Shown: one piece after another, positions 1 to 64,000 of the stretch
How positions within the stretch are numbered: position 1 is the stretch's first letter
Layout of the letters: every line of letters starts with the position of its first letter
Source of the DNA: a virus
IMG/VR virus record: IMGVR_UViG_3300032249_001461
Span: 1-64,000 of that record
Reading direction: 5' to 3' (one strand)
DNA: 64,000 nucleotides
Position numbers and translations under genes: made by a program
Notes under the pieces: generated by a model
The model's database searches: none
The model's input: the letters and a program-made list of their open reading frames with translations, nothing else
Told to the model about the DNA's origin: nothing

Positions 1-1
1 A

Positions 2-250
2 ACCGGAATCCAAGGAATAACCGGAATCCAAGGCATAGACGGCAGCCAAGGCACCACTGGTTCGCAAGGAATAACTGGTTCGCAAGGAATAACTGGTTCG
101 CAAGGAATAACCGGAATCCAAGGAATAACTGGAATCCAAGGTATCGACGGCAGCCAAGGCACCACTGGTTTGCAAGGAATAACCGGAATCCAAGGTATAG
201 ACGGCAGTCAAGGCACCACTGGTTCGCAAGGAATAACTGGAAGCATTGGA
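2..250 (+). repeat. Coding tandem repeats (collagen triplets)
   Basis: Repeated caaggaataac(c/t)gg units. Confidence 0.85.
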
Positions 251-472
251 ACTCATGCCTCCAGCCACCAGACGGGCGGTAGCGACGCTCTCACGGCTAG
301 CGACATCGGTGCAGCTAACGCAAACCACACGCACTCGCTCTCGTCTCTGACTCAGTCCAGCGCAACTACCGGGCAGGTGCCGCAATGGTCCGGTTCCGCG
401 TGGGTTGCTGTAGAGCCCTCCGGCGGTGTGTCAGCGAACGAATCCATTATAAACGCACTAATTTTCGGATAA
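2..472 (+). CDS. Collagen-like (Gly-X-Y) fibre protein, 5'-truncated by window edge
   Basis: Open frame from base 2 with GITGIQGIDGSQGTTGSQ repeats, then a fibre-type HASSHQTGGSDAL...GQVPQWSGSAW segment. Confidence 0.8.
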   Translation, partial: TGIQGITGIQGIDGSQGTTGSQGITGSQGITGSQGITGIQGITGIQGIDGSQGTTGLQGITGIQGIDGSQGTTGSQGITGSIGTHASSHQTGGSDALTASDIGAANANHTHSLSSLTQSSATTGQVPQWSGSAWVAVEPSGGVSANESIINALIFG

Positions 473-478
473 ATCACC

Positions 479-1006
479 ATGCCAAAAACATTCATTACGC
501 CCGCCTACACGTTCACGCCCGGTGCTTCGGGAGTCGGCACGGTCACGCTCCTGGGCCTCGCGGCGTTTGATGTGCGTCGGCTCGTCGCGATCATCAATCA
601 GACTCGCGGCGTGGTGATCTACTCCACCGGATCGGCGGCCGCGAGATACACCGCGGTGGCTGGCTCGACGCTCACGCTGTTCTTTGACACGTCAACGCAC
701 GACCCCGCGGACGTGCTGCAGGTGATCTACGAGGATCCAGCCACGCCGCTGCCTGACGGAGCGGCCACCGACTCGATGCTCGCGATGCTTTCGCGTCTCG
801 TGAAAATCTCAGAGAGCAGTGCGACAGTTGACCAGTTCCAGAGGCAGCGCGTCACGGTGGATGCGTTTTCCGCGCTCGCGAGTTTGCCATCGGTGACCGC
901 GGTCGCAAACCTGACTGCGACCGCTGGCATGGATCGCGAACAATGGATAAACGTCGCGAAAGCTACATACTTTCAATCAATCCGATCGCAACTCACGTTT
1001 TCTTGA
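479..1006 (+). CDS. Fibre-associated hypothetical protein
   Basis: 175 aa ORF tightly packed between two fibre genes. Confidence 0.7.
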   Translation: MPKTFITPAYTFTPGASGVGTVTLLGLAAFDVRRLVAIINQTRGVVIYSTGSAAARYTAVAGSTLTLFFDTSTHDPADVLQVIYEDPATPLPDGAATDSMLAMLSRLVKISESSATVDQFQRQRVTVDAFSALASLPSVTAVANLTATAGMDREQWINVAKATYFQSIRSQLTFS

Positions 1007-1018
1007 GGAGTCCGTCCC

Positions 1019-3862
1019 ATGCCAGCCCTGTCAAAAAACACGCTCACGCCCCAAGTCGATCTGCCCACCTGGGAGTGGTGCCGATTCGCGCCAGCCGTGT
1101 CGGCTGCGGTTTCGTCGTCCTGCTCGGCAGACAACAGCGAGTTCAGTGCGGAGCACGGCCGCTACATTTACTACCTCATTGCCGCTACTCAGTTCGTTCG
1201 ATACGACACGTGGACGGATATGTATCAGCAGCTCGCGACGCCTGCTGTTGCGCCGGCCGCAATCAGCTCGATGAAATTTTTGCAGGGCATTGCACCCGAG
1301 GGCAACGTGATCGCGGCCGGTGCATCCACCGTCACTGTGGCGGCTGTCACGCAGCAGTCGCTTCGCGGCTACGACATCGTCATCGTGAGCGGGACGGGAG
1401 CAGGCCAGCGTCGCACGATCACTGCGGTCGCAGAGCCGGTCGCGGCCGACGTTGGCGTAGTCACCGCAGTCAGCAACACGCAAGGCACGCTGACTGTCAC
1501 GGACTCGACCAAGGCGTGGGTTGGCAACCAGTACGCGGGCTACTCGTTCCGCGTCACGGGCAACGCGGGCGCAGGGCAGATGCGACGCATCCTGAGCAAC
1601 TCCGCGACCGTCTTGACCCTGGGCGATACCAACCAGACGAACAAGACCTACAACAACCCCGGACAGTTTTTTCCCGCCATTAGTGCAGTAGCCGGTTCGC
1701 AGTCTTACTACGCAATCGAGTCGCAGGTGCTGACGGTCAACGCGGCGTGGACGGTGCAGCCTGACTCGACCAGCGTATACCGCATCCAGTCAGGCATGAT
1801 TGTCATGGCGTCCACTGCGGCTGTTACAGCGCCTTTTTACACGTTGCAGGCTTACGACATCGCAACGGATACCTGGTACATCCTGCCTGCCTACACGGGC
1901 ATGCTGGGCGCCGGAACCTACAGCGATCTGAGCCTCGACCGGACGGGCGAAATCTCCTCTGTGTGGGCGGCCGGCGTTGCCTCGTCCGCGAGCACGACGA
2001 CCACGCTGGTGGATGCGTCGCGAGGCGTCGATCGCGCCGCGTGGACGGTCAACCAGTGGGCTGGCTACTGGGTACACATTACGTCCGGCACTGGCGAGGG
2101 GCAGATTCGCCAGATCGCATCGAACACGAGCAACACCCTAACCTGGGCCACGGCGGGAACCGCTCCAACGGCCACCAGCCGCTACCAGATTTCTGGATTC
2201 GACGCTGGCACGGCAACGGCCGGTGCCGCATCCACGATTACAGACTCGACGAAGTCGTGGCCCGTGAACCGCTGGGCCAACTACCAAGTACGCATCCTCG
2301 CCGGAACCGGCATCGGCCAGGTGCGAGCAATCGCGAGCAACACGGCCACGGCGTTGACCGTCGTGACGCCGTGGGCAACGAACCCCGACACGACCTCCGT
2401 GTACGTGATCACGGGCGACGGCAATAAGGTCTTCTTTTACTTCGGCACTCTCGCGGCCGTGATGATCCATAATCTCGACTCGACCGTGCCGACTTTTGGC
2501 CGAGAGCAGGATTGGGGCACGGCACGCATTGCCTCGGCCACGGTTGGCGGCCATTTGCCGGTGGCGATCACCACGCTCGCAAACACGACAACGACAGCGA
2601 CCGTGACAACGGCGCATCCGCATCAGTTCCGTGTCGGCGATCTCGTGACTGTCCGCGGTGCGACGGACGCAAATTTCAACGTGACCGGAGTCGCGATCGC
2701 CACGGTGCCATCGGCCACGACGTTCACGTACACGATGGCCGGTTCCCCGGCGGCGACAACCATTGCTCTGGCCCTCAGCACCTCGACGCTGGTCGATGTC
2801 ACGAAGAACTGGTCTACGAACCAGTGGGCCGGTGCGACGTGCTACATGAACACGGCGGCAGTGACTGGCACTTCCGGTGGTGCGGCGGGGCAGTCGCTGC
2901 GAATCCTGTCGAACACAAGCAACACGCTCACGATGGTGACTGGGACGGCACCTGTCAACGGTCAGTCTCGCTACTCGATTGCGGCGTCGAGCGCTATCGG
3001 TGCGATGGACCAGGGCGTGGCGACAGGCACTCAGTCCACCACGACGCTGCAAGACACGAGCAAGGTCGGGTCGTTCACCGTCAACAACACCAGCGGCAGC
3101 ACGTCGATCAATGTGACCGGCGTGACATCCGGCCAGCTCTACGTCGGTCACGCTGTCTCGGGGACTGGCATTCCGACCGGCGCGGTCATCGCCGCGTTCG
3201 GCACGGGCACTGGTGGCGTCGGCACCTACACGCTGTCGCAGCCCTGCACCTCGACGAACACCGGCCTCACCATGAGCTCGGGCTGGGTCGTCAACGCCTA
3301 CGCGGGCAAGCGAGTAAGGTGCTTCGGCGGGGCAGGGCCTGTCGAAGTCGCGATCACCTCAAACACGAACAACACGCTCACGTTTGCTGTCACCACAGCC
3401 CCGGTCGCAGGCCAGACCGGCTACGTGATTCTGGAGCAGACGGTCAAGGCTGTTGGCGTAAGCTCGAACTGGGCCAGCGGCACAAGCGACGCCGGCATTC
3501 GTGGCAGGTATATGTTCGTGACACGCGGCGGTGCTGTGGCTGGATTCGATCGCGTCGACCTGACTACTGATCGGGTCAACGTGATGATGACCACGCCAGC
3601 CACGGAGACACTGACCACGGGCACGATGACGGCTTATGACGGCCAGGATCGCATTTTCTTCCACAAGGACGCCACCCAGCGAATCTACTCGCTCGACGTG
3701 GTGACCGGGCGAATCAGCGGTGCGTCGATGTACCCCTACGTCGCTCCGACCGCGATCATCGGCAACCGCATGGAGATTTTCACGACTCGCGACGGCTTGA
3801 AATACCTTTGGCTCAACCGAGCGTCGTTTGCCGAGTGCTTTCGATGCCTACTCTTTTGGTGA
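1019..3862 (+). CDS. Large Thr/Ala/Gly-rich virion fibre or adhesin
   Basis: 947 aa; repeated D-x-T-K-x-W-x-x-N-Q-W-A-G...GTG-x-GQ-x-R-x-I-x-SNT modules; GAGGAG SD. Confidence 0.8.
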   Translation: MPALSKNTLTPQVDLPTWEWCRFAPAVSAAVSSSCSADNSEFSAEHGRYIYYLIAATQFVRYDTWTDMYQQLATPAVAPAAISSMKFLQGIAPEGNVIAAGASTVTVAAVTQQSLRGYDIVIVSGTGAGQRRTITAVAEPVAADVGVVTAVSNTQGTLTVTDSTKAWVGNQYAGYSFRVTGNAGAGQMRRILSNSATVLTLGDTNQTNKTYNNPGQFFPAISAVAGSQSYYAIESQVLTVNAAWTVQPDSTSVYRIQSGMIVMASTAAVTAPFYTLQAYDIATDTWYILPAYTGMLGAGTYSDLSLDRTGEISSVWAAGVASSASTTTTLVDASRGVDRAAWTVNQWAGYWVHITSGTGEGQIRQIASNTSNTLTWATAGTAPTATSRYQISGFDAGTATAGAASTITDSTKSWPVNRWANYQVRILAGTGIGQVRAIASNTATALTVVTPWATNPDTTSVYVITGDGNKVFFYFGTLAAVMIHNLDSTVPTFGREQDWGTARIASATVGGHLPVAITTLANTTTTATVTTAHPHQFRVGDLVTVRGATDANFNVTGVAIATVPSATTFTYTMAGSPAATTIALALSTSTLVDVTKNWSTNQWAGATCYMNTAAVTGTSGGAAGQSLRILSNTSNTLTMVTGTAPVNGQSRYSIAASSAIGAMDQGVATGTQSTTTLQDTSKVGSFTVNNTSGSTSINVTGVTSGQLYVGHAVSGTGIPTGAVIAAFGTGTGGVGTYTLSQPCTSTNTGLTMSSGWVVNAYAGKRVRCFGGAGPVEVAITSNTNNTLTFAVTTAPVAGQTGYVILEQTVKAVGVSSNWASGTSDAGIRGRYMFVTRGGAVAGFDRVDLTTDRVNVMMTTPATETLTTGTMTAYDGQDRIFFHKDATQRIYSLDVVTGRISGASMYPYVAPTAIIGNRMEIFTTRDGLKYLWLNRASFAECFRCLLFW

Positions 3863-3868
3863 GAAATT

Positions 3869-4030
3869 ATGACAATATCGCAACTGATTACACTTGCCGA
3901 AAACCGGCTCTCTTACTACTTGCAGGCCCGAGCTCTCGCATGGCAGACAGGCGATGTGGCGGCGCTGGCTGACGCGGAGGCAAACATCTCCGAAACTGAG
4001 TCGACGCTCATCAAGCTTCGGAACCTCTGA
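3869..4030 (+). CDS. Small hypothetical protein (53 aa, MTISQLITLAENRL...)
   Basis: Read by hand; starts 6 nt after the fibre stop codon; below the ORF-track length cutoff. Confidence 0.6.
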   Translation: MTISQLITLAENRLSYYLQARALAWQTGDVAALADAEANISETESTLIKLRNL

Positions 4031-4070
4031 TTCCATTTTTAGTTGGGATTTTTGCCAATTTGAGTGCTGG

Positions 4071-5306
4071 TCAATCCGAGTAGAAGAAATTTTTGATTTC
4101 ATTTATATCATTGGTTTGTAGCCTCATTTTTTCAAGCATTTCGGCGTCAACCAAGTCTTCCATCACCCACCAGTCTTCAAAACTGCACTCGCCCGAAGGA
4201 GAAACATCATTGACCACTAGTGTATAGCCCAAACTGGAAAGGTACCTTCTTGATTTATCCCTATAGGACTTCGTCAAATCCACGTAGTGGTCATGCTCGT
4301 AGGTGATGACCCTGAACTTATATTTTTCAAAAGGGATGGAAAGCATCGCATCAAAGGTGTTCTTGGGAGGCTCTATGTCAAGCTGAAGATAATCTATTAT
4401 TTCGCAATCAAAGTTTTCAGAAAGAATGGACGAATAATTCAAGGACAACGCATCGGCACAGATGACCCTGTTCTTCCTTGAAGCATGCTGCTCGGCCAGA
4501 TCGCGTTTCAATTCCACTCCGATGCCTTTCCAGCCCAATTCCTCTAGCAGAGCAGTATTGCTGTTGTGGTGGGAGTGTGCGGCGCCGATCTCCAGATAGG
4601 TTCCCTCCTTCTTTCCTCCCAGCATCGCAAGAACAAATAGATCCTGGCACACCTGCGAGTAGTTTCTCTCTATGAGATCAAGTCCGCAAAACTTAAATTT
4701 GAACTGCCCGTATTTGCTCTTATCGTACCTCACGGAACTCTCCGTCTCGTTTCCGGATCCAAGACGGGAAAGGTTGCCCTGGACTAGTTTGAGGTAGGAT
4801 TCGTTCATCACGGGGCCGTAATCGTCCATAATGAGTCTGAGGAGTTTTCTTGACTCGCTCGGCTTGCCGTACCACCAGGCGGCGACCGCCTTCTGAAAGA
4901 TCAGCATGTATTCGGACTCGTATGAGGAGCCGAATGCGAGGCCCGAGGGCTTCAGGGACGTCAATTCCAGTCCGAGCGAAGCATAAAGGTAGGAGTCCAT
5001 CCAGTTTCCCTTCCTCTCGTAGAACTGACTGATTAGGAAATATGCCTCGGGGTTTCTAGGCTTCATTTTCAGGGCGGACTTCAGTGCGTTTTCGCAGGTG
5101 TATTCCCTGTCTCCCAGGGCCCCAAAGCAGTAGTAGAGACGCAACATGCATTCGTACGACAGGTCGTCATCTTTAGAAAGTTCGGCCGCTCTTAGATAGA
5201 AGCCGCATGCTGGGGATAGGTGCCCTGAAACCTCGTAACACCGGGCAAGACTCATGTTGGCAGAAGGGTCAAGGGGATTTTGTACGTATGCGTGAAGTTC
5301 ATTCAT
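4071..5306 (-). CDS. TPR-like repeat plus FkbM-family methyltransferase fusion
   Basis: Helical TPR-like N-half; YSQxxQD, YLEIGA, IDYLQLDIE and FEDWWV motifs; start at MNELH overlaps upstream stop. Confidence 0.75.
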   Translation of the reverse strand: MNELHAYVQNPLDPSANMSLARCYEVSGHLSPACGFYLRAAELSKDDDLSYECMLRLYYCFGALGDREYTCENALKSALKMKPRNPEAYFLISQFYERKGNWMDSYLYASLGLELTSLKPSGLAFGSSYESEYMLIFQKAVAAWWYGKPSESRKLLRLIMDDYGPVMNESYLKLVQGNLSRLGSGNETESSVRYDKSKYGQFKFKFCGLDLIERNYSQVCQDLFVLAMLGGKKEGTYLEIGAAHSHHNSNTALLEELGWKGIGVELKRDLAEQHASRKNRVICADALSLNYSSILSENFDCEIIDYLQLDIEPPKNTFDAMLSIPFEKYKFRVITYEHDHYVDLTKSYRDKSRRYLSSLGYTLVVNDVSPSGECSFEDWWVMEDLVDAEMLEKMRLQTNDINEIKNFFYSD

Positions 5307-6279
5307 ATGTTTTGAGTAACTTTCCAAGCATTGTTTTGGGAAATCCAAGAAGAAACGCGGCATTGTCCTGGAATCCGAAGGAAACAAGGAGAAAGTCGCC
5401 GTGTTCCGCCATTCCGCAGCAGAACTCTATCTTTGCGTCCATGAATGAGAACGAATCGGAAACCTCCACCAGTTCCCAGTCCTTGTCCCAGACCACGAAC
5501 CTGTGGGTGTAGATCGCATTCTTCTTGCCCGCTTCGGAACTGAAGAGATTGACCTCGTGAACAATGGCAAGGTAATGTCCGCCCACCGTTATCACTTGGG
5601 ATCCACCCCTGAGGTCGGAGGTGTTCAGCGGTTTCGGGTCGGACAGGAATACGGTCTTGCATGTCTTGGATGCGGGGTCGACCTCCACCACCTCGGTGGG
5701 GTTGGTCCATTTGATGTACGTGTACTCCTTGTCCAGGACGGGCATCCAGTTCTTCTCGCAGTAGCTGGAATCCGCACCGGGAGCGGGTATCCTGACCCTG
5801 CTCCTCTCCACGACCTTCTCCTTTTTGAATGACATCTCGGAGAGTTCCATCCTTCCTTGTCCGTTGGTGGTGGTGTCCCTTCTGACGCCGCTCAGGTAGA
5901 GCTTACCGCCCCACTCGACGAGCCTTCCGTCCTCAAGTCCCACAAACTCCCAGAGGGGTTCCTCGTCCAAGAAAGTTGTATCCACAATGTGGCTGGATGA
6001 TATGCTGAAGTTTTCATCTAGTCTGCAGAGTATGTTGTCGGTGATGAGCCTGAGGTCGTTCTCCTTGTGGAGGTAGCAGAGGGGCCCCCAGCTGTGCTCG
6101 AAGACGCCCTTCTCGCTGTGGTAGAGGACGTAGTTGAGGTTTCTTATGTTGAGGAGGAGTTCGCCCTTATTGCTGCGGCATATGGAGGGATTGCTCAGGG
6201 AAGGGCCCCTCATGGACGAAGGGGGGACCAGCAGGGGATGAAGGAAGCCCCCGCTATCCAGGGCGGTTTTTGCAAACAT
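5299..6279 (-). CDS. GH130-like beta-propeller glycosidase/phosphorylase
   Basis: NPSI, GLEDGRL, EKNWMP, LRGGSQ and IEFCCG motifs. Confidence 0.65.
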   Translation of the reverse strand: MFAKTALDSGGFLHPLLVPPSSMRGPSLSNPSICRSNKGELLLNIRNLNYVLYHSEKGVFEHSWGPLCYLHKENDLRLITDNILCRLDENFSISSSHIVDTTFLDEEPLWEFVGLEDGRLVEWGGKLYLSGVRRDTTTNGQGRMELSEMSFKKEKVVERSRVRIPAPGADSSYCEKNWMPVLDKEYTYIKWTNPTEVVEVDPASKTCKTVFLSDPKPLNTSDLRGGSQVITVGGHYLAIVHEVNLFSSEAGKKNAIYTHRFVVWDKDWELVEVSDSFSFMDAKIEFCCGMAEHGDFLLVSFGFQDNAAFLLGFPKTMLGKLLKTYE

Positions 6280-6334
6280 TGCATTAAAATAGTCCGCAAG
6301 TGTAAATAATATTGCACACAAACAACGGAAACGC

Positions 6335-6709
6335 ATGATCAATTACGAGGCCACAGGACATATAAGGTTGGCGGGATGTGCCGGCCTCGGACTTTACAAA
6401 AACTACACGATACTCTTCCTCGTAGGATCAAGGGTATATGTGAAGAGAAAGGCCAGGCTCGGAGTAATGGAGCCTGTCGTGTTGAAAAGGATAAACAGGG
6501 TAGCTCTCGAATCGGCCTCTTACAGGGGAGTCCAGCCGGAGATCAATTATGTGGACACCTTCAACAGGGTGTGGATGGAAAACGAACTCTTGAGCGAGGA
6601 AAATGCCGTGGACCTCGCAAGGAAATATTGGGGCAACATAGAACAAATTGGAAGAAGGATGTTCGAGGAAGACGGATGCTTTCCCATCAAGCCGGAGGGA
6701 TGTCGCTGA
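6335..6709 (+). CDS. Hypothetical protein
   Basis: 124 aa ORF filling the gap between minus-strand genes. Confidence 0.6.
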   Translation: MINYEATGHIRLAGCAGLGLYKNYTILFLVGSRVYVKRKARLGVMEPVVLKRINRVALESASYRGVQPEINYVDTFNRVWMENELLSEENAVDLARKYWGNIEQIGRRMFEEDGCFPIKPEGCR

Positions 6710-7385
6710 CGAACCCCCATTCCGATTGCTTGTTTGCCACATAGTCCCTGGATTCGGCCATGTAGTCGGATATCCTGGAGCTCATTCCTGCGGTGAAAGA
6801 CATGTCCTTGAGCTGGCACCGTGCGGTTCTGACCTCGTCCGAATGGGCAAGGCATTTGGCTCCGTCGGCCTTGACAAGCCTGAGTGAGTTTTCGGCTGCG
6901 GCCCTGAACCTGAAATTGGAGCTTTCAAAGCCCCATCCCAGGTTCATGCTCTCGTCGTAGCCATTCACCGAAAGGAAGTGGCGTCTTGTCACTGCCACAA
7001 GGCCGGAGCATCCGTAGTTTCCAGAATCGTCTCTTTCATCGGCTCCGATGATGCAGTCGCCGGAAGAAAGCGAATCCCTGATGTTTTCTACAAAGCCATC
7101 GGGGATCACCACGTCGCAGTCGAGGTTGCAAAGAACTTCGCCGGACGCCGCCTTGTGAACTATGTTCTTGGCATGCGAGGCAACCCAGTACCTGGGCTTG
7201 GCCGTTCTTAGGAAGACGACGCCGGGCAGGTTTTTGGCGGCCCATTCTTCCAGTCCGTCGGAGCCTCCGTAATCCAGCAGGACGAATTCCACGCCGTCCG
7301 ATCCCGCCCTTGCGATGTTTTCGAGATACGTCTCCTTCAGATGGAAGAGCCTGTCCGTGCATGCGGTGCAAAACGATATCTTCAA
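6687..7385 (-). CDS. Glycosyltransferase (GT-A fold, GT2/GT7-like)
   Basis: VLLDYGGSD, NLDCD (DxD) and GYDES..GWGFE motifs. Confidence 0.8.
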   Translation of the reverse strand: MKISFCTACTDRLFHLKETYLENIARAGSDGVEFVLLDYGGSDGLEEWAAKNLPGVVFLRTAKPRYWVASHAKNIVHKAASGEVLCNLDCDVVIPDGFVENIRDSLSSGDCIIGADERDDSGNYGCSGLVAVTRRHFLSVNGYDESMNLGWGFESSNFRFRAAAENSLRLVKADGAKCLAHSDEVRTARCQLKDMSFTAGMSSRISDYMAESRDYVANKQSEWGFVSDIPPA

Positions 7386-7963
7386 ATCCTAACCTCTTTC
7401 AGGCTCTTGAGGAAGTAGTGGTACCTCTCGTAGGCGTCCTGGCACTGCTCCACAGCGGACTCTTTCATAGCGCAAGGAGTCCCCTCGGAAAGATTCAGCC
7501 CTTCAAGTGGAGACGAAAGCCCGACATAGGACTCTATGCTCTTTAAAACCTCGCCCCTTGCGAGGTCATCCCAGGTCGCTATTACGGCGGAGGGGGTTCT
7601 TTTTGCCATCTCGCATATCCTGCGGAGCCGGAACCTGTAGTACCTCGAGGCCTCCTCCTCCCCGTAGCCCGAGGACATTATTCCCTCTAGGGACTGCCTG
7701 GCGGGACGGATGACATAGATGAACTTGCAGAACTCGTAGAGCTTCCTGCACGAAAGGGAGGCGTTGAACAGCAGGTGGTCGCCGTACACGGCGGAGCTGT
7801 TCCTCATCTTGTGCCCCCGGGAGAACATCCAGTTGAGCGAATCCGGAGAGGAATACTGCACTCTCGTAGAATGGATTTCGCACCTCGGATTTCTATTCAG
7901 GGATTCCACCAGTTCCGAGGAGCCCGAACCGAGGTGGCTTACCACAAAGCAGACCTTTTTCAT
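7382..7963 (-). CDS. Sulfotransferase-like protein (degenerate)
   Basis: N-terminal FVVSHLGSGS..L...LN.NP resembles the PAPS-binding loop; KFIYVIRP. Confidence 0.5.
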   Translation of the reverse strand: MKKVCFVVSHLGSGSSELVESLNRNPRCEIHSTRVQYSSPDSLNWMFSRGHKMRNSSAVYGDHLLFNASLSCRKLYEFCKFIYVIRPARQSLEGIMSSGYGEEEASRYYRFRLRRICEMAKRTPSAVIATWDDLARGEVLKSIESYVGLSSPLEGLNLSEGTPCAMKESAVEQCQDAYERYHYFLKSLKEVRI

Positions 7964-8032
7964 TTTTACGCATCCATTACAGCTATATTATCAGAGCTGA
8001 CGGGCTAGATATTGCCAAAGGAGACTTTCTAG

Positions 8033-10531
8033 ATGGCCTGGTGGGATTTTTACAAGCTTTGGACCTATCAGTTCGAGAAGGGTCCCATAGAGAGAATGGA
8101 CACCGCGCAGGTGACTGGCGCGGGTGTCGTCGTGCCAGACGCCATGCCCGACCTGAGGGGCGATTCCTACGGGGCGTCCCAGTCCCAGCTGAGGCTCTAC
8201 GACAGCAACGACTTCATAGACCTCAGCACGGTCACCAACCGCCAGAGCAGGTACAAGGAGTACGAGAGGCTCAGGAGCGTGGCGGAGGTCGAGATGGCGA
8301 TGACCGTGATCGCGGACGAGGCCTGCATATCCGGCGACACGAGGATATCCACCCTCTTCGACGGGCCGAGGACGATACGCTGGCTCGCCGATAGATGGGA
8401 GAAGGATCCAAGTCCCTTCCTCGTCTACTGCTGGGACTTCGACAAGGAGGACTACACGCTCGGATGGGCATACGACCCGAGGGTCGTCAAGAAGTCCAAG
8501 ACAATAAAGGTACTGCTCGACAACGGCGACAGCTTCGTGGTCACACCCGACCACAGGATTCTCACGAGGGATCAGGAGTGGGTGAATGCCGAGGACCTCG
8601 AGGAGGGCAGCGAGCTCATGCCCTTCTACAGGATGGAGCCGAACAGGAAGATCAACGGATGCAGGACGAGGATGTTCCCGAGGATATTCACGTTCGACGG
8701 CTGGAAGCACGAGAGGCAGTTCATAGAGGAGTGGAGGGACGAGAAGAACAGGAAGAAGTACGAGAAGGTCCGCGAGGCCTCCAGGCTCATCGCCGCCGGA
8801 GCCACGACCCGCGACATAGAAGGCATCATGAAGAACTCGTGGAAGAGCGTGGACTCGTGGATCAAGAAGGAGGGCTTCTGCCACGGCGAGATCAAGTGGC
8901 TCGGGGGGATGAAGGACAGGCGGAAGGTCATGGGCATCATCCCAGGCACGGAGATAGAGGTCTTCGACCTGAGCGTCAAGGGCCACGAGAACTTCTGCAC
9001 GGACTCCGTCGTGATGCACAACTGCCAGAGGAACGAAAACGGAAACGTGATGAAGATACACTGCGAGAACACGCAGGTGAAGAAGGAACTGGAGTTCCTG
9101 TGCTTCAACAGGAACATGCTCAACCTGAACAGGAAGGCGTGGCAGATGGTCAAGAAGCTCGTCATATTCGGCGACGGCTTCTACGAGCTCGTCACCGACC
9201 CAACCAACCCCAAGGAGGGAGTCCTCAAGATACAGGAGCTCCCGCCCGACAGCATCTACAAGATCATCACCACGAAGGGGAGGGTGGTGGAGTTCCAGCA
9301 GAGCAAGGAGGGCCCCGACTACCAGGCGCTGACAAGGAGCGAAGTCACCAAGGCGACAGACCTTGAGTTGATGCAATCCACCTCCATCAGGTTTGCTCCG
9401 AGCCAGGTGGTCCACATGTACATCGGCGACGACAGGAGGACCTTCTATCCGTACGGCCAGTCTCTGATGGAGCCGGCAAGGGGACCGGCGCACCAATTAA
9501 GATTGATGGAAGATGCGATGATGGTGTACCGCCTCACAAGAAGCCCCGAAAGGCGCGTCTTCTATATCGACGTCGGACAGCTCCCCCCTTTCAAGGCGGA
9601 GGCCTTCGTGGAGAGGATGAAGGACCAGTTCAGGAAGAAGAAGGTGGGATCCGGCAGGGGAACAGGGGCGAACGCAGTAGAGGAGAGATGGCACGCCCCC
9701 GCCGCCGACGAGGACTACTGGATTCCGATACGCCCCAGTGCGAACACGAGGATAGAGACGCTTCCGGGCGCCCAGAACCTCGGCGAGATAGACGACGCCC
9801 TGTACTTCAGAAACAAGCTCTTCACGGCCCTCAACTTCCCCAAGAACTACATGAGCAACGAGGACGCGGGGGCTACGAGGATCACGCTCAGCGCCCAGGA
9901 CGCCAGGTTCGCCAGGATGGTGGAGAGGATACAGGCCAGCATCGAGGACGGAATCCTGGAGATCTGCGAGCGGCACCTCGAGATGAGGGGCTTCCCGAGC
10001 GACGCCTACGAGGACCTCAAGGTGGAGATGACGCCGCCGAGCAGCTGGAAGGAGCTGAGCGAGGCCGAGATCATGAGCAACAGGATCAACGTGGCCACCA
10101 CGCTGAAGTCAAGCATGCTCATGGGAGACTTCGACCTGCTCACGAAGTTCATGAGGTTCTCCGAGGATGAGGCGGAGAGGATCATATCGCGGAACAAGAT
10201 TCAGAAGCTTGAGGACCTCAAGATACAGATAATAGGTCAGAATCCGCAGCTCCTCGGCGTCGGGACGCCATCTAGCGATTCTGGCGGGCCGGAAATGGGG
10301 GCCGAGGCGGGCGGGCCGACGCCGAACCTGGAGGCCGGAATGGGAGGGGAACAGCCCCCCGCCGACGGACAGCAAGACGAGGCTCCGGCAGAGCCTCGGG
10401 AAAAGGAAACAGGGGAGCCCACGGCCCTCCCCGATCCCACCGAGGATGAGATCAAAAAATACAACCTCGGACTAGAGGACTACACAAAGACCATTGACGA
10501 CGAGGACGTTGACTGGAGCGAGGAGGGCTAG
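8033..10531 (+). CDS. gp20: T4 gp20-like portal protein containing an intein
   Basis: QLRLMEDAMMVYRLTRSPERRVFYIDVG, EDYWIP, TRIETLPG and YFRNKLF motifs of gp20. Confidence 0.95.
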   Translation: MAWWDFYKLWTYQFEKGPIERMDTAQVTGAGVVVPDAMPDLRGDSYGASQSQLRLYDSNDFIDLSTVTNRQSRYKEYERLRSVAEVEMAMTVIADEACISGDTRISTLFDGPRTIRWLADRWEKDPSPFLVYCWDFDKEDYTLGWAYDPRVVKKSKTIKVLLDNGDSFVVTPDHRILTRDQEWVNAEDLEEGSELMPFYRMEPNRKINGCRTRMFPRIFTFDGWKHERQFIEEWRDEKNRKKYEKVREASRLIAAGATTRDIEGIMKNSWKSVDSWIKKEGFCHGEIKWLGGMKDRRKVMGIIPGTEIEVFDLSVKGHENFCTDSVVMHNCQRNENGNVMKIHCENTQVKKELEFLCFNRNMLNLNRKAWQMVKKLVIFGDGFYELVTDPTNPKEGVLKIQELPPDSIYKIITTKGRVVEFQQSKEGPDYQALTRSEVTKATDLELMQSTSIRFAPSQVVHMYIGDDRRTFYPYGQSLMEPARGPAHQLRLMEDAMMVYRLTRSPERRVFYIDVGQLPPFKAEAFVERMKDQFRKKKVGSGRGTGANAVEERWHAPAADEDYWIPIRPSANTRIETLPGAQNLGEIDDALYFRNKLFTALNFPKNYMSNEDAGATRITLSAQDARFARMVERIQASIEDGILEICERHLEMRGFPSDAYEDLKVEMTPPSSWKELSEAEIMSNRINVATTLKSSMLMGDFDLLTKFMRFSEDEAERIISRNKIQKLEDLKIQIIGQNPQLLGVGTPSSDSGGPEMGAEAGGPTPNLEAGMGGEQPPADGQQDEAPAEPREKETGEPTALPDPTEDEIKKYNLGLEDYTKTIDDEDVDWSEEG
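8324..9022 (+). mobile_element. Intein (233 aa) in portal
   Basis: DEA|CISGDT start, TPDH block B, VFDLSVKGHENF block F, VMHN|C end. Confidence 0.93.
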
Positions 10532-10695
10532 TGACCCCCTGGGAAATCAGAAACAAAATAGCAGAAATAAGGGACTACATAGCCTCACGATACTTTGATC
10601 CAAGCCAGGCAAAAAGCCTGTATGCGGAGAGGGAAAGGCTAGAAAGAATGCTGAAGGAACTCGAGAACGATCAGCAAGAACAAGCCGAAGCTTAG
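10531..10695 (+). CDS. Small coiled-coil hypothetical protein (54 aa)
   Basis: GTG start overlaps the portal TAG; MTPWEIRNKIAEIRDY... Confidence 0.5.
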   Translation: MTPWEIRNKIAEIRDYIASRYFDPSQAKSLYAERERLERMLKELENDQQEQAEA

Positions 10696-10733
10696 TGAAA
10701 AGAAGCTTTTAGGAATACTGTGATACATATGGC

Positions 10734-11558
10734 ATGACCCGCTTCAAGGAATGGCTCATCAACGAGGCTGCCATAGGCCCACAGAACATTCGGTACGACA
10801 CCCAAGGGAGGCCAAACTTCAGGGTCTCAATAAGGAACCAAGGACAGATAATAGGCCTTGAAATCTTGCAGGGTTCCAACTACAAATACGCGGGCGACAT
10901 GGTGAGCGATGACTTCGGAGACGAAAATCTTCTCAAGGGATACAAGATATACAACTGGCATGCGGATATGCCGCAAGGAGCCGGCTACGGTCCCATGTTC
11001 TACGACATAGCCCTGGAGATCGCCACGAAGAACGGCGGATATTTGGCTCCTTCTACGCTCCTGAACAGGTTCAAGAACATTCATGACGCCAAGGAAAGGA
11101 AGGGCCATGGCGGAGGCGACGCCACGGACGCGGCCGAGAGCGTTTACAAGTTTATTTACGAAAGGCGAGGGGATGTGGAGAAAGTCCAGCCCAACATAGT
11201 ACTTGCCAACGAACCCGACCAGGCAGAAAAGCCGTGGATGTACGAGTTTTACCAAAAGAAGCCAACCGTGCTTCCGCAACTAATTGAAATGAACAGGAAA
11301 GGACGGCCAGTCCTGGTCAGTGGAGTGGGAATACAAGCCGAGCCGATAATTGACATGAACTTCAATGCCATGCGGCAGAAAGAACAGCCACAGCAAAATC
11401 AACCCACCCAAGCCCCTAAGCAACCCCAATTTCATGGCTTCCAAATGGGCGACACGAAAACTTGGCAACAGCGACAGAAGCATCTTAATTCCATGGGAAT
11501 AGACACTGCAGAATGGAGCCGTGCGGAGATCATGAGGGGTGTGAAAAACAAGGACTAG
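10734..11558 (+). CDS. Leader-bearing protein with a GNAT-like segment
   Basis: MTRFKEWLINE leader; QGAGYGPMFYDIALE resembles GNAT motif A; TACATA 4 nt upstream. Confidence 0.65.
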   Translation: MTRFKEWLINEAAIGPQNIRYDTQGRPNFRVSIRNQGQIIGLEILQGSNYKYAGDMVSDDFGDENLLKGYKIYNWHADMPQGAGYGPMFYDIALEIATKNGGYLAPSTLLNRFKNIHDAKERKGHGGGDATDAAESVYKFIYERRGDVEKVQPNIVLANEPDQAEKPWMYEFYQKKPTVLPQLIEMNRKGRPVLVSGVGIQAEPIIDMNFNAMRQKEQPQQNQPTQAPKQPQFHGFQMGDTKTWQQRQKHLNSMGIDTAEWSRAEIMRGVKNKD

Positions 11559-12670
11559 AACCCCACCCGCCTCCTCTCTTCCTTTTCATGAAAGTTGTCG
11601 TCTTCGTTGTATATCTCCGCGAGGGTCATCGGCTCTTCAGTCCGCCTCTTTGACTTCATGGACTTGAATACCTTGTTGCACTCCTCGGGCGAAAGAGCTT
11701 TGAAATGATGCTCCATAAGAAGCCTACCCTTCCTCACGAGGGCGGAGTCTATGTTCTCCCTGTCGGTGTTGAAGGTCGCGATCACAAGGATGTTCAGGCA
11801 GTCGCCGAGGATTCCGTCCGTTATGTTCAGGATGTTGCTGATGGCCTCGTTGTCCTGTGTGTTTCTGCTGCGCAGAACCTTCTCCGCATCCTCAAGAAGT
11901 AGTATGCAGTTCCTGTAGCCCATTATGAAGCTCATGAAGTCGGGATTCGTGAGCTGCTCCGCGGATCCGGACGAAAGGTATATTACCTTCCTAGTGGTCT
12001 TGGTCGTCAGGTATTTTATAAACGTACTCTTTCCCGTTCCGGGATCCCCCGAAAAGAGCATCAGCCCGTTCTTGTTCTTGGATATGGACTTGACCACCTT
12101 GTCGAACTTCGCCTTTGCCTCAGACCCGTAGTTGAGCTCAAGGTCTATGTTCTTCTGTGGAAGCTTTATGTCGAAGCGCTGGAGGTTCAGCATCCCGTCG
12201 GAGCTGCAGAGGACATAGACGTTGCTGTGCTTCTTCTGACTGGAGTCCTTGTCTATCGTCTCCCTGACGAGGCCGAGCGTCTTGGCATTCTGGTATAAAA
12301 TTTTGCAGGCGTAGTTCGCGGAGTCCTTTTCTGACGGGCCAGAATCCTCGTCCTCCCCGGAAAAATACTCTATCCTGTTGACGAGGCTCTCCCGGAGGTA
12401 GAAGAAGAGCAGTGCGTCATCGTGCCGGTAGCACACCTCGTTCTGAAAGACCGACTCCTTGCCTTCCACGATCTTCTCCGACTCGGAGAAAAATATGCGT
12501 TCCGCCCCAATTTTCTCAAGCTTTCCGAAAGTCGTCTTCTTGATAGGAAGGCGGTATTCGTAAATGTCAGGATGCGATCCGTAGAGTTCTATGTAATGGT
12601 GGAAGGGATTGAAATAGGTGCCGTAGTCGTTATGACTCTTCCTGGCATATGGGTTGAATTTGATTTCCAT
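11555..12670 (-). CDS. AAA+ ATPase
   Basis: Walker A GDPGTGKS, Walker B LLLEDAE, ATFN and ALVRKGR. Confidence 0.9.
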   Translation of the reverse strand: MEIKFNPYARKSHNDYGTYFNPFHHYIELYGSHPDIYEYRLPIKKTTFGKLEKIGAERIFFSESEKIVEGKESVFQNEVCYRHDDALLFFYLRESLVNRIEYFSGEDEDSGPSEKDSANYACKILYQNAKTLGLVRETIDKDSSQKKHSNVYVLCSSDGMLNLQRFDIKLPQKNIDLELNYGSEAKAKFDKVVKSISKNKNGLMLFSGDPGTGKSTFIKYLTTKTTRKVIYLSSGSAEQLTNPDFMSFIMGYRNCILLLEDAEKVLRSRNTQDNEAISNILNITDGILGDCLNILVIATFNTDRENIDSALVRKGRLLMEHHFKALSPEECNKVFKSMKSKRRTEEPMTLAEIYNEDDNFHEKEERRRVGF

Positions 12671-12743
12671 GGACGGAGATTATATGCGCTCGCGGACGAA
12701 AATCAATAGGTCCTTGAGAATTTGAGTTATCAAGCATAGTTCC

Positions 12744-12992
12744 CTAAATCGCGAAAGATACGAATCTAGGATTTTTGGACAACTCCTGTCCGGGGATAAC
12801 CTCTTTCCAGTAGAAACCAGAAAGGTTTGGCCTCCTTCGTCGTTCCCCAGCACCGATAGGTCTGAGGTCAAGCGAAATATTTGTGGAGGCGTTGAAATCA
12901 GCGTCGGCTGTGAAGTTGCAGGCGCTGCAATCAAACTTCCTTCCCTTTCTATTTCTCTTGCGAGTCCAACCACAGCATGAGCATCTCTGGCT
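12744..12992 (-). pseudogene. tnpB: TnpB C-terminal remnant (Zn ribbon and RuvC-III)
   Basis: Hand translation SQRCSCCGWTRKRNRKGRKFDCSACNFTADADFNASTNI; no in-frame start codon. Confidence 0.8.
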
Positions 12993-13145
12993 TAGAAGAT
13001 CGAATAATACTTTTGTCGCGAAATTTCACATTGTATTTAGCGGTAAATTTTGTGTTTTTGCAAGAAAATGAATCTTAAAGCATACTATACATTTGAAACT
13101 CTACTTTTTCGGCGGCTGTCCGACGAAAAACGCGGCCCGTACGAC

Positions 13146-13151
13146 TATATA
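13146..13151 (+). promoter_or_regulatory. Candidate late-promoter box TATATA upstream of the head operon
   Basis: Matches the TANATA box repeated across the window. Confidence 0.5.
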
Positions 13152-13222
13152 GGTTTATGTTTTAGCCGCCCTAGGCGTGAAGGACTCTCGAAGAAATATT
13201 TCGCAGGAATTTAGGAGCATAA

Positions 13223-15016
13223 ATGAAAAGAAAACTCATCGGCTACGATGCATTCAACAAAATAAAGACCGAATCGCTTTCCAACGTGCAGGGGGAGCTG
13301 GAAGGCGCGGCCGACCTGCTCGCGAGAACCCTTGAGCTCGAGGGTCTGTCCCTCGTCTCCTACGGCTCGCAGGAAGCCCTTTTCGAGTCCGCGGACGGCA
13401 CTCACGTCCACGCCAACTACGAGGTGAAGAACGGCTTCGTGCAGTTCGACCAGGTAGAGCAGCTCGTCATCAACGAGGAGTCCGAGGTCGCCGCATCGAA
13501 GGAAGTCATATCCAGAATGATCGACTCGCTCATAGAGTCCGACGAGGGCAAGGCCGACGAGCTCTTCGCGGAGTGGATGGGCCTCCCCAGGACCAAGAGG
13601 GTCTTCACGGAGATGAAGAAGCTCCGCGTCGTCCCGATCCGCAAGAAGGTCGGCGGAAAGACCAAGATCGTCGGATACCGCAAGGCCCGCTGGAACGTGA
13701 CCCCCAAGAGCCACGAGAGCGCGAGCAAGACGGCCAGAAGGGTCAGGGGCAAGAAGGTCGCCCAGAGGAAGCTCCCCGAGGGCCTCAGGAAGTTCCTCGC
13801 CCAGAGGCGCGAGAGGGTTAAGAAGACCATCGGCGAGTGGCACGTCATCGCGGAGAACGTCCTCGGATACATGGATATCGCCGAAAACGGCCCCGCAGTA
13901 GACCAGTGCCAGGTCCTCAGGCATGAGGGCGAGGTAGTGGGCGTGAGAGTCCCGACCGCCAAGCTCCGCAACGAGGCCAGGGTGCTCAAGTTCAACTGGA
14001 AGACCCTCAACACCGACGTCGTCGTGAAGAGGAATGCCAGCAAGAAGATCAGCGAGAACCAGGATTTCACCAGGGAGATCGCCGAACTCAAGAGATTCAA
14101 CGCCCTCTCGGACAGCCAGGCCGTGGATGAGTCCATAGAGAAGATATCAACAAAGCACCCCGAGGTGATCTATCTGACCGAGGCGGAGCTCTCCAGACAG
14201 ATCAAGAGGTGCCTCGAGAGCGTCAGCGCAACCAACTACGACGACGAGACATGCCGCTTCCTCGCGGAAGGAATACTCCGCACAGCCCACGAGAACCTCG
14301 TCGACAGAGTGTCGAAGGTCGTGAAGCTCGCCGGAGCCAGGATCAACGAACAGGCCGCCGACAAGTACGCGGAGTTCAAGAACGTCGCGGAAGCCTTCTA
14401 TAAGAAGCTCGACGAAAGCACCATGTTGGAGATGCAGGCCTTCGTGGACGTCTACGAGGCCCTCAGGCAGATCCACGAGATGTCCGTCGAAGAAAAGAAC
14501 GAGATCGTCGCAGACGAGACCGCGGAACACCTCGACGCACTGCTCCCCATCGTCAGGAACGAGTCGGAGCCTTCTCTTGACGTCCTCGCAGACGCGGCCG
14601 AATGGCTCTACGACGTGGTCGAAGCCACCGCACCCGAGGAGTGGAAGACAGATGAGCCGGTCGTAAGCGACAACGGCGAACATCCCGTCCTGCTCAAGAA
14701 GGGCAAGCAGACCCAGTACGACGCGGAAAAGCCGGGCCAGACGCCCGCTGCCCACCACACAAGCGACGGCAAGGAATATGCCGGAGCCGCAGCCAAGGAG
14801 CTGGAGGGAGAGGGATGGGGCAACATCGGAGGCGATGGGGTCTACCCCGAAATGGACAACCCCTACGTACTCAAGGGAGGGGAATACAAGATCGCCGGAG
14901 AAAAGGACGTGGACTCGGACACCGACCAGCTCGCCCATTGGGGCGACAACGACACGTGGCCGAACCTGCAGAACCCCTACTCTAAGGCCAGCGTCACACC
15001 CACGGAAGCCAAATAA
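13223..15016 (+). CDS. Probable prohead core protein
   Basis: 597 aa, immediately upstream of gp21; acidic with a central Lys/Arg-rich block reminiscent of gp68; AGGAG SD. Confidence 0.6.
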   Translation: MKRKLIGYDAFNKIKTESLSNVQGELEGAADLLARTLELEGLSLVSYGSQEALFESADGTHVHANYEVKNGFVQFDQVEQLVINEESEVAASKEVISRMIDSLIESDEGKADELFAEWMGLPRTKRVFTEMKKLRVVPIRKKVGGKTKIVGYRKARWNVTPKSHESASKTARRVRGKKVAQRKLPEGLRKFLAQRRERVKKTIGEWHVIAENVLGYMDIAENGPAVDQCQVLRHEGEVVGVRVPTAKLRNEARVLKFNWKTLNTDVVVKRNASKKISENQDFTREIAELKRFNALSDSQAVDESIEKISTKHPEVIYLTEAELSRQIKRCLESVSATNYDDETCRFLAEGILRTAHENLVDRVSKVVKLAGARINEQAADKYAEFKNVAEAFYKKLDESTMLEMQAFVDVYEALRQIHEMSVEEKNEIVADETAEHLDALLPIVRNESEPSLDVLADAAEWLYDVVEATAPEEWKTDEPVVSDNGEHPVLLKKGKQTQYDAEKPGQTPAAHHTSDGKEYAGAAAKELEGEGWGNIGGDGVYPEMDNPYVLKGGEYKIAGEKDVDSDTDQLAHWGDNDTWPNLQNPYSKASVTPTEAK

Positions 15017-15030
15017 ACAGGAGGTGAATT

Positions 15031-15753
15031 GTGCATCTGCTATTGGAACACGAGATGATTCCAGGGACGGTATACGAAAACAGGCTGATCCTCGGAGGGG
15101 GCAACTGCGCCATCCTCAATGAAATGAACCTCCAAGAGACCGCGGGCTCCACAGGATCCCTCGTCAAGTTCAGGGGCAAGTTCCAGGAGGCGGACGCCAT
15201 CAACAAGAACAAGAGAACCTATCCCTACGAAATCCTGAACGAGAACGTCAAGGCTCTCAAGGAATCCATAGACAACGGCGGACTCATCGGCGAACTAGAC
15301 CACCCCACCGACAGCATCGTCCACTTCGCCAACGCCAGCCACAAGATCACCAAACTCTGGTGGGAGGGCAAGACCCTCATGGGCGAAGGCCTCATACTCA
15401 ACACACCCCACGGCAAGATCCTCAAGGCGCTCATCAACGACGGCGTCCGAGTGGGAATCAGCAGCCGCGGAGTCGGCAACGGAAAGGTGAACGAACAGGG
15501 AATACTCGTCATCGGAGAGAGCTACAAACTCATAACCTTCGACGCAGTCGCAGACCCAAGCACCTCGCAGGCCTACCAGGAGAAGGTTGTCTCCAAGGAA
15601 AGCGTGAGCCACGTTTCTCTTCCACAAACAGCACACGCAACTGCAAAAAATGAAAACAGCGGCATACATACTCTGACCAAAGAGCTTGTTATCGCCGCTC
15701 TCGGTGGAATTGTTCAGAAACAAGCCAAAGAAATTAAAGAGAGGTTGAACTAA
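15031..15753 (+). CDS. gp21: T4 gp21-like prohead protease
   Basis: NKNKRTYP, GELDHP, GISSRGVG and FDAVADPS motifs. Confidence 0.95.
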   Translation: MHLLLEHEMIPGTVYENRLILGGGNCAILNEMNLQETAGSTGSLVKFRGKFQEADAINKNKRTYPYEILNENVKALKESIDNGGLIGELDHPTDSIVHFANASHKITKLWWEGKTLMGEGLILNTPHGKILKALINDGVRVGISSRGVGNGKVNEQGILVIGESYKLITFDAVADPSTSQAYQEKVVSKESVSHVSLPQTAHATAKNENSGIHTLTKELVIAALGGIVQKQAKEIKERLN

Positions 15754-16667
15754 TGGAAAAAATCGTCGAAGCTTTGACAAAGTTGCTGCCCGAGGATTCC
15801 GTCGCGGACGTCACGGAAGCGGTCAAGACCGAACTGGAAAATGCAAAGCAGGCCTACGAGCAGGAATTCAGCTCGAAGCTTGAAGAGGCCTACTCCGAAC
15901 TCTCCGAGGAACTCAAGACCGCCGAAGAGACGGCCATACAGGGCTACAAGGAAGCCTATGCCATCATCCAGGATCTCCGCGCCAGACTCGGAACCCAGCA
16001 GAAGGAGTTCGAGCTCGGAATGGAAGAGGGCTACGAAGAGGCCTACCAGATGCTCGTCGCAGAAAAGAAGAAGAACGAGAATCTAGAAGTCGAAATGTAC
16101 GACCAGTTCAACACCAAGCTACACGAGATGAAGGAGTACATGGTCGACAAGGTCGACGCCTTCCTCCAGTACAAGAGCAACGAACTATACGAGTCGGCCC
16201 GCCACGAAGTTGAGAACGACCCCCGCACTGCGGAACACAAGGTCGCACTCGACCGAGTCCTGGAGTGCGTCGCCGACTACGTCGGTGACGAGAGCTTCAC
16301 GTCAGCCACCAACGCCAAGGTTGAAGAGGCCACACGCAAGGCAGGCGAACTCAAGAGCCAGATCAAGATCCTGGAAGCCAGGAACATCAGACTCAGCGCA
16401 GAAAACACCAAGCTTACCGAGGCAGTCCGCGAGACCCAGAAGGTCATAACGGAGTCGGCCAAGGAAGAAAAGAAAGAAAGAGTTGAAAAGGCAAAGAATG
16501 TGCAGGGGAGAGGACGTGCTGTCAACGACTCTGAGCTTGTTGCCGAATGGAGTGACAATAAGTCCGAAGAAAAGAAGTCAAATGTTGACAAAACTTTGGT
16601 CGAAAACCTTGATCCGGACCTGCTTCGTCAAATGCAGGTTCTTGCCGGAACCAAGAACAACGACTGA
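15753..16667 (+). CDS. gp22: gp22-like scaffold protein
   Basis: Acidic coiled-coil between protease and major capsid; contains DKVDAFL. Confidence 0.8.
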   Translation: MEKIVEALTKLLPEDSVADVTEAVKTELENAKQAYEQEFSSKLEEAYSELSEELKTAEETAIQGYKEAYAIIQDLRARLGTQQKEFELGMEEGYEEAYQMLVAEKKKNENLEVEMYDQFNTKLHEMKEYMVDKVDAFLQYKSNELYESARHEVENDPRTAEHKVALDRVLECVADYVGDESFTSATNAKVEEATRKAGELKSQIKILEARNIRLSAENTKLTEAVRETQKVITESAKEEKKERVEKAKNVQGRGRAVNDSELVAEWSDNKSEEKKSNVDKTLVENLDPDLLRQMQVLAGTKNND

Positions 16668-16708
16668 TTTTAGACAGTATCTTTAGTTAAACCAAGGAGA
16701 ATAACCAA

Positions 16709-18136
16709 ATGCAAGCTAATGCCAAGTTTCTTAATGAGGCGAGGGAGCTGGAATCTCGTTGGGCGCAAACAGGTTTGCTAGAGAACATAAGCGACAAGTA
16801 CACACGTTCTTGCACTGCCGTTCTCCTCGAAAACCAGCGTCTCATCAACGAGAGCTCAACCGACTCGGGCGACGTAGCCCAGTTCAAGAGAATCTCGATT
16901 CCGCTCGTTCGCAGAATATATCCGCAGCTTATCGCCAACAAGGTGGTCTCGGTCCAGCCGCTACTCGGCCCGACCGGCCTAGTGTACTACCTCCGTTTTA
17001 GATACGGCAGCAACAAGGGCAGCGTCCGTGGAGCCAGCAAGGCTGGATTCCCCGGCGACGACGCCAACTCGCTCCAGCAGCTCGCCTCGGGCGATGCCAA
17101 CCTGAGCGTCTACTACTCGCACCAGTTCGTCGAGAACGAGTCGAGCTCAGTTGACGCGGGCGGCACCAGCTCGACGTTCGTGCTCGAGCACACCCCGGTT
17201 CTTGCTGGCACCGTGACCGGCACCGTGTACGACGGAAGCGTCGCAGTCCAGACCTTCGTGGTCTCGGAGAGCGGCACCTTCACGTTCCACGATGTCGGCA
17301 CCCCCGCCAACAAGGCGACCGTCGGTTCGTTGAACCTCACCACGGGCGAACTCGCCCTGACGTGGAACAACGACCCGGGTCCGAACCGTGTTGTTGTCTC
17401 GTACGAGTACAACATGGAGTGCAACCAGGACCTCCCCGAAATCAACCTCGTCGTTGAGTCGGAAGAGATCGCTGCCAAGACCAGAAAGCTCAAGGCCGTG
17501 TGGAGCTACGAGGCCCAGCAGGACCTCCGCAGCCAGCACAACCTCGACGCCGAGGCTGAACTCACCGCCGTCCTGGCACAGGAGATCAACCTTGAAATCG
17601 ACCGTGAGGTTCTCTCGGACCTGCGTAACAACGCCGGCACCGTCGCCTCGTGGGACTTCAATACCGCCCTTGGTGATACCATCAAGGAAAAGTATGAGTC
17701 GCTCTATGTCAAGGTAGTTGAGGTCAGCAACGTGGTGCATCGCAAGACGCTCCGCGGTGGCTGCAACTGGCTCGTGACCAGCCCCGAAGTCGCCTCGATC
17801 TTTGAGACGGCCACCGCTGGTTTCGCTCCGGCTCCCTCGGAAGGTTTCACATCGTCGCTCGGCATCCAGTATGTCGGCACCGTGAACAACCGTTGGAGGC
17901 TCTACAAGGATCCGCTGTTCCCGACGGGACAGATCCTCATGGGCTATAAGGGCGACAGCTATATGGACAGTGGTTACTTCTACTGCCCGTACGTGCCACT
18001 CACCCAGACCCCAGTTGTCCTCGACCCAGAGTCCTTTTGCCCACGCAAGGGAATACTCACGAGGTATGGGAAGAAACTCCTTCGTGAGGGTGCCAAGTTT
18101 TACGCACGCCTCAGCGTAGCCAATTTTGTGATTTAG
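16709..18136 (+). CDS. gp23: gp23-like major capsid protein
   Basis: LLENQ, LVRR, VQPLLGPTGL, AKTRKLKA, EINLEIDRE, YCPYVPL and TRYG motifs. Confidence 0.97.
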   Translation: MQANAKFLNEARELESRWAQTGLLENISDKYTRSCTAVLLENQRLINESSTDSGDVAQFKRISIPLVRRIYPQLIANKVVSVQPLLGPTGLVYYLRFRYGSNKGSVRGASKAGFPGDDANSLQQLASGDANLSVYYSHQFVENESSSVDAGGTSSTFVLEHTPVLAGTVTGTVYDGSVAVQTFVVSESGTFTFHDVGTPANKATVGSLNLTTGELALTWNNDPGPNRVVVSYEYNMECNQDLPEINLVVESEEIAAKTRKLKAVWSYEAQQDLRSQHNLDAEAELTAVLAQEINLEIDREVLSDLRNNAGTVASWDFNTALGDTIKEKYESLYVKVVEVSNVVHRKTLRGGCNWLVTSPEVASIFETATAGFAPAPSEGFTSSLGIQYVGTVNNRWRLYKDPLFPTGQILMGYKGDSYMDSGYFYCPYVPLTQTPVVLDPESFCPRKGILTRYGKKLLREGAKFYARLSVANFVI

Positions 18137-18139
18137 GCA

Positions 18140-18163
18140 AAAACCCTTGTTTTCAAGGGTTTT
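18140..18163. repeat. Perfect hairpin directly after the major capsid stop
   Basis: aaaacccttg-tttt-caagggtttt. Confidence 0.7.
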
Positions 18164-18173
18164 CCGAACAAGA

Positions 18174-18204
18174 AACCTCCGGTCGCAAGACCGGGGGTTT
18201 TTTT
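18174..18204 (+). terminator. Rho-independent terminator of the head operon
   Basis: aacctccggtc-GCAA-gaccgggggtt followed by a T run. Confidence 0.85.
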
Positions 18205-18330
18205 GTTGCTTTTCAGAACAAAAGGCTATTGAGGGGAATTCTTACTGCGTGATAAAAAACTGTTTCGTGCAAAAACGATATTGCGTGAGATTGATTTTTG
18301 TAGTACTATATTGGAATAGGAGGAATTCCG

Positions 18331-18669
18331 ATGTACCAAGTCAAATGCCCCGAGTGTGGCCAAGAAAGAGTCGTAAGGGCCAAAAAGAAATGGATGGACG
18401 ACGGTCTTGTCAAAATCTGTATGAGCTGCTGTCAGAAGGGAAAGAAGAAAAGTCCCGAGACGCTTGCCAAGCTATCCGAAATAGCGAAGCGCCAACAAAC
18501 CCCCGAACTGATTGAGAAGAAGAGGCAGTTCATGAAAGACCACCCAGAGTGCTGGCAAGGCAAACTGGTGCCGGGTTTGGGTGGCGGGTGGAACAAGGGC
18601 ATGCATACGGACGAGGAGACTCTGAAGAAGATTTCTGAAGGTGTCAGGAAGGCAAAGGAGAAGAAATAA
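18331..18669 (+). CDS. Zn-ribbon / NUMOD3-like DNA-binding protein
   Basis: CPEC...CMSC; KSPETLAKLSE and HTDEETLKKISE repeats. Confidence 0.65.
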   Translation: MYQVKCPECGQERVVRAKKKWMDDGLVKICMSCCQKGKKKSPETLAKLSEIAKRQQTPELIEKKRQFMKDHPECWQGKLVPGLGGGWNKGMHTDEETLKKISEGVRKAKEKK

Positions 18670-19784
18670 TGAACATAGAAGAACTTGAAAAAAAATACGA
18701 GGAATGCGGATTCAGGGATAAGATTTGCGTTCCGTGCGACATTGAGGGGTGTGGACGGCATTCTTGGACAAATAAGGATTCGGCAATACGCAACATCAGA
18801 AAGAACGGATTTTTCAGGTGTAGAATCTGCTCCTATTCGGACGAAAGCAGAAAGAAGATAGCAGAAGCCAGTTCCTACAAACGATCACCAGAAACCTGCC
18901 AGAAAATGGCAGAGGCCAAGAAAGCCTTCTACAGAACTGACGAGGGAAAGAACCTCAAGAAGAAGCTTTCCATCATGGCTGCTGAGAACCACTCCCAGAA
19001 CAAGTACGAAAAATCAAAGAGGAGAGGCGTTTTCCAGTCCAAGAAGACCGGCAGGAACCTCTCCTATGACTCCTCCTACGAACTGCGTCTGTGCTGGATG
19101 CTAGACTCAGACGAGGAAGTAGCAGATTTTGAAACCCAGATTGGCTTCCGCATAGACGGCCACGGGAGGTGTCTAGATTGCTTGGTGACCTACAAGGACG
19201 GAAGAAAGAAGGCCATAGAGGTAAAGCCCAAGCAGAGGCTTGACGAATTTGCCCACCAGATTGACGACAGTCGCCGTCACGCCACACAAAAAGGCTGGGG
19301 GTTCCAGGTGATGACGGAGGAAGACCTCGGTATGAACTGCGACCAGATTCGCACGTGGGCAGACGAATACCGCACCAAGGTAACGGGGATTGACTACAAC
19401 GCCTACAGAGACGAGACCATAAGGAGGAAGTCAAAAAAGTTCTACGACACCCACATCGCCACCGACAAGGTCTCTGTCTACTGCGAGTATTGCAAGGAGG
19501 ATCACAATCCCCTCCGGCTCACATACGACAAGAACATAGCCCGCAACGGCCGGTACATCTGCGAGCGCGAGGGGGGTCACATAGCGGGCAGCAGGCCAAA
19601 GAAGAAGAAGGTGAACCCCCATGCCGCTTCGGGATCCAAGGAATGCTTGGGGTGCAAGCAGGTGTTGCCCTTCTCGGAATACGGCCTGGACAAGTCCAGG
19701 AGTGACGGTTACGCCAGCAAGTGCAAGGAGTGCAGGAGGGTGGCTGCGAATGAGAAATATGCGGGGAAGAGGTCTGATCTCTAG
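18669..19784 (+). CDS. TnsA-like PD-(D/E)XK homing endonuclease with NUMOD3 and Zn fingers
   Basis: YDSSYELR and DCLVTYKDG..AIEVKP; several CxxC pairs. Confidence 0.75.
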   Translation: MNIEELEKKYEECGFRDKICVPCDIEGCGRHSWTNKDSAIRNIRKNGFFRCRICSYSDESRKKIAEASSYKRSPETCQKMAEAKKAFYRTDEGKNLKKKLSIMAAENHSQNKYEKSKRRGVFQSKKTGRNLSYDSSYELRLCWMLDSDEEVADFETQIGFRIDGHGRCLDCLVTYKDGRKKAIEVKPKQRLDEFAHQIDDSRRHATQKGWGFQVMTEEDLGMNCDQIRTWADEYRTKVTGIDYNAYRDETIRRKSKKFYDTHIATDKVSVYCEYCKEDHNPLRLTYDKNIARNGRYICEREGGHIAGSRPKKKKVNPHAASGSKECLGCKQVLPFSEYGLDKSRSDGYASKCKECRRVAANEKYAGKRSDL

Positions 19785-19785
19785 T

Positions 19786-21183
19786 CTACTTCAGAATCAA
19801 CTCCAAATAATTCTTAACCGCCTCTACGGCCTCGTTCGGTGCGACATCAAACCATTCTCCGTTCAAATGACGCTTGGCGAAATGTCTGTGCATTAGTCGC
19901 TCAAAGGAAGTCATGTTTTCACACTTAAATTTAGCCACCATTTTGAGTTTTCTAGGGTTTCCAGTTTGAAGCGCGGGCATTCTTTTTGAAGGCGAATTGG
20001 ATAATCCTATTTTTGTTGGGCCGCTTTCTTGATTTTCACAAATAACATATACAAAACCTTTGTTTTTACACTCGGCTCCGCCAATTTTTGTTTTTCTTAT
20101 TGATCTCGGATTGATTGAAAACCCCATAAACTTTGAATAGTTAGAAAGCAATTTATTTACTCCTCCGCTTGTCAGAGGTCCTCGTATGCCTATAAAAACT
20201 TTGTCACTTAAAGTCGGGGGTCGGACATCAAGCCAAGCGGCAAGTGCCCGAGAAGATTCAGAATTGAGTGCAACTATGTTGGCACCTTTTTTGTTGCAAA
20301 AGACAATCTTGATCAGGCCGCTGGAGACATCCAAGTCTGACAATTTCAATTCTACTAATTCGCTTGAGAGGCATCCTGTGTCAATAAGCACATGGAAAAT
20401 CGCACTGCTCCTCGTGTCTCCACGAGCCTTTGCCTCAAGAAGCAATTTGTTTATTTCTTCTTTGTCAAGTAATTTTGGCTTGATCTTTGTCCTTCCCCTC
20501 ATCTCCTTCACGAACTTTGCAGGATTAGAATTCAATTCACCTTTCTCCACAAGCCAATTAAAAAACTTACGAACTAAAACCACATTTCTGTTGACTGTAG
20601 AGTATGACAACCCAGATTGTCCGATTGAAAAAACTTGAAAATCTACAAAATCTTGTGTGACAATGTCTTTTGAGGAAAATGATTTATATTTGTGTTTATT
20701 TATCCAAATCATAAATCTGCGTAGGTCTTTGTGAATTGCCCTAGTTGTACTATCTTTGATGTTTTGTTCTTCGATAAACTGGGCGAATAGTATTTTTTCT
20801 TGATCGCCACAATTTACTCCTTTAAATGTTTTTGTGACCATTTCAGATTTGCTGATTTTCTTTCTTTCTGCGGGCAAACGAGGTTGTAAATTGAGGGGTG
20901 GAAGTTTGGGTTTGCCGGATATTTTGACATTCTTTTTTTTGTGTCTGCCTGCCCTGAAGAATATGATCTGACCGTTGATTCCGACATTGTTGTGGTGAAC
21001 ATATAGAATAATTTTCTGTTGTTCTCGGGTGAAGTAAGGCCTTCCTTTCTCGTCTCTATTTGGCAAAGGAAAAATGGTTCCAACAAGCTCGTTGAATCTC
21101 GTTCGGCTCATGCCGATCATCTTGGCCGCCCCGGATATTGATACGAAATCTCGCAATTCGTCCATGTTCATGAATTCTTTCAA
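19786..21183 (-). CDS. HTH + degenerate tyrosine-recombinase + GIY-YIG (T5orf172-like) fusion
   Basis: STVNR..VRKFFNWL...NP (integrase SAM-like domain), TGCLSSEL, PRSIRK, then GFVYVI..KIGLS...LQTGNP...GEWF. Confidence 0.75.
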   Translation of the reverse strand: MKEFMNMDELRDFVSISGAAKMIGMSRTRFNELVGTIFPLPNRDEKGRPYFTREQQKIILYVHHNNVGINGQIIFFRAGRHKKKNVKISGKPKLPPLNLQPRLPAERKKISKSEMVTKTFKGVNCGDQEKILFAQFIEEQNIKDSTTRAIHKDLRRFMIWINKHKYKSFSSKDIVTQDFVDFQVFSIGQSGLSYSTVNRNVVLVRKFFNWLVEKGELNSNPAKFVKEMRGRTKIKPKLLDKEEINKLLLEAKARGDTRSSAIFHVLIDTGCLSSELVELKLSDLDVSSGLIKIVFCNKKGANIVALNSESSRALAAWLDVRPPTLSDKVFIGIRGPLTSGGVNKLLSNYSKFMGFSINPRSIRKTKIGGAECKNKGFVYVICENQESGPTKIGLSNSPSKRMPALQTGNPRKLKMVAKFKCENMTSFERLMHRHFAKRHLNGEWFDVAPNEAVEAVKNYLELILK

Positions 21184-21273
21184 CTATAATATCCTATCCT
21201 ATATGATTCCTTGTCATTCAGCAAGAGCTGTCGGCCAACGAAAAATACGCTCTGAAAATCGCTATATAGGCGT

Positions 21274-21729
21274 ATGAAGACTTTCAATGAATGGCTGAAG
21301 GGCAGAGTTATATCGGAAAACGATCCCGACTACCGGGAGCCGAGCTTCTCCAAGATATTGGGCGAGGACGGCGACGAGCCGTTCACGGTAGAGGTGGATG
21401 TTGCCGAGGGTCACTGGACGGTTTCTGGTCCGCTGTGGGCGGTTGGATATGTGATGAACGGGTCGGAGCCCAAGGCGGGCGGCCCGGTGCAGGAAGAAAA
21501 GGGCGTTGTAATGTTCAAGACGCCCGGCAGGAGGCTTGAAAATCTTCCTCCCGCCCTCAAGATGGCGGCTACAACCTGGATAGACAAGGAGGTTGAGTGG
21601 TCCATACAGAACTACGAGGAAGAAGACCCGAGGGACTACGACGACCGAGACGACTACAATCCCGATCCTGATGGTCATGGTTATTGGGACAACTACTGGA
21701 ATCACGGACCCGGACGCGACCCGGATTGA
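21274..21729 (+). CDS. Leader-bearing acidic hypothetical protein
   Basis: MKTFNEWL...ISE; TATATA 5 nt upstream. Confidence 0.75.
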   Translation: MKTFNEWLKGRVISENDPDYREPSFSKILGEDGDEPFTVEVDVAEGHWTVSGPLWAVGYVMNGSEPKAGGPVQEEKGVVMFKTPGRRLENLPPALKMAATTWIDKEVEWSIQNYEEEDPRDYDDRDDYNPDPDGHGYWDNYWNHGPGRDPD

Positions 21730-21839
21730 TTTGGTGGGAATGTCTGGAATAATTTAATTCAGTTGTGCCGACACAAAGATGTTTCGCTCCATATATAATG
21801 TTGGGCAGGAAGCCTGCGTTTTTACAAAAGGAGTTTTAA

Positions 21840-22268
21840 ATGAGTGCAACAACAAGTGAAGGAACCGGAAACGGTTCGGCGGCGGACATCAAGTCCAAGA
21901 TCTACAACGGAACGGTAAAGTCGGAGAACATTGACCCGAGTACGGTCATCACCTCGGACGTGGCCGACGGTGCTGTTACGACTGCCAAGATCGCTGACGG
22001 TGCTGTTACTACTGCAAAGATTGCGTCTGGTGCTGTCACGGTCGCCAAGATGGGCGTCTTCAAGTCGAGCGAGCAGACCGGAACGGGTTCGGAGCAGTCC
22101 ATTTCTCACGGGCTTGGTGTCACCCCCGGCCTCGTCATCGTCTATCCCACCGACACTTCGGTCGCCACCGCCGGAGTCTATGTGGTCGCCGAGGGAACCC
22201 ACACGACGAGTGTCGTTAAGGTCACCGTGACCACTGGAAAGAAGTACAGAGTCGTGGCCTTTGTCTGA
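21840..22268 (+). CDS. Virion decoration or head-fibre-like protein
   Basis: ADGAVTTAKI repeats; AAGGAG SD; N-terminus shared with the gene starting at 63029. Confidence 0.75.
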   Translation: MSATTSEGTGNGSAADIKSKIYNGTVKSENIDPSTVITSDVADGAVTTAKIADGAVTTAKIASGAVTVAKMGVFKSSEQTGTGSEQSISHGLGVTPGLVIVYPTDTSVATAGVYVVAEGTHTTSVVKVTVTTGKKYRVVAFV

Positions 22269-22289
22269 TAGAAGGCACGCATGATTCCA

Positions 22290-22322
22290 GCACAGGGCGG
22301 GTTTCCCCGCCCTGTGCCTTTT
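22290..22322 (+). terminator. Rho-independent terminator
   Basis: gcacagggcggg-tttc-cccgccctgtgc followed by ctttt. Confidence 0.75.
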
Positions 22323-22427
22323 ATACGCCTCCCGCCAGAAAACCCAGTACTCTTTAGGGGCCGGTATGAATGGCGGTAAAATTATATACACACACTATAT
22401 ATGGTGTCGTTCAAGAAAGGTGAAAAT

Positions 22428-22694
22428 ATGAAAAGTTTTAATGAGTGGAGAAAGTTACATGAGTCGCTTGACCCAATATCGTTTCTTCAAGATAACGAGC
22501 ATGAGTGGGTTACAGTAGGAATAGATTCAGAAGGTCACAAAATACACATATTCCCCAATTCCTTGCCAGGGGAACTTCCTCGCAGGCTTGATGGAGAAAA
22601 TTGGTCAGAAAAACACTTTGATGGTGGCGTTCAAGAAATGACCGGAAAAGAACTTTTGACCCTAAAAGACAGAGTTGAATTTGTGATGCACTAA
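22428..22694 (+). CDS. Leader-bearing hypothetical protein inside the IS boundaries
   Basis: MKSFNEWRKLHE; AAGGTG SD; TATATA upstream. Confidence 0.7.
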   Translation: MKSFNEWRKLHESLDPISFLQDNEHEWVTVGIDSEGHKIHIFPNSLPGELPRRLDGENWSEKHFDGGVQEMTGKELLTLKDRVEFVMH

Positions 22695-22697
22695 AAT

Positions 22698-23099
22698 TCA
22701 CCCTTGATTCTTAATATATTCTTGGATTGTTTTGGTGGAAGCGTCACCTGTTGAGCATACGAAATAGCCATCACTCCAGAATGTCTTCTCTTTTCAGAAG
22801 TGCTTCTTCAAATACACTTCATAGTTTTTCCAAGCATAGAAAGTTGTCTGCTGTTTCAATAGCATGACTAGTTTGGATGGTGCCAATGTGGGTGGAATGT
22901 CTACAAGCAAATGCAGATGATCTTTGTCTGATTCCATCTCGTCAATCTTCACATTGTTCTTGTTACAAACATCGTAGCACCACTGCTTGATATCATCGCT
23001 CAAGTCATTTACGAGCAGTCTTTTTCTGTACTTCACCACAAATATGATGTGCAGTTTGATAAGGAATTTGTGCCTATTTTTAGAGTGGTATTCAACCAT
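22698..23099 (-). pseudogene. tnpA: IS200/IS605 Y1 transposase with an in-frame TGA
   Basis: HIIFVVKYR and DHLHLL (HUH); after TGA at 22794-22796 the frame continues KEKTFWSDGYFVCS...QEYIKNQG. Confidence 0.9.
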
Positions 23100-23156
23100 A
23101 CATTTATGTAGTAAAATTTTTTTGAGAATTTTACATAAATCTTACTATATAAGGAT

Positions 23157-24284
23157 ATGAAGGCTACCCGGAACATCAAGTATAGGATATATGCCAAAAA
23201 TGGCAAGTTGAAAAAACTGCAACAGACGCTTGATGTATGCCGTAGCACCTATAACAAGGTGTTGGAAACACGAAAAAACAGTTGGGAAAAAGACAAGAAA
23301 AGCCTAGGAGTTTACGACTGCCATAATCTCATTAAAACTTGGAAGATAGAGGGTGTTCACTCGCAGGTTTTACAAAATGTTTCAGCCAGAGTTGATCTAG
23401 CATTCCAAGGATTCTTCCGAAGACTAAAAGAAAGCAAAGACAAGGCTGGATATCCAAGATTCAAAAGTTACGACAGATACAACTCTTTTTGTTTTCCTCA
23501 GTCTGGATTCAAACTTACTGGCAATAAACTTTACCTTTCAAAGATTGGCGAAGTAAAAGTAATCAAACATAGAGAACTAATTGGCAAAGTAAAGACTTGC
23601 ACCATCAAGCGAGAGGCGAACGATTGGTATGTGATTTTTTCCTGCGATATGGAAGTAATACCGCAGGAAAGGATTGAGACAAGGGCGGTTGGGATTGATG
23701 TGGGTTGTATAGATTTTGCAACAATGAGTGATGGCTCAACAATAAAAAACCCACACTACTTGAGGCAGTCAGAAGACGAACTCAAAAAGATTCAATCAAA
23801 ATACAGCAAATTAAAGAATCTTCCCAGAGAAGACAAGAAGAAGATTAAAACTAAAAAGCAACTTGTGAACCTTCACCTAAAGGTCAAAAATCAAAGAAAA
23901 GACTTCTTGCACAAGACAAGCAGAAGTCTGGTAAACAAATATTCAGTCATCTGCGTTGAGAAGTTAAGCGTAAAAAACATGCTCAAGGATAACTGGAGAA
24001 AACTGAACAAAAGCATACTTGATAGTGGCTGGACTAGTTTTCGCAATATGCTACATTACAAAGCGGAAGAGGCTGGTTGTGTAGTAGCGGAAGTGAAGCC
24101 AGAATACACAAGTCAGATATGCAGCGGTTGCGGAATTAAGGTTAAAAAAGAACTGGGCGAGCGAAATCACGACTGTTTTGCCTGTGGATTACAGTTAAGC
24201 CGTGACCTTAATGCTGCAAAAAACATATTAAGAGTTGGAATGAACTCTTTAGACAGCAATGTCTTAGAAGCCCACTCCCTTTAG
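23157..24284 (+). CDS. tnpB: TnpB RNA-guided nuclease
   Basis: GYPRFK, GIDVG, VEKL, TSQICSGCG and RDLNAA; RuvC D-E-D intact. Confidence 0.95.
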   Translation: MKATRNIKYRIYAKNGKLKKLQQTLDVCRSTYNKVLETRKNSWEKDKKSLGVYDCHNLIKTWKIEGVHSQVLQNVSARVDLAFQGFFRRLKESKDKAGYPRFKSYDRYNSFCFPQSGFKLTGNKLYLSKIGEVKVIKHRELIGKVKTCTIKREANDWYVIFSCDMEVIPQERIETRAVGIDVGCIDFATMSDGSTIKNPHYLRQSEDELKKIQSKYSKLKNLPREDKKKIKTKKQLVNLHLKVKNQRKDFLHKTSRSLVNKYSVICVEKLSVKNMLKDNWRKLNKSILDSGWTSFRNMLHYKAEEAGCVVAEVKPEYTSQICSGCGIKVKKELGERNHDCFACGLQLSRDLNAAKNILRVGMNSLDSNVLEAHSL

Positions 24285-24679
24285 GGGGTGGGAGCATTCA
24301 CTACTATTCCTCTGTTTGTGACGGGCCGGGGCTTTGTTCTTTTTGGATTCATGATTGGGTATCCCCATTTCCCGTTTGGCCCTATGTAGAAGGGGGATTC
24401 TGGGCCGACTCGGTGTCTCTTCCAGTCCCGGTCGAACTCCCTTTGGTTCCGGTAGAATATTGGTTCGCCTATTGTGGCGTATCCGACCAGGGTTGCGGGC
24501 CCCTTTCCCGTTCTGACTATGCCCACGCGCTTTCCTATGGTGCTGTTTAGGCTTCTTGAGTCGCGGGTCTCCATGGTCTTGATTCCGTCCAGGATGAGGT
24601 CGGTGAACGGCTGTGATCTGTCGCTGATGTTGATGCCCTTTTGGGGTTCGTTGTTTTCCAGCCAGGTTCTGAAGTCCAT
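24281..24679 (-). CDS. ASCH-domain protein with leader; last codons derive from the IS right end
   Basis: QPFTDLILDGIKTMETR (ASCH GxKxxExR); MDFRTWLE; TAAATA 4 nt upstream. Confidence 0.8.
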   Translation of the reverse strand: MDFRTWLENNEPQKGINISDRSQPFTDLILDGIKTMETRDSRSLNSTIGKRVGIVRTGKGPATLVGYATIGEPIFYRNQREFDRDWKRHRVGPESPFYIGPNGKWGYPIMNPKRTKPRPVTNRGIVVNAPTP

Positions 24680-24726
24680 GTCCTATTTATGAAGTTTGTG
24701 CGCTAAATAGGCTTCGGAGGACAAAC

Positions 24727-25065
24727 ATGAAAACTTTCTTTGAGATGCTCAGATTGCTAGAGGACGAGGGGCTTGCGGACAAGGTTCCCCAGGACGCCGC
24801 GGAACAGCCGGAGGGGCCGGTTGAACAGCCGCAGGAGCCCGCTTCGGGGAGAGAAGAGCGCAAGCACTACATGTTCTTCTCTAATCTCAAGGCCATCAAG
24901 GGCATGGCGGAGGAGATGCTGGCTATGGATGCCGCGAAGATAGACGAGATGCTCGCGGACGGTCATGACTGGGCGGCCGACCACGTCGCGACGAGCAAGG
25001 ACGATGTCGAGGAGGTCTACAACTGGCTTTCGGGCGAGATGAGTGATTCTGGGAATCCCTCTTGA
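24727..25065 (+). CDS. Leader-bearing hypothetical protein
   Basis: MKTFFEMLRLLE; TAAATA box and GGAGG SD. Confidence 0.75.
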   Translation: MKTFFEMLRLLEDEGLADKVPQDAAEQPEGPVEQPQEPASGREERKHYMFFSNLKAIKGMAEEMLAMDAAKIDEMLADGHDWAADHVATSKDDVEEVYNWLSGEMSDSGNPS

Positions 25066-25134
25066 TCTAGGCGTTGGGGACTAATTTGTCCAATATCCGC
25101 TCGTGATATCTGACGTCAAAACCGGGGCCCGTTT

Positions 25135-26238
25135 TCATTTCATGTTCTTTATTATGGTCTCGGCTATTGCTCTGGCAAGGAGGGGTGGCACTGCGTTGCC
25201 TATCTGGTTGTACTGGGACAGGTGCTTCTCCCAAGACATGAGGGTTCTCTTGCCTTTGAACATGTAGTCGTCCGGGAACGACTGCAACCTGGCTCCCTCG
25301 CGTGCGGTGAAGTTCCTGTCCTGTGTCGGGTGTACGAAGTTGCTCTGAAAAGACGCTGGGATTGTCGGGCAGGGCTGGTCGCCGAAGACCCTGAAGTTGT
25401 TCTGCGAGAAGACCTTTCCCGACTTGACCTTTGAGTCGCCTCTTTTGACGGCGGAGTGTTCTTCTGCCACGTCCGCCACCGATTGGCCCGGCTTGATCTG
25501 CTTGAATCTCTCCACAAGCCTTTCGGTGTGTCGCATGCACACGTGGTTGTACAGTTCAATCGACGAACCGCGCATGGCCTTCTGATATTCGGTGGCTGGC
25601 TGGAGCGTGTACTGGCTCTTTTCCTCGCCCCTGTTTTTCCTGTCAAGTGGGGGAAGGTCGGAGATGGCATCTAGCACGGATACGGGTTCGGAGTTCTTTT
25701 CCGGGTACATGCTTTCCGGATTGATACCCAAGTCTTTTCTTGTGCCGATGAAGAATATCCTTCTTCTCTTCTGCGGCACGCCGTAGTCGGATGCGTCCAG
25801 GGTTTCCAGGGCGACCTTGTAGCCGAGGTCGGAGAAGACCTCCATGATGATGTCCTTGACTGATTCGTTGTTCGCATTTTTTGATGAGAGCAGGCCCGGC
25901 ACGTTTTCCATGACGAAGAACTTGGGGCCGGACAGTTCCACGGATTTGGCGAAATGCATGAAGAGCGAGTTTCTCGGGTCGCTCGGATCGCGGTTGCCGG
26001 AAAGGGAGAATCCCTGGCACGGCGGGCCTCCCACCATGCCGTCTATCGACGAGGGAAGAATTGACTGCAGGTCTTGGTCTTCTATTGATCCCGTGACTAC
26101 TCTGGCACTGTGGTTTGCCGCGTAGGTTTCGGCCGCCCATGCATCTTTTTCAAAGGCTATCGTTGTATTGAATCCCGCGTCGGCGAAACCTTTGCTCAAT
26201 CCCCCGCATCCCGCAAAAAGGTCAACTATTTCTAGCAT
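25135..26238 (-). CDS. dcm: DNA cytosine-5 methyltransferase
   Basis: DLFAGCGG, GGPPCQGFS, ENV, QKRRR, REGARLQSF and QIGNAVPP. Confidence 0.95.
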   Translation of the reverse strand: MLEIVDLFAGCGGLSKGFADAGFNTTIAFEKDAWAAETYAANHSARVVTGSIEDQDLQSILPSSIDGMVGGPPCQGFSLSGNRDPSDPRNSLFMHFAKSVELSGPKFFVMENVPGLLSSKNANNESVKDIIMEVFSDLGYKVALETLDASDYGVPQKRRRIFFIGTRKDLGINPESMYPEKNSEPVSVLDAISDLPPLDRKNRGEEKSQYTLQPATEYQKAMRGSSIELYNHVCMRHTERLVERFKQIKPGQSVADVAEEHSAVKRGDSKVKSGKVFSQNNFRVFGDQPCPTIPASFQSNFVHPTQDRNFTAREGARLQSFPDDYMFKGKRTLMSWEKHLSQYNQIGNAVPPLLARAIAETIIKNMK

Positions 26239-27038
26239 GCTTTGTTAGGTTTTCCTTGAAATAAGACAATATTTGAATCAGCCTCGGCTCCTCCGCCAGC
26301 TTTTCCTTGGCGGAGAACTCCTTGTCCGAATCTCTTTTATTGTTTAAGAGAGTCAGAACATTGAAATCAAAATTGGAATTTGGATTGACTGTCCTTTTGT
26401 TGAAAACAAGGTCTTTGAACCCTTGAGAAAAGGCCGATTGGTCGGCGGAAAAGGAGGCGGACGGATATTTCTGTACTTCTCCGCCGAGCGAGTTTTCAAC
26501 CTGATATATGAAGAAGGCCACGGTTCTGCTCAACATGTGGATTGATTCAAATTCCGAAAAAGTCCTCTTGAACATGGTTATGTCGCAGTAGGCCTTGCTT
26601 TCTCCGACCATGACTAGTTCGTCGTCTATGTATACAAAGACGTCTGGCCCTATGCCCTGATTGGCCTTTTCGGCGAATATTTTCGGGCTTCGGATTATTC
26701 TGCCGAAGTCTGTTCTGTAGGCGTAGGATATCTTTTTACGCTCTATTCTGAGACGGGCGGAATCCTGGCCGAGCATTTCGCACCAGGCGTACTTTATCAA
26801 ATCCGTGCAGTTACCCTCCAAAAGAGAGCCTTTTTTGCCCCTCATCTGTCCGCCGGAGTAGGCCGCGAGCTTTCTTATTCCCTCGTTTATATTATTGCAA
26901 AGTTCAATCACGGGTCTGGCCTTATTTTTCCAAGCCAGATTTATAATGAAATCTATTGAAAAACGCAATGGCAATTTGAGGGCTTGACTAAATTTTTTTC
27001 AGCCTTGGCTTGCGTTGGCGTTCAAAATTCGCATCCAT
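26222..27038 (-). CDS. Probable type II restriction endonuclease, apparently frameshifted near its 5' end
   Basis: PD...ESK motif; overlaps the MTase start; ATG at 27038 is one base out of frame across an A7 run (alternative TTG start at 26974). Confidence 0.55.
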
Positions 27039-27150
27039 AATGCTATGTACATTTTTATGCATGTGCCTCACGATATTTTGTTGGCTTTTTACGGAGTCTT
27101 GTTCTTTGAACTGTCCATGCCGGTGTTTGTCTGGTCGTGGGACAGGTATC

Positions 27151-27828
27151 TCAGAAGGAATTGACCCTTATGGTGCCGTTTTCTATTGAAATATAGGAGC
27201 AAGGAGTCTCGGTCCAGCATCCTCCGTTGTAGTACCAGACCTCTCCGGATGCGTCCTCGGCCGCCAGGTGCGTGTGGCCGCAGCAGACGGCGTCCATGCC
27301 TCTTTTTCTGGCGTGGCTTTTCGCTCTTTCCTTTATCTGTTCGGAACATCTGAGGAAGGTCTTGCTGCTCCTCTTTGCCAGTTTGGCGAGGTAGAAGCTT
27401 TTGTCGATCATCTGGATCATTCTGTATATTCTGTCGGCCATTTTTGTGAGGATCGGATATTCGGCTATGAAGTTGTCGAAGCCGTCTCCGTGCATGACAA
27501 GGACTTTCTTGTCTCCGCTGACCAGGCTGTATTCCTCGACGAAGTCCACGCCTATGAGGTGGGATATGATCTCCGCGGGGCCGTCGTGGTTGCCGTTGAT
27601 CCAGACTATGTGGGTTGTCTTGGAGAGGCTCCTCATCCTCGACAGGACTTTCCAGTGCGATCCCTTGAGTTTTCTGAAGTCCCAGCTGTCGAACAGATCG
27701 CCGTTTACGATCAGTTCCTTAGTCCTTATGCTTCCGCGTTCTATTAGATCGAGGAAGTCCGCCATTTTCTTTGACTGGCAGACTTCGCTTCCGAGGTGTA
27801 TGTCACTGACTATTACGGCGTCGTACAT
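27151..27828 (-). CDS. Metallophosphoesterase (LpxH-like)
   Basis: SDIHLG, NGDLFD, GNHD, HGD and GHTH. Confidence 0.9.
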   Translation of the reverse strand: MYDAVIVSDIHLGSEVCQSKKMADFLDLIERGSIRTKELIVNGDLFDSWDFRKLKGSHWKVLSRMRSLSKTTHIVWINGNHDGPAEIISHLIGVDFVEEYSLVSGDKKVLVMHGDGFDNFIAEYPILTKMADRIYRMIQMIDKSFYLAKLAKRSSKTFLRCSEQIKERAKSHARKRGMDAVCCGHTHLAAEDASGEVWYYNGGCWTETPCSYISIENGTIRVNSF

Positions 27829-27836
27829 GCCCCTAT

Positions 27837-28487
27837 CTAGGGTTGTCGGAAGAGTTGATTTCGCTTGAATGTGACGACGCTTTTTTGATTTGAAATTTCA
27901 ATTATGTTGGATTTGAGCCGTTCTAGGTCTCTCCTGTTGGTCTCCGCGACCTTCTTGTCCATGTATTCTTTGAAGAAGAACGGGATTGTTTTTCTTATTC
28001 TGAGTTCGCTTTTGGCCGAGACGTGCGTTTTGGGCAAGGCATCTTCCAGGGAGGGGCTGATTTCCACGATCTTTTCGTAGGCGAGGACTTGAGGCTGGGG
28101 GCTTGTCAGGTTGGTTTTCAGCGACAGCACATACTTGTTAAGATTCATCTTTTGCGTGAATGGGAGCTTCAGTTCGCCAAGGTCGTGTTCCTTCTTTTCC
28201 ACGGTGAAAACCAAGGTTCCTTCAAGCTTGTAGTCCTTGATTCTGAGAATTCTCTGCGGCGCCTCTACTTCGAAGTTCTCCCAGTGCTTCTGTGTGACTG
28301 TACCGTCGCTGTCCTCCACCATCTTTTCTAAGGAGTTCTTTGTTGCGAGTCCCTTTATCACCTGCAGGTAGGGCTTTTCAATTGTGAATTCTATTTCTTC
28401 GGAACTGTGTGATTCATGAATTTGCATGCAGAAATAACCGCATGCTATGAGGATGGTTCCGAGTACTGGCAGTATGTATTTTTTCAT
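27837..28487 (-). CDS. Membrane-anchored hypothetical protein
   Basis: N-terminal hydrophobic helix. Confidence 0.65.
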   Translation of the reverse strand: MKKYILPVLGTILIACGYFCMQIHESHSSEEIEFTIEKPYLQVIKGLATKNSLEKMVEDSDGTVTQKHWENFEVEAPQRILRIKDYKLEGTLVFTVEKKEHDLGELKLPFTQKMNLNKYVLSLKTNLTSPQPQVLAYEKIVEISPSLEDALPKTHVSAKSELRIRKTIPFFFKEYMDKKVAETNRRDLERLKSNIIEISNQKSVVTFKRNQLFRQP

Positions 28488-28494
28488 ATATTAT

Positions 28495-29469
28495 TCAGAG
28501 TATCTGTCTGTTTATTTCTTCTGTGATTGCCTTTATTAAGGGAATTCCCACGGAATTTCCTACTTGTCTGTAGGCGTTCCCCTTGTTCGGGCTGATTTTG
28601 AATTTCTTCGGGAAACCCTGGAGCGAGTAGCATTCCCTGATCGTGAGTTTTCTGACCTTTGCTCCGTCGTATATCCAGAATCTGCCCGCGGTTTCCTGGG
28701 ATGAGAGCGTGGGGTGCGTCCCCGAGACGTGGTAGATCCTGTTGGGCTGTTTGTGGACTCTGGAGAGGTGTTCCGTATTCGGTCTTACTCCGCTCTTCCT
28801 GGAGGGCTTGTTCCTGTATCCGGCGAAGATGAGTCCCGATTTCTGTCTCTTGAGGAGACCTTCTTCGAGGATTGTGTAGGTTGACGGATCAAGCGATTCA
28901 GATGTTTCGTTTTCTAGGATGTCTTTGATGTTCTTTTTTTTGAACTTCTTCTTTTTCACCGGGGTGAAGTCAAATGGCTTGTCTTTGGAGGCTACGATGA
29001 TCGTTCTTTCCCTGTTCTGGGCGAGTCCGAAGTCCGCCGTGTTCAGAACCTCGTGGGAGAAGTGGTATCCTTGTTCTTCTAGCGAACTTTTGATCACCTC
29101 CAGGGTTCTTCCCTTGTCGTGGTGCACTAGGTTCTTTACATTTTCCAGAAAGACAACCTTCGGCTTTTTGGCCTTGGCTATTCTGAGGACATCAAAGAAC
29201 AGGGTGCCTCGGGTATCCTCGAATCCTCTTTTGTTTCCCGCGATGCTGAATGCTTGGCACGGGAATCCGCCCGCAAGGACATCGTGGTCGGGGATGCTGT
29301 TTTCGTCGGCTTGTTTTATGTCCCCCGCCGGATCGTCGCCGAAATTGGCCTTGTAGACCTCCCTGCACGATGGGTTCAGTTCCGAGGAGTAGACGCATTT
29401 TCCGCCCGAGGAATCCAACGCGATCCTGAATCCGCCTATCCCCGCAAAAAGGTCAATGTACTTGAACAT
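28495..29469 (-). CDS. dcm: DNA cytosine-5 methyltransferase (orphan)
   Basis: DLFAGIGG, GFPCQAFS, ENV, QNRER and QVGNSV. Confidence 0.95.
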   Translation of the reverse strand: MFKYIDLFAGIGGFRIALDSSGGKCVYSSELNPSCREVYKANFGDDPAGDIKQADENSIPDHDVLAGGFPCQAFSIAGNKRGFEDTRGTLFFDVLRIAKAKKPKVVFLENVKNLVHHDKGRTLEVIKSSLEEQGYHFSHEVLNTADFGLAQNRERTIIVASKDKPFDFTPVKKKKFKKKNIKDILENETSESLDPSTYTILEEGLLKRQKSGLIFAGYRNKPSRKSGVRPNTEHLSRVHKQPNRIYHVSGTHPTLSSQETAGRFWIYDGAKVRKLTIRECYSLQGFPKKFKISPNKGNAYRQVGNSVGIPLIKAITEEINRQIL

Positions 29470-29516
29470 CGGCTCTTAAATCTAGTGTTTTCTGTATTTA
29501 AGTCAATAGATATGGC

Positions 29517-30566
29517 ATGGATTTCAAAGAATGGCTATTGAGCGAGGTGGACTGGGAGGGTGACTTCTCCGACGTCAAGAAGGAGTGCGTCAGTCACGAT
29601 GCGCTAGTGGAGTACCTCAATTCCGTGAGGGCGAACTACGGCAAGAAGACCGCGGACAGGGAGAAGTTCCCTGTGTCCATGCCGTTCGTGCATGCAAGGT
29701 CGGAGCTCTTCAAGGACGGGGACGTAGACGTGGAGGACTTTGCAAGAAGGATGAGCGAGCCTCCGAAGAACATAGTCAACACGAACGAGAAGATATTGAA
29801 GAGCGGCGGCCCCCACGAGTTCGTGTACAAGACGGGGATACCCGCGTTCAGAGGAATAGTATACGACAAGAGCGAAGGCAAATTCTATGTGATAAACACC
29901 TGCCCGGGCGCGGGTTCGTGCGTGGTGATATGCTACGCGAGACACGGCAGGTACATACAGTACCCAAACGCGTACGACAGCATGACGCGCAGGCTCAACT
30001 TCCTCCTCAACCATCCGGACCAGTACGAGGAGCAGATGTACCGGGAGATGAAGGAGAAGTGCGAGGAACACGGGGCGAGAGAGGGATACAAGTCAAAGGT
30101 GATAATGAGATGGAACGACTCCGGGGACTTCTTCACCAACAGGTACAAGAAGATAGCGGAGAAGGTGATGGAAAGGCTCAAAAAGGACGGATACAACGTA
30201 GACAGCTACGCATACACGAAGGTCGCGGACGTCGCGGACAACTCGGCGTTCCAGACGACGTTCTCCAGCGGAGCCAACATGACTCAGACCGGCAAGGTGG
30301 ATTTCGCCAAGAACAAGATGTCGATGGTCGTCCCGAAGGAGATATTCAAAGACCTTGATCTGATGAAGATATCGGACGAGCAGACCCTCAAGCAGAGGGT
30401 CGCCAAGAAGTTCGTACTTCCGATTGGCGACGTACTTACCTACGGCGAGATGATGGCGACCCCGAAGGGCGAGGTTCCCAAGTGGCACGTGCTAGTCACC
30501 CCCGGAGACGGGGACGATGCGGCCTTCAGAAGAGATGTGAAGACAATACTGCTCACCCAGCATTAA
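29517..30566 (+). CDS. GP88-like Cys-cluster (radical-SAM-like) protein with leader
   Basis: TCPGAGSCVVICYA, RWNDSGDFF and YAYTK; MDFKEWLLSE; TAGATA 4 nt upstream. Confidence 0.7.
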   Translation: MDFKEWLLSEVDWEGDFSDVKKECVSHDALVEYLNSVRANYGKKTADREKFPVSMPFVHARSELFKDGDVDVEDFARRMSEPPKNIVNTNEKILKSGGPHEFVYKTGIPAFRGIVYDKSEGKFYVINTCPGAGSCVVICYARHGRYIQYPNAYDSMTRRLNFLLNHPDQYEEQMYREMKEKCEEHGAREGYKSKVIMRWNDSGDFFTNRYKKIAEKVMERLKKDGYNVDSYAYTKVADVADNSAFQTTFSSGANMTQTGKVDFAKNKMSMVVPKEIFKDLDLMKISDEQTLKQRVAKKFVLPIGDVLTYGEMMATPKGEVPKWHVLVTPGDGDDAAFRRDVKTILLTQH

Positions 30567-30795
30567 AGGTCGCAATCGAATACGCCAGGCAAAATCCGAA
30601 GTGGATCATGATGTACGCCAGCATCAGTTTGGTCACAACGACCATGGGTTCGCTGTATGCCATTTGCTCTAGGATGGATTCCATCCTTTTTTTGTCAATT
30701 TCGTTCTGCACGAGCAGATAGTTGAACTGCACCTCGGTGTATTCCCGCCCGAGATACTTCTTTGCCAGTTCCAGTTCTTTTTCCGATATGTCCAT
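30553..30795 (-). CDS. Small membrane protein
   Basis: C-terminal hydrophobic segment. Confidence 0.55.
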   Translation of the reverse strand: MDISEKELELAKKYLGREYTEVQFNYLLVQNEIDKKRMESILEQMAYSEPMVVVTKLMLAYIMIHFGFCLAYSIATFNAG

Positions 30796-30857
30796 ATATC
30801 ACATGATTAAATCATATATAATTGTGGATGTCAATCCATTAACAAGGAGGATTTAAA

Positions 30858-31172
30858 ATGGCGACATATACAGTTGATCTCACCCCCACCGTGGTGACGC
30901 AGACCTCGGAGGCCAGCCTCGACACCTCGGTTCTCAACGGACTTTCGCTGCAGAGGACGAAGGAGAGCCTTCTCGTCGTCAACGGCGTCAATCGCAAACA
31001 GCTCTACAGGCTTGCTGACGGCGAGACCTATGACGACACGACCTTCGTTACCGTCGTCCCGAACGTCGTGGCGGGTAACCCGAACTTTCCGGCCGGAAGG
31101 CCTTCGATCGTCTCCGTCAATGTGACGGTCGGCCATCCGACGGCCTCGGGAACTACCGGAAGCACTATCTGA
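30858..31172 (+). CDS. Small virion decoration-like protein
   Basis: Own TATATA box, AGGAGG SD and terminator; homologous to the C-terminus of 32289-35540. Confidence 0.7.
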   Translation: MATYTVDLTPTVVTQTSEASLDTSVLNGLSLQRTKESLLVVNGVNRKQLYRLADGETYDDTTFVTVVPNVVAGNPNFPAGRPSIVSVNVTVGHPTASGTTGSTI

Positions 31173-31186
31173 TTGTTTTTTGAACT

Positions 31187-31219
31187 GGGGGCGGGGCTTG
31201 GGCTCCGCCCCCTTTTTTT
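31187..31219 (+). terminator. Rho-independent terminator
   Basis: gggggcggggc-ttgg-gctccgccccc followed by T7. Confidence 0.85.
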
Positions 31220-31236
31220 GATGCATACATATTTTC

Positions 31237-31821
31237 ATGGAAAGGCCTACCACCCTCATAATGTTCTCTGGCGGACTTGACTCTACTGGAGTGTTCTGGA
31301 AACTCATAAACGAGCGGGAGGAGTTGCATGTCCATCATCTCTACCTTGTAAACAGGGAGAACAGGGCGAAGGCCGAGGACAGGGCCGTCAGTGACATCGT
31401 TGCATACATGAAGAACATAAGGGACTTCGGCTTCTCTGAAAGCTACCACGAGTACCCGTGCTACAACAACAGTAACTTTCTATGGGACAGCGATCTGTTC
31501 TCTTTCGTGGCCGGTGGCATGTGCATCAGCATGCCGAGCATAAGAAATGTCGCCATAGGAATGACCGCGTCGGACATGAGGAGAGGAATATCGGATAGGG
31601 TGGAAAGGGCCAAAAGAATATTTGAGGCGTTCGGGACGAATGCGAAGAAGGTGTATCCGGTCGGAGACAAGACCAAGAGGCAGGTGTATCAGATGCTGCC
31701 GGAGGAATTGAGGGCGTTGAGCTGGAGTTGTCGGACACCCGTCTACGACGGCGACGACATCAGGAAGTGCGGAAGGTGCGCGGCGTGCAGGGAGATGGCA
31801 AGGATCAACCGTCCCATATGA
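31237..31821 (+). CDS. queC: QueC-like PP-loop ATPase
   Basis: SGGLDS; SWSC...CGRCAAC Zn motif. Confidence 0.7.
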   Translation: MERPTTLIMFSGGLDSTGVFWKLINEREELHVHHLYLVNRENRAKAEDRAVSDIVAYMKNIRDFGFSESYHEYPCYNNSNFLWDSDLFSFVAGGMCISMPSIRNVAIGMTASDMRRGISDRVERAKRIFEAFGTNAKKVYPVGDKTKRQVYQMLPEELRALSWSCRTPVYDGDDIRKCGRCAACREMARINRPI

Positions 31822-32251
31822 CCATCACTATGCCCGGCTGGGTCTCCACCACCTCCTTGGCCCCCGGGAACTCGGAGGGGAAGTGGGTGGCGTACTTCAT
31901 GCCCTCAAACTTCCTCTTGAACACCCTGCACACCAGCCTGTCGCACTTCCTGCGCAGTCCGTCCGCCAGAGACATGCCGGCCAAGTTGAGGACTCCGTCT
32001 CCGATTATCACATCGGCCATGGAGGACAAACCGGCCCAGTCGCACGCTATGACCGGTTTTTTCTGCATCCTGGGGTTGATATCTACCATGTAGTCACAAA
32101 TGTGCGTGAGTTCCTTGGTCATTCCGAGTAGGCATACGGGACCAAATCCTCGGCATTTGTCCTCGTAGATTTTGACCTCTTTTTCGTCGGGGGAAAGCGG
32201 GGGGTGGAGGTTCTGCCAGTGCTGGGCGTCTTGGATCAATTTGTCGTCCAT
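31805..32251 (-). CDS. Hypothetical protein, possibly SAM-methyltransferase fold
   Basis: LLGMTKEL..VDIN and DVIIGDGVLN. Confidence 0.55.
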   Translation of the reverse strand: MDDKLIQDAQHWQNLHPPLSPDEKEVKIYEDKCRGFGPVCLLGMTKELTHICDYMVDINPRMQKKPVIACDWAGLSSMADVIIGDGVLNLAGMSLADGLRRKCDRLVCRVFKRKFEGMKYATHFPSEFPGAKEVVETQPGIVMVIWDG

Positions 32252-32288
32252 ATTGGATATATATACCCTCTAGGAGACCAACAAAAAA

Positions 32289-35200
32289 ATGAAAACATAC
32301 GCCAGCAACCTTACCTCAATGCCATCTTGGCTCGCAGAATATGGTAATCAAACCGGGAAAACCTTGGATGCCGACTTTGGTTTTGATTCTGATGGTATGT
32401 ATTTTATTGGGAATGCTGGAGATGAGAACCCGGTCGTCGCATACAGCGTAAGAACCAATTTCAACATATCTGGGCATCAAGCTTGCGAGGTGATATTTAC
32501 CGCTGACCACACTAATTCTTGCTCGGACCAGGGCATATGTTTTTACAATGATGGGCAATCGCCAAACTGGAATTGGGATCCAGATCCTTCAAGAATAGCG
32601 TTTTCCATAAATTGTCCTGTCCCCAATATTTACGGCACAAACAAGTTTGCAAATAATTCTGGCGAGCATTACGGATCATATGATGAGTTCTGTGGTCCAG
32701 GCGACTGCCCGGAAGCTGGGACTCCCGTTCTTGGTCCCGGCATCTATACATTCAAGGTAACATACGACCCCGCCGCCAGAACTGTTACCGCCATCACTTA
32801 TGAGGGGCCGGACACCTCCGGAGCCGTGGTTGACACCATTGTTTTGCATGAGAAGTTGATGGGTGGAGCGTACCGAATTGGATTTGATGCCGATAACGAT
32901 GGTGGCACGGCATACTTCACAAACCTCACGATAAATGTCTACGAGACAAACGGCATATCGGACGACACAGAGTTGAACAATCAACTCAGCAACCTCAAAG
33001 AGGCTCATTCGCAAATCACTGATCTTGTCGAAGGCGCCCTTTTCAATTTTTCAGACGATGCTGACTTGGATGACGGCTCAGATCCGAACTTTGGTCAATT
33101 GGGATTTGGTAGTGAAATATGCATCCAAGACGATGGCAAAATTGTAGTAGCTGGATATTCTGGAACTAATGATTATTCAAAAAATATCAGAAGAATAGAT
33201 GTTTTTGGCAAAGAAGATGAATCGTTCACACCGCCAGTTTTCAATGGCCTATTAAGTAGCGTTGTTCAGATGAGTGACGGAAGGTTGGTTGTGGGCGGTT
33301 TTTTTACTAGTTTTGAAAGATTTGATGGAGCATCTAACAGTGGATCAATAACATTTGATGCCGATTATCAAGGACACACCGGCATCAATGGAAATGGTAT
33401 TTTCCTGCCTCCGTCTGCAAGTGTTGTTGAGGTTGGTTGGGTTGTAACCTTTCAAGATTCAAGCACGAGAACTGTGGTTTCTTCCTATTTTTATGAGCCT
33501 TTAAACTACTGGGTTGTAGGCTTTGAAAGCAACGTAACATTGGATCCTGCTTTCCCACTAACAATATCACAAGCCTGGGATCCCGATATCATATTAGACA
33601 ATCAAGTCATTATTGGGGGAATGGTTTGCTTAAATCCGGACGGATCAATAAGCAAGAGAAATGGCGGAGATATTGGCTTTGAAGACAGGGCTGAAAGTAT
33701 CATTGGCGTATCTATTTACACCATAAAATTGCTGGACGATGACAGCGTTCTGGTCGGGGGGCATTTTACTCATTATGACGATGTAGAATCTCCTTATTTG
33801 GCAAAAATAGATAGCGATGGAGTTATAGATGAAGTTTTTGCCGCCAATATTTTAGGCTTGGGCATAAGTTTGAGTGATTCTGTGTCTGCAATTGCTGTTG
33901 ATGATAGTGGGAAAATACTAATTGGGGGCGGATTTGATAAAAGCATCATCAGGCTTAATGGCGATGGATCACTGGACATTTCGTTTGATTCCGGGGACGG
34001 CTTCACCGGCCAGATGGTGAATGGGGTTTTTGCAATACTTCCATTATCAAGCGGAAAGATATTGGTTGGACATTCTGGCACAGATTATGACGGGTCTAGT
34101 TGTAACCGTGGGTTGGTAAGATTGAACAGTGACGGATCTTTGGACAACACATACACCCCAGACCTTTACGAGTCTGAGGGCTTTGGATTTGTAGTTGCCA
34201 TTGCCCAACAAGAAAATGAAAAGTTGCTTGTCGGCGGAGCCTTTGACATTTTAGAGGGAGGCAGTCTAAACAAAATAGTCCGACTGAACACTGATGGTTC
34301 TTTGGACGAAAGCTTCAGCAGCGGATTTGGATTTACCCCTGCTGGCTACAATTGGGCGCCACAAACAAATGATATTAAATTAGATTCAGTTGGTAATGTT
34401 TATGTTGCAGGAAACTTTACTGACTACAACCATGCGGCAAGGTTCCAGTACGCTAAGCTAAATGCCAATGGTGCGTTGCAGCCATGGAGCGTTCTGCCTG
34501 CATTCAAACAAATGGGCATCGATGATGGAATGCTCGATGTTTATGACGGAGCAAACTTTATCAACACAAATCTCACGCATCCTTATCTTGATATTAAATG
34601 CAATGGTGGCAATGATCCCATCAGCGGTGGAGAGGGAGGATGCTCTGGTGACTACGAAAAGAGCATTCCTTCCACTCACACCATGGCTTGGAACGGAGAA
34701 GTCGAGGAAGATTTTTATGATGATAGCTTTCCCAACGAATTAGCCAAATACAGATATCAACCTATCACAGACAGCCATGTTATGGTTGGAGATGGATATT
34801 TCGGGACTGGAAGTAGTTACTTTACAGCCATGTTTCCCGGAATGTTCGTGCTTGCGGCAAACAACATAAGCATTAATCAGTTCTCTATAACAGGTGATAT
34901 AGGCTCGGATGGAGATGGGGTTGATGTCATAGAGGTTTATCCGATCACTGTTGGTGAATCTACATATACTGCTTACCTTAAGAGCAACTACGGATCAAAC
35001 GGGAGCTCAACAGACCCATCCATAAATCACATAATAATTGTTGATGGAGATGGAAGCGGAATCGAGCAGTTTTACGATCCCACATCGGAAGGAGACGAAC
35101 ATTGCCTGACTGGTCTTGATGGCAAGACAAAACTCTTCTATCTCATAATTTCCAAGGGTTGCGTGGAAGATTTAAACGACGAAGACTGCGGCAACCGCAT

Positions 35201-35540
35201 GAGTGCAACTGAAGTTCAAAATGTTGCTGCTAAATTTTTGGAGATTGTTGCAACTTGTGGAGCAGAGTCCGAACTCGACCTCAGCCCGGATCATCCGGAA
35301 AGACTGCCGAACTACAAGTTCTACGGCGAGGGCAATATGGACACCTCGGTCGTGGAGCAGGGCGGCAAGAGAATATCGCTCCAGAGAAGCGGCTGGCTTG
35401 AAGTGACCGACGGCTGTGGGGGAAGAAGAATCGTCTATGCGAAGGACGGCCAGACCTATTTGACTGCACCCGAGGTTCCGGGGGTTCAGGCCAACCCGAC
35501 GGGCAATCCTAATGTTTCGGATTCGGGAAGCACCTTCTAG
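32289..35540 (+). CDS. Large virion surface protein with delta-60-type beta-propeller repeats
   Basis: Repeated QxDGKILVGG.F...RLNxDGSLDxSF; AGGAG SD. Confidence 0.8.
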   Translation: MKTYASNLTSMPSWLAEYGNQTGKTLDADFGFDSDGMYFIGNAGDENPVVAYSVRTNFNISGHQACEVIFTADHTNSCSDQGICFYNDGQSPNWNWDPDPSRIAFSINCPVPNIYGTNKFANNSGEHYGSYDEFCGPGDCPEAGTPVLGPGIYTFKVTYDPAARTVTAITYEGPDTSGAVVDTIVLHEKLMGGAYRIGFDADNDGGTAYFTNLTINVYETNGISDDTELNNQLSNLKEAHSQITDLVEGALFNFSDDADLDDGSDPNFGQLGFGSEICIQDDGKIVVAGYSGTNDYSKNIRRIDVFGKEDESFTPPVFNGLLSSVVQMSDGRLVVGGFFTSFERFDGASNSGSITFDADYQGHTGINGNGIFLPPSASVVEVGWVVTFQDSSTRTVVSSYFYEPLNYWVVGFESNVTLDPAFPLTISQAWDPDIILDNQVIIGGMVCLNPDGSISKRNGGDIGFEDRAESIIGVSIYTIKLLDDDSVLVGGHFTHYDDVESPYLAKIDSDGVIDEVFAANILGLGISLSDSVSAIAVDDSGKILIGGGFDKSIIRLNGDGSLDISFDSGDGFTGQMVNGVFAILPLSSGKILVGHSGTDYDGSSCNRGLVRLNSDGSLDNTYTPDLYESEGFGFVVAIAQQENEKLLVGGAFDILEGGSLNKIVRLNTDGSLDESFSSGFGFTPAGYNWAPQTNDIKLDSVGNVYVAGNFTDYNHAARFQYAKLNANGALQPWSVLPAFKQMGIDDGMLDVYDGANFINTNLTHPYLDIKCNGGNDPISGGEGGCSGDYEKSIPSTHTMAWNGEVEEDFYDDSFPNELAKYRYQPITDSHVMVGDGYFGTGSSYFTAMFPGMFVLAANNISINQFSITGDIGSDGDGVDVIEVYPITVGESTYTAYLKSNYGSNGSSTDPSINHIIIVDGDGSGIEQFYDPTSEGDEHCLTGLDGKTKLFYLIISKGCVEDLNDEDCGNRMSATEVQNVAAKFLEIVATCGAESELDLSPDHPERLPNYKFYGEGNMDTSVVEQGGKRISLQRSGWLEVTDGCGGRRIVYAKDGQTYLTAPEVPGVQANPTGNPNVSDSGSTF

Positions 35541-35555
35541 GAGCTATTTTAGATC

Positions 35556-35936
35556 ATGCTATCACTACAGGAATACAAACAGATAAAGGGCGCAAAAGGG
35601 CTCGTTCAGAAGATGTTCGAGGCCAGGCAGGTCGCCCACAACTGCCATCTGAGGTCCAAGAGCTTCGCGGAGCACAAGGCTCTCAACTCTTTTTATGATG
35701 ATTTGCTGGACCTTGTTGACAAGTTCGTAGAAACCTATCAGGGACAGCACGGCCTTATCGGCGATTGCAATTTCACGGTTGAAAGCGTTGCAAATGCCAC
35801 GGAGTATCTGGAGGACTGCGCAAAATTGTTCTCGGTCGGAAGGGACTCGCTCAAGGAATCCCACCTCCAGAACATCATGGACGAGGTCATAGCGCTGACT
35901 TATAGAACCGTCTACAAGCTTAAGTTTTTGAAGTGA
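35556..35936 (+). CDS. Dps/ferritin-like four-helix protein (DUF5856-like)
   Basis: HKALNSFYD...DKFVETYQG and LQNIMDE...YKL. Confidence 0.75.
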   Translation: MLSLQEYKQIKGAKGLVQKMFEARQVAHNCHLRSKSFAEHKALNSFYDDLLDLVDKFVETYQGQHGLIGDCNFTVESVANATEYLEDCAKLFSVGRDSLKESHLQNIMDEVIALTYRTVYKLKFLK

Positions 35937-35943
35937 ACAAAAG

Positions 35944-35979
35944 AAGACGGCGCCATGCTTTTAGACATGGCGCCGTCTT
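35944..35979. terminator. Hairpin between convergent genes
   Basis: aagacggcgccatg-N8-catggcgccgtctt. Confidence 0.7.
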
Positions 35980-36000
35980 TGTCTTTATGGAAAGGTCAGA

Positions 36001-36342
36001 CTACTTGCAGCAGCAGTCGCACTTTTCCTTGCGGCGCGACTCCAAGACGAGCGTCTTGGGCTTCTGGCAGCAGTCATCCTTGCACGAGCAAGAATCCTTG
36101 CAGCAATTCTTCGCCTCACGGGCTTCCTGGCGGTCGGCCACGCGGTTGAGCCTGCGAACCTGCCAAGGGGCGAGCTTCACCACTCGGGCCTCTTCGCAGA
36201 CTGTGGCTTGCACGACGGGTGCAGCGGACTGAACGGTGGTGGTCTTCAGAACGCTGACTGTGTCGTCGGCAGGTGTCGGTGTTCCCGCGTACGTGGTGGC
36301 TACGGAAACGGCAATTGCTAGGGCGGCGAAAATACTTCTCAT
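36001..36342 (-). CDS. Secreted Cys-rich small protein
   Basis: Signal peptide MRSIFAALAIAVSVATTYA; AGGAG SD; several CC clusters. Confidence 0.7.
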   Translation of the reverse strand: MRSIFAALAIAVSVATTYAGTPTPADDTVSVLKTTTVQSAAPVVQATVCEEARVVKLAPWQVRRLNRVADRQEAREAKNCCKDSCSCKDDCCQKPKTLVLESRRKEKCDCCCK

Positions 36343-36460
36343 TAAAAAATCTCCTGTTGTTTGGACACCGAACCATTCGGCGAACAACATGATTATAGTC
36401 CAAACCCCGCAAAAGTAAAGAATTATTTTGGGCAATTAGGGCAAGGTGGCGAATTGGAAA

Positions 36461-36952
36461 TCAGTAGTTTTTAGAAACTTTCGCGGATACATGGACGACC
36501 GTTGATTTGGATGCTATTTCTGCACAAACTTCGCCGTTAGAAGTATTGAAGCTAGTGATCTTCCACGGGGCGGTCAAGTTTTCAAAATACCTTCGTGTCA
36601 GGTTGGGGCTTCCTTTTTCGTCGTACGAAGCGGCGGAGGGAGCGGGGGGCGAAAGTTTGCTTTTGAGGGTTTGAATGCCAATTCCGAGTGCGTTTGCCGC
36701 CTTCCTTTGGCTGCCTCCTTGCTCCTCGACCGCCTTTGTGATCCTGGCTGCCTCAAGATCGGCGTTGCTGGCGGCCACCGGAGGGCGGGAATATGAGGAT
36801 GACCCGAGCATGGAAATGAAGGCCTTTTTGTTGAGTTTCTGATTTCCTTTGCACGCACCCCTGTTTTCTTGATATGAGGATTCGCGTCCGCCCAAAGAAA
36901 GCATGGCTCTTTCTAGGACGCACTCCTTGTATTTCTGTCCGGGCTTGCACAT
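36461..36952 (-). CDS. Fis-type HTH protein
   Basis: ITKAVEEQGGSQRKAANALGIGIQTLKSKL; TATATA 5 nt upstream. Confidence 0.65.
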   Translation of the reverse strand: MCKPGQKYKECVLERAMLSLGGRESSYQENRGACKGNQKLNKKAFISMLGSSSYSRPPVAASNADLEAARITKAVEEQGGSQRKAANALGIGIQTLKSKLSPPAPSAASYDEKGSPNLTRRYFENLTAPWKITSFNTSNGEVCAEIASKSTVVHVSAKVSKNY

Positions 36953-36985
36953 GCCAATATATAGTGATCGGAGCTATCTTATTCC

Positions 36986-37267
36986 ATGGGCTCTGCAATA
37001 AGGCAAGACAGCTACTGGTATGCGGACGGCGAGGGTGACGAGGCCAAGATGAAGGCCTTGTGCGTAATGTGCGCCAAGAAGCAGAACAAGGGATGGTTTT
37101 GGGAGGGGAAGGTTTTGGGCTACGGCGATTACGACCTCTTCTGCAGCTCGTGCGGTAATGCCATCCACATCAGGGGGAATATTGAAACTCAAGCCGATAA
37201 TAAAACTGAACGACAGCAAGAGCCATCTGGTGCCGTGGATACTGGACAAGTTTCCCGAGGGCTATAG
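36986..37267 (+). CDS. Small Zn-finger-like protein
   Basis: CVMC...CSSC. Confidence 0.55.
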   Translation: MGSAIRQDSYWYADGEGDEAKMKALCVMCAKKQNKGWFWEGKVLGYGDYDLFCSSCGNAIHIRGNIETQADNKTERQQEPSGAVDTGQVSRGL

Positions 37268-37901
37268 AAGCATGACATATCTAGAGCCGTTTCTTGGCTC
37301 TGGATCTGTGTTGCTCAACAAGGATCCATCCGCGGAGGAGGTTGCAAACGACACAGACGCAGGAATGGTCGATCTTTGGAGGGCGGTTCGGGACGAGCCA
37401 AAGGCCTTTGTCTCAAAAACGAGGAGGATGGAATACAAGGAATCAACCTTCTCCAGATGCCAGAAGTCCGTCAGCGCTGATTATCTGGATCGGGCCTTGT
37501 GCGAGTTTGCCATGAGGCAGATGAGCAAGAGCGGACTTAAAAAGACATTCCTTCCAAAGGACGGAAATGTCAAATGCAAGGACTGCTGGCACTCCATTTT
37601 GGAGAAGGTTCCTGCGGTGCAGGAAAGGATCAGAAGCGTTCATTTCCTAAATAAGGACGCTCTTTCGATAATAAGGTCTTTCAGCCACGAGAACTGCCTT
37701 GTCTACTGTGATCCGCCCGCCCCCGAGGACGGCGGACCCATGGATTCAAACAGGCACATAGAGCTCAACGAACTTCTGAAGGAGTTCAGGGGAAAAGTGA
37801 TAATTTCGGCCCACAATTGCGCTTTGTACAAGAGGCTTTACGCCGGCTGGGCGAGAAAGGGCGTGCCGGGAAGGAACGAGTCCATATGGCTCAATTTTTG
37901 A
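37182..37901 (+). CDS. Dam-like adenine methyltransferase with DPPA in place of DPPY
   Basis: YLEPFLGSGSV, ANDTD and VYCDPPA; TTG start assumed. Confidence 0.75.
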   Translation: MKLKPIIKLNDSKSHLVPWILDKFPEGYRSMTYLEPFLGSGSVLLNKDPSAEEVANDTDAGMVDLWRAVRDEPKAFVSKTRRMEYKESTFSRCQKSVSADYLDRALCEFAMRQMSKSGLKKTFLPKDGNVKCKDCWHSILEKVPAVQERIRSVHFLNKDALSIIRSFSHENCLVYCDPPAPEDGGPMDSNRHIELNELLKEFRGKVIISAHNCALYKRLYAGWARKGVPGRNESIWLNF

Positions 37902-37923
37902 ATTCCGGGCACTAGATAGTTCC

Positions 37924-38196
37924 ATGTTTAGCTTCCGTGAATTCCGCGAGAAAAAGGACGAAACCAAGGCCCTGGAAGTCGTAATGAAGGGCATGAACCT
38001 TCAGAGCGACGGCGATTTCTGGGACGGTTTCTTGAGCCTTTGCGGCAACGCAGACGGAATGGCATTGCTCCTCGATGTGCCCAGAGAAAAGGTGACCGCG
38101 TTGGCGGGCAGGATCGGAAGGCTCAAGGGGATGGTCGGCGATGACGACAACCAAGCAACGAAGGACAGACTAATAAAAACTGGGGGAGATGTATGA
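37924..38196 (+). CDS. Leader-bearing small protein
   Basis: MFSFREF; TAGATA 5 nt upstream; first gene of an ATGA-coupled operon. Confidence 0.75.
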   Translation: MFSFREFREKKDETKALEVVMKGMNLQSDGDFWDGFLSLCGNADGMALLLDVPREKVTALAGRIGRLKGMVGDDDNQATKDRLIKTGGDV

Positions 38197-38528
38197 AGAG
38201 CATAAGAGAGTGGAGGGAGGAGAATGGGATGAATGAGGCTTCGGGGATGGCGGGATCCAATCCATTCAGCAATGCGGCATTCCGCAACGTGATGGGCGGA
38301 GGAGAAGTAGACCCCGCGATCAAGCTCAAGCTCAGGTCGCGCATTTTGGATTTGGTAAAGGAATTCCCGGAGATGGGACAGGCTCAACTATTCCAGTCCA
38401 TCATGTCGGTCGTCGGTCAGATTCTGACGCATGGTTCTGGAAGCAAGGTTTCTGCGGGGAATCTTTACGGCAAACTCAACAACGGCGCGCCACAAGGCCA
38501 GCCGAACAATCAGGAGGCAATGAAATGA
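38193..38528 (+). CDS. Leader-bearing small protein
   Basis: MKSIREW...MNE; paralog of the next gene. Confidence 0.75.
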   Translation: MKSIREWREENGMNEASGMAGSNPFSNAAFRNVMGGGEVDPAIKLKLRSRILDLVKEFPEMGQAQLFQSIMSVVGQILTHGSGSKVSAGNLYGKLNNGAPQGQPNNQEAMK

Positions 38529-38863
38529 AATCGATAAGAGAATGGATGAAGGAGAGGGGAATCGTCAGCGAGGACATGAACAAGATGGCCTTTTCCAGGT
38601 TCATGCGCGATCCGGGCGACGCGGGGACTACGATGGAATTGGACACTTCGTTGAAGTCCAAGCTTAATCCTGTGATAGATCGCATCATGAAGATGGAGGA
38701 GTTTGCGGACGAGGATCCCGAGACCCTCCTCAGGCAGATCATGGCGGTCGTTTCCGCGAGGCTCGCGGGCATGTCGGGCAGCACGCTGTCGACGAGCAGG
38801 GTCGTTGACAAGATGAACAGGCTCGGAAACAACGACGAGCCGATAGCCCGAGAGGTTGGATGA
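38525..38863 (+). CDS. Leader-bearing small protein
   Basis: MKSIREWM...VSE. Confidence 0.75.
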   Translation: MKSIREWMKERGIVSEDMNKMAFSRFMRDPGDAGTTMELDTSLKSKLNPVIDRIMKMEEFADEDPETLLRQIMAVVSARLAGMSGSTLSTSRVVDKMNRLGNNDEPIAREVG

Positions 38864-39159
38864 TACCTTCTTTCCTTTCTTGGATGGAGAGCGACGAGGT
38901 CTCCCCCCTCACGGAGCCCCAGCACAAGCGTGGCGAGGGCGGGATGAGGCTTGATGCCATAGTTGAACGCCGTATGAAGCAGATCATCATGGATTTGGAA
39001 AGTTCGGGCAAGGGCACGCAAGAGGAGATTCTCGCCGCGGTGCAGAAGTACCTTTCTACGAAGGGAGTGAAGGGCAACCAGGCTCCACAGCAACAGAACC
39101 AGCAGGCACAGGAGCCGGCCCCCAACCAGCAGGCCCAGTCGGGAGACGCGGTAATATGA
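38860..39159 (+). CDS. Leader-bearing small protein
   Basis: MIPSFLSWME. Confidence 0.7.
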   Translation: MIPSFLSWMESDEVSPLTEPQHKRGEGGMRLDAIVERRMKQIIMDLESSGKGTQEEILAAVQKYLSTKGVKGNQAPQQQNQQAQEPAPNQQAQSGDAVI

Positions 39160-39491
39160 AGAAGTTTTCGCAGTGGATGGAAGAAAACCACGGCAGGGAC
39201 GAAAAATGGCTCGGCCAGGAGAGGGCGAGGCTCATGAAATGGCCCCGCGAAGACCTAATAGCCTGGCTCAGGTGGAACGACCCCAACGGCTCCTTTACCG
39301 ACGAGGACGCCGAAGCCGAGGGCATGGATCCCTTGGACGTCGAAGGCGCCGTAGAAATCATCATGCAGCACGTTGAGGAGAACCTCGAGACCCCCGAGGA
39401 GATGAGGGCGGCCTCGTCGAGACAGGCCTATCGCCAGCCCGCCATGCCCCTGGCTTGGGATGCGAAGGGGCTTATGTCCCGTTCCCGCTGA
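39156..39491 (+). CDS. Leader-bearing small protein
   Basis: MKKFSQWMEE. Confidence 0.7.
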   Translation: MKKFSQWMEENHGRDEKWLGQERARLMKWPREDLIAWLRWNDPNGSFTDEDAEAEGMDPLDVEGAVEIIMQHVEENLETPEEMRAASSRQAYRQPAMPLAWDAKGLMSRSR

Positions 39492-39494
39492 AAT

Positions 39495-40775
39495 TCAAAG
39501 AGCCTTTTCTATGAATCCGACCGCTTCATCCACGTCCATCTTGGAGAACGTGAGATGAGGCCTGAATCGCACCGACTTCTTGCCGCACGGCAGGGCAAGC
39601 ACGTTCTCCTCAAGTCGCGTGAGGAACGAGTTTCTTTTGTCTGTGGAGCCAAAGTCAAATGACAACATCAGGCCTCTGCCTCTGATGTTGCTCACTTTTC
39701 CGTGCAAATGCTTGAGGCAAGAAAGAAAGTATTCCCCGACCTCCTTCGCATTTGACACAAGGTCGTCCTCCTGGATGATCTCCATCTGCATGGTGGATCT
39801 GACCATGTCCACTATGTTTCCTCCCCATGTGGAGTTTATTCTTGATGGCTCCGTGAAGACGTTGTCCTTTACCTCGTCCAGTCTTTCCCCGCCGCATATC
39901 CCGCAAACCTGAACCTTCTTTCCGAAGCACATGATGTCGGGCTTTATGTCAAAATGCTGGTAAGCCCATGTCTTGCCCGTCATGCCCATTCCCGTCTGTA
40001 CCTCGTCGAAAATGAGAAGGCATTCTTTTTCATCGGCAAGTCTTCTCAATGCGCTGAAGAATTCGTATCTGAAGTGGTTGTCTCCGCCCTCGCCCTGTAT
40101 CGGCTCAAGGATGATTGCCGCCACATTTCCGCTCTCAAGAGCCTTTTTCGCTTCGTTTATCGCTATGGTCTCGGAGTTCCTGGCCTTTATTTCATCGACG
40201 CCGTCGAGATTGTGCCACGCCTTGGGATTGTGGATTTTCTTCCAGTTGAACTTGGGAAATCCGTAGGTCTTTGGATTCTTTGGGTCCCCGTTGTTCGTCA
40301 TGCTCATGGCGTATCCGCTTCTGCCGTGGACGGCCTCGTTCATGTATACGACCTGCAGGCTGTTGTATGCCTTGTCCTCGCTTATTCCCATCTTCTTTGC
40401 CTTCCAGTCGAATGCAGCCTTCAGTGCGTTTTCCACAGCGAGAGCTCCGCCGCAGATGTAGAAGTGGTGCGGAAAGTCGCGGGTGAATTCCGAGAACTTA
40501 TTCACGAAGTCCGCGAACTGCGTGGTGTACATGTCGGAGTTCGCAACTTTGTTCACCGCGGCGTCCGAAAGCCTTTCCTTCTGGCAGGTCATCTTCGGGT
40601 GGTTCCACCCGAGAGCCTGGCTCGCAAACTGCGAGAAGCAGTCCAGGTACTGCCTTCCCGTTCTCTCGTCCACAACCCACGATCCCTGGCTTCTTTTCAG
40701 ATCTACGACTATCGCATTCTTGTCTATGAGAAGTTTTGAGCCAAGAACACTTATGACGTCGTTTGGATCTGTCAT
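39495..40775 (-). CDS. lat: L-lysine 6-aminotransferase (class III PLP)
   Basis: GALAVENALKAAFDWK, HGRSGY, EPIQGEGGDNH, FDEVQTG, FGKK and SRINSTWGG. Confidence 0.88.
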   Translation of the reverse strand: MTDPNDVISVLGSKLLIDKNAIVVDLKRSQGSWVVDERTGRQYLDCFSQFASQALGWNHPKMTCQKERLSDAAVNKVANSDMYTTQFADFVNKFSEFTRDFPHHFYICGGALAVENALKAAFDWKAKKMGISEDKAYNSLQVVYMNEAVHGRSGYAMSMTNNGDPKNPKTYGFPKFNWKKIHNPKAWHNLDGVDEIKARNSETIAINEAKKALESGNVAAIILEPIQGEGGDNHFRYEFFSALRRLADEKECLLIFDEVQTGMGMTGKTWAYQHFDIKPDIMCFGKKVQVCGICGGERLDEVKDNVFTEPSRINSTWGGNIVDMVRSTMQMEIIQEDDLVSNAKEVGEYFLSCLKHLHGKVSNIRGRGLMLSFDFGSTDKRNSFLTRLEENVLALPCGKKSVRFRPHLTFSKMDVDEAVGFIEKAL

Positions 40776-41098
40776 GGAACCTCGTATTTGAGTCGGAAGT
40801 CGCTCATCAGGATTGTTTCTGCATAGTCGTATAGGCACTTCTCATTTTTGTCATCTATTTGCCTTAATCTATATACGGCCACCCGCTGATTTCCGTCCAG
40901 GTGTCCTCCCGTCAGGTATTCTATCAGCTTCTCCCCCAGGGTCTCCCTTTCCATCTCGTTTCCGTCCACGATTCTTTTGAGTATCTTCGGGGGTTTGTTG
41001 CCGTTTATCTCTATGGCTATGTCAAGGCAGCCGTCGGCCGGACCCCCTACGAGCATGGCGTCCCATTCGTATCCGTACCCCTCATCGTCCTTGATCAT
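40772..41098 (-). CDS. Hypothetical protein
   Basis: ATGA-coupled on both sides; GGPADG. Confidence 0.65.
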   Translation of the reverse strand: MIKDDEGYGYEWDAMLVGGPADGCLDIAIEINGNKPPKILKRIVDGNEMERETLGEKLIEYLTGGHLDGNQRVAVYRLRQIDDKNEKCLYDYAETILMSDFRLKYEVP

Positions 41099-41424
41099 AT
41101 CCACCCCTCCAACGTGGCTCTCTTTATCTCTTCCGTCGTGACTTTTCTGCCGAGGGCTTCCGAAACGCTTTTGATGAACTCTCTTTCTATCTTCTTCTGC
41201 TCCTCCACGAGGAAGTTTATCCCCTTGTGCTTGGCTTCTAGGAATCTGAGTACGTCTATTTTGAAATCAAGCTTTTTGCCGTCTATGAAAACGGCCTTTT
41301 CAACGCCGTCCTCCTGTGGGTTCGGCCCCAGCGGACGCATTTTCACTTCAAATTTTCGCTTGAAGTTGCCCTTGGCATCTAGCGGGGGTATTTCGCCTAT
41401 CATCTTTGTTCTGTCCTGTTCCAT
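41095..41424 (-). CDS. Hypothetical protein
   Basis: 109 aa; TATAAT just upstream. Confidence 0.7.
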   Translation of the reverse strand: MEQDRTKMIGEIPPLDAKGNFKRKFEVKMRPLGPNPQEDGVEKAVFIDGKKLDFKIDVLRFLEAKHKGINFLVEEQKKIEREFIKSVSEALGRKVTTEEIKRATLEGWI

Positions 41425-41459
41425 GTCTTATTATAGTTCAATTAGAGCCTATATACTGC

Positions 41460-41960
41460 ATGTTGTGGATTGAATCTTCCCTGAAAGACCTGTATAAGAG
41501 CTCCGAGGATGCTTTCCCCGGCACCAGGATGAGGCAATATGCGACCCAGCCCGTGAGGGTGGAACATCTGGAGTGGGTGCCTTTTCTCGGGGTGGGAACG
41601 CTTTTCGTCAAGGCCACGGTGAGAAACGAGGGCAGGAAGAACGAATCCATAATGCTTTTCAAGGGGGTGGGCTACGGAGACGAAAAGGGCAGGATTCCCC
41701 TCATTGACTCCTCGGGCAGGAAGGTCTTTCTGAAGAGGCTTTCGGAGGCGGAGGGCGACGTGCTCGTCAGGTGCTCGTGCGGAGACTTCTTCAACAGATT
41801 CAACTACTACAACAGCCTTGATGGCTCCCTGTTTGGAAGAAAAAGACGGAAGTACGAGGGGAGGGGGCTGTGGGAGGCAAATCCCAATGGTCTGCCCGGC
41901 ATGTGCAAGCATTTGATGAAGATGACCTTGGTTTTGCGCGAATCGGGACTGTTGGTCTAG
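41460..41960 (+). CDS. SWIM-type Zn-finger protein
   Basis: VRCSCGDF...CKH; TATATA 4 nt upstream. Confidence 0.7.
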   Translation: MLWIESSLKDLYKSSEDAFPGTRMRQYATQPVRVEHLEWVPFLGVGTLFVKATVRNEGRKNESIMLFKGVGYGDEKGRIPLIDSSGRKVFLKRLSEAEGDVLVRCSCGDFFNRFNYYNSLDGSLFGRKRRKYEGRGLWEANPNGLPGMCKHLMKMTLVLRESGLLV

Positions 41961-41994
41961 TAAAGTCTTCAGCGGCTCGAATATATAATCAAGC

Positions 41995-42558
41995 ATGACA
42001 CACATGATCAATCCGAAGATAACGCCCTCCCAGAGATTTCTCATAATAGGAACCATCCTTGGGGGGAGCTCTATAATCAAGCCCACGAAGGGCAAGAACT
42101 GCTATATGTCCATGAGGGAAAAGGACTTTTCCTGGCTCAAATTCAAGGCGGAGCAACTGAAGGATCTTACCTCGCAGTCTCCAATGACCATTGAGAAGAC
42201 GAACAGGTGGCATTCCGTGTGCTATCCGCTGTTCAACGAATACCACGCGATGTTCTACGAGGGAAAGGAGAGGGTGATCCGCACGGAAGCATTGAACCTG
42301 CTGCACGACTCCAGCATAGCCATATGGTTCGGCGACGCGGGAAAGTGCAAAGGCGACAGCGTGATAATCAACACCAACATATGGGGCAAGAAGGGAACGG
42401 ATGCGATAATCGAGTACTTCCGCAGCCTGGACTGGCAGTGCGACATTGTCATGGAAAGGAAAAACTACAGAATCGGACTGGACAGGGATTCTTCGAAGGA
42501 ATTTCTCAAAATGGTTTCCTCGTATCTTCCAAAGGACAGGAAATGTGGAAGAGACTAG
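41995..42558 (+). CDS. LAGLIDADG_2-like endonuclease with degenerate motifs
   Basis: IIGTILGGSSI and IAIWFGDAG. Confidence 0.7.
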   Translation: MTHMINPKITPSQRFLIIGTILGGSSIIKPTKGKNCYMSMREKDFSWLKFKAEQLKDLTSQSPMTIEKTNRWHSVCYPLFNEYHAMFYEGKERVIRTEALNLLHDSSIAIWFGDAGKCKGDSVIINTNIWGKKGTDAIIEYFRSLDWQCDIVMERKNYRIGLDRDSSKEFLKMVSSYLPKDRKCGRD

Positions 42559-43025
42559 GCAAGGACGGATCCAGGTGCTGGGGGTCTAGGGGAGCCGGCA
42601 TTTTCTTCACCGACGGCCGCAAGGTTCTCTTGCTCAAGAGAAGCGAGAAGGGGGACGGGTTCGGAACATGGGGGCTTCCCGGAGGCAAGGTCGAGGAAGG
42701 GGAGACCGACATAGACGCCGCGATGCGAGAGGCCAAGGAGGAGTGCGGAAGGGTTGCGGGTCAGAGGTTCGGCGACCTTCGGGAAAAGGACGGCATGCAC
42801 GAGTGGACGACCTTCTTATTCAGGGTTGACAAGCCATTCAAGTGCAGGCTCAGTGATGAGCACAGCGACTGGAAATGGGTCAAATTCAAATCTCTGGACG
42901 ATTACGAGCTGCACCCAAAACTGAAGGAGAATCTGGACAGGCATCTGAAGGCGGTGAAAAAGTCCGCGGGGAAAGGAGTCATTAAATTCAGAGAATGGCT
43001 TGAATTCAGATGCGATAGACGCTGA
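42543..43025 (+). CDS. NUDIX hydrolase
   Basis: GGKVEEGETDIDAAMREAKEECG Nudix box; C-terminal IKFREWLE. Confidence 0.9.
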   Translation: MWKRLGKDGSRCWGSRGAGIFFTDGRKVLLLKRSEKGDGFGTWGLPGGKVEEGETDIDAAMREAKEECGRVAGQRFGDLREKDGMHEWTTFLFRVDKPFKCRLSDEHSDWKWVKFKSLDDYELHPKLKENLDRHLKAVKKSAGKGVIKFREWLEFRCDRR

Positions 43026-43054
43026 ATTCCTGATTCCCTTTCCTCCCTAAACCT

Positions 43055-43492
43055 TCAGTCCCTCACTATCGTTACGCCCGACATCGGATCTTCGGTAAGG
43101 AGCCTTTCCTTTTCTGTCCCGTTGGGATCCGCCTCGTTGAGGGGGAGATCTTCCAGAACCTTGTGCTCCACTTTGCCCGTCTTCGTTACCTGTTCGGGCT
43201 GATCCAGTATCAACTTGTTTTCCACTTTTTCCTCCTTATTTTCTTCGGCCAGGGTTCTTACCAGAACGGCCTCCCTCGGAACCATGGAAAGGAAATAGCT
43301 GTCGCCCTCCCAAGTGCCGTTGGGCTCGATCCACCTCTTTCCGTCCTTTGATGCCTTCGGAAGTTCAAGCGAGGCAGAGGCATTTCTGTTCCTGAAGAGG
43401 TAGAGTCCAGTTCCCTTCTGGTAGTAGTCCAGAGTCTGCTTCTTCTGCTGTGTTCTTTCCAGCCTGCCGACCTTCTTGCTGGTTCTTTTCAT
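43055..43492 (-). CDS. Hypothetical protein
   Basis: 145 aa ORF; AAGG upstream. Confidence 0.65.
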   Translation of the reverse strand: MKRTSKKVGRLERTQQKKQTLDYYQKGTGLYLFRNRNASASLELPKASKDGKRWIEPNGTWEGDSYFLSMVPREAVLVRTLAEENKEEKVENKLILDQPEQVTKTGKVEHKVLEDLPLNEADPNGTEKERLLTEDPMSGVTIVRD

Positions 43493-43610
43493 GTTTGCCT
43501 TTTAATTTGTGTCCAGACGATATATTAGAGTAGTTAGGAGAGAAAATGTCGAAAATTAAGCCCAAAAAGCGGACGGACATTGAATCAGGGAAGTTTCTAA
43601 AAGTTGATCC

Positions 43611-45617
43611 TTACTGTTGATTTTTTCTAATCATGCCCGCGAGTGGCGGAGGCCTTGATGAATCAAATTTGGGTTCAACGTAGGTTTTTGACGGGAACAT
43701 CTTGGACAACTCCTGACACAGGAATTTCAGTCCCTTGTCAACCCATGAAATTATCGTGGCCTTCTCGTTCGATCCGAGTTCAAAGGACCGTCCCAACTTA
43801 CTCAAAAGAGCTTCTGCAACTTCATCATTGCTCAGTCCTATGACATTCAGTTGGCTCTTGCAGTCCGTTTTTTCTCCTCCTCTGATTTCACCCGTGGAAG
43901 TCCTTTGTATCACTGCATCCAGGAATTTATCTGGGGACATGACTCTTCCGTAAGCGTCGCAATTGAGTCCAAACTTTAGACACACCGCAATCGCCCATTT
44001 TGGATTGCGGCTTTTCAGCCTTGACAATGCCAGTGCGAGTTTTTTGATAAGTTCGCTTCTTTCGTTTCCTGCCATTACTTCGCCGGCGGGCGTGGAGCTT
44101 CTCCTTGATATTCCAGAGTCCGAATCGCCTTGCGCCCCCCTGCCGTATGCTCTTTCGTCGTCGGTGGGCGAGGCGGCGTCCCAAGATGATCCGTCGTCCT
44201 TGGACCCCATCACGCTCATGAAGCTCGGGCCTGATTTTGACCTTTTCAGGAAGTAGGTCCTGTAGTTCTGGAGCGTGGCTATCATCTTGTCGGGATCTAG
44301 AGATAGTATGGCTGGGTTTCTTGGTGCCTTGGAAAATACGTCTTTTATTATCTCAAACCTGAACCTTTCTTTTTCGGGCATGCTTTCAGGAGCGTATTCG
44401 CCTTCTTTTCCACCCTTGAATTTGTTCAAATAGTCTATGTATGATTCAAGACTTGTGGGAGTCTTTCCTTCCGCCTGATCCTTCAGAGCTTCTTTGACGT
44501 CAACATTGATTCTGCTGCTCTTCTTGTCCCTGTTGGAGTATTCGTCCCTTGTCCCCTTGCTCGGGGATAGCGCTATTCTCCTTTCATCCTCGGCCTTGGC
44601 GGGCTCCTTGTAAAGCAGTCTCTTGAAGTGATCTAGGATTTCGTCTACGAAATCGTCGTCTTCAAGTTCGTTGGATGAGGTGCCGAATTTGCTCTTGTCA
44701 CTCCTCAATCCGCCCCAAGGACTGAGTCCCCCTCGTCTTCTAGGTCTTTTTGAAACCTTGTCCATCATTCTCAGGATGAACTTGTTGGCGAGTTCCTCGG
44801 CGTCATACAGCTTCATTCCGTAGCCTCCGGCTCCAGTGTTCCTGCTGGATCGTGCCAAATACGAGTACTGCTGGGCGAACACCGAGTACAGAATTGTAAA
44901 AAAATCTTTCCTGGCTCTGGTGATGTTCTTCTTCACTTGCTCGTCAGTGATGCCAGCGGGTATTTCATTGCCCGATTCCTCGGCGGCGTCGTAGAAGGCC
45001 TTTTCCAACATAGAATCTATCTGCTCCCTGCTATACTCGGGGCTTCCTTCCTTGGTGCGCGAGGACATGAGCTCTTCCACATCAATATAGCCGAGATTCT
45101 TTAGAATGGGGATCGCATCTTCCATTTTGAAGTCGTCTTCCATCACATCCTGAAGGGAGATGTCGTCGTCTTCGCCGCCGTCTTGTTCGGAATCCCGACC
45201 GTATCCTGGGTCGCTTTTCATCCTCATGGCCTGGATCTGTCGGACGGCCTCCCTTCTCTTGAGCATTCCATCCCATCTCATCCACAAGGCCGCGTCTTTT
45301 AGTGCTTTTGCGGCCTCCCGTTCGGAAGTGATAACCTTGCCGTCTTCAAGACGTATTTTCATCTTGGATTCTGGCTCGTTGTTGTCCCGCTCCTGCTCCT
45401 GTTCCTGGCTGGAGTTCACCGGCTTTGCGTCCTCCGAGCCGGAGAAGGGGTCGTCCAGTTCGGCGGGAGTTCCTTCGTCATCCTCATCCTCCATGGATTC
45501 AAGAAAAAACCGGGCCGTCTTTCTGACTGCCATTTCCGCGATTGTCTCGTTCAGGGCGGGTTCGTAGACCTCCGTCCTAATTCTGTCGAGTTCCAGCCAC
45601 TCTTTGAGACAAAGCAT
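43611..45617 (-). CDS. Leader-bearing protein with sigma70 region 2- and region 4-like segments
   Basis: YDAEELANKFILRMM; LALALSRL...AVCLKFGL...LSNDEVAEAL...TIISWVDKGLKFL. Confidence 0.55.
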   Translation of the reverse strand: MLCLKEWLELDRIRTEVYEPALNETIAEMAVRKTARFFLESMEDEDDEGTPAELDDPFSGSEDAKPVNSSQEQEQERDNNEPESKMKIRLEDGKVITSEREAAKALKDAALWMRWDGMLKRREAVRQIQAMRMKSDPGYGRDSEQDGGEDDDISLQDVMEDDFKMEDAIPILKNLGYIDVEELMSSRTKEGSPEYSREQIDSMLEKAFYDAAEESGNEIPAGITDEQVKKNITRARKDFFTILYSVFAQQYSYLARSSRNTGAGGYGMKLYDAEELANKFILRMMDKVSKRPRRRGGLSPWGGLRSDKSKFGTSSNELEDDDFVDEILDHFKRLLYKEPAKAEDERRIALSPSKGTRDEYSNRDKKSSRINVDVKEALKDQAEGKTPTSLESYIDYLNKFKGGKEGEYAPESMPEKERFRFEIIKDVFSKAPRNPAILSLDPDKMIATLQNYRTYFLKRSKSGPSFMSVMGSKDDGSSWDAASPTDDERAYGRGAQGDSDSGISRRSSTPAGEVMAGNERSELIKKLALALSRLKSRNPKWAIAVCLKFGLNCDAYGRVMSPDKFLDAVIQRTSTGEIRGGEKTDCKSQLNVIGLSNDEVAEALLSKLGRSFELGSNEKATIISWVDKGLKFLCQELSKMFPSKTYVEPKFDSSRPPPLAGMIRKNQQ

Positions 45618-45715
45618 TTTTAGAATCCCCTTTTAATTAGCATTGAACTATATATGTCTTAAGAAAAACATTCCGAAGCAACTATATAATCCGAGCCCCT
45701 TTTTTGGAGATAGAT

Positions 45716-45982
45716 ATGAAATCATTTTTGGACTGGTTGAAAGAGGAAAGGCTGGAGCTCCCGACCTTCACGGACGCGGGCGAAGCGGAAGGAAATGTTG
45801 ATGCTCCCGCCGGGAAGAAGACTGTGGAGGAGAAGACGAAGAGAACCGGACTTAGCGCCAACTATCCTCCGGCCTATGTTTCGGGCCAGTACCCGCACAA
45901 GTATTTCAATCCCTCCAAGGCTACGGCTGACCTCGACATAAAGAACATCGAGGACAAGAACGTCGTAACCCCCGAGGAGTAG
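45716..45982 (+). CDS. Leader-bearing small protein
   Basis: MKSFLDWLKEE; TATATA box and GGAG SD. Confidence 0.75.
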   Translation: MKSFLDWLKEERLELPTFTDAGEAEGNVDAPAGKKTVEEKTKRTGLSANYPPAYVSGQYPHKYFNPSKATADLDIKNIEDKNVVTPEE

Positions 45983-45984
45983 TC

Positions 45985-46233
45985 ATGGGTTGCGGATGCG
46001 GCGGAGGAAAAAACCTCCGTTCCACGAGGAGTTCTTCCACGCCCACGCCGGCACAGACCGGCACGAATGTGAGGCAGGTTCAGCTGCAGTCTGCGCAGAG
46101 GCAGGCTCTTATTCAGCAGGCCAGGGAGAGAATAAACCAGAACCAGGTCAATTCCCTGGACACCGAGGCGGAGAGAAAAAGAAGGATTCAGGTGTCCCTG
46201 AGAAACAGGAACATGAGGCCGAGGGAAAACTAG
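45985..46233 (+). CDS. Small basic protein starting MGCGCGG
   Basis: GAGGAG SD; Arg/Gln-rich. Confidence 0.65.
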   Translation: MGCGCGGGKNLRSTRSSSTPTPAQTGTNVRQVQLQSAQRQALIQQARERINQNQVNSLDTEAERKRRIQVSLRNRNMRPREN

Positions 46234-46970
46234 AATCCGATCAGGCTTATCTTTTTCATCCCCTCCGGCATTTTTATTTCGGGCGGTTCGTCTGTGTTGA
46301 TGACCACGTTCTTCATCTCAAAATCCAAAGATGCGTTCTCCTCGTGCCAGAATACATTCACTTCCTTTGGGATTTCAAAGCCGTCTATTTTCTGATGGGA
46401 TTTGAAAGTCGCCGTCATCATGGGGAGCCCATCTCTGTGGTATGTCACTCCCTTCATCTTGTCGTCTTTGAAGAGCACGCATTTGACGAGGTCGCCCTCG
46501 GAGCGCGTAAGGCACGCGACCCCTTCTTGAACGGAAATTGATTCCCATATGATCTCGTCCACGCCAAGAGCCGAAGTGATGAGGTCTGGCCTCATGGGCA
46601 GGACGACCCTTGTGGATGAAATCTTGGGCAGAGGGCAGTGGTATATGGATTCTTTGTCAAAATCCCGCATCCAGAACCAGTAGTCCCTTCCATCCGTCCC
46701 TATCTCGGCCTGTTTTCTTCCGAAAAACGAGCTCGTGACCGCAAGTACCTTGGATGGCTTTATGTAAACAACCTCCGTCTTGGCGCCTATTGAGGATACA
46801 TTGCAAGAAATGCTCTTTATGGAAGAGACGGAGGCGTTGAAGTCGCGTATGTGTCCAACAACCTCCTCTTCGCTTGGGATGCGTGCTGGCTCCTCCGTCT
46901 TGGGGAGGATGAGAAAGAGGACCAATAGGAATGCCGCAAATGATGCGGCCAAAAATGCTTTGCGGTACAT
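46230..46970 (-). CDS. Membrane-anchored periplasmic-type beta protein
   Basis: N-terminal TM helix; EIGTDGRDYWFW. Confidence 0.65.
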   Translation of the reverse strand: MYRKAFLAASFAAFLLVLFLILPKTEEPARIPSEEEVVGHIRDFNASVSSIKSISCNVSSIGAKTEVVYIKPSKVLAVTSSFFGRKQAEIGTDGRDYWFWMRDFDKESIYHCPLPKISSTRVVLPMRPDLITSALGVDEIIWESISVQEGVACLTRSEGDLVKCVLFKDDKMKGVTYHRDGLPMMTATFKSHQKIDGFEIPKEVNVFWHEENASLDFEMKNVVINTDEPPEIKMPEGMKKISLIGF

Positions 46971-47004
46971 ATATATTAGGTCACTTATTTACACCGGAGT
47001 CATC

Positions 47005-47820
47005 ATGCTTTCGTACAAGGACTACAAGAAACTCAACGAATCGCTCTACGGAGCATTCAATCTCGGTCTGAAGGGCGCCAACGTGGTTGGGGGAATCGTC
47101 AGCGCATCATCGGTCAACGGCACTGAAGCGGCTCTCGAGGCCAGGGCCGAGGAGGCCATCGAGGAAGCCAAGAAGATGAAGAAGAAGATGGAGTCGGACG
47201 AGGAGCATGACGAGGAAGAGGTCGAAGAGAAGGATTCCGACGAAGGCGAGGACTCGGACGAAGATCATGACGAAGAAGAGCATGACGACGAAGAGAGCGA
47301 AGAAGAGGAAGATTCCGAAGAGGACTCCGACGAAGAGGACGAAGAGGAGTCCGATCCCAAATTCATGAAGAAGAAGGCCAAGAAGGAGTGGGCCGAGGTC
47401 CTTGCCGATCTAGAGGCAGTCTTGGAGGACGTATCAAACGAGGCCAACCTTGCAGAAATAAAGAAAGGCCTGGAGATCATCAGGGAGGGCGCGAAGAAGG
47501 GCCACAAGAAGGGCTGCGACTGCAATTTCTGCAAGAGCGTCAAGGCCAAAAAGGAAGGCAAAGACGAGGGAGATGACGAAGGCCTGACGGCCGGACAGAA
47601 GAAGCTTCCCAAGGCCCTACAGGACGCCATCCTCGCGAAGAAGGACAAGAAGGGCGACAAAGAAGACAAGAAGTGCGGGAAGTACATGAAGGAGGACGAT
47701 GCCGCGTGGTGGAACAGCGTCAACAGCATGCTCGGAACCGAGGACCAGAAGGGCTGGGACGGTTGGACTGAGGTGGGCGAAATAGAGACTGCCATAAGGG
47801 ACGAGCAGAACCCCGTATGA
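47005..47820 (+). CDS. Highly acidic/basic head-core-like protein with leader
   Basis: MLSYKDYKKLNE; long D/E tract; LTAGQKKLPKALQDAIL. Confidence 0.7.
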   Translation: MLSYKDYKKLNESLYGAFNLGLKGANVVGGIVSASSVNGTEAALEARAEEAIEEAKKMKKKMESDEEHDEEEVEEKDSDEGEDSDEDHDEEEHDDEESEEEEDSEEDSDEEDEEESDPKFMKKKAKKEWAEVLADLEAVLEDVSNEANLAEIKKGLEIIREGAKKGHKKGCDCNFCKSVKAKKEGKDEGDDEGLTAGQKKLPKALQDAILAKKDKKGDKEDKKCGKYMKEDDAAWWNSVNSMLGTEDQKGWDGWTEVGEIETAIRDEQNPV

Positions 47821-47963
47821 TAAAAGAACAAGTCCTAATACTAAAAGTCATATACGAGGACGAAGAAAAAAATCCTCCGCACACATGGAACTGGACCGAT
47901 CTTGTGGGTGGAGGACACAAAGTGGAAGTGATGAACCACGGAGCGTCCGAAAAGGCGGACTAA
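47817..47963 (+). CDS. Small hypothetical protein (48 aa)
   Basis: ATGA overlap; MIKEQVLILKVIYED... Confidence 0.55.
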   Translation: MIKEQVLILKVIYEDEEKNPPHTWNWTDLVGGGHKVEVMNHGASEKAD

Positions 47964-48013
47964 AACCCATTTGTTGACCATATATAACTATGTGGTAACA
48001 ACAAGGAGGTTGT

Positions 48014-48499
48014 ATGTTCAAATTCAAAGATAAGGCCAATCCCGTAGGCGTAATACACAAGGTCTCGGAGATTGAGGAAAAGCTCGTCAAATACGCAAGA
48101 ATGTGGGACGAGCAGAGGGCGAGGGGCTTCTGGCTGTCAAAGTCCGACAGGTCCAGGCTCACCCATTTCATGCTGGTCGCCCTTGATGACTTCATGATTT
48201 CGGTTGCGATTCTGTCCATACCCGGCCCCGACAAGAAGGCAACCGTGCTGGATGCGATGGACAGGCTCTATGAGTACACCGTACGCGAGGCTCTGCCCAT
48301 ATGGCTGAGGCCGTTCGCCGAGCCCGTAAAGCAGTATGTGGTATATGTCCTTGTGTCGTTTGCGATCGACTGGGCAGTGCAGAAGTACAATACCGGAAGC
48401 TGGGGCAGGACGGTGGAGACCAGCGCCCTTGCAAGAATCCTGAAGAAGGCGGGCTGCGAGTCATTTCCGTGCGTCAGGTGCTCAAGGAGGGAAGCATGA
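48014..48499 (+). CDS. Hypothetical protein
   Basis: TATATA box, AGGAGG SD, coupled to the protease gene. Confidence 0.7.
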   Translation: MFKFKDKANPVGVIHKVSEIEEKLVKYARMWDEQRARGFWLSKSDRSRLTHFMLVALDDFMISVAILSIPGPDKKATVLDAMDRLYEYTVREALPIWLRPFAEPVKQYVVYVLVSFAIDWAVQKYNTGSWGRTVETSALARILKKAGCESFPCVRCSRREA

Positions 48500-49437
48500 G
48501 AAGCAAAAACAATCAGTGTAGCCTCTTTCCCTACGAAAGAGAGGAAGTTTTTTCCATACAGGACGCGATGCAGAAGGCGGGATGGAACATCACTGCATTT
48601 GACCTCCCCGGCGCCTGGTCTAAATCAAAGGGAGAGGGCGTGAAAATAGCGGTCATAGACACGGGCGTGGACCTAGATCATCCCGACCTTGTCAGGAATC
48701 TTCTTCCCGGAATGAACTTCATAGACGCTTCTTCGCAGCCTTGGGACGACAACCACCACGGAACCCATGTTGCGGGCATAATAGTTGCGGAGAACAATGA
48801 AATAGGAATGGTCGGAGTCGCCCCGTCATCAAAGGTGATCCCCATAAAGGTCCTGGACAGGAGCGGAAACGGAAGTCTGACGAACGTGGCCAAGGGCATC
48901 AGATGGGCCGTGGACGAGGGCAAGGCGGATCTGATATGCATGTCGCTGGGATCTCCGAACCCAGTCCAGGAGGTGAGGAAGGCCGTCCAGTATGCTGAAT
49001 CCAAGGGCGTGGTCTGCTTCGTTGCCGCCGGAAATTCGGGAATGACAAAGAACATATTCTATCCGGCCGAATATCCGGAAACCATCGCGATTGGTTCAAT
49101 AGATGAAAACCTGAGCAGGTCTAGGTTCAGCAACACTGGCCACAACCTGGACTTCATGGCTCCGGGAAACAGAATATTCTCGACTGTCCCAGACAACTGG
49201 TATGCCGTGCTGAGCGGGACGAGCATGGCGGCTCCTTTTGCCACGGGGGTGGCGGCGCTGGTACTTTCCTATTCTAGGAACAACGGACCGGGAATGAAAC
49301 TGAACACGGCGGAGGACTATAGAAATGCTTTCAGGGACCATACGATCCCTATCACGGACGCCCTCCTTAAGGATCAGAAGTTCTATCAGGGATTCGGAAT
49401 ACTCGAGCCGAGGAAGCTATTCGAGGCGTTGGGCTGA
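48496..49437 (+). CDS. Subtilisin-family (S8) serine protease
   Basis: VIDTG, HGTHVAG, AAGN and GTSMAAP. Confidence 0.95.
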   Translation: MRSKNNQCSLFPYEREEVFSIQDAMQKAGWNITAFDLPGAWSKSKGEGVKIAVIDTGVDLDHPDLVRNLLPGMNFIDASSQPWDDNHHGTHVAGIIVAENNEIGMVGVAPSSKVIPIKVLDRSGNGSLTNVAKGIRWAVDEGKADLICMSLGSPNPVQEVRKAVQYAESKGVVCFVAAGNSGMTKNIFYPAEYPETIAIGSIDENLSRSRFSNTGHNLDFMAPGNRIFSTVPDNWYAVLSGTSMAAPFATGVAALVLSYSRNNGPGMKLNTAEDYRNAFRDHTIPITDALLKDQKFYQGFGILEPRKLFEALG

Positions 49438-49968
49438 TTCCGACTCCCTCATTTCGTAGATCATTGTGGCGATCTCCTTCTTCGCGGGGGGAGATCGCCC
49501 TTCTTTTTCATATTTCTCAAGCAGCTCTTCAAATTTGACTATGTTGGAATTCAGGACTGAAGCCTTCTCGTAACGCTCGCTTTTCACCGCTATTCTGTAC
49601 TTCTGCTTCAGTTCAGCCAGGAACTTCAGGGGGTCTGTTTTCTCCGCCTGGTCCATCTTCCATGTTATGGGAATGCTCCCCACATGTCTGTCTCCTTCTT
49701 GCACTGCCTTGATCACATGCTCTATGGTTCCCTCAAAAGCATCGTAGCAACTTGCGCATCCCATCCTGCTTCCCTTCAGAACATCCTCCAATTTCATTCC
49801 ACAAGAGTCGCACGAGGCGTCCTCTTCGGACATTTTTATTCTGGATGTGGCGCTGATGTACAGGCAGTCCTCGCAAACCATGTGGGTCTTGACCTTTTCC
49901 CCGTGCTTTTCTGTGATGTGGAAGCACTTGTGCTTAAGGCAGGGCTTGCCGTTCAGGGGGCATGTCAT
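49417..49968 (-). CDS. mcsA: McsA-like protein (CxxC pairs plus UVR domain)
   Basis: CEDC, CDSCG...RMGCASCYDAF, HVGSIP and AVKSERYEKA. Confidence 0.75.
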   Translation of the reverse strand: MTCPLNGKPCLKHKCFHITEKHGEKVKTHMVCEDCLYISATSRIKMSEEDASCDSCGMKLEDVLKGSRMGCASCYDAFEGTIEHVIKAVQEGDRHVGSIPITWKMDQAEKTDPLKFLAELKQKYRIAVKSERYEKASVLNSNIVKFEELLEKYEKEGRSPPAKKEIATMIYEMRESESAQRLE

Positions 49969-50011
49969 TTCGCTAACTTTCTTTTTATGTAAGGGGCGTA
50001 GTAGATGAAAT

Positions 50012-51637
50012 TCATCCGCACTGATACGAAGTCGGCCCGACATTTACAGTGCCGAAAGCCCCCTCTCCAATAGCGTTGACGGCTGAAATTCTTACAGTAC
50101 CGCCTTCCCATGTGTCGAAGTTTAGAATTCCATTTACCGCCGTTTTGAATGCGTTTCCACTTGTTATTGACCTAAAGGCCGCAAATGAATCCGCCTGTGT
50201 CCTAATTCTGTATCCGGTAATTGCCGATCCTCCGTTGCTAGAAGGGGCAGAAAATGAAATGTAATAATCTGGAAAACAAGAACCGCCAAACTGATTTGCA
50301 TTAATGCCGGTCGGAGCACCCGGTACTGTCGCGCTGTTGGGCGTGGCGGTGGGAGTGTTGGTCGGTGTTGAAGTAGATGTGTTTGTCGGCGTGGATGTGG
50401 CGGTCGGCGTATTGGTCGGCGTATTAGTCGGTGTGGATGTGGCTGTCGGCGTATTGGTCGGCGTATTGGTCGGTGTGGATGTGGCGGTGGGAGTATTGGT
50501 CGGTGTATTGGTCGGTGTGGATGTGGCTGTCGGTGTATTGGTCGGTGTATTGGTCGGTGTATTGGTCGGTGTGGATGTGGCTGTCGGTGTATTGGTCGGT
50601 GTATTGTTCGGCGTGGATGTTGCGGTCAGTGTTGGTGTTGAGGTTGCGGTCGGTGTGTTGGTGGTAGTCGGCGTAGAAGTTTGGGCGGGAGTGTTGGTAG
50701 GAGTTGAATTAGCGGTGGATGTGTTGGTCGGAGTTGAAGTAGGAGTGTTTGTGGCGGTGGGCGTATTGGTCGGTGTATTGGTTGACATTGGCGTTGGTGT
50801 AGGTGCGCTTGAACTTGAACTAGATTCCTGCAAAAATGGCTTTCCCGAAACCTTGACCGTAAATCCGTCATTGAGGCGGAACTCTGCGCCTGGAGGGGTT
50901 GTCCTTTTGACCCAGACGGGAGCGAAGTCACCAGGATTCATCCTTCCTAGAAGCAAGGGTTCCGAACGAAAAGTCACTCCGGAAGGAGTCATCCGATCTG
51001 TCACAAGGTGTGGGGCGGAAGAATTTATGGGGCGTCCGTCCGAAATCTTTCTTACGGCTATGGTCGGGGCGTCGGCTCCGCCAGTCAAGTTGTTCTCTTG
51101 AACCAGCATGGTGGGCCAACTCTTGTTGTCGTTGTCGCCCGAGAAGGTGACTGTGAAAGAAGTCGTATTCCCCGATATGGAATAGGTCACTCCGGCGGCG
51201 GCTCCGACGTACGAAAGGGCGTTCAGAAGGCTTGACAGGAACCCGAATGGAGAAGATCCCCAGTTCACGGATACCGGCGTGCTTCCAAGCATGAACACTG
51301 CGGTTCCCGAAGTTGGACTTCCCGTCACATCTATTCTCTGGACATCCGTGGATTTGGCAATTCCGATATCCACATATGATCCGCCCGAATTCTGTGAGGA
51401 CACGACGACTTGGGTGTCGTAGAGAGTCACGGACGATCCGGAGTTTTTCACGTAAAAGCAGCGGTGATCCACCTTGCCAGACGAAGCCTCTTCGGAGGTT
51501 ATGTCGGGAAACAGATTGTTCAGCGATCCGAGGACGGGGAACGAGGAGGGACCGCCCCCAGTGGATTTGCTGGGGTCTGCGTTGTTCGCGCCTCCGGAGA
51601 GAAGAAATTCTATGTTGGTGGAGCCTATGGTCGTCAT
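50012..51637 (-). CDS. Virion protein with Thr/Pro stalk and C-terminal FN3 domain
   Basis: [10 protein letters not shown] repeats; VPGAPTG...[13 protein letters not shown]...AVNAIGEG. Confidence 0.8.
50340..50800 (-). repeat. Coding Thr-Pro-Thr-Asn tandem repeats
   Basis: Repeated gtattggtcggt units on the + strand. Confidence 0.85.
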
Positions 51638-52384
51638 TACTGGTTATGTATTGACTTTGGCGAGCAAAAAAGCCATATTATCTTCGGGAGGCCACAATGC
51701 CGTTTTCGTTCGGAAGCGACCCCGAGTTTATACTTTCCGATAAAAAAGGCAAGTTCAGAAGCGCCATAGGAATAGTGAAGGCGAGCAAGGAAAAAAGGCT
51801 CGGAGTGGGGGGAAACCACTTCTTCTACGACAACGTGCTCGCCGAATGCACGGTTGAACCCTCGTTTTCAAGGGATCAGGCCGTGGAAAATGCGAAAAAG
51901 TCCCTGAAAACCTACGCGGAGATAATCCGTCCTTTCAGGCTGACATGCCTGGCTTCCGCAGATTTCAACGAATCCGAAATGAAACACAAGGATGCCAGGA
52001 AGGCAGGGTGCGAGGTTGAGATGTGCGCCTACAGCCTTTCCGAGGTTCCGGCCGGCAGGATCAAGAAATTTTTCAGGAAGTCAAATTTCAGAACCGCTGG
52101 GGGGCATGTTCACCTCGGAACGGACATGGGCGGGTCGCACGAGCATTCGGTCATGCTCGTAAGGATGCTTGATCTTTTTCTTGGTGTCTCTAGCCTTCTG
52201 GTGGACAGGGACTTGCCGAGCGTGAATAGAAGGAAAGTCTACGGTCTTCCAGGAAGGTACAGACAGCCCTCGCATGGCGTCGAATACAGAACCATGGGCA
52301 ACTTCTGGCTCTCCAGCCCCATTCTCGTGGAGCTCGTATATGACATTTGCGAATATGTAATGAAGGCGATGAAAGAACGAATTT

Positions 52385-53656
52385 GTCAATTACCCACCCC
52401 CTAAAGGGAGTGGGCTTGTAAATCACCGGAGCCTTCTCCACAGTGTCTACTATAAGCCAATTGACACATGGCTCGTTCTTCAACAGCTTGCCGTTGAAGA
52501 AGCGACCGGAGTGCTACATTTTTAGCACCGACACGGTCTGCGTTGTCCGAGAACTTGCAGGCAACGCACCGAAAAACCAGTCCATTTCGGTTGGACTTAT
52601 CAACGCAACCACAACAAGGACAACCCCTGCTCGTATTTTTTGCAGGAACATTGTCAACGGTTATCCCAACAGAATTAGCCTTGTATGTGACAAAAAACTC
52701 AAGCATAAAGTAGGGCCACCTGTTATTCCTTGATCTCTGCTTGTGGTGTTGTTTTTTGTTTTCCTTGGTAAATTTCTGTTTGAAGCCGGTCAACTTTTCC
52801 AATGTTATGGTTCTTGCATTGTTCAAACTTGCAAAATTAACCAATTGCTTACTTGCAATGTGTAATATATTCTGTGTTACGGCTTTTTCTCTTCCGCTTA
52901 ACCGCTTTAGTAAACGGTGTGCTGAACGAGTGCCAACACTGGCTACTTTTGCTCTTGTTTGTCTGATGCAGAGTCTTTTGTGATTTAGTTCACCTCCCTT
53001 GATGTAAAGTGTCTTGTTTGAATTAGGGTCTATTGCAACGAGTATGTTTTTCTGTCCACGGTCAACCCCAATTATTCCGCCTTCAACTCTTGGTTCAACT
53101 TGGTCAATTTCAACTGTCAAGCACAACCACCATTGACCTTTACTGAATTTCAACTTTGAGTCACTCCATTTGCCTTTAGGAAGCGGTCGTGACTTGTAGG
53201 AAACCAGTTCGCCCCAGATGCTCATTCCCTTTTTTCTGATGTTGAAATCCCGTTTCCAGCAAAGTGGCAAACTTGTCTTGTTGTATGTCGCAAAGCTCCA
53301 ATTCTTGTTGCTTTTCATGCTTCTGTATGTTCCAACCACATGGCGGAACAAGGAGCAAGTCAATTGGCTGGGAAGATTGAATTTTTCTCTCACCATGCCG
53401 TAGAACTCTTTGCTCAATTGACCCGGAGTGTTGACTTTCTTGCGAGAATAGATTATCTTAGACAGCCAGTTTGCGGCATCCTTGTAGGATTCGGCGTATT
53501 GGCTGAACTTGGAATGCTCGCTTGTTATTTTGAGTTTGTATGTTCGTAGGGCTTTCGTCACGAACTTATATAGTAAGATTGTGACGAAAATTATTTAGGA
53601 GGTAACGGCAATTCCTCCCAGCCCCTAAAGGGACTGGGTTTCCTTGCCGAATTCAG
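52385..53656 (-). mobile_element. IS1341-type (tnpB-only) element
   Basis: Left-end hairpin 53606-53649 after TTCAT; right end ...tttagggggtgggtaatTGAC; no target duplication. Confidence 0.88.
52401..53561 (-). CDS. tnpB: TnpB RNA-guided nuclease
   Basis: GVDRG, LEKL, TSRGCPCCG and NADRVGAKN. Confidence 0.93.
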   Translation of the reverse strand: MTKALRTYKLKITSEHSKFSQYAESYKDAANWLSKIIYSRKKVNTPGQLSKEFYGMVREKFNLPSQLTCSLFRHVVGTYRSMKSNKNWSFATYNKTSLPLCWKRDFNIRKKGMSIWGELVSYKSRPLPKGKWSDSKLKFSKGQWWLCLTVEIDQVEPRVEGGIIGVDRGQKNILVAIDPNSNKTLYIKGGELNHKRLCIRQTRAKVASVGTRSAHRLLKRLSGREKAVTQNILHIASKQLVNFASLNNARTITLEKLTGFKQKFTKENKKQHHKQRSRNNRWPYFMLEFFVTYKANSVGITVDNVPAKNTSRGCPCCGCVDKSNRNGLVFRCVACKFSDNADRVGAKNVALRSLLQRQAVEERAMCQLAYSRHCGEGSGDLQAHSL

Positions 53657-53917
53657 ATGAAAATTTCTGGACCGTGGACAGGGAGAAGCTGGAATCCGAC
53701 GACTTCTGGAATGCCGGGGGCGATCCTGCCAAATGCCACCGCTGCCACGGCTATGATATCAATCTGATGAGGAGGATGTTCAATCTTGAATTCAAGGACA
53801 TTGTCTCTGAAGCAAAAGAGATAATTGACCTTGTGCTTCTGATGCTGCCGGACAAAATCAGAAGAGGGCTGTCCGATCTGGGGGGCAGGAGTTTTGATGT
53901 CTACGAAGAGTGGGGGC

Positions 53918-54385
53918 TTACCTCTTAGGGCCTCGCTTGAGCCTGACTGGGTTCAGCTTCTCCGCATGTCGGTCCTTGACGCCCTTCAGCCCGTGCATCA
54001 TGTTGACGAGTTCCTTCGCCATCTCCGCGGGCGTGTCGTTCCTGCACTTTTCGGACCTCTGTATGGATACCGTCTTCCTGTCCTTGTTGTAGAAGCCGTT
54101 TGACATTATGAAACAGCCTCCCTCCTCCTTCGGGCTGTAGCTGATCATGCCCACCCACTCCCCGTCGTCCCAGTTCCTGGAACTCACCATTATCCTTGCG
54201 GGCTCCTCGTCGAATATCTGCCGCACGTGGTATCCGCGCTTCTTGAGGCCGGCGCTGACGTAGCCGAGGGCTATCTTCGCAAAGCCCTCCAGAACCTCCT
54301 TCGTCCTGGTTCTGTAGTTGACTTCCACGCTGTACCGCGTGTTGCCCTCGTCCATCCTCTTTTCCATCCACTCCTGAAATCTCAT
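53918..54385 (-). CDS. Leader-bearing hypothetical protein
   Basis: MRFQEWME...MDE; TATATA 5 nt upstream. Confidence 0.75.
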   Translation of the reverse strand: MRFQEWMEKRMDEGNTRYSVEVNYRTRTKEVLEGFAKIALGYVSAGLKKRGYHVRQIFDEEPARIMVSSRNWDDGEWVGMISYSPKEEGGCFIMSNGFYNKDRKTVSIQRSEKCRNDTPAEMAKELVNMMHGLKGVKDRHAEKLNPVRLKRGPKR

Positions 54386-54422
54386 GGAGTTATATATGGG
54401 ATAGGGGCAGCTATTATATTGG

Positions 54423-55067
54423 ATGAAACTCCGTATATTGGTCGCCTGTGAGTACTCCGGTTCGGTGCGGGACGCCTTCAGGGCTCTTGGCCACGATGCC
54501 ATGTCGTGCGACCTCCTTCCCACCGACGTGCCCGGACCCCACCACCAGGGCGACGTGTTTGATGTCATAAACGAGGGATTTGACCTCATGGTCGCCCATC
54601 CTCCATGCACCCACCTCGCGGTGAGCGGGGCGAGGTGGTTCAAGCACAAGCAGAACGAGCAGAAGGAGGCTCTGGAGTTCGTCCAGAGGCTGATGGACGC
54701 CCCCATCAAGCACATAGCCATAGAGAACCCCGTCAGCATCATAAGCAGCAGAATACGGAGACCTGAACAGATAATTCAGCCGTGGATGTTCGGAGACCCG
54801 TTCCAGAAGACGACCTGTCTGTGGCTCAAGAACCTGCCCGGGCTGAAGCCCACCAAGATTGTGGACAAGGGGGAGTTCTTCGAATGGACGGACAAGAAGA
54901 CCGGCAAGAAGAAAAGGCAGGCGGTGTGGTACAAGGAGGCATGGAGCAAGGGCGATCTGCGCTGGAAGATAAGGAGCAAGACCTTCCAGGGAATAGCGGA
55001 CGCCATGGCCGACCAGTGGTCCAGGCATGCCGTTCAAGACAAGCAGGTCACGTCCTTAAATCCGTAG
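54423..55067 (+). CDS. Phage-type DNA cytosine methyltransferase
   Basis: LVACEYSG, AHPPCT, IENP, KTTCLW and RSKTFQGIADAMA. Confidence 0.85.
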   Translation: MKLRILVACEYSGSVRDAFRALGHDAMSCDLLPTDVPGPHHQGDVFDVINEGFDLMVAHPPCTHLAVSGARWFKHKQNEQKEALEFVQRLMDAPIKHIAIENPVSIISSRIRRPEQIIQPWMFGDPFQKTTCLWLKNLPGLKPTKIVDKGEFFEWTDKKTGKKKRQAVWYKEAWSKGDLRWKIRSKTFQGIADAMADQWSRHAVQDKQVTSLNP

Positions 55068-55732
55068 GGATCTTTCAGACTCGCTTGGCTTTCGGCTATC
55101 TTGTACCATGCAGTGAAGGCGATTCTTATGCCACCGGCGTTCTTCCTCACGCCGTGGATGTAGTCGCGGGAGCAAGGAAATCCGAAGAGCCTTCTTGTCT
55201 TCGGTTTCACGTCAATGTCCTTCAATGGAAGGGTTGTTTCTCCGCCCGCAAAATCGTCCGAAAGATAGATGAGTGAGGTGTATATCCTAGTCGGAGTGTG
55301 GTTCGGCTGCCATTCGTTCTTGGACGGATTTTTAAATCCTTCATGCCCGTGGTCTTCGGGCTTCCCTAGGTTCCTATCGGCCTGGCAGTGGGGCCTTTCG
55401 GCATCGGCATGGTAACCCATGGAGAAATTCACGCAGACAGATATGCCGCAGTACTCCTCGGAAATCACGGGGAGGCTAGTTTTTTCAAGGAGAATGTCAT
55501 ATAGAACTTTGTGAGATCGCCTGACAGATTCGTTGAGATCATCGTTGACAGAATTGCTCCTCTTGGAGTCGAACGAAAGGGGCATGAATTTGTAGAACGA
55601 CTCTCCCGAGTCCATCTTGAGAAGGGCCTCTTGGTATGGAAGAGAGCCTTTGGCAAACTCCAACATGGATGACAAGTCGGATTCGGATATGGCATCATCC
55701 AATATGACGGCTTGATCGTGAATTGTAAGCAT
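55034..55732 (-). CDS. 2OG-Fe(II) oxygenase
   Basis: HAD, IYLSDDFAGGE and HGV...R. Confidence 0.85.
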   Translation of the reverse strand: MLTIHDQAVILDDAISESDLSSMLEFAKGSLPYQEALLKMDSGESFYKFMPLSFDSKRSNSVNDDLNESVRRSHKVLYDILLEKTSLPVISEEYCGISVCVNFSMGYHADAERPHCQADRNLGKPEDHGHEGFKNPSKNEWQPNHTPTRIYTSLIYLSDDFAGGETTLPLKDIDVKPKTRRLFGFPCSRDYIHGVRKNAGGIRIAFTAWYKIAESQASLKDPYGFKDVTCLS

Positions 55733-55735
55733 GAA

Positions 55736-56449
55736 TTATGTATGATCAGGATATACGAAGTTCGGCGTCTTGGGATGAGTTCTGTGTCCCTCTGTCTTGT
55801 TTCCCTCGAGGTCTGTTCCCTTGAAATAATTCTTCTGCCAGTCTTTGTCGGTTCTGGGGCCGCTGTTGAATTTGGACCTAGATTCGCACCATTCGCCATA
55901 CTGTCGCTTCAGTTCGGGATTGCTGTCTATGCTCGTCATTTCCGCGGACAAATCATCGAAAACATCAATTCTTACCGGAAACAAATGGGCTATCACATCT
56001 CTCTGTTTTATATGGACGGTTCCGGGGGCGGTGAATTTCCAGTTCATCGTGAATGGGAAGGGCAGCCAATGGGTCTCTACAATGCCCGAAAGACATGTGA
56101 TGTTGTGTATGGGTTCGTTTGGCGAGCCGGTCACATAAAGACCATATGGAAATTCTGTTCTGAATAGGTAGCCCGTGTGCCACGTGAGAGTGCCTTCGCC
56201 GAAATGGGAAATGGGAAAGCAGGAGCCTGATACGCGGGTGACCTTTACATCATCGCGCCCTTGTCCGCCTTTCCACTCGGCCACCACTTCGCTCTTGGAT
56301 ATGAGCTCCCAGCCGTAGCTGTTGGCCATCGTGAGCGGAAGGCATCTGTATGGGTTCTTGTTTATGGACTCGTCCATCCACTTTCTGTTCGGACTCCCAG
56401 GGCGCATCTCCATCGGATCGTCCACAACTTTGTAAGCTTTTACATTCAT
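55736..56449 (-). CDS. DUF6065-like protein
   Basis: RKWMD...YRCLPLTMANSYGW, SHFGEG and WLPFPFTMNW. Confidence 0.75.
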   Translation of the reverse strand: MNVKAYKVVDDPMEMRPGSPNRKWMDESINKNPYRCLPLTMANSYGWELISKSEVVAEWKGGQGRDDVKVTRVSGSCFPISHFGEGTLTWHTGYLFRTEFPYGLYVTGSPNEPIHNITCLSGIVETHWLPFPFTMNWKFTAPGTVHIKQRDVIAHLFPVRIDVFDDLSAEMTSIDSNPELKRQYGEWCESRSKFNSGPRTDKDWQKNYFKGTDLEGNKTEGHRTHPKTPNFVYPDHT

Positions 56450-56574
56450 CTGAATCCGGCGGGAAGCCTAGTTCCTTTAGGTGCTGGGGAATTGACATTG
56501 CATCCTCAACAAGGGTGACGCAAAGCGTCTGTCTAGACTAATATATTATTGAATAAAGTCAATCCGCCAGAAAA

Positions 56575-56709
56575 CTATTCCGCACTTCCTCCCGGTCCCG
56601 GTGGCAAGGGAGGAAGGTAATTTGGAACGGGCGTTGGAACGGGCGTTGGAACGGGCGTTGGAACGGGCGTTGGAACGGGCGTTGGAACGGGCGTTGGTTC
56701 TTCGCTCAC
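56575..56709 (-). CDS. Tiny (PTPV)6 peptide ORF ending GPGGSAE
   Basis: GTGA overlap with the upstream gene; GGAGGAG upstream. Confidence 0.35.
   Translation of the reverse strand: MSEEPTPVPTPVPTPVPTPVPTPVPTPVPNYLPPLPPGPGGSAE
56622..56693. repeat. Six perfect 12-bp tandem repeats
   Basis: (ttggaacgggcg)x6. Confidence 0.9.
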
Positions 56710-57341
56710 TCTGCTCCTCCCCCGGGGCCCTGCGGGGGCCCCGGCGGCGGTGAGGGAGGCGGCTCTGGTGGAGGTGAGGGAGGCGGCAGTGGTGGAGGTG
56801 AGGGAGGCGGCTCTGGTGGAGGTGAGGGAGGCGGCAGTGGTGGAGGTAAGGGACCGGGTCCGGGAGTGTAGCAGCCATCTCTGTCTATAAGACGAGTGCT
56901 GCAATTTGTTTCTATATAGTAAAGCGCGCGTCCCACGCAGAGCGGGCCTGGTTCGCAACTTGAGCTGCTTGAGCCCGATGAGCTGCTTGAGCCCGATGAG
57001 CTGCTTGATCCCGATGTGCTGCTTGATCCCGATGTGCTGCTTGAGCCCGATGTGCTGCTTGAACCCGATGTGCTGCTTGAACCCGATGTGCTGCTTGATC
57101 CCGATGTGCTGCTTGATCCCGATGTGCTGCTTGGTTGCGGCGGCGGCGTTGGTTGCGGCGGCGTTGGTTGCGGCGGCGTTGGTTGCGGCGGCGTTGGAAA
57201 TGGCGGAAATGGCGGAAATGGAGAAGGAGGAAATGGAGAAGGAGGAACGCCACTGCAACAATCATTCGGATCGTCGTAGGGTCCTCCTACTTGATTTTGT
57301 GTGTTTGCGTTGAAATTTTTTTGTTCTATGCAATATGGCAT
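56706..57341 (-). CDS. Pro/Ser-rich low-complexity protein with Cys clusters
   Basis: PPQPT, (SSSTSG)n and PPPSPP blocks; TATATA upstream. Confidence 0.55.
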   Translation of the reverse strand: MPYCIEQKNFNANTQNQVGGPYDDPNDCCSGVPPSPFPPSPFPPFPPFPTPPQPTPPQPTPPQPTPPPQPSSTSGSSSTSGSSSTSGSSSTSGSSSTSGSSSTSGSSSTSGSSSSSGSSSSSGSSSSSCEPGPLCVGRALYYIETNCSTRLIDRDGCYTPGPGPLPPPLPPPSPPPEPPPSPPPLPPPSPPPEPPPSPPPGPPQGPGGGAE

Positions 57342-57409
57342 TTTTATGATGGCGCTTGCGGATTGTTCACGGTATATAGTTTGATTTTTCCTAAAAACTC
57401 AACTCGGAT

Positions 57410-59464
57410 TCAGGACAGATTTGAGGCCTTTATCACTTCGCCCTCGCCCGATCCCTTGTCCACGAAGGTGAACGATATGTCCTGCCAACCGCGGAGGACA
57501 GGTTCGCCATGCTCGTCCTTGTTTTTGATTGATGCGGACACCGATCTTCTGACTGACTCCCTGGCCTTGCTGAAGTGCTTGGAGTGCAGCCAAACCTCCA
57601 GGTCGTTAGAGTCTTCAGGCCACTTGAATATGACGAGGCCATCCTCGTAGGCCTTCTCTTCTGCGATCTCCTTCTCGTATTTCCAGACGTCGGACTCGTC
57701 GGCCTCCGGCTCGTACTTCCAGCTCTCCTCCTCCTCTTCCTTCTTGAGCCGATCCTTCTTCCAGTCCACGAAGTCGTCAAAATAGTCGTCCTTTATTTCT
57801 TTCTTGGCGTCCTCTTCGGAAGTGCCATCCCATTCGCCCTCGGAGAACCTGTCCTCGATGTACTCATCCCACTCGTAGTCTATGTCGGACTCCACCTCCT
57901 CCCTGTCCTGTCCGTAGGTTTCCGACTTCCTTTCCTCCGCGTTCGCATAGGCCTCCTCGCTCGCCTTCTCGTGGGCCGCGCCGAACACCTCCTCCTTGTC
58001 TACGATGTCATTGTCAAGGGCAAGCCGGGACACCTCCACGTCGTCACCGTCGAGATATTTCAAAGGAACGTCCTTCCATGAAGTGTCGGTTCCTACCTGC
58101 ATGTACTTGAAGGAGCCCCTGCCGATGGTATCCCTGTCCATCGCCTCCTTCTCCTCTCGCTTTTTTTCGTCTTCTTCCTCCCTGGTCTTTATCTTCTTAT
58201 GGGCGTCCTCTATCTGATCCTTGCCTCGTATGTTTATGTGTTCTGCGAGTTTCTTGAGGTACTCTATGTCTCCGGGCCTGATGGTCTCCCCGGACTCCAA
58301 CCAGGAGTTTATGGCCTCCTCGTACTCCCTCTTGAACCTCTCGTAATTCCCGCTTGCGTGCTTGGAAAGAAGGGGCGATATGGAGAACATCCTTATCGCG
58401 TTGCTCATCCAAAGCCGTGGGTTCTCCACCATGTAGGAGTACTCTTCCTCATGTATTTCCTTGTATAGTCTGATGGCGTCGTCTGCGTCCTGCGTCTTTG
58501 ACGCCTCCTCCATGACTTCATACATGTGCTGGCTGTCGCCCTTCAGAGCCTCGATGAAGAATGTGAGGAACGGACTTTCGTTGTGCTGCCAGTTGATGTA
58601 CTTTACCAGTTCGTCAAGCGGAACCTTCGTGTTTTCGGGGGTTGTGTCCTTGTCCCACGAATGCCGGAAGTACTTGTAGACCTGCTCTCTTGCCTTGGGG
58701 TGGTTTGCGAGCATCTTGTCCGCGAGGAACTTGATGTAGGAGGAAGACTTTTTTATCTTGGTCGCATCGTCGTCGTGTTCTTGTTTGCCCCTTTTGGACC
58801 ACACGGTTTCGGCTCCCCCGTAGTTCCAGCCCTTTACTATGCTGTAATGTTCTATGATGTCATTGTCTATCAGCGGTTGGGCCGCCTTCTTCATCGCGCC
58901 GACGATCTTTTCGATCTGCATCGCGGCGCTTCCGGGGTTAACCCGCATGAAATACGCCCACGATCCGCTCATCCTGCTGAAGGAGACGCCGGCGGTGGCC
59001 TTCTTCGCGTTCGCAGATGTCTTGCCCATTTCGGGTGTTGATGTGGAGGAGAACTCCTTTTCGCCCTTCATCCCCTTCATGGCGGGATGGTCGTCGTCCA
59101 CGCCGGCTGCCGACATGGCTCCCATCCATGCGCTGTCGCCTTCCTTGTAGGGCAGGGGCTTGAGTCCCGATGCGGCCAGCGATGCGGCGAGCGACTTGAT
59201 GAACGCCCTGTCCGCCCCGTTTCCGGCCTCTATGGGCGTCTTCTTTATGATCCCGACCACCGTCGCGGCGCCATCGGACAGTTTTACGTATCCAGGACGC
59301 TCCTCCGAAAACGGCCACACCTCGAAGGACGAATAGTAATCGCCGGCTCCATAGGAGAACTCCACGACGTTGTTGTTCTCCCTTGACTTTCCGAGAGACG
59401 CCTCCCCGGAGCCCGTATTAACCACTATGTTTTCATGAAGAAGGAGCCATTCCTTGAATCGCAT
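57410..59464 (-). CDS. Large leader-bearing acidic protein
   Basis: MRFKEWLLLHE; TAGATA 4 nt upstream. Confidence 0.8.
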   Translation of the reverse strand: MRFKEWLLLHENIVVNTGSGEASLGKSRENNNVVEFSYGAGDYYSSFEVWPFSEERPGYVKLSDGAATVVGIIKKTPIEAGNGADRAFIKSLAASLAASGLKPLPYKEGDSAWMGAMSAAGVDDDHPAMKGMKGEKEFSSTSTPEMGKTSANAKKATAGVSFSRMSGSWAYFMRVNPGSAAMQIEKIVGAMKKAAQPLIDNDIIEHYSIVKGWNYGGAETVWSKRGKQEHDDDATKIKKSSSYIKFLADKMLANHPKAREQVYKYFRHSWDKDTTPENTKVPLDELVKYINWQHNESPFLTFFIEALKGDSQHMYEVMEEASKTQDADDAIRLYKEIHEEEYSYMVENPRLWMSNAIRMFSISPLLSKHASGNYERFKREYEEAINSWLESGETIRPGDIEYLKKLAEHINIRGKDQIEDAHKKIKTREEEDEKKREEKEAMDRDTIGRGSFKYMQVGTDTSWKDVPLKYLDGDDVEVSRLALDNDIVDKEEVFGAAHEKASEEAYANAEERKSETYGQDREEVESDIDYEWDEYIEDRFSEGEWDGTSEEDAKKEIKDDYFDDFVDWKKDRLKKEEEEESWKYEPEADESDVWKYEKEIAEEKAYEDGLVIFKWPEDSNDLEVWLHSKHFSKARESVRRSVSASIKNKDEHGEPVLRGWQDISFTFVDKGSGEGEVIKASNLS

Positions 59465-59571
59465 GCCCTATCTATCCACGGCGGCGGGAGAACTCTATCT
59501 GAAAGAGAAAAGTTTGGTCACAAAGGGCGAGCGATAGATGAACTGCGACCAAAACCTGACGAAAAACAAAT

Positions 59572-59688
59572 GCTTCCCCCGCGGGGGCTGTGGCGGAATG
59601 AGCCATGTGTCAATGTGCTCATGGTAGACGCTGCGGAGGCCGCTCCGGTGATTTGCAAGCCCAATCCCTTCGGAGGGCGGTAATTGAC
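59572..59688 (+). ncRNA. Orphan omega-RNA-like copy of the right end of IS 52385-53656
   Basis: gagccatgtgtcaat...gtagac...gctccggtgattt.caagccc...gtaattgac aligns to the reverse complement of about 52385-52503. Confidence 0.7.
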
Positions 59689-59690
59689 TG

Positions 59691-61292
59691 CTAAACGACT
59701 CCAAGGATGGACGAACCATTGACGCCGCGTTGAATCGGGTACTGAGTGCGAGAGCCCAGGGTCACCGTGCCGGTATACGTTGCCGCAGGAAACGAGAACG
59801 AACTGTCGTTGAACGTGGCATCGCCATTTACGGGGCCGGCGTTCGATGCGTTGTCGTTAAACGTGGCCATGCCAGAGACGCTTCCTCCGTCGTTGGACGA
59901 ACTGTCGTTGAACGTCCAGTTTTGCCCTGGCGTGGCGAAAATCCAGTTCGTTGCGTCTTGGCTCCACGTTTCGTTGCCGTTAAGCACAAACGAAACCGGC
60001 GTCCCTGAAGAGAAAGTCACGGAGCCAGAGACATCTCCTAGTGGCACGCTCGCGCCATAAGCACTTTCCGTCACAGTAATGTTTCCAACGCTACCCGTGT
60101 TGCTCCAGAGAATGCCGACAAACGTGGCGTCGGCAACATTGCCCGCGTTGACTGAACTGTCGTAAAAGGTGGCCGCGATGTATCCCGGCCCAAGTTGGCT
60201 GCTGACCGAGCCATAATTGATTGCATTTCCACTGAAGGCCGCACCGAAGGCAGTCACCACGCTATTCATGTTGCTGGCGTCTCCAGAAAAGCTGCAGTTA
60301 TTGGAGTACACCGAGCCAGCGTTAATCGCGTTTCCGCCAAAAGAAAAGTCGCCGGCGCCAGCACCCGCGCTGCCGTTGTTGACTGCGTTATCGGCAAACG
60401 CCCCGGAGATAGCAAGCGTGCCGGTGACACTGTTGACTGTGTTGTTACTGAAGCCCGCTTCTGACGCGCTTCCGCTGTTGACCGCGCTATCATTGAACTG
60501 TGCGTAATATGAGATGGTGCCGATGTTGGACGAAGAGTCATTGAACTGCGACCCACCATATGCAGCGGTGTTGACCCCTCCACTGTTGGACGAAGAGTCA
60601 TTGAACGTGCCGCTGTGGCCCACCGACCCACCGTTGGTTGCAGTGTCGTTGAATGTCGCGTTGTTACTCACCGTTCCACCGTTGGACGAACTGTCGTTAA
60701 ATGTCGCGTCGCCACCCACCGTTCCGCCGTTGGACGAACTGTCGTTGAACTCTGCATTGCCAACCACCGACCCACCGTTGCTTGAACTGTCGTTGTATGT
60801 CGCCTCCCCAGTGACGCTAGTGTCTCTGCTTGCAGAAGCGTCGTTGTGCGTGGCGTTGAGAGTGACGGTGCCATAATTTACTGCGTTGTCGTTGAATGTC
60901 GCGTTGGTAGCGGTGGCGAAGCTCGCGTTAAACGCATCGCCACCAAACGTCGCATGGCCTGCGACCGTGCCCGCGTTGTAGCCGCCCCCGCCAAACGTCG
61001 CGTTGCCGGTGATCGTTCCGCCGTTTCCCGCTGCTCCGTTAAACGTCGCGAGCCCGTTTTCCGCAAGGGTAATTGCAATTCCCAGAGTTTGACCGCCGAT
61101 GTCATCCAACAATGTGAAATTAGCCACCGTTGGCTCGCTGCCACCGTTGGACGTTACGCTCGCGCTTGCGATCACGTTGTCGGCACTAGACGGCAGGGCT
61201 GCGGCGGGCGTGGTGAACGCGGCATCTCCCCACCAGTTTCCCAGTTCCGTCCATTCACCATCGACCGCGCCATTGAAGTAGAGCGTTGCCAT
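59691..61292 (-). CDS. Beta-helix repeat adhesin or fibre
   Basis: Many ATFNDSSSNGGxV repeats; AGGAG SD. Confidence 0.8.
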   Translation of the reverse strand: MATLYFNGAVDGEWTELGNWWGDAAFTTPAAALPSSADNVIASASVTSNGGSEPTVANFTLLDDIGGQTLGIAITLAENGLATFNGAAGNGGTITGNATFGGGGYNAGTVAGHATFGGDAFNASFATATNATFNDNAVNYGTVTLNATHNDASASRDTSVTGEATYNDSSSNGGSVVGNAEFNDSSSNGGTVGGDATFNDSSSNGGTVSNNATFNDTATNGGSVGHSGTFNDSSSNSGGVNTAAYGGSQFNDSSSNIGTISYYAQFNDSAVNSGSASEAGFSNNTVNSVTGTLAISGAFADNAVNNGSAGAGAGDFSFGGNAINAGSVYSNNCSFSGDASNMNSVVTAFGAAFSGNAINYGSVSSQLGPGYIAATFYDSSVNAGNVADATFVGILWSNTGSVGNITVTESAYGASVPLGDVSGSVTFSSGTPVSFVLNGNETWSQDATNWIFATPGQNWTFNDSSSNDGGSVSGMATFNDNASNAGPVNGDATFNDSSFSFPAATYTGTVTLGSRTQYPIQRGVNGSSILGVV

Positions 61293-61306
61293 TTATTTTC
61301 TCCTAA

Positions 61307-61621
61307 TTAATTTCTAGCCGGGGGAGTCGGTGGAACGAACAATTTCTCCAGACCAGCCTTAATGTCGCTGCCAAGCAACTCAAGAACTCTGCTCTCAACT
61401 TGAGATTGAGTATAATCACCCGCAACGTCGTAGGCTTCGCCTTTCCATAGAACTAGTGGATGAGGGCAGGGGCGAATTTGAGCCATGGCGCTCTTTCTTT
61501 TGTTGTTATCAATAATGGTAATGTCCAATAATGTTAGTGTAATGGGCTTTTGAACTCTTACCTCTCCATTTGCTCTGATTATTGTTGGTGGTTGTATAGT
61601 GACTGGATTGGATAGATTCAT
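61307..61621 (-). CDS. Fibre-associated hypothetical protein
   Basis: 104 aa; AGGAG SD; lies within a fibre operon. Confidence 0.7.
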   Translation of the reverse strand: MNLSNPVTIQPPTIIRANGEVRVQKPITLTLLDITIIDNNKRKSAMAQIRPCPHPLVLWKGEAYDVAGDYTQSQVESRVLELLGSDIKAGLEKLFVPPTPPARN

Positions 61622-61645
61622 AAAATTCTCCTAGTAATTGAAATT

Positions 61646-63029
61646 TTAGTAGCCTGGAACGAAAGCGACAACGTCCCACTTGTCTCTTCCGGCATGGTAA
61701 GTTGCGGCCAAAACATCCATTTTGTTCGCAGAGGTACTGAACGGAAGAGGCGAAGTGGCACTACTAGGAATGTTAAATTTATTACCAAGAGATACTGTGC
61801 GATTGCCCGTACCATCTTGGGTTATTCTCCAACGTAGTGTTTTGCCGTTGACGGGATTGGTTGGATTGGACAATGTGGTGTTGCCAGTGAGCGTTATGTC
61901 AAATATGTCTCCGGCGCCAGCATCAGTATTTATTGTCGAAGAGTATGATGAACTAACGACCGTTGTTGAGCCACCAAGTACGGAAGTTCCATTACTGTCT
62001 AGGATGTCACCGTCTATTGGTAATGTTAATCTGCCGTCTGCGCCAAAAGTCCAGTGATTATTGTCATTGTCTGTGCCGACGACGACATCTCCGCCGTTTT
62101 TTTTCTATCTTGACATACTGATCATCGTCGCCCAAATAAATATCAACCGTCGATGGATCGCCTGCCACAAGATGAACATGACTATGCTCTGAACTGGATG
62201 TTCCGTTGTTGGTCACAGTAATATATTGACCGGTTGGCATGCCATAGGATTCATCAAAATTGTAATATAATGTCGGATAATTGTTTGCGTCTGCGACATC
62301 CGGGCCAGGTCTTGTTCCGTCAACACTTGTTAATGTCAAAGTAAATTCAGCAATATTGCTATTGGCTGGTATGGTCCAAGTAATACTTTCTGATTCTGGA
62401 CCGGTTGTGCTTACGAAAGTCAGCTTGCCAGTTAGCGCTCGACCCAACGATTGTGGAGTAACTCCTGCGCCAGATATTGTATAGTTTACTGTTCCAAAAT
62501 TAGGCCAGCCATTTAGAGTGACTGAAATGGTGATTGGACTGCCATATACTATGTATCCGCTAGAATTAAGCCCCCAACCAGCCGCAGTTGGACGAATTAC
62601 CAAACTCTGTCCGGATTGTGCTGTTGGTGGCGTTAAGGATACTGTATTGTTTGTTTCGCTTAATGTGCTGCCGCTGGGCAGTGTCAGCTCGCCATTTGCA
62701 TCAAACTTCCAACTATATCCGGGAGGTCCGCCGAAGACTTCAAATGCGTGGTCAGCCCCGCCGATTTTAATCTGACTGTTAGGAGCGGTATTAAGTGGCG
62801 CTGTTCCGATGCGAACCCCGCCGTCATTCTCAACAACGACCTGGGCAGATCCTCCTGACAATGTTAGGGTTCCATTTGCGCCGCCCGACAAGGCCACACC
62901 CGGAGCGATGTCGTTGGAGGTTATTGATCCGTCCTGGATGTTTTCTCCCTTGACCACGCCGTTGTATATCTTTGGCAGTATGTCGGCCGCTGATCCGTGT
63001 CCGGTTCCTTCAGAAGTGTTTGCTGGCAT
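61646..63029 (-). pseudogene. Fibre/decoration protein with a +1 frameshift in an A8 run (62097-62104)
   Basis: Removing one A gives VKIEKNGGDVVVGTD...WTFGADGRLTLP...ITQDGTGNRTV, 460 aa in total. Confidence 0.8.
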
Positions 63030-63084
63030 ATGTGTGCTCCTTTGAGTAAGCGTATCTAGTGGTCTAAAAAAAAGGTTTTGTCAA

Positions 63085-63999
63085 TCAAACTTGAAATTCC
63101 CATCTGGCCTTCCCGCAGTCCCATATCCTTGACAGGCCTCGTGAGTTCGCCCATTGGAGCTCGGTCATGTCGTGAGGGCAGTTCGCCTGCTTCTTGCTCT
63201 GGCTCTGCTTGCTGAATCTCTTCTTGGGATTTTTCATGTTGACATAGCAGTAGTCCGGAGGCAGTTCTCCCGCCTTCTTAAATCCGAGCCTCTCGTACAC
63301 CGATCCGTCACTGTACCTGTTGTCGCTCCAAGAGATTATCTTCTTCGCCCCGTTTTCACGGCACCATTCAGCACAGGCCTTGAACAGTTTGCCGGATCCA
63401 CCCACGACCTGAAGCCCCGTCTTGAAACAGAGCCTGGTGAGGACGACGGAGTCGTTGTTCTTCTTTCTGTGGTGCCTTCCGAGGTCAACGACGCCGACGA
63501 GCTCCTCGCCATGGAACAGACCGAAGCAGACATGGCTCAATTTGTTCGCGCCCTGGAGGTGGTGGGCTTCGCAGAAGTCTCCCATTTCCTTTTTGCTGAT
63601 TTCTTTTGTGGTGCATCTCCTTGCTTGGATTCTTTTTTCAAATATTCCGAGCTTTGAAAGTATCATGCTCTTGCATATATCGTTTTTAGAATTCCACTCG
63701 TCGTCGAATATGGTGAGGAGTTGTATTCCCTTTTCCCTGCACCTTTTCCACTTGTCGTGATGGTACGGGCGGGTTTTGGGACTGAAGGAGTCTTCGGCGT
63801 GCCAGAATATTCCACAGAACTCTATGGCCAAATTTTGATCTTTGTCGTATATGTCAAGTTCTCTGTTTTCTAAAACAGAGAAGTCATTATTGAAATTATG
63901 TCCAAATGAATTCAACCAATCTCTGATCTCATTCTGTTGCTTGAGATTGGGTCTATTTTCGGGGAGACACAAAGGGCTTTTGGCGCCATACCTCTCCAT
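63085..63999 (-). CDS. Hef-like/Vsr-type homing endonuclease fused to a GNAT-like domain, 5'-truncated by window edge
   Basis: ELDIY..LAIEFCGIFWH, GIQLLTIFDDEW, then RLCFK...GGSGKL...YERLGF. Confidence 0.75.
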   Translation of the reverse strand: MERYGAKSPLCLPENRPNLKQQNEIRDWLNSFGHNFNNDFSVLENRELDIYDKDQNLAIEFCGIFWHAEDSFSPKTRPYHHDKWKRCREKGIQLLTIFDDEWNSKNDICKSMILSKLGIFEKRIQARRCTTKEISKKEMGDFCEAHHLQGANKLSHVCFGLFHGEELVGVVDLGRHHRKKNNDSVVLTRLCFKTGLQVVGGSGKLFKACAEWCRENGAKKIISWSDNRYSDGSVYERLGFKKAGELPPDYCYVNMKNPKKRFSKQSQSKKQANCPHDMTELQWANSRGLSRIWDCGKARWEFQV

Positions 64000-64000
64000 G

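Follow-up and report, generated by a model that had tools for sequence, protein, structure and literature searches.

The window analysed here, 64,000 nucleotides of virus record IMGVR_UViG_3300032249_001461, belongs to a 99.9-kb contig of an uncultured ~500-kb phage and contains a head module of the T4 type, with the following genes.

8033..10531, plus strand: portal of T4 gp20 type with an intein (Pfam Portal_T4, 1.8e-76; Intein_splicing, 6.6e-10; PHROG portal)
10734..11558, plus strand: tagged gene directly after the portal, 274 aa, start MTRFKEWLINE/AA, GNAT-like fold
11555..12670, minus strand: AAA ATPase gene, adjoining the tagged 10734 gene
13223..15016, plus strand: first gene of the head operon, 597 aa, 14 [LI]xE sites against 8 expected
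15031..15753, plus strand: prohead protease of T4 gp21 type (Peptidase_S77; Pfam 2.5e-27; PHROG head maturation protease, 8e-50)
15753..16667, plus strand: putative scaffold by position (that of gp22) and composition, 304 aa, acidic, 10 [LI]xE sites, no Pfam or PHROG family match
16709..18136, plus strand: major capsid protein of T4 gp23 type (Pfam Gp23, 1e-84)

An earlier note on this DNA had claimed a gp21 and a capsid protein with a LINE site, and both are indeed encoded here, with L-I-N-E at residues 45–48 of the gp23-type protein. The N-terminal 48 residues of the latter contain four [LI]xE sites (E10, E25, E41 and LINE48/SS). Judged by this protein, the nearest cultured relatives share no more than 33% identity.

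The tagged 10734 family is a constant resident of the head module. In nearly all of its 66 homologues the start reads M-x-x-F-[KR]-E-W-L-[ILV]-x-E-A-A, F4 and E11 being invariant. In the AF2 model (pLDDT 83.9) the tag forms a helix of low confidence at residues 3–11, outside the fold, and the best 50 matches of a VIA search with this model are all GNAT (Z 4.8–6.6); the GNAT-like label of the earlier note holds at the level of fold only. In some relatives MKTFNEFIEQ and MKTFSQF starts adjoin head genes. Tagged genes cluster only weakly near the capsid gene in two genomes (P of 0.01–0.04), and a third shows no clustering.

The leader of 10734, 8–12 residues long, starts about 15 otherwise unrelated genes, and those of the window outside the head module, doubtful members included, are as follows.

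21274..21729, plus strand: tagged gene, 151 aa, MKTFNEWLKGRVISE, PSSM 27.1; no Pfam or PHROG match; TATATAGG box 5 nt upstream of the ATG
22428..22694, plus strand: tagged gene, 88 aa, MKSFNEWRKLHE, PSSM 24.7
24281..24679, minus strand: tagged gene, weakly ASCH-like, 132 aa, MDFRTWLENNE
24727..25065, plus strand: tagged gene, 112 aa, MKTFFEMLRLLE, Met replacing Trp, PSSM 10.4
29517..30566, plus strand: tagged gene of the GP88 family (PF17338), 349 aa, MDFKEWLLSE/VDWE
35556..35936, plus strand: doubtful member, DUF5856 / Dps-like, 126 aa, MLSLQEYKQIKG; the G003 orthologue begins MISLNDY
37924..39491, plus strand: tagged operon of five genes (starts at 37924, 38193, 38525, 38860 and 39156), 90–112 aa each, consecutive genes overlapping by ATGA
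43611..45617, minus strand: tagged gene, 668 aa, MLCLKEWLELD, PSSM 16.0; no match in family searches
45716..45982, plus strand: tagged gene, 88 aa, MKSFLDWLKEERLE, PSSM 20.0; homologue in G001
47005..47820, plus strand: tagged gene with a very acidic body, 271 aa, MLSYKDYKKLNE/S
53918..54385, minus strand: tagged gene, 155 aa, MRFQEWMEKRMDE; TATATA box 5 nt upstream of the ATG; the G001 orthologue (58% identity) begins MKSFQDWKDE
57410..59464, minus strand: tagged gene, 684 aa, MRFKEWLLLHE/N; TAGATAGG box immediately upstream of the ATG; 691-aa proteins of relatives begin M[RL]F[RK]EWLLLQE

All 17 N-termini listed in the earlier note translate as given from their start coordinates, and its count of about 17 members comes down to 14–15 clear tags, with two or three weak ones. 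The tags at 10734, 21274, 22428, 24727, 29517, 37924, 38193, 38525, 39156, 45617(-), 45716, 54385(-) and 59464(-) are clear, while 24679(-) and 47005 are acceptable variants supported by relatives: a putative L149 relative of the former begins MDFRDWLESNEPTKGINI, and a G001 protein similar in length to the latter begins MLSYKQWKMLNE/S, the two not being linked by tblastn at E<1e-4. The starts at 38860 (MIPSFLSWME) and 35556 (MLSLQEY) are weak or doubtful. Outside the window, the contig carries three further tags (66119, 68188 and 96264(-)). In an all-against-all BLASTP comparison the tagged bodies are unrelated, as had been claimed, with the sole exception of the paralogues 38193 and 38525, and their Pfam families are diverse both on this contig and in relatives. 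Among the labels proposed for these bodies, Pfam confirms only GP88 and DUF5856 (Dps-like); the ASCH match of 24679(-) is under the cut-off (E=0.006) and a 'sigma-like' body was not found.

The consensus leader reads M1-K2-T/S3-F4-x5-E6-W7-L8, and in many cases [LI]-x-E comes after it, at residues 10–12. Its enrichment over background, which had been singled out for checking, is ~75-fold or more over chance. A strict regular expression (^M.{0,4}[FILY].[EDQ]W[LMRK]), applied to ATG starts of ORFs of at least 50 aa in the 99.9-kb contig, matches 12 starts against ~0.1 expected, and a PSSM census of 3775 candidate starts returns 15 matches with 1.9 expected to be false. The core of the expression occurs at internal protein positions at a rate of 0.00025 per residue, and residue-shuffled proteins yield a mean of 0.07 matches compared to 6 in the crude gene set. 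Among 82 distinct tags collected from this phage and its relatives, Trp is residue 7 in 66, with F, Y or M as variants in some tags, Met is found at −6 in 90%, and the other key positions are F4 (84%; F/Y 91%), E6 (84%) and L8 (75%). The tag is retained across genomes of 36–53% GC, and its synonymous codon choice tracks genome-wide usage in 51%-, 53%- and 36%-GC genomes, also at K2, F4, E6 and L8, with all six Leu codons present. Between tagged starts, DNA outside a short ATAnATA box is unrelated. Since synonymous codons vary freely, the bodies are unrelated and Trp keeps to residue 7 in most tags, the leader is an N-terminus-anchored tag under selection at the level of the peptide.

In the models the tag is predicted to sit outside the folded domain: in the GP88-like 29517 protein leader residues 1–8 have pLDDT <50, as with the low-confidence helix of 10734, while the bodies are modelled with high confidence. 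In tagged proteins of relatives the domains begin soon after the tag, NUDIX from residue 14, AAA_33 from 16 and C39 from 27. Two other kinds of leader were considered and rejected, namely a Sec/Tat signal peptide, which would need a positively charged n-region and then an unbroken hydrophobic stretch of about 10 residues or more, as in the logo E6 breaks up F4, W7 and L8 and the positions after them are rich in E, K and N, and a double-glycine (Peptidase C39) export leader, which would end in Gly-Gly or Gly-Ala, as Gly accounts for only 4–15% at the listed post-Trp positions and GG follows [LI]xE in few tags.

Both enzymes and small proteins are among the tagged cargo, the former with NUDIX, CCA/poly(A) polymerase-like, kinase and C39 peptidase types. 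There are ~14 tagged genes per 100 kb here and roughly 20–25 in each of two sequenced relatives. Turnover is fast, with homologues in G001 or G003 for only four of the 20 tagged proteins of the contig. On orthologues of one cargo the leader is replaced by others in other lineages: GP88-like proteins of 60–80% identity carry lineage-specific leaders, which read MEFKEWLxNE, MLRKLLREALAF..[ILV]-x-E (IDE, INE or LDE), MQKLNRLYNVVLNE.. or MGKDIRKIISEVLNE, with E10 invariant in the family. Distant GP88-like homologues have almost no leader (MRLDE/IDW), and for this one cargo homologues from outside the lineage lack the leader described here. As the invariant L-x-E of the family is also found in these leaderless homologues, its role in this family may be a structural one and not that of a cleavage site. 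In L136 an alternative leader is common to five adjacent genes, and an S77 protease is also encoded in three of five contigs of this kind.

The capsid targeting sequence (CTS) of T4 internal proteins, which reportedly goes back to Mullaney and Black in 1996, is nearly identical to this leader. It is found at the N-terminus of IPI, IPII, IPIII and Alt (PMC9026906, PMC3012670); in IPIII residues 4 and 7 serve targeting and residues 8 and 10 processing, with gp21 cleaving after L/I-x-E (PMC9026906). In T-even phages the internal-protein loci are variable and only the CTS is conserved (PMC3012670). The T4 record has five MK-x-[FY]-x-E starts, of which three are IP genes: IPII and IPIII start with MKTYQEFIAE/A, in agreement with the earlier note, and IPI with MKTFKEF. 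The small protein gp61.1, encoded in the early-gene region, also starts with MKTFKEF and to our knowledge is not a head protein.

Like the leader, the CTS is a Met1-anchored N-terminal peptide, of 10–19 residues, with a near-identical core (MKTYQEFIAE or MKTFKEF in T4, MKTFNEWL here), aromatic residues at 4 and 7 and, in part of the tags, an aliphatic one at 8 and Glu near 10 within L/I-x-E. In both systems unrelated mature proteins carry it and the cargo varies among related phages, and the phage here also possesses the gp20/gp21(S77)/gp23 head module. The leader agrees with the CTS both in its register and at the residues mapped in T4 (4, 7 and 8). There are differences: position 7 is Trp here and Phe in T4; ~14 tagged genes in 100 kb compare with the five such starts of T4; the cargo here reaches 684 aa and includes recognisable enzymes; and the canonical cleavage motif follows only about half of the tags. 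We know of no NUDIX, CCA/poly(A) polymerase-like or kinase enzymes packaged in T4. Other T4-superfamily phages sampled (XacN1, P-RSM1, Mel-JY01 and LR756508) have just 1–2 such starts each.

Directly behind the tag, [LI]xE with its Glu at residues 9–16 occurs in 44 of the 82 tags (54%) as opposed to 7.8% of control segments, and is followed by A, G or S in 21 tags (1.7% in controls); in 36 tags (44%) it is absent after residue 8 within the 30 residues examined. To the explanation that the shared N-terminus is an expanded T4-type (internal-protein) capsid-targeting propeptide we give about an even chance. By analogy with T4, a short amphipathic helix would dock the new protein on the scaffold or core of the assembling prohead, the shell would close around it, the gp21-type S77 protease would cut after the Glu of [LI]-x-E, freeing the mature protein in the head, and this protein would then exit with the DNA at infection. 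Since the leader so closely matches the T4 capsid-loading signal, dozens of ready-made proteins may be packaged and injected by this phage. The earlier interpretation is as a whole partly supported, and in it the grafting of the tag onto many genes is an inference.

Could the tag be an address for something other than the prohead? It might be a lineage-specific docking signal that leads to a compartment of replication or assembly, is read by an AAA+ unfoldase or chaperone of the phage, or serves timed degradation as a degron, which we consider rather unlikely. N-terminal amphipathic peptides are, as general background, typical recognition signals of AAA+ machines, and an AAA ATPase gene adjoins the tagged gene of the head module; however, beyond the closest relatives this ATPase is not found, and G001 and G003 lack it although they use the tag. 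The 44% of tags without canonical [LI]xE and the cytoplasm-type enzymes among the cargo would also fit such an address, and lineage-wise swapping of leaders is compatible with any co-evolving pair of tag and receptor. Against it stand the match with the T4 CTS at the residues that T4 requires, the enrichment of [LI]xE directly behind the tag and the fixation of one tagged family in the head module.

The ATAnATA box lies 4–8 nt before the ATG in 23 of the 82 tagged starts and within 30 nt in 27, compared to 4.9% of control ORFs, which might suggest that the peptide is a by-product of modular gene acquisition, inherited and tolerated along with a portable promoter, start and first codons, and with a head-related role in few genes such as 10734. 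The fast turnover of cargo fits this, as do the variable T-even loci in which the CTS alone is conserved (PMC3012670). We nevertheless regard it as quite improbable, because synonymous sites are unconserved and DNA beyond the short box is unrelated, operon-internal and Shine-Dalgarno-led genes (37924–39491, 24727 and 38525) retain the tag, as do genomes over the whole GC range, and an identical box precedes untagged genes. Many relatives have the box in front of their head operon (30 of 53 by strict pattern, with near-variants seen by eye in others), as does the window (at 13146), 55–75 nt before the 13223 gene and its counterparts. That the head operon and tagged starts share this promoter box speaks for the capsid-targeting propeptide; as the box also precedes non-head genes, including TnpB-like ones, late co-expression does not follow from it. 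A requirement at the mRNA level, for example in translation initiation on leaderless transcripts, is hardly credible to us as the origin of the motif. In many tagged genes the box is so near the ATG as to predict a leaderless transcript, and Lys (AAA/AAG) is a frequent second codon in well-expressed genes, but the codons of the key residues simply follow genome usage, the conserved Trp at residue 7 makes no sense at the mRNA level, and leaderless-type genes without a tag (TnpB-like genes and 36461(-)) exist alongside tagged Shine-Dalgarno genes.

In the literature searched we found no description of CTS-like leaders in huge phages. The phiKZ-like giants (phiKZ, 201phi2-1 and SPN3US) have ejection or inner-body proteins with long N-terminal propeptides, which are thought to direct a large packaged set into the prohead, many head-internal proteins being cut after Glu by a gp21-related protease (PMC5694885). 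Those propeptides, in contrast to the targeting propeptide proposed here, mostly exceed 100 residues and share no single short motif, their cleavage logo is S/A/G-x-E or A-x-E and their head modules are only remotely T4-like. As the same GP88-like gene bears four or more leader types, we tentatively suggest, as a possibility somewhat short of even, that short CTS-type leaders in T4-related huge phages are an exchangeable, lineage-specific address code, with one leader per lineage, matched to its own prohead core and put on any acquired accessory gene. If so, sequence alone could reveal the injected proteome, which would run to dozens of proteins in each phage, with enzymes of GNAT-like, NUDIX, CCA/poly(A)-polymerase-like, kinase and C39-peptidase type among them. 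Candidate leaders of other huge-phage clades (MNWYK..., MKYLKxFE... and MNRYDIALGKKP...) differ in motif from the leader described here, which nearly equals the T4 CTS and shares its window with genes for a T4-type protease and capsid protein.

The contig of which the window forms the leading 64 kb is an IMG/VR virus contig of 99.9 kb with a CheckV completeness of 20%, which implies a phage genome of roughly 500 kb. The nearest public record, LR756511.1, is an uncultured 595-kb phage whose capsid protein is 78% identical, while identity to cultured phages is at most 33%. A related capsid protein is encoded on at least 401 IMG/VR stretches (the best 80 at 82–97% identity), among them G001, a complete genome of 532,729 bp, and G003, a 251-kb contig with 36% GC.

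The earlier note had listed 17 similar N-termini in the window, and all 17 translate as claimed. Most stand as members of the tagged set; 38860 and 35556 are weak, and 24679(-) and 47005 are variants that draw support from relatives. Three additional tags lie past the window end on the same contig (66119, 68188 and 96264(-)). Enrichment above background was borne out, with 0.07 strict matches in residue-shuffled controls vs 6 in the crude gene set, and the strict pattern matched 12 ATG starts in the 99.9-kb contig, where ~0.1–0.2 would be expected from how often the core motif occurs internally. A PSSM census returned 15 matches in the contig (1.9 expected false), 35 in G001 (11.9) and 25 in G003 (2.5). 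Matches of the form 'MFAEWM...' in relatives were rejected as tags, being internal methionines of the 597-aa head protein. The bodies behind the tags are unrelated, as had been proposed, except for the pair 38193/38525. Clustering of tagged genes around the capsid gene is only weak, and untagged genes lie amid them: 25135-26238 (-), 28495-29469 (-), 39495-40838 (-) and 48301-49437 (+), which are two C5 cytosine DNA methylases, a class-III aminotransferase and a subtilase (S8).

Different codons are used for K2, F4, E6 and L8, in proportions that track the genome-wide usage of each of the three genomes, the one with 36% GC included. Trp is residue 7 in 66 of the 82 distinct tags pooled from this phage and its relatives, with F4 in 84%, E6 in 84% and L8 in 75%. 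Free codon choice and the fixed Trp register indicate that the unit is a peptide numbered from Met1, M-K-T/S-F-x-E-W-L. That the shared start has an mRNA-level cause appears very improbable, and that it is an inherited start cassette is distinctly unlikely. An ATAnATA-type box (TATATAGG, TAAATAGG or TAGATAGG) ends 4–8 nt before the ATG in 23/82 tagged starts, a geometry that, judged from sequence, would give a leaderless transcript; within 30 nt upstream it is found at 27/82, vs 4.9% of control ORFs. The same box family lies 55–75 nt upstream of the head operon (window copy at 13146; 30 of 53 relatives by a strict pattern, with near-variants by eye in others), which is compatible with co-expression of tagged and head genes. 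Expression timing discriminates poorly, since the 90 nt upstream of the T4 genes for the internal proteins (IPs) contain no TATAAATA box. A single-sequence search, which is insensitive, found no match to the T4 late sigma factor gp55 in the contig, G001, G003 or LR756511.1. In the window, ATAnATA/TATATA boxes ending 4–5 nt before the ATG occur at many genes (e.g. 21263, 24690(-), 29506, 36963(-), 54396(-), 59475(-)), implying leaderless mRNAs. The box is not confined to tagged and head genes, however: it stands before TnpB-like genes and others. In two TnpB/Cas12f-like OrfB_IS605 genes, 23157-24284 (+) and 52401-53561 (-), an identical CTTACTATATAAG box is placed 5 nt ahead of the start, the leaderless-type promoter geometry of the phage itself.

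What does the peptide resemble? In the T4 record, IPII and IPIII start MKTYQEFIAE/A (a slash marks the boundary after the Glu) and IPI starts MKTFKEF. The first 10 residues of IPIII are enough for packaging, residues 4 and 7 serving targeting and 8 and 10 processing; gp21 cleaves after L/I-x-E, and Asp at position 10 permits targeting without processing (PMC9026906). The positions conserved in our tags are those mapped as functional in IPIII, and some genes next to the head genes in relatives begin MKTFNEFIEQ, MKTFSQF or MKSYKEYLLAE/GA, much like the capsid targeting sequence (CTS) of T4. The [LI]-x-E motif with Glu at residues 9–16 is present in 44/82 tags, chiefly at residue 10, 11 or 12 (control 7.8%), and is followed by A, G or S in 21/82 (control 1.7%), while 36/82 have no [LI]-x-E in the 30 residues examined. 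The T4-superfamily phages sampled have only 1–2 starts of this kind each and T4 has five, in contrast to the numbers here. One of the five is on gp61.1, not known as a head protein; its gene (18966-19130, early region) encodes a 54-aa hypothetical protein beginning MKTFKEF, as IPI does. We know of no report that gp61.1 is packaged.

The statement that the window encodes a gp21 and a capsid protein with a LINE site is confirmed by the head module:

8033-10531, portal protein, T4 gp20-type, with intein (Pfam and PHROGs)
13223-15016, 597-aa protein, first in the head operon, no function assigned
15031-15753, prohead protease, gp21-type, Peptidase_S77 (Pfam and PHROGs)
15753-16667, acidic 304-aa protein in scaffold position (from position)
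16709-18136, major capsid protein, gp23-type (Pfam and PHROGs)

Four [LI]-x-E sites precede the conserved domain of the capsid protein, at residues 10, 25, 41 and 48 (LINE48/SS), and in three further proteins of the module (protease, 597-aa and scaffold-like) such sites reach about twice the expected number. This pattern fits a T4-like cleavage specificity, short of proof. No gp24-like vertex paralogue possibly bearing the tag was found in the sequences examined; a second capsid-like match falls in a protein of 911 aa, with an N-terminus that may be like that of a tail sheath.

One tagged gene, 10734, resides in the head module itself, directly after the portal. Nearly all of its 66 homologues start M-x-x-F-[KR]-E-W-L-[ILV]-x-E-A-A, in which F4 and E11 are invariant. 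In the AF2 model (mean pLDDT 83.9) the tag is predicted as a separate helix at residues 3–11, at low confidence (pLDDT about 52), and residues 14–180 align structurally only to GNAT acetyltransferases (Z 4.8–6.6). The GNAT-like label therefore holds for 10734 at fold level, as a moderate match. Among the other proposed labels, GP88 (29517) and DUF5856/Dps-like (35556) pass Pfam, the only tagged proteins of the window to do so, and ASCH (24679) falls below the cut-off. A PHROGs search with ten tagged proteins gave no virion annotation, and a protein atlas search with the 684-aa tagged protein gave no usable match. Tagged proteins of relatives include NUDIX (domain from residue 14), AAA_33 kinase (from 16) and C39-like peptidase (from 27); since these domains begin right behind it, the tag is a short extension ahead of the domain. 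PolyA_pol/CCA-type nucleotidyltransferase and DUF5662 are further cargo there. The cargo set turns over fast, since homologues in G001 or G003 exist for only 4 of the contig's 20 tagged proteins.

The GP88-like protein has 1184 homologues; a fold search with its model gave no meaningful PDB match. Orthologues at 60–80% identity are alignable from an invariant [LI]-x-E/[IV]DWE, while the leader ahead of it varies: MEFKEWLxNE in the clade of the window phage, and elsewhere MLRKLLREALAF..[ILV]-x-E (IDE, INE, LDE), MQKLNRLYNVVLNE.., MGKDIRKIISEVLNE or MKNFIKKILRETL. Homologues at 38–55% identity are almost leaderless (MRLDE/IDW, MVFEADINE/IDW). The L-x-E of this protein thus predates the tag and is not countable as a cleavage site by itself. 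In another huge-phage lineage (L136:9968-13910), five adjacent genes, the first being the GP88-like orthologue, have a common leader I-R-x-I-I-R-E-V-x-x-E (x-I-R-K/R-I-I-R-E-V-L-x-E); a leader of K-K-L-L-R-E type recurs on three genes of L131. An S77 protease is encoded on 3/5 contigs with alternative leaders, one complete at 362 kb; the two without a match are fragments. That leader type follows phage lineage fits an address tag co-evolving with a lineage-specific receptor.

By analogy, the tag may work by a mechanism of the T4 CTS type, a reading that we regard as evenly poised. For it speak the near-identity of sequence at the positions mapped as functional, the presence of a matching protease and head module, the enriched cleavage motif, the tagged family resident in that module and the exchange of leaders between lineages. 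Against it stand the lack of a site in nearly half of the tags, the weak clustering near the capsid gene and the enzyme cargo, which has no precedent among T4 head proteins. The tag could instead serve another docking or degron function, which we consider possible if on the unlikely side. A classic AAA ATPase gene (11555-12670 (-)) lies inside the head module, with tagged gene 10734 on one side and the head operon on the other, a neighbour that might have pointed to an alternative based on an unfoldase. The gene is conserved at this position only in relatives with a capsid protein ~90% identical or more. It is missing from G001 and G003, which keep the tag, and so is ruled out as an obligatory partner.

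The kind of mechanism is known already from T4, while the novelty would lie in its scale, in cargo that includes enzymes and in leaders swapped by lineage; our literature search found no paper connecting CTS-like leaders with huge phages. If the tag acts as in T4, a genome sequence would suffice to list the proteins that a huge phage delivers into the cell before gene expression, throughout a clade that is uncultured; these proteins would be its first-strike factors for counter-defence and takeover. The tag would also be a natural portable means to load very large capsids with foreign proteins. Since one and the same cargo bears different leaders in different lineages, co-variation of the leader with the prohead core could be looked for across lineages.

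The portal gene carries its Intein_splicing domain at residues 153–330 of 832. The capsid gene is directly followed by two likely mobile-element genes, 18669-19784 and 19786-21183 (-), a TnsA-like/EndoVII-type endonuclease-like gene and a tyrosine integrase fused to a T5orf172/MUG113 domain. G001 (~533 kb; L084-L110) contains several scattered fragments 55–80% identical to pieces of the capsid protein (e.g. at 58168, 351363, 453534, 475757, 517823 and 524427), which may be left-over gene pieces, reused domains or an artefact of assembly.

Follow-up and report, generated by a model that had tools for sequence, protein, structure and literature searches.

The gene studied here lies on the minus strand of a 64,000-nt stretch of viral DNA (the window; positions 1 to 64,000 of IMG/VR record IMGVR_UViG_3300032249_001461). 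As stated in the original prediction, its open reading frame encodes a 668-aa protein with an MLCLKEWLE leader (the start reads MLCLKEWLELD in full), and it is accompanied by the following elements:

43611..45617, minus strand: gene of the sigma-like protein (P0001), 668 aa, stop codon counted in
45626-45630, minus strand: Shine-Dalgarno sequence GGGGA, between the TATATA box and the ATG of the sigma-like gene
45649..45654, minus strand: promoter-like TATATA box, 31 nt upstream of the ATG
45683..45688, no strand assigned: second TATATA box, palindromic, 27 nt before the divergent gene 45716-45982
45716..45982, plus strand: divergent gene of 88 aa with the same leader (MKSFLDWLKEE), 92–95% identical in relatives
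43560..43574, minus strand: weak terminator-like hairpin, 37 nt past the stop codon, a consensus match only

The TATATA box that had been claimed upstream of the gene is therefore present, and both boxes (45649 and 45683) are kept in four metagenomic relatives. The word TATATAGTT has three copies in the window against 0.07 expected, two of them in the upstream region of the sigma-like gene; with just three window copies it was ruled out as a general promoter word, and the recurrent box on this DNA is the shorter TA(N)ATA. As the latter is found also before non-structural genes, the box constitutes no proof of late timing. The sigma-like gene evolves much faster than its neighbours, with 57–68% identity between relatives compared to 75–78% for the adjacent downstream ORF and mostly 82–95% for the flanking genes.

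The protein belongs to a family of about 66 members, all “hypothetical” proteins, some of them on contigs of up to 471 kb. No relatives were found in a phage collection (DNA and tblastn) or in IMG/VR. The source phage is a T4-type-headed megaphage of roughly 500 kb, whose contig encodes a portal (Portal_T4, 1.8e-76), a Gp23 capsid protein (1e-84) and a prohead protease of the gp21 type (phrog_207, 8e-50); a gp22-like scaffold is encoded in the same genome. A separate gp55-like late sigma of 176 aa, which does not carry the leader, was found at contig positions 76178-76708 (Sigma70_r2, 6.8e-7; phrog_234, 3e-7). Its length and its sigma4 domain set the 668-aa protein apart from minimal late sigmas of the gp55 type, a role that the 176-aa protein fills. 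The description of the 668-aa protein as “giant” holds in relation to other phage sigmas, which are far shorter (the gp55-like protein of this contig is an example), but its length is near that of the 613-aa E. coli RpoD ORF.

Fold predictions and family alignments were used to divide the protein into segments, which in N- to C-terminal order are:

45489..45617, minus strand: N-terminal helix, residues 1-43 (helix 4-43 in the model)
45588..45617, minus strand: leader MLCLKEWLEL, residues 1-10, resembling a capsid targeting sequence (CTS), with W7/L8 at least 80% conserved in 56 family members
within 45489..45617, minus strand: candidate (L/I)-x-E protease sites in residues 1-43 (LKE6, LNE24, IAE28)
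45324..45488, minus strand: acidic linker predicted to be disordered, residues 44-98 (pLDDT <50; net charge -12)
45213..45323, minus strand: long helix located where sigmas have region 1.2, residues 99-135, from fold alignments to RpoS and SigA
44946..45212, minus strand: acidic insertion where primary sigmas have their non-conserved region, residues 136-224
44568..44945, minus strand: sigma2 core, residues 225-350, whose fold corresponds to regions 2.1-2.4
44241..44567, minus strand: helical middle domain at the sigma3 position but without a sigma3 match, residues 351-459
44094..44240, minus strand: acidic linker predicted to be disordered, located where sigmas have the 3.2 linker, residues 460-508 (pLDDT 25–40)
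43695..44093, minus strand: sigma4 domain, residues 509-641, by fold and profile match
43836-43961, minus strand: insertion of about 42 residues in sigma4, residues 553-594
43614..43694, minus strand: C-terminal tail, residues 642-668, with the conserved end SPLAGMM(R/K)RxQG

The acidic N-terminus noted originally was borne out by net charges of -12 over residues 44-98 and -14 over residues 136-196. The first of these segments carries an invariant DDPF motif (P51, D56, P57 and F58 are invariant), and the insertion at 136-224 contains the invariant motifs LxxLGY and AxxExGNxxP. The sigma2 core is broken by a hairpin and loop at residues 291-323, where R291 and W301 are invariant. Conservation peaks in three places: the helix of residues 324-350, at the position of regions 2.3-2.4, which has the highest value (0.91); the leader helix (residues 1-43), which ranks second of all segments (mean identity of 0.84 among close homologs); and region 2.2. 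Despite its low pLDDT, the linker at 460-508 shows 0.72 identity among close homologs, and its location suggests that it could be a functional analogue of the sigma 3.2 linker. Four Cys (C546, C553, C586 and C634) are conserved in the sigma4 domain. The region-2-like stretch of the original prediction (residues ~234-288, nt ~44754-44918) falls inside the sigma2 domain and its region-4-like C-terminus (residues ~522-640) inside the sigma4 domain; the long insertions claimed between the sigma regions are likewise seen, and are large, in the predicted structure.

Unbiased fold searches with AlphaFold models were carried out against 48,161 PDB chains. With the whole model (pLDDT 67), the best 30 of these chains were all sigma domains, and with a model of residues 85-350 (the domain model; pLDDT 92, pTM 0.86) the best 19 were all sigma2, with T4 gp55 and the specificity subunit of AR9 ranking next. 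Sigma2 maps to residues 98-350 (98-347 with the whole model) and sigma4 to residues 509-643, in the right order and with nearly the whole of the target domains covered. The best matches have Z values of only 5–7, a range that the tool rates as middling for helical proteins, and include 3hug_A (SigL sigma4; Z 7.1, 79/80 aligned, rmsd 2.9) and 2o7g_B (sigma2; Z 6.4, 88/89 aligned, rmsd 2.9) for the whole model, and SigC sigma2 (Z 6.6, 88/89 aligned, rmsd 2.8) and 7d7d_F (T4 gp55; Z 5.1) for the domain model. Moreover, 2h27_D (SigmaE region 4) was aligned to the whole model over 69 of 69 residues and 4x8k_A, at sigma2, over 117 of 122. To the domain model, SigA domain 2 was aligned over 117 of 122 residues, and an RpoS fragment comprising part of region 1.2 and region 2 over 95 of 96, at domain-model residues 2-262. 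ECF sigma2 domains align whole to domain-model residues 141-266, and whole sigmaA chains are collinear with the model from residue 85 to 642. For the helical middle domain (residues 351-459), no sigma3 match was found within the whole-model search. The structural comparison with sigma70 regions 2 and 4 proposed with the original prediction succeeded in the PDB fold search, which matches both, but not in Foldseek, where E-values lay near 1 and no row reached E≤0.001 in the PDB (whole and domain models) or BFVD.

Conventional sequence searches gave no trace of a sigma factor. The protein had no Pfam match at E≤10. Nothing relevant came from PHROGs or from the PDB sequences, whether the query was the protein itself or its family profile; the top PDB match, to 31 residues of Csm5 (E 0.85), was dismissed as chance. 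When 56 relatives were scanned with Pfam, zinc-ribbon and HTH matches appeared here and there, but no sigma family at E≤1, nor did Sigma70_r4 match anywhere on the contig at E≤10. Profiles were then compared by hhalign with those of six E. coli sigmas. The full-length comparison was non-significant (E 0.22, region 4.1 helix only) and no profile signal was detected for sigma3 or region 1.2. In region-restricted comparisons, with insertion boundaries chosen from the predicted structure, the sigma4 domain minus its insertion matched E. coli region 4 with a P of 1.2e-5 over 60 columns, and the sigma2 core matched region 2.2 at residues 265-292 with a P of 0.0084, which is marginal after multiple-test correction. 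For both sigma4 and region 2.2, none of 100 column permutations reached the observed score, and cross and segment controls gave P values of at least 0.038 (most of them at least 0.09), with none aligning over more than 40 columns. The profile comparison thus supports sigma4 and, weakly, region 2.2. In the ESM Atlas the nearest named cluster was a viral Sigma70_r2 cluster, which constitutes only a lead, as it shares just 132 features.

The sigma70-like identity claimed for the protein was supported, as predicted structure matched sigma2 and sigma4 specifically and in the right order, and profile comparison agreed on sigma4. The predicted architecture has sigma2 before sigma4 in a single chain, with a linker joining them, and the protein is quite probably a member of the sigma-70 family.

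The second element of the original prediction, a leader resembling a capsid-targeting tag, also proved to be real, as a recurrent motif at the protein level in a phage with a T4-type head module. A strict form of the motif was found at the start of 7 of 126 genes (0.19 expected) and a loose form at 19 of 126 (2.3 expected), so that about 15% of the genes, or roughly one in seven, carry it, on some 17–20 otherwise unrelated proteins. Full-length members of the sigma-like family start with MxxF[KRS][EDN]WL, F4, W7 and L8 being present in most, and the leader is retained in the remotest members (20–30% identity). As its codons vary synonymously and its register shifts, a cause at the nucleotide level, such as leaderless-mRNA constraints, was ruled out. 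The T4 capsid targeting sequence is MKTYQEFIAE (Mullaney and Black 1996, reviewed in PMC9026906), and is described as a tag of 10–19 residues in which positions 4 and 7 are key for targeting and positions 8 and 10 for processing, the latter requiring Glu at position 10 (PMC9026906). The leader resembles this sequence at the critical positions, and some other leader genes on the contig fit the T4 rules fully (e.g. MKGFGEWLAE). The sigma-like protein has L4, W7, L8, E9 and D11, and its close family deviates from the T4 sequence at two positions, having Leu rather than an aromatic residue at position 4 and no Glu at position 10. No repeats of the motif were found in the scaffold, which has a single LVAEWSD near its C-terminus; one internal LFAEWMG occurs in a 597-aa protein of the head module.

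The explanation that we favour overall, with the balance of probability slightly on its side, is that a very diverged sigma-70 member with a CTS-like leader is made by this T4-type-headed megaphage. As the leader is common to unrelated proteins and matches the T4 sequence, its most likely role is to dock the protein on the scaffold core of the prohead, by which copies would be packaged; the gp21-type protease could then trim them, LKE6, LNE24 and IAE28 being possible cleavage sites, and they would be delivered together with the DNA. Within the host cell, the two sigma domains would engage the core of the host RNA polymerase, sigma2 at its clamp helices and sigma4 at its flap. The protein would steer this enzyme to phage promoters, with the -10-only TA(N)ATA boxes of the phage as candidate targets. 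We infer such binding and promoter steering from the fold and the general behaviour of phage sigmas. Packaging and injection, argued by analogy with T4, are put forward tentatively, and the full scheme, in which a leader-loaded sigma is injected with the DNA and reprograms the host RNA polymerase before any phage gene is expressed, more tentatively still.

The main competitor, which we regard as unlikely though deserving of attention, is a functional phage sigma that is both produced and used solely within the infected cell. Its N-terminal motif would then serve another purpose, for instance as a region-1.1-like autoinhibitory module together with the acidic linker, or as a tag for another shared partner. 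In this respect, the long conserved helix of residues 1-43 extends well beyond a 10-residue tag and is followed by an acidic segment, as in primary sigmas. Moreover, some 15% of the genes is a large share for packaged cargo, the leader-bearing proteins are not basic, unlike T4 internal proteins, and the sigma-like protein is without the Glu10 that T4 processing needs. However, a role as region 1.1 leaves the motif on small unrelated proteins unexplained, and one of the unrelated proteins that bear it is encoded directly after the portal in the head-gene module, in a phage where a match to the T4 targeting pattern coexists with a T4-type protease.

Quite improbable, in our estimate, is a sigma mimic or decoy that would shut off host transcription without recognizing promoters, either by sitting on the RNA polymerase core of the host or by trapping one of its regulators. 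Such a role would fit the sigma4 recognition helix, which is variable and poor in basic residues, the lack of an evident region-2.3-like aromatic (YxxWW-like) cluster in the sequence, and the fast evolution of the gene; sigma-like mimic domains do exist, and the PhyR anti-anti-sigma domain is among the whole-model matches (row 40). Against it, conservation is strongest in the helix placed at regions 2.3-2.4, the part with which real sigmas read the -10 element, and the abundant -10-only boxes of the phage need a reader.

We give very little credence to the idea that the phage has a multisubunit RNA polymerase of its own, with genes in the other ~80% of the genome, and that the protein is its promoter-specificity subunit, comparable to phiKZ gp68 and AR9 gp226. 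Subunits of this kind resemble sigma in structure only, phages of the phiKZ/AR9 type package virion RNA polymerases, and 7s01_A, a chain of the AR9 holoenzyme entry that we take to be its promoter-specificity subunit, matched the domain model (Z 4.9, 117 residues aligned). Nevertheless, the 99.9 kb contig, which covers about 20% of the genome, showed no beta or beta-prime RNA polymerase domain, and in surveyed jumbo phages a gp23-type head and a gp55-like sigma go with use of the host enzyme. Finally, a chance likeness in how helices pack, or an error of the model, in a head-internal or other non-transcription protein would agree with Z values below 8, Foldseek E-values near 1 and the lack of sequence family matches, but is highly implausible, as two separate domains retrieve only their own sigma domain from 48,161 chains, in order and with near-complete target coverage, and sigma4 has an independent sequence-profile signal.

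If the packaged-sigma explanation is true, it would account for how transcription starts in a giant phage that depends on the host polymerase and whose visible promoters are -10-only boxes. The protein would be a sigma-based counterpart of the N4 and phiKZ virion RNA polymerases and would represent a third route to a self-supplied start of transcription, beside virion polymerases and Alt-type modification; it would also suggest that T4-headed megaphages package a very large set of proteins. Sigma factors of phages and capsid targeting tags of the T4 type are both known, and no report of a virion-delivered sigma factor was found in the literature. Regardless of packaging, the results provide a probable function for about 66 “hypothetical” proteins missed by standard annotation, and reveal an unusual pattern of insertions in a sigma architecture, with what may be a Cys4 site in sigma4.

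Compared with known systems, the protein shares with phiKZ gp68 and AR9 gp226 its occurrence in giant phages and a purely structural similarity to sigma, and the phages of those proteins package transcription machinery; in contrast, those subunits serve phage-encoded polymerases, of which the 99.9 kb contig holds no genes. T4 gp55 has the same sigma2-type fold and recognizes promoters consisting of a -10 element only, but proteins of its type contain sigma2 alone, in about 180 residues.

As to the T4 internal proteins IPI-III and Alt, the likeness lies in a short N-terminal tag common to unrelated proteins, with a hydrophobic or aromatic residue at positions 4 and 7, an aliphatic one at 8 and a Glu nearby. 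A gp21-type protease, gp22-like scaffold, gp20 and gp23 are encoded in one genome, as in T4, and T4 Alt provides the precedent of a packaged protein that acts on the host RNA polymerase (PMC9026906). In contrast to T4, the leader is here part of a 43-residue conserved helix, the tagged proteins are not basic and amount to ~15% of the genes, and the putative cargo would be a sigma factor, a type of protein not known to be packaged in any phage.

A parallel in architecture is found in jumbo phages that have a gp23-type capsid but lack RNA polymerase genes; sigma factors are typical of them, and they encode complete (RpoD-like) ones (Iyer et al. 2021, PMC7824862), gene 118 of phage PaBG being a diverged example (PMC7412058). 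Like these sigmas, the present protein combines sigma2 and sigma4 in one chain, occurs in a large T4-type-headed phage that also has a minimal gp55-like sigma, and presumably redirects the host RNA polymerase. Unlike them, it is invisible to Pfam and PHROGs, has large insertions before and inside sigma2 and inside sigma4 as well as an unmatched middle domain, and carries four conserved sigma4 Cys and a CTS-like leader.

The ORF at 43611-45617 (minus strand) codes for 668 residues with the N-terminus MLCLKEWLELD, and has a GGGGA Shine-Dalgarno (SD) sequence 8 nt and a TATATA box 31 nt ahead of its ATG. The original prediction was of a diverged sigma70-like protein with a capsid-targeting-like leader, made late and delivered with the virion; the ORF, leader start, quoted stretches, acidic segments and upstream TATATA on which it was built were all present on re-reading. 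Pfam returned no match for this protein even at E 10 and PHROGs a single chance-level match, no PDB sequence was matched by either the protein or its family profile, and the phage collection and IMG/VR held no relative. About 66 relatives, all unnamed and with identities down to ~20%, were detected in large protein collections. Pfam scans of 56 relatives taken singly revealed no sigma family. Compared over its full length with six E. coli sigmas, the family profile did not reach significance and aligned only along the region 4.1 helix.

An AlphaFold2 model of the whole protein, with 20 close homologs as input, was all-helical (mean pLDDT 67), with disordered acidic linkers between the confidently predicted blocks. 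Foldseek searches gave no significant match, the sigmaA chains that ranked first against the PDB having E values of about 1. After re-ranking of this list with VIA-align, sigma-factor chains filled 35 of the top 36 places; the remaining one, at rank 26, was 9n9q_C, putatively from an RNA-guided transcription complex. Whole sigmaA chains matched residues 85-642 in collinear order. An unbiased search with VIA, run on the whole model against 48,161 representative chains, returned only sigma domains in its best 30 rows. The sigma4 set mapped to residues 509-643 (SigL sigma4: Z 7.1, rmsd 2.9 Å, 79/80 residues aligned; SigmaE region 4: 69/69) and the sigma2 set to residues 98-347 (SigC sigma2: Z 6.4, rmsd 2.9 Å, 88/89; SigA domain 2: 117/122). 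Residues 85-350, refolded alone with 56 sequences, gave a domain model with pLDDT 92 and pTM 0.86, for which the best 19 rows of an unbiased VIA search were all sigma2 domains, including an RpoS fragment (regions 1.2-2) with 95/96 residues aligned; T4 gp55, a phage gp79-dependent complex and a chain from the AR9 holoenzyme entry were among the rows that came next. VIA Z values stayed at 5-7, middling for helical proteins by the tool's own scale. The structural check of regions 2 and 4 was favorable by VIA but non-significant by Foldseek, and what the predicted models offer is specificity, the order of the domains and alignments that span the target domains almost completely, rather than high scores. 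The predicted layout is as follows.

Residues 1-43: leader and conserved helix
Residues 44-98: acidic disordered linker (net charge -12) with an invariant DDPF motif
Residues 99-135: helix at the region 1.2 position
Residues 136-224: acidic insertion at the place of the primary-sigma non-conserved region (net charge -14 over residues 136-196)
Residues 225-350: sigma2 core with an inserted hairpin
Residues 351-459: helical domain at the sigma3 place, without a match
Residues 460-508: acidic linker at the region 3.2 place, disordered yet well conserved
Residues 509-641: sigma4 with a ~42-residue insertion
Residues 642-668: tail with a conserved end

Sigma4 and its insertion contain four of the five cysteines of the protein (residues 546, 553, 586 and 634; window 43695-44093). 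Their clustering, and the presence of all four in 36 of 56 family members, suggest that sigma4 may hold a Cys4 metal site or a redox switch. Gene order around the gene is identical in four metagenomic loci. Identity among relatives is 57-68% for the protein versus 82-95% for most flanking genes (75-78% for the adjacent downstream ORF, 43055-43492), so the sigma-like gene evolves unusually fast; this divergence extends beyond the linkers, and sigma4 diverges too.

The window covers the opening 64 kb of a 99,934-bp IMG/VR viral contig, ~20% complete according to CheckV. Contigs carrying relatives of the protein reach 471 kb, so the virus is likely to be a phage with about 500 kb of DNA. The contig encodes a T4-type portal with an intein and a gp23-type capsid protein, and has a head maturation protease gene directly upstream of a gp22-like ORF. 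Further features are listed below.

Window 8033-10531, plus strand: T4-type portal gene, intein splicing domain at residues 153-330
Window 13223-15016, plus strand: 597-aa head-module protein with a single internal LFAEWMG
Window 15753-16667, plus strand: gp22-like scaffold with LVAEWSD near its C-terminus
Window 19786-21183, minus strand: tyrosine-recombinase-like protein fused to a T5orf172/GIY-YIG-type domain
Window 28495-29469, minus strand: methylase-like ORF, protein start MFKYIDLFAGIGGF
Window 29048-29125, plus strand: tRNA with anticodon CUA called by ARAGORN within the methylase-like ORF
Window 37924-39491, plus strand: tandem run of five small ORFs (90-112 aa), each starting with the leader (MFSFREF, MKSIREW twice, MIPSFLSWME, MKKFSQWMEE)
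Window 42324-43025, plus strand: NUDIX hydrolase with the leader-like motif VIKFREWLEFRCDRR at its C-terminal end
Contig 76178-76708, minus strand: gp55-like late sigma, 176 aa, without the leader (Sigma70_r2, 6.8e-7; phrog_234)
Contig 95680-96270, minus strand: leader-bearing 196-aa protein with a weak match, below cut-off, to VLTF3 (poxvirus late transcription factor; E 2.4e-4)

The tRNA is probably a false call, and none of the ORFs examined required stop-codon recoding.

A greedy gene set of the contig comprises 126 ORFs. The strict leader motif, [FL]x[DE]W[LMR] with its first position among residues 1-11, was present in 7 of them, compared to 0.19 expected from the motif's internal frequency, and a looser form in 19 (2.3 expected); two additional cases were masked by wrongly called starts. 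Leader codons differ synonymously and the register shifts by one residue, which places the constraint at the protein level. MxxF[KRS][EDN]WL is retained in every full-length member of the family, including relatives at 20-30% identity. In the T4 capsid targeting sequence (CTS), MKTYQEFIAE, residues 4 and 7 are important in targeting, and residues 8 and 10 in processing. The contig leader consensus, M-K-x-F-x-E-W-L-x-E, has the same residue kinds at these four positions, in line with the description of the leader as capsid-targeting-like, and MKGFGEWLAE of this phage fits the pattern exactly; the 668-aa protein fits at positions 7 and 8, with Leu at position 4 and Glu at position 9. One leader-bearing gene lies directly after the portal, within the head-gene module. 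The tandem leader ORFs loosely recall the small CTS-bearing internal proteins of T4, yet most are acidic. Both ends of T4 Alt are processed, and the NUDIX hydrolase may, from its sequence, have the tag in a C-terminal form; the VLTF3-like protein may, like the 668-aa protein, be both tagged and related to transcription. LFAEWMG and LVAEWSD are possible, though weak, candidates for docking partners of the leader or self-like motifs.

Three differences count against the T4 analogy: the leader proteins here are not basic, the scaffold of this phage has no leader-motif repeats, and the leader of the 668-aa protein opens a 43-residue conserved helix. Further (L/I)-x-E triplets in this helix, LNE24 and IAE28, could be the real cleavage sites. 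By analogy, a capsid targeting tag is the likeliest reading of the leader in general, at about even odds. Virion delivery is the point of interest about the 668-aa protein and a directly testable prediction; that it is packaged and injected is a tentative reading, to which we give somewhat less than an even chance. The strongest alternative is an intracellular sigma factor with an N-terminus serving another role.

As for timing, 41 of the 126 genes (about 6 expected) have TA(N)ATA in the 70 nt ahead of them. Its spacing to the ATG clusters at 4-5 nt (leaderless) and, together with an SD, at 17-34 nt. Neither a flanking consensus nor a -35 element accompanies the box. Fourteen genes without an SD have it 4-5 nt before the ATG (e.g., window 10724, 21263, 29507, 37913 and 59469), which suggests leaderless mRNAs; six of them encode the protein leader. 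The 98-bp intergenic region between the sigma-like gene and a divergent leader-bearing gene (88 aa) contains two palindromic TATATA boxes, each correctly spaced for one gene and both kept in four relatives. A T4-like, -10-only late promoter class is plausible given the separate gp55-like late sigma. The box is no proof of late expression of the sigma-like gene, since it stands not only before the portal gene but also before the methylase-like ORF and a phosphoesterase-like one.

Regarding function, a sigma decoy is a second, less likely alternative: the sigma4 recognition helix has few basic residues and a conservation among close homologs (0.46) that is among the lowest. Conservation is highest in the helix at the region 2.3-2.4 position (0.91), followed by the leader helix with 0.84 and region 2.2 with 0.75. 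A third, improbable one is that the protein is the specificity subunit of an unseen phage polymerase. A domain search of the 99.9-kb contig detected neither a beta nor a beta-prime domain of an RNA polymerase, in agreement with the published pattern that jumbo phages with a gp23-type capsid use the host RNA polymerase and encode sigma factors; with the gp55-like protein, this phage has at least two sigma-like proteins. We lean, with some reserve, towards an initiation factor working with the host RNA polymerase.

The family alignment was also split into segments, each compared with segments of E. coli sigma alignments (roughly 37 comparisons). Sigma4 without residues 553-594, insertion limits picked from the model and hence a degree of freedom, matched E. 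coli region 4 in canonical register through regions 4.1 and 4.2 (60 columns, P 1.2e-5); with the insertion, P was 5e-4 across region 4.2. The sigma2 core matched region 2 with P 0.0084, residues 265-292 aligning to region 2.2 only, exactly at the fold-assigned position. Cross comparisons and controls (N-terminus, insertion, middle domain, region-1.2-like helix) gave P >= 0.038 against all templates, mostly >= 0.09. None of 100 column permutations scored as high as either observed value (sigma4, 29.2 versus a maximum of 15.5; sigma2, 16.9 versus 12.9), and reversed alignments scored about 11. After correction for the comparisons made, the sigma4 signal holds but that of region 2.2 alone does not; region 4 of the original prediction is thus backed by both fold and profile, and region 2 mainly by fold. 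A coincidental fold is an improbable alternative beside the sigma4 profile signal, and the models make it quite likely that the protein is a real sigma-family member by fold.

The literature searched contained phage sigma factors, packaged polymerases and packaged modifying enzymes, but no packaged sigma factor. The protein is probably of a known kind, the phage sigma factor; what sets it apart is its divergence past family models, its unusual insertions and its CTS-like leader.

Follow-up and report, generated by a model that had tools for sequence, protein, structure and literature searches.

A probable remnant of a PATE-like omegaRNA mini-element behind a putative tail fibre gene of a very large phage

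The omegaRNA scaffold of TnpB overlaps the 3' end of the tnpB gene and stops at the right end of the element, and the flank serves as the guide (Karvelis et al. 2021, PMC8612924). The ISDra2 omegaRNA (PMC8612924) is a ~120-nt multi-stem scaffold with a putative pseudoknot, and its TAM is located 5' of the left end. PATEs frequently code for omegaRNAs that require TnpB in trans (Meers et al. 2023, bioRxiv 10.1101/2023.03.14.532601 / PMC10055086). The PATE of Geobacillus stearothermophilus (PMC10055086) contains no protein gene. Its ends are of the IS200/IS605 type with subterminal hairpins, its 5-nt TAM is fixed and its omegaRNA scaffold stops at the right end, the flank being the guide; TnpA and TnpB are used in trans. 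OmegaRNA-bearing PATE-like elements are an already known kind. The guide RNA of the domesticated TnpB called TldR (Wiegand et al., bioRxiv 10.1101/2023.11.30.569447) is unlinked from transposition, and its target is fixed and lies near a surface-structure gene of a phage or host; TldR loci reportedly keep a nuclease-dead TnpB gene beside a guide that is conserved among relatives and targets promoters. Solo or truncated IS ends are one-ended and immobile, drift to the host base composition and are private to one genome.

The DNA stretch analysed here, called the window, covers the initial 64 kb of an IMG/VR virus record of 99.9 kb. CheckV estimates the completeness of the record at ~20%; therefore, it is a fragment of a very large phage genome. 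The window contains an orphan copy of an omegaRNA scaffold. The parent family of this scaffold shares with the ISDra2 omegaRNA the length, the multi-stem form, the putative pseudoknot and the TAM 5' of the left end, and it shares all the listed features with the PATE. In contrast to the PATE, the family occurs in very large lake phages and keeps the tnpB promoter box and a structured 5' module of ~90 nt. The window copy is incomplete and, unlike the PATE, has no left end, TAM or promoter; the 5' module is also gone. It differs from the ISDra2 omegaRNA in having no adjacent tnpB and a mutated invariant core, and the family TAM is TTCAT. Like the TldR guides, the orphan is unlinked from transposition and lies at a fixed site near a putative surface-structure gene; however, neither a nuclease-dead TnpB gene beside it nor a conserved, promoter-targeting guide is seen at the orphan. 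It resembles solo IS ends in all four properties, but its kept end holds a whole non-coding RNA gene.

The orphan scaffold and the intact element IS-B

The intact tnpB-only IS200/IS605-type element IS-B occupies positions 52,385–53,656 on the minus strand. It encodes a TnpB of 386 aa (52,401–53,561, minus strand) with a PF07282 match, and its RuvC-like motifs GVDRG, LEKLTG and NADRVGAKN can be aligned with Cas12f/TnpB structures. Thus, the intact TnpB ~6 kb from the orphan, claimed in the earlier note, is indeed present; judged by these motifs, it is plausibly catalytically intact and putatively active. The cognate omegaRNA scaffold (52,385–52,504, minus strand) scores 145.9 bits with our covariance model, and nhmmer places the left end at 53,573–53,656 on the minus strand. 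The TAM TTCAT is read on the minus strand at 53,657–53,661. A copy of IS-B with 99% identity is present in a 458-kb phage contig.

The orphan scaffold (59,571–59,688, plus strand) aligns over the full scaffold length with the reverse complement of 52,385–52,504. BLAST inside the 99.9-kb record found two copies only, 59,587–59,688 (plus) matching 52,385–52,487 (minus) with 81% identity over 102 nt (E 1.2e-21). A 22-nt core occurs in this comparison only at the orphan and in IS-B, with 0.01 sites expected by chance. With a covariance model built without the orphan, 59,571–59,688 scored 77.0 bits (E 2.5e-19) over model positions 1–120 of 120, compared with 145.9 bits for IS-B and 110–146 bits for intact copies. 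BLAST and the covariance model therefore confirm the proposed match of ~117 nt to the 3' end of the IS. It includes the terminal GTAATTGAC at 59,680–59,688, which ends in the right-end terminus AATTGAC (59,682–59,688, plus strand), the transposon boundary; this terminus is invariant across the family and is followed by variable sequence. The orphan contains no tnpB, as had been reported; the sole similarity is a pseudo-translation of 45 residues with 3 stops. It also contains no tnpA or other protein gene, and the two overlapping ORFs of 74 and 82 aa have no Pfam match.

According to the ORF list, all genes near the orphan are on the minus strand. The neighbouring repeat-rich ORF of 533 aa (59,691–61,292, minus strand) is a putative tail fibre, and its 3' end is the presumed former target site. 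The Pfam search of this ORF gave no match, and its relatives are phage proteins. Fibre homologs in two viral contigs are only 40% identical, and a protein search with the C-terminal region reached 67% identity at best. The 20 nt after the terminus (59,689–59,708, plus strand) would be the guide. They had been described as antisense to the 3' end of a beta-helix fibre gene. The overlap with the end of the ORF holds, since the flank TGCTAAACGACTCCAAGGAT covers the stop codon (59,691–59,693) and the final codons, whereas the beta-helix label finds no Pfam match behind it. We consider that the would-be guide is simply the flank of an old insertion site.

The scaffold family and its tnpB-less mini-elements

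To define the family, an 18-nt core was searched against viral and metagenome collections. After 12 chance matches were dropped, ~30 related loci were left, among them ~16 tnpB elements, full or partial, and 12 copies that lack tnpB. The family core was absent from 185,579 species genomes scanned for host or bacterial copies. Twenty distinct scaffold sequences were aligned over 120 columns; the TnpBs of the corresponding elements are 73–100% identical to that of IS-B. RNAalifold on these 20 scaffolds gave four stems with 35 pairs, and double compensatory changes were found at 11 of the 35. Since 11 pairs are doubly compensated across 20 sequences, the four-stem structure predicted from the alignment is real. 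In a diverged subfamily, stems 3 and 4 have a wholly different sequence, and the hairpins still form. The stem 2 loop GUCAAUU is complementary to the 3'-terminal AAUUGAC, and both are invariant in the family; because of this complementarity and invariance, they likely form a pseudoknot. No Rfam family matched anywhere in the window at the gathering threshold, and therefore the scaffold is outside the curated families.

It turned out that TTCAT stands at 12/12 distinct left-end junctions of the family, which bears out the suggestion that it is the TAM. TTCAT was also found at the mini-element of the locus L004 and at a one-hairpin mini-element of 47 nt in the window (56,445–56,496 with the motif). 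The latter belongs to the same family (56,450–56,496, plus strand, nhmmer E 1.2e-7), and its TTCAT lies upstream at 56,445–56,449. The TAM of ISDra2 is TTGAT. Elements of the family are often located directly before start codons, for example, the mini-element in the window and L011.

The 12 tnpB-less copies come from metagenome loci in which the 1.5 kb upstream of the scaffold has no homology to TnpB. Six of them are complete, originate from lake metagenomes and share a common architecture of ~295 nt. Its order is TTCAT, a left end with a hairpin, a TATATT box, the 5' module, the leader, the scaffold, AATTGAC and the flank. The TATATT box has the same position as the TATATA box of tnpB. The 5' module is ~90 nt long, and its long-range closing stem covaries: it is mostly CAAGGTTG/CAACCTTG, and in L030 and L049 it is GAGGTTG/CAACCTC. 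The A-rich leader is GACGAAAACAAAACAACG. Stem 1 is C-rich (CCCCCACGG/CCGTGGGGG) and differs in both arms from the coding version TTCTTCAACGG/CTGTTGAAGAA. The sequence 3' of AATTGAC is different in each tnpB-less copy. Thus, the ~295-nt family consists of mobile guide-RNA-only mini-transposons. Complete mini-elements depend on TnpA and TnpB supplied in trans.

Origin and truncation of the orphan

We determined which branch of the family the orphan belongs to. The orphan carries the leader GACGAAAAACAAATG and stem 1 of the form CCCCCGCGG/CTGTGGCGG. Positions 59,551–59,570 (plus strand) are the tail of the A-rich leader that is specific to the tnpB-less family (AACCTGACGAAAAACAAA); they mark the 5' limit of detectable homology, that is, the truncation point. 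In the MAFFT alignment, the AACCT-GACGAAAAAC of the orphan matches AACCTTGACGAAAAC of the family, while the full IS has unrelated coding sequence at the leader position. A profile of the six complete mini-elements used with nhmmer aligned the orphan from 59,558, with the envelope from 59,538 (E 2.7e-29). The identity of the orphan is 78–82% to tnpB-less copies and 76–78% to the full IS. The homology had been thought to begin where the scaffold begins. This is true in comparison with IS-B, but against the tnpB-less family the match extends ~13–20 nt further 5' (to 59,551 or 59,558). Because of the leader tail and the C-rich stem 1, we assign the orphan to the tnpB-less family. Judged by these features, it is a derivative of that family and not a decayed copy of IS-B.

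The orphan retains only the last ~131–138 nt of the mini-element. The profile that contains the left end revealed no left end near the orphan, as expected from the earlier note; left ends in the window were found only at 53,573–53,667 (IS-B), at 56,431–56,504 (the 47-nt mini-element) and at 22,314–22,401, the last being that of a second IS, a carrier of tnpA and tnpB, located by the profile search. The left end, the TTCAT adjacent to it, the promoter box and the 5' module are all missing. The 93 nt at 59,465–59,557 resemble the 5' module of the family no better than shuffled sequences do (P 0.45–0.95). The first MAFFT alignment had suggested a relic that spans the entire 226-nt spacer and includes a look-alike of the promoter box; this was refuted by local alignment against shuffles, and nhmmer gave no match. 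The remaining intergenic spacer (59,465–59,550) is unrelated to the mini-element: its similarity to the family leader is at the shuffle level, and it has no stable fold (z +0.79). A TAGATA box read from the sequence at 59,469–59,474 (minus strand) stands 4 nt ahead of the start of the gene 57,410–59,464. Mobilisation by Y1 transposases of the IS200/IS605 type requires the left end. Since the left end is missing, the orphan cannot be excised or copied by TnpA and is immobile. Other truncated copies of the family exist (L045, L017, L016 and L004). In L045, 173 nt of the right end are left, with 98.8% identity to a full copy, and in L004 a 19-nt stub of the left end is fused to the scaffold.

The locus probably arose as follows. 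A mini-element would have landed in antisense orientation immediately after the fibre-like gene, next to its stop codon. The target was probably the TTCAT that an ATGAA start codon presents on the opposite strand, and the element would then have come to lie between the fibre stop and that start. A later deletion or recombination may have removed the left end, the TAM, the promoter and the 5' module, together with the adjoining gene start. The remnant would have drifted afterwards with a bias from AT to GC. We estimate the probability at roughly 0.72 that the orphan is such a 3'-terminal remnant of a PATE-like tnpB-less omegaRNA mini-element of the IS200/IS605 type, a truncated and drifting fossil. 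The idea of a decayed insertion in the earlier note is thus retained in that the orphan is a truncated and mutated relic; its ancestor, in contrast, was a tnpB-less omegaRNA mini-element rather than a full IS from which tnpB was deleted in situ.

Decay of the scaffold and alternative readings

We also assessed how far the scaffold has decayed. Stem 1, in its C-rich form (59,571–59,600, plus strand), has one broken pair (C-C), four wobble pairs and a loop shorter by 1 nt; in the family, 6 pairs of this stem covary. In stem 2 with its loop (59,601–59,619, plus strand), two of the five stem pairs are broken (T46G and G47T), and one pseudoknot pair is lost, since the loop is GUCAAUG instead of the family GUCAAUU. 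Stem 3 (59,624–59,656, plus strand) retains every modelled pair, two of which are now G-U. Stem 4, the subterminal hairpin of the right end (59,659–59,681, plus strand), has lost 1 nt and carries a C-to-A change, both of which weaken it. Substitutions that break the stems, named in advance as a sign against function, are therefore present in stems 1 and 2 (one pair and two of five) and not in stem 3. In total, 31/35 modelled pairs are canonical, 6/7 putative pseudoknot pairs are kept and the 3' terminus is exact. The single-sequence fold of the orphan has z -1.6, compared with z -5.0 for the IS-B scaffold.

Compared with the nearest family sequence, the orphan differs by 21 substitutions and 2 one-base deletions, and 12 of the substitutions are from AT to GC. 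Its GC content is 0.62, compared with 0.50 in the cognate scaffold, 0.40–0.46 in the IS body and ~0.55 in the phage. This pattern is compatible with a long residence. Seventeen states of the orphan are private, i.e. absent in 20 relatives, and 12 of these affect the 66 columns in which all 20 agree; invariant columns were not spared (Fisher P 0.20, with the opposite trend). The core block of columns 29–58 (stem 2, loop and linker) is invariant in 20/20 other sequences, even across TnpB lineages that are only 74% identical, and the orphan has five substitutions in it. Paired columns were not spared either: there are 10 changes in 70 paired columns and 11 in 50 unpaired columns (P 0.38). By hand count, 7 of the 10 changes in paired columns are "compatible" transitions that form wobble pairs. 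A covariance check for compensatory changes had been proposed, and its outcome was negative: at least 32/35 pairs, the number kept by the orphan in this test, are retained in 18% of random placements that preserve the mutation spectrum, so that the orphan's own changes are no better than this null (P 0.18), a test in which a present-day family member stands in for the ancestor and the orphan is represented by one copy from one source sample. The compensation in stem 1 relative to IS-B, at first sight a sign of function, was rejected as such, as these changes were inherited from the tnpB-less family and the orphan's own changes do not exceed the null. No sister copies with the orphan variants were found among 241 million metagenome records and 2.9 million viral contigs. 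The substitution pattern is compatible with neutrality, and the scaffold looks decayed. Most likely, the orphan is non-functional and is now just an intergenic spacer.

Three other readings of the locus were weighed. The orphan could have arisen by in-place decay of a full tnpB-containing sister of IS-B, in which a single deletion removed tnpB and the left end; the orphan is 81% identical to the right end of IS-B, and truncated ends of full ISs do exist, e.g. L045 with its 173 retained nt. This origin is very improbable, because the 13–20 nt 5' of the scaffold match the tnpB-less leader and not tnpB coding sequence, stem 1 is the C-rich non-coding variant and the orphan is closer to the tnpB-less copies. 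It is also unlikely that the relic, read on the minus strand, has been exapted to form the terminator or 3' UTR of the fibre gene and the spacer ahead of the promoter box that precedes the gene 57,410–59,464. The relic does begin 2 nt past the fibre stop codon, the minus strand has a palindrome CCCCCGCGGGGG followed by AAGCAUUUGUUUUUCG, and in intact family members stem 1 together with the A-rich leader gives, as reverse complement, a hairpin followed by a U-tract. However, a terminator scan of both strands gave no match, the minus-strand fold is no better than shuffles (z +1.0) and where the sense strand has G-U pairs, the minus strand has C-A mismatches. The relic is also missing from related fibre alleles, their next ORF following 2–3 nt after the stop.

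The earlier note had proposed, besides decay, a trans-acting guide directed against competing fibre alleles. The orphan transcript of the plus strand would act as a stand-alone omegaRNA in the TnpB of IS-B and cut the insertion-free fibre alleles of co-infecting phages, or drive gene or module conversion. The use of PATE omegaRNAs in trans has been proposed (Meers et al. 2023, PMC10055086), a cognate TnpB with RuvC-like motifs is encoded in the same genome 6 kb away and the scaffold is entire, with 31/35 pairs and an exact 3' end. Its would-be target also exists. Near relatives of the fibre 3' end were found only in Logan contigs, from three freshwater studies, with ~94% identity in the 3' module (59,689–60,191), and contigs of three runs (X2, X4 and X5) match the guide at 20/20 positions; the 20-nt target TGCTAAACG... 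is kept unchanged, i.e. 100% conserved in the fibre alleles of other phages. The predicted TAM, in contrast, was absent in all three studies. The homology of the rival alleles ends exactly at 59,689, the preceding letters are ...GGCAAGGATCA (30 nt of flank visible) and GATCA stands before the target, matching TTCAT at 0/5 positions. On the minus strand, this junction reads TAG-C-ATG..., and in related alleles the next ORF lies 2–3 nt past the stop; a different next ORF may start there. Therefore, the break at 59,689 is a sign of gene mosaicism no less than of an insertion boundary. Elsewhere in the 99.9-kb record, the guide has only chance matches with 3 mismatches, and the 29-nt flank is absent from viral contigs. 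Moreover, the family promoter box is deleted, a simple scan revealed no sigma70-like promoter upstream of the orphan and no TA(N)ATA box was seen there by eye on the plus strand. None of the sequencing runs listed as containing the stretch is an RNA run, which counts neither for nor against expression. The five changes in the invariant core block hit two stem 2 pairs and one pseudoknot pair, structural constraint leaves no statistical sign and the orphan variants have no sister copies in the collections scanned. With the promoter box lost, invariant positions hit and GATCA in place of TTCAT, the proposal of a trans-acting guide found no support, and we regard it as quite unlikely.

Meaning for the phage and the mini-element family

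On its own, the orphan is of little weight: it is another relic that selfish DNA has left in a phage genome. It calls for caution in annotation, as a complete-looking scaffold and apparent compensation can be explained by neutral GC-biased drift under the right null. If the orphan were a trans guide after all, a very large phage would possess an RNA-guided cut site, fixed to where a common tail-fibre module has its 3' end. Such a locus would be a natural intermediate between a transposon guide and a fixed phage-encoded RNA-guided weapon, an early step of CRISPR-like domestication. The family behind the remnant is a well-defined group of promoter-bearing guide-RNA-only mini-transposons with the TAM TTCAT, and in some lake metagenomes it outnumbers its tnpB-bearing relatives. 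Its insertion sites coincide with gene boundaries (antisense ATGAA starts). Thus, these elements may shape the mosaicism around fibre genes.

Predicted pseudoknot in the omegaRNA scaffold

Using an alignment of 20 distinct omegaRNA scaffold sequences, we found that the stem-2 loop GUCAAUU (columns 40-46) is fully complementary to the 3'-terminal AAUUGAC (columns 114-120), and that loop and terminus are both invariant (20/20 sequences). In IS-B, the tnpB-only element at 52385-53656, these arms lie on the minus strand at window positions 52385-52391 and 52459-52465. Judging from the sequences, the stem-2 loop and the 3' terminus likely form a pseudoknot adjoining the guide.

Elements lacking tnpB

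The ~295-nt tnpB-less family (metagenome loci L011, L015, L034, L048, L054 and L030) retains a TATATT box together with a 5' module of ~90 nt, whose ends are joined by a long-range stem that covaries. Part of this module runs colinear with two short segments of the tnpB coding region, at about 52871-52939 of the window, and it therefore arose by internal deletions. In the lake metagenome Ga0214917, tnpB-less versus full tnpB copies stood at about 8 to 2. The locus L004, at 5575-5720 (minus strand) of a 73-kb viral contig, is an independent deletion derivative: TTCAT is followed by a 19-nt left-end stub and then by a scaffold whose stem 1 has lost its 5' arm. The sole TnpB of that contig is 28% identical to the IS-B TnpB and has its own, different scaffold. 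The window also carries a one-hairpin mini-element of the IS-B family, 47 nt long (56445-56496 including TTCAT, plus strand), which reads TTCAT and then CTGAATCCGG...GGAATTGAC and matches the family profile with an E value of 1.2e-7.

Insertion site of IS-B and probable exchange in the fibre-like gene

IS-B splits a COOH-NH2 ligase-type gene into parts at 51697-52384 and 53657-53928 (plus strand), the first of which matches PF14395. By reading of the sequence, both parts share one frame once 52385-53656 is removed, and the TAM of IS-B is ATGAA at 53657-53661. At its 3' end, the fibre-like gene carries a module of ~500 nt (59689-60191) that is shared, at ~94% identity, with contigs of three other freshwater studies, and this homology stops sharply at both ends. 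These two-sided limits indicate that the C-terminal part of the fibre undergoes mosaic exchange.

Other TnpB- and TnpA-related sequences

Within a 118-aa ORF, a short stretch at 12870-12995 (minus strand) shows 43% identity to the zinc-ribbon region of TnpB (residues 310-351). This stretch may represent either a fragment of TnpB or a zinc ribbon of unrelated origin.

The second IS (about 22314-24301) contains tnpA, encoding a Y1 transposase (PF01797), at 22695-23099 on the minus strand. An in-frame TGA at 22794-22796 ends its reading frame, at the position of a conserved Trp in IS200-type TnpA. With the stop in place, the PF01797 match covers positions 3-90 of 121 and scores 80 bits; when the TGA was taken as Trp, the match covered 3-121 and scored 123.5 bits. 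The gene is either a nonsense pseudogene or subject to recoding; if it is a pseudogene, the window has no intact TnpA.
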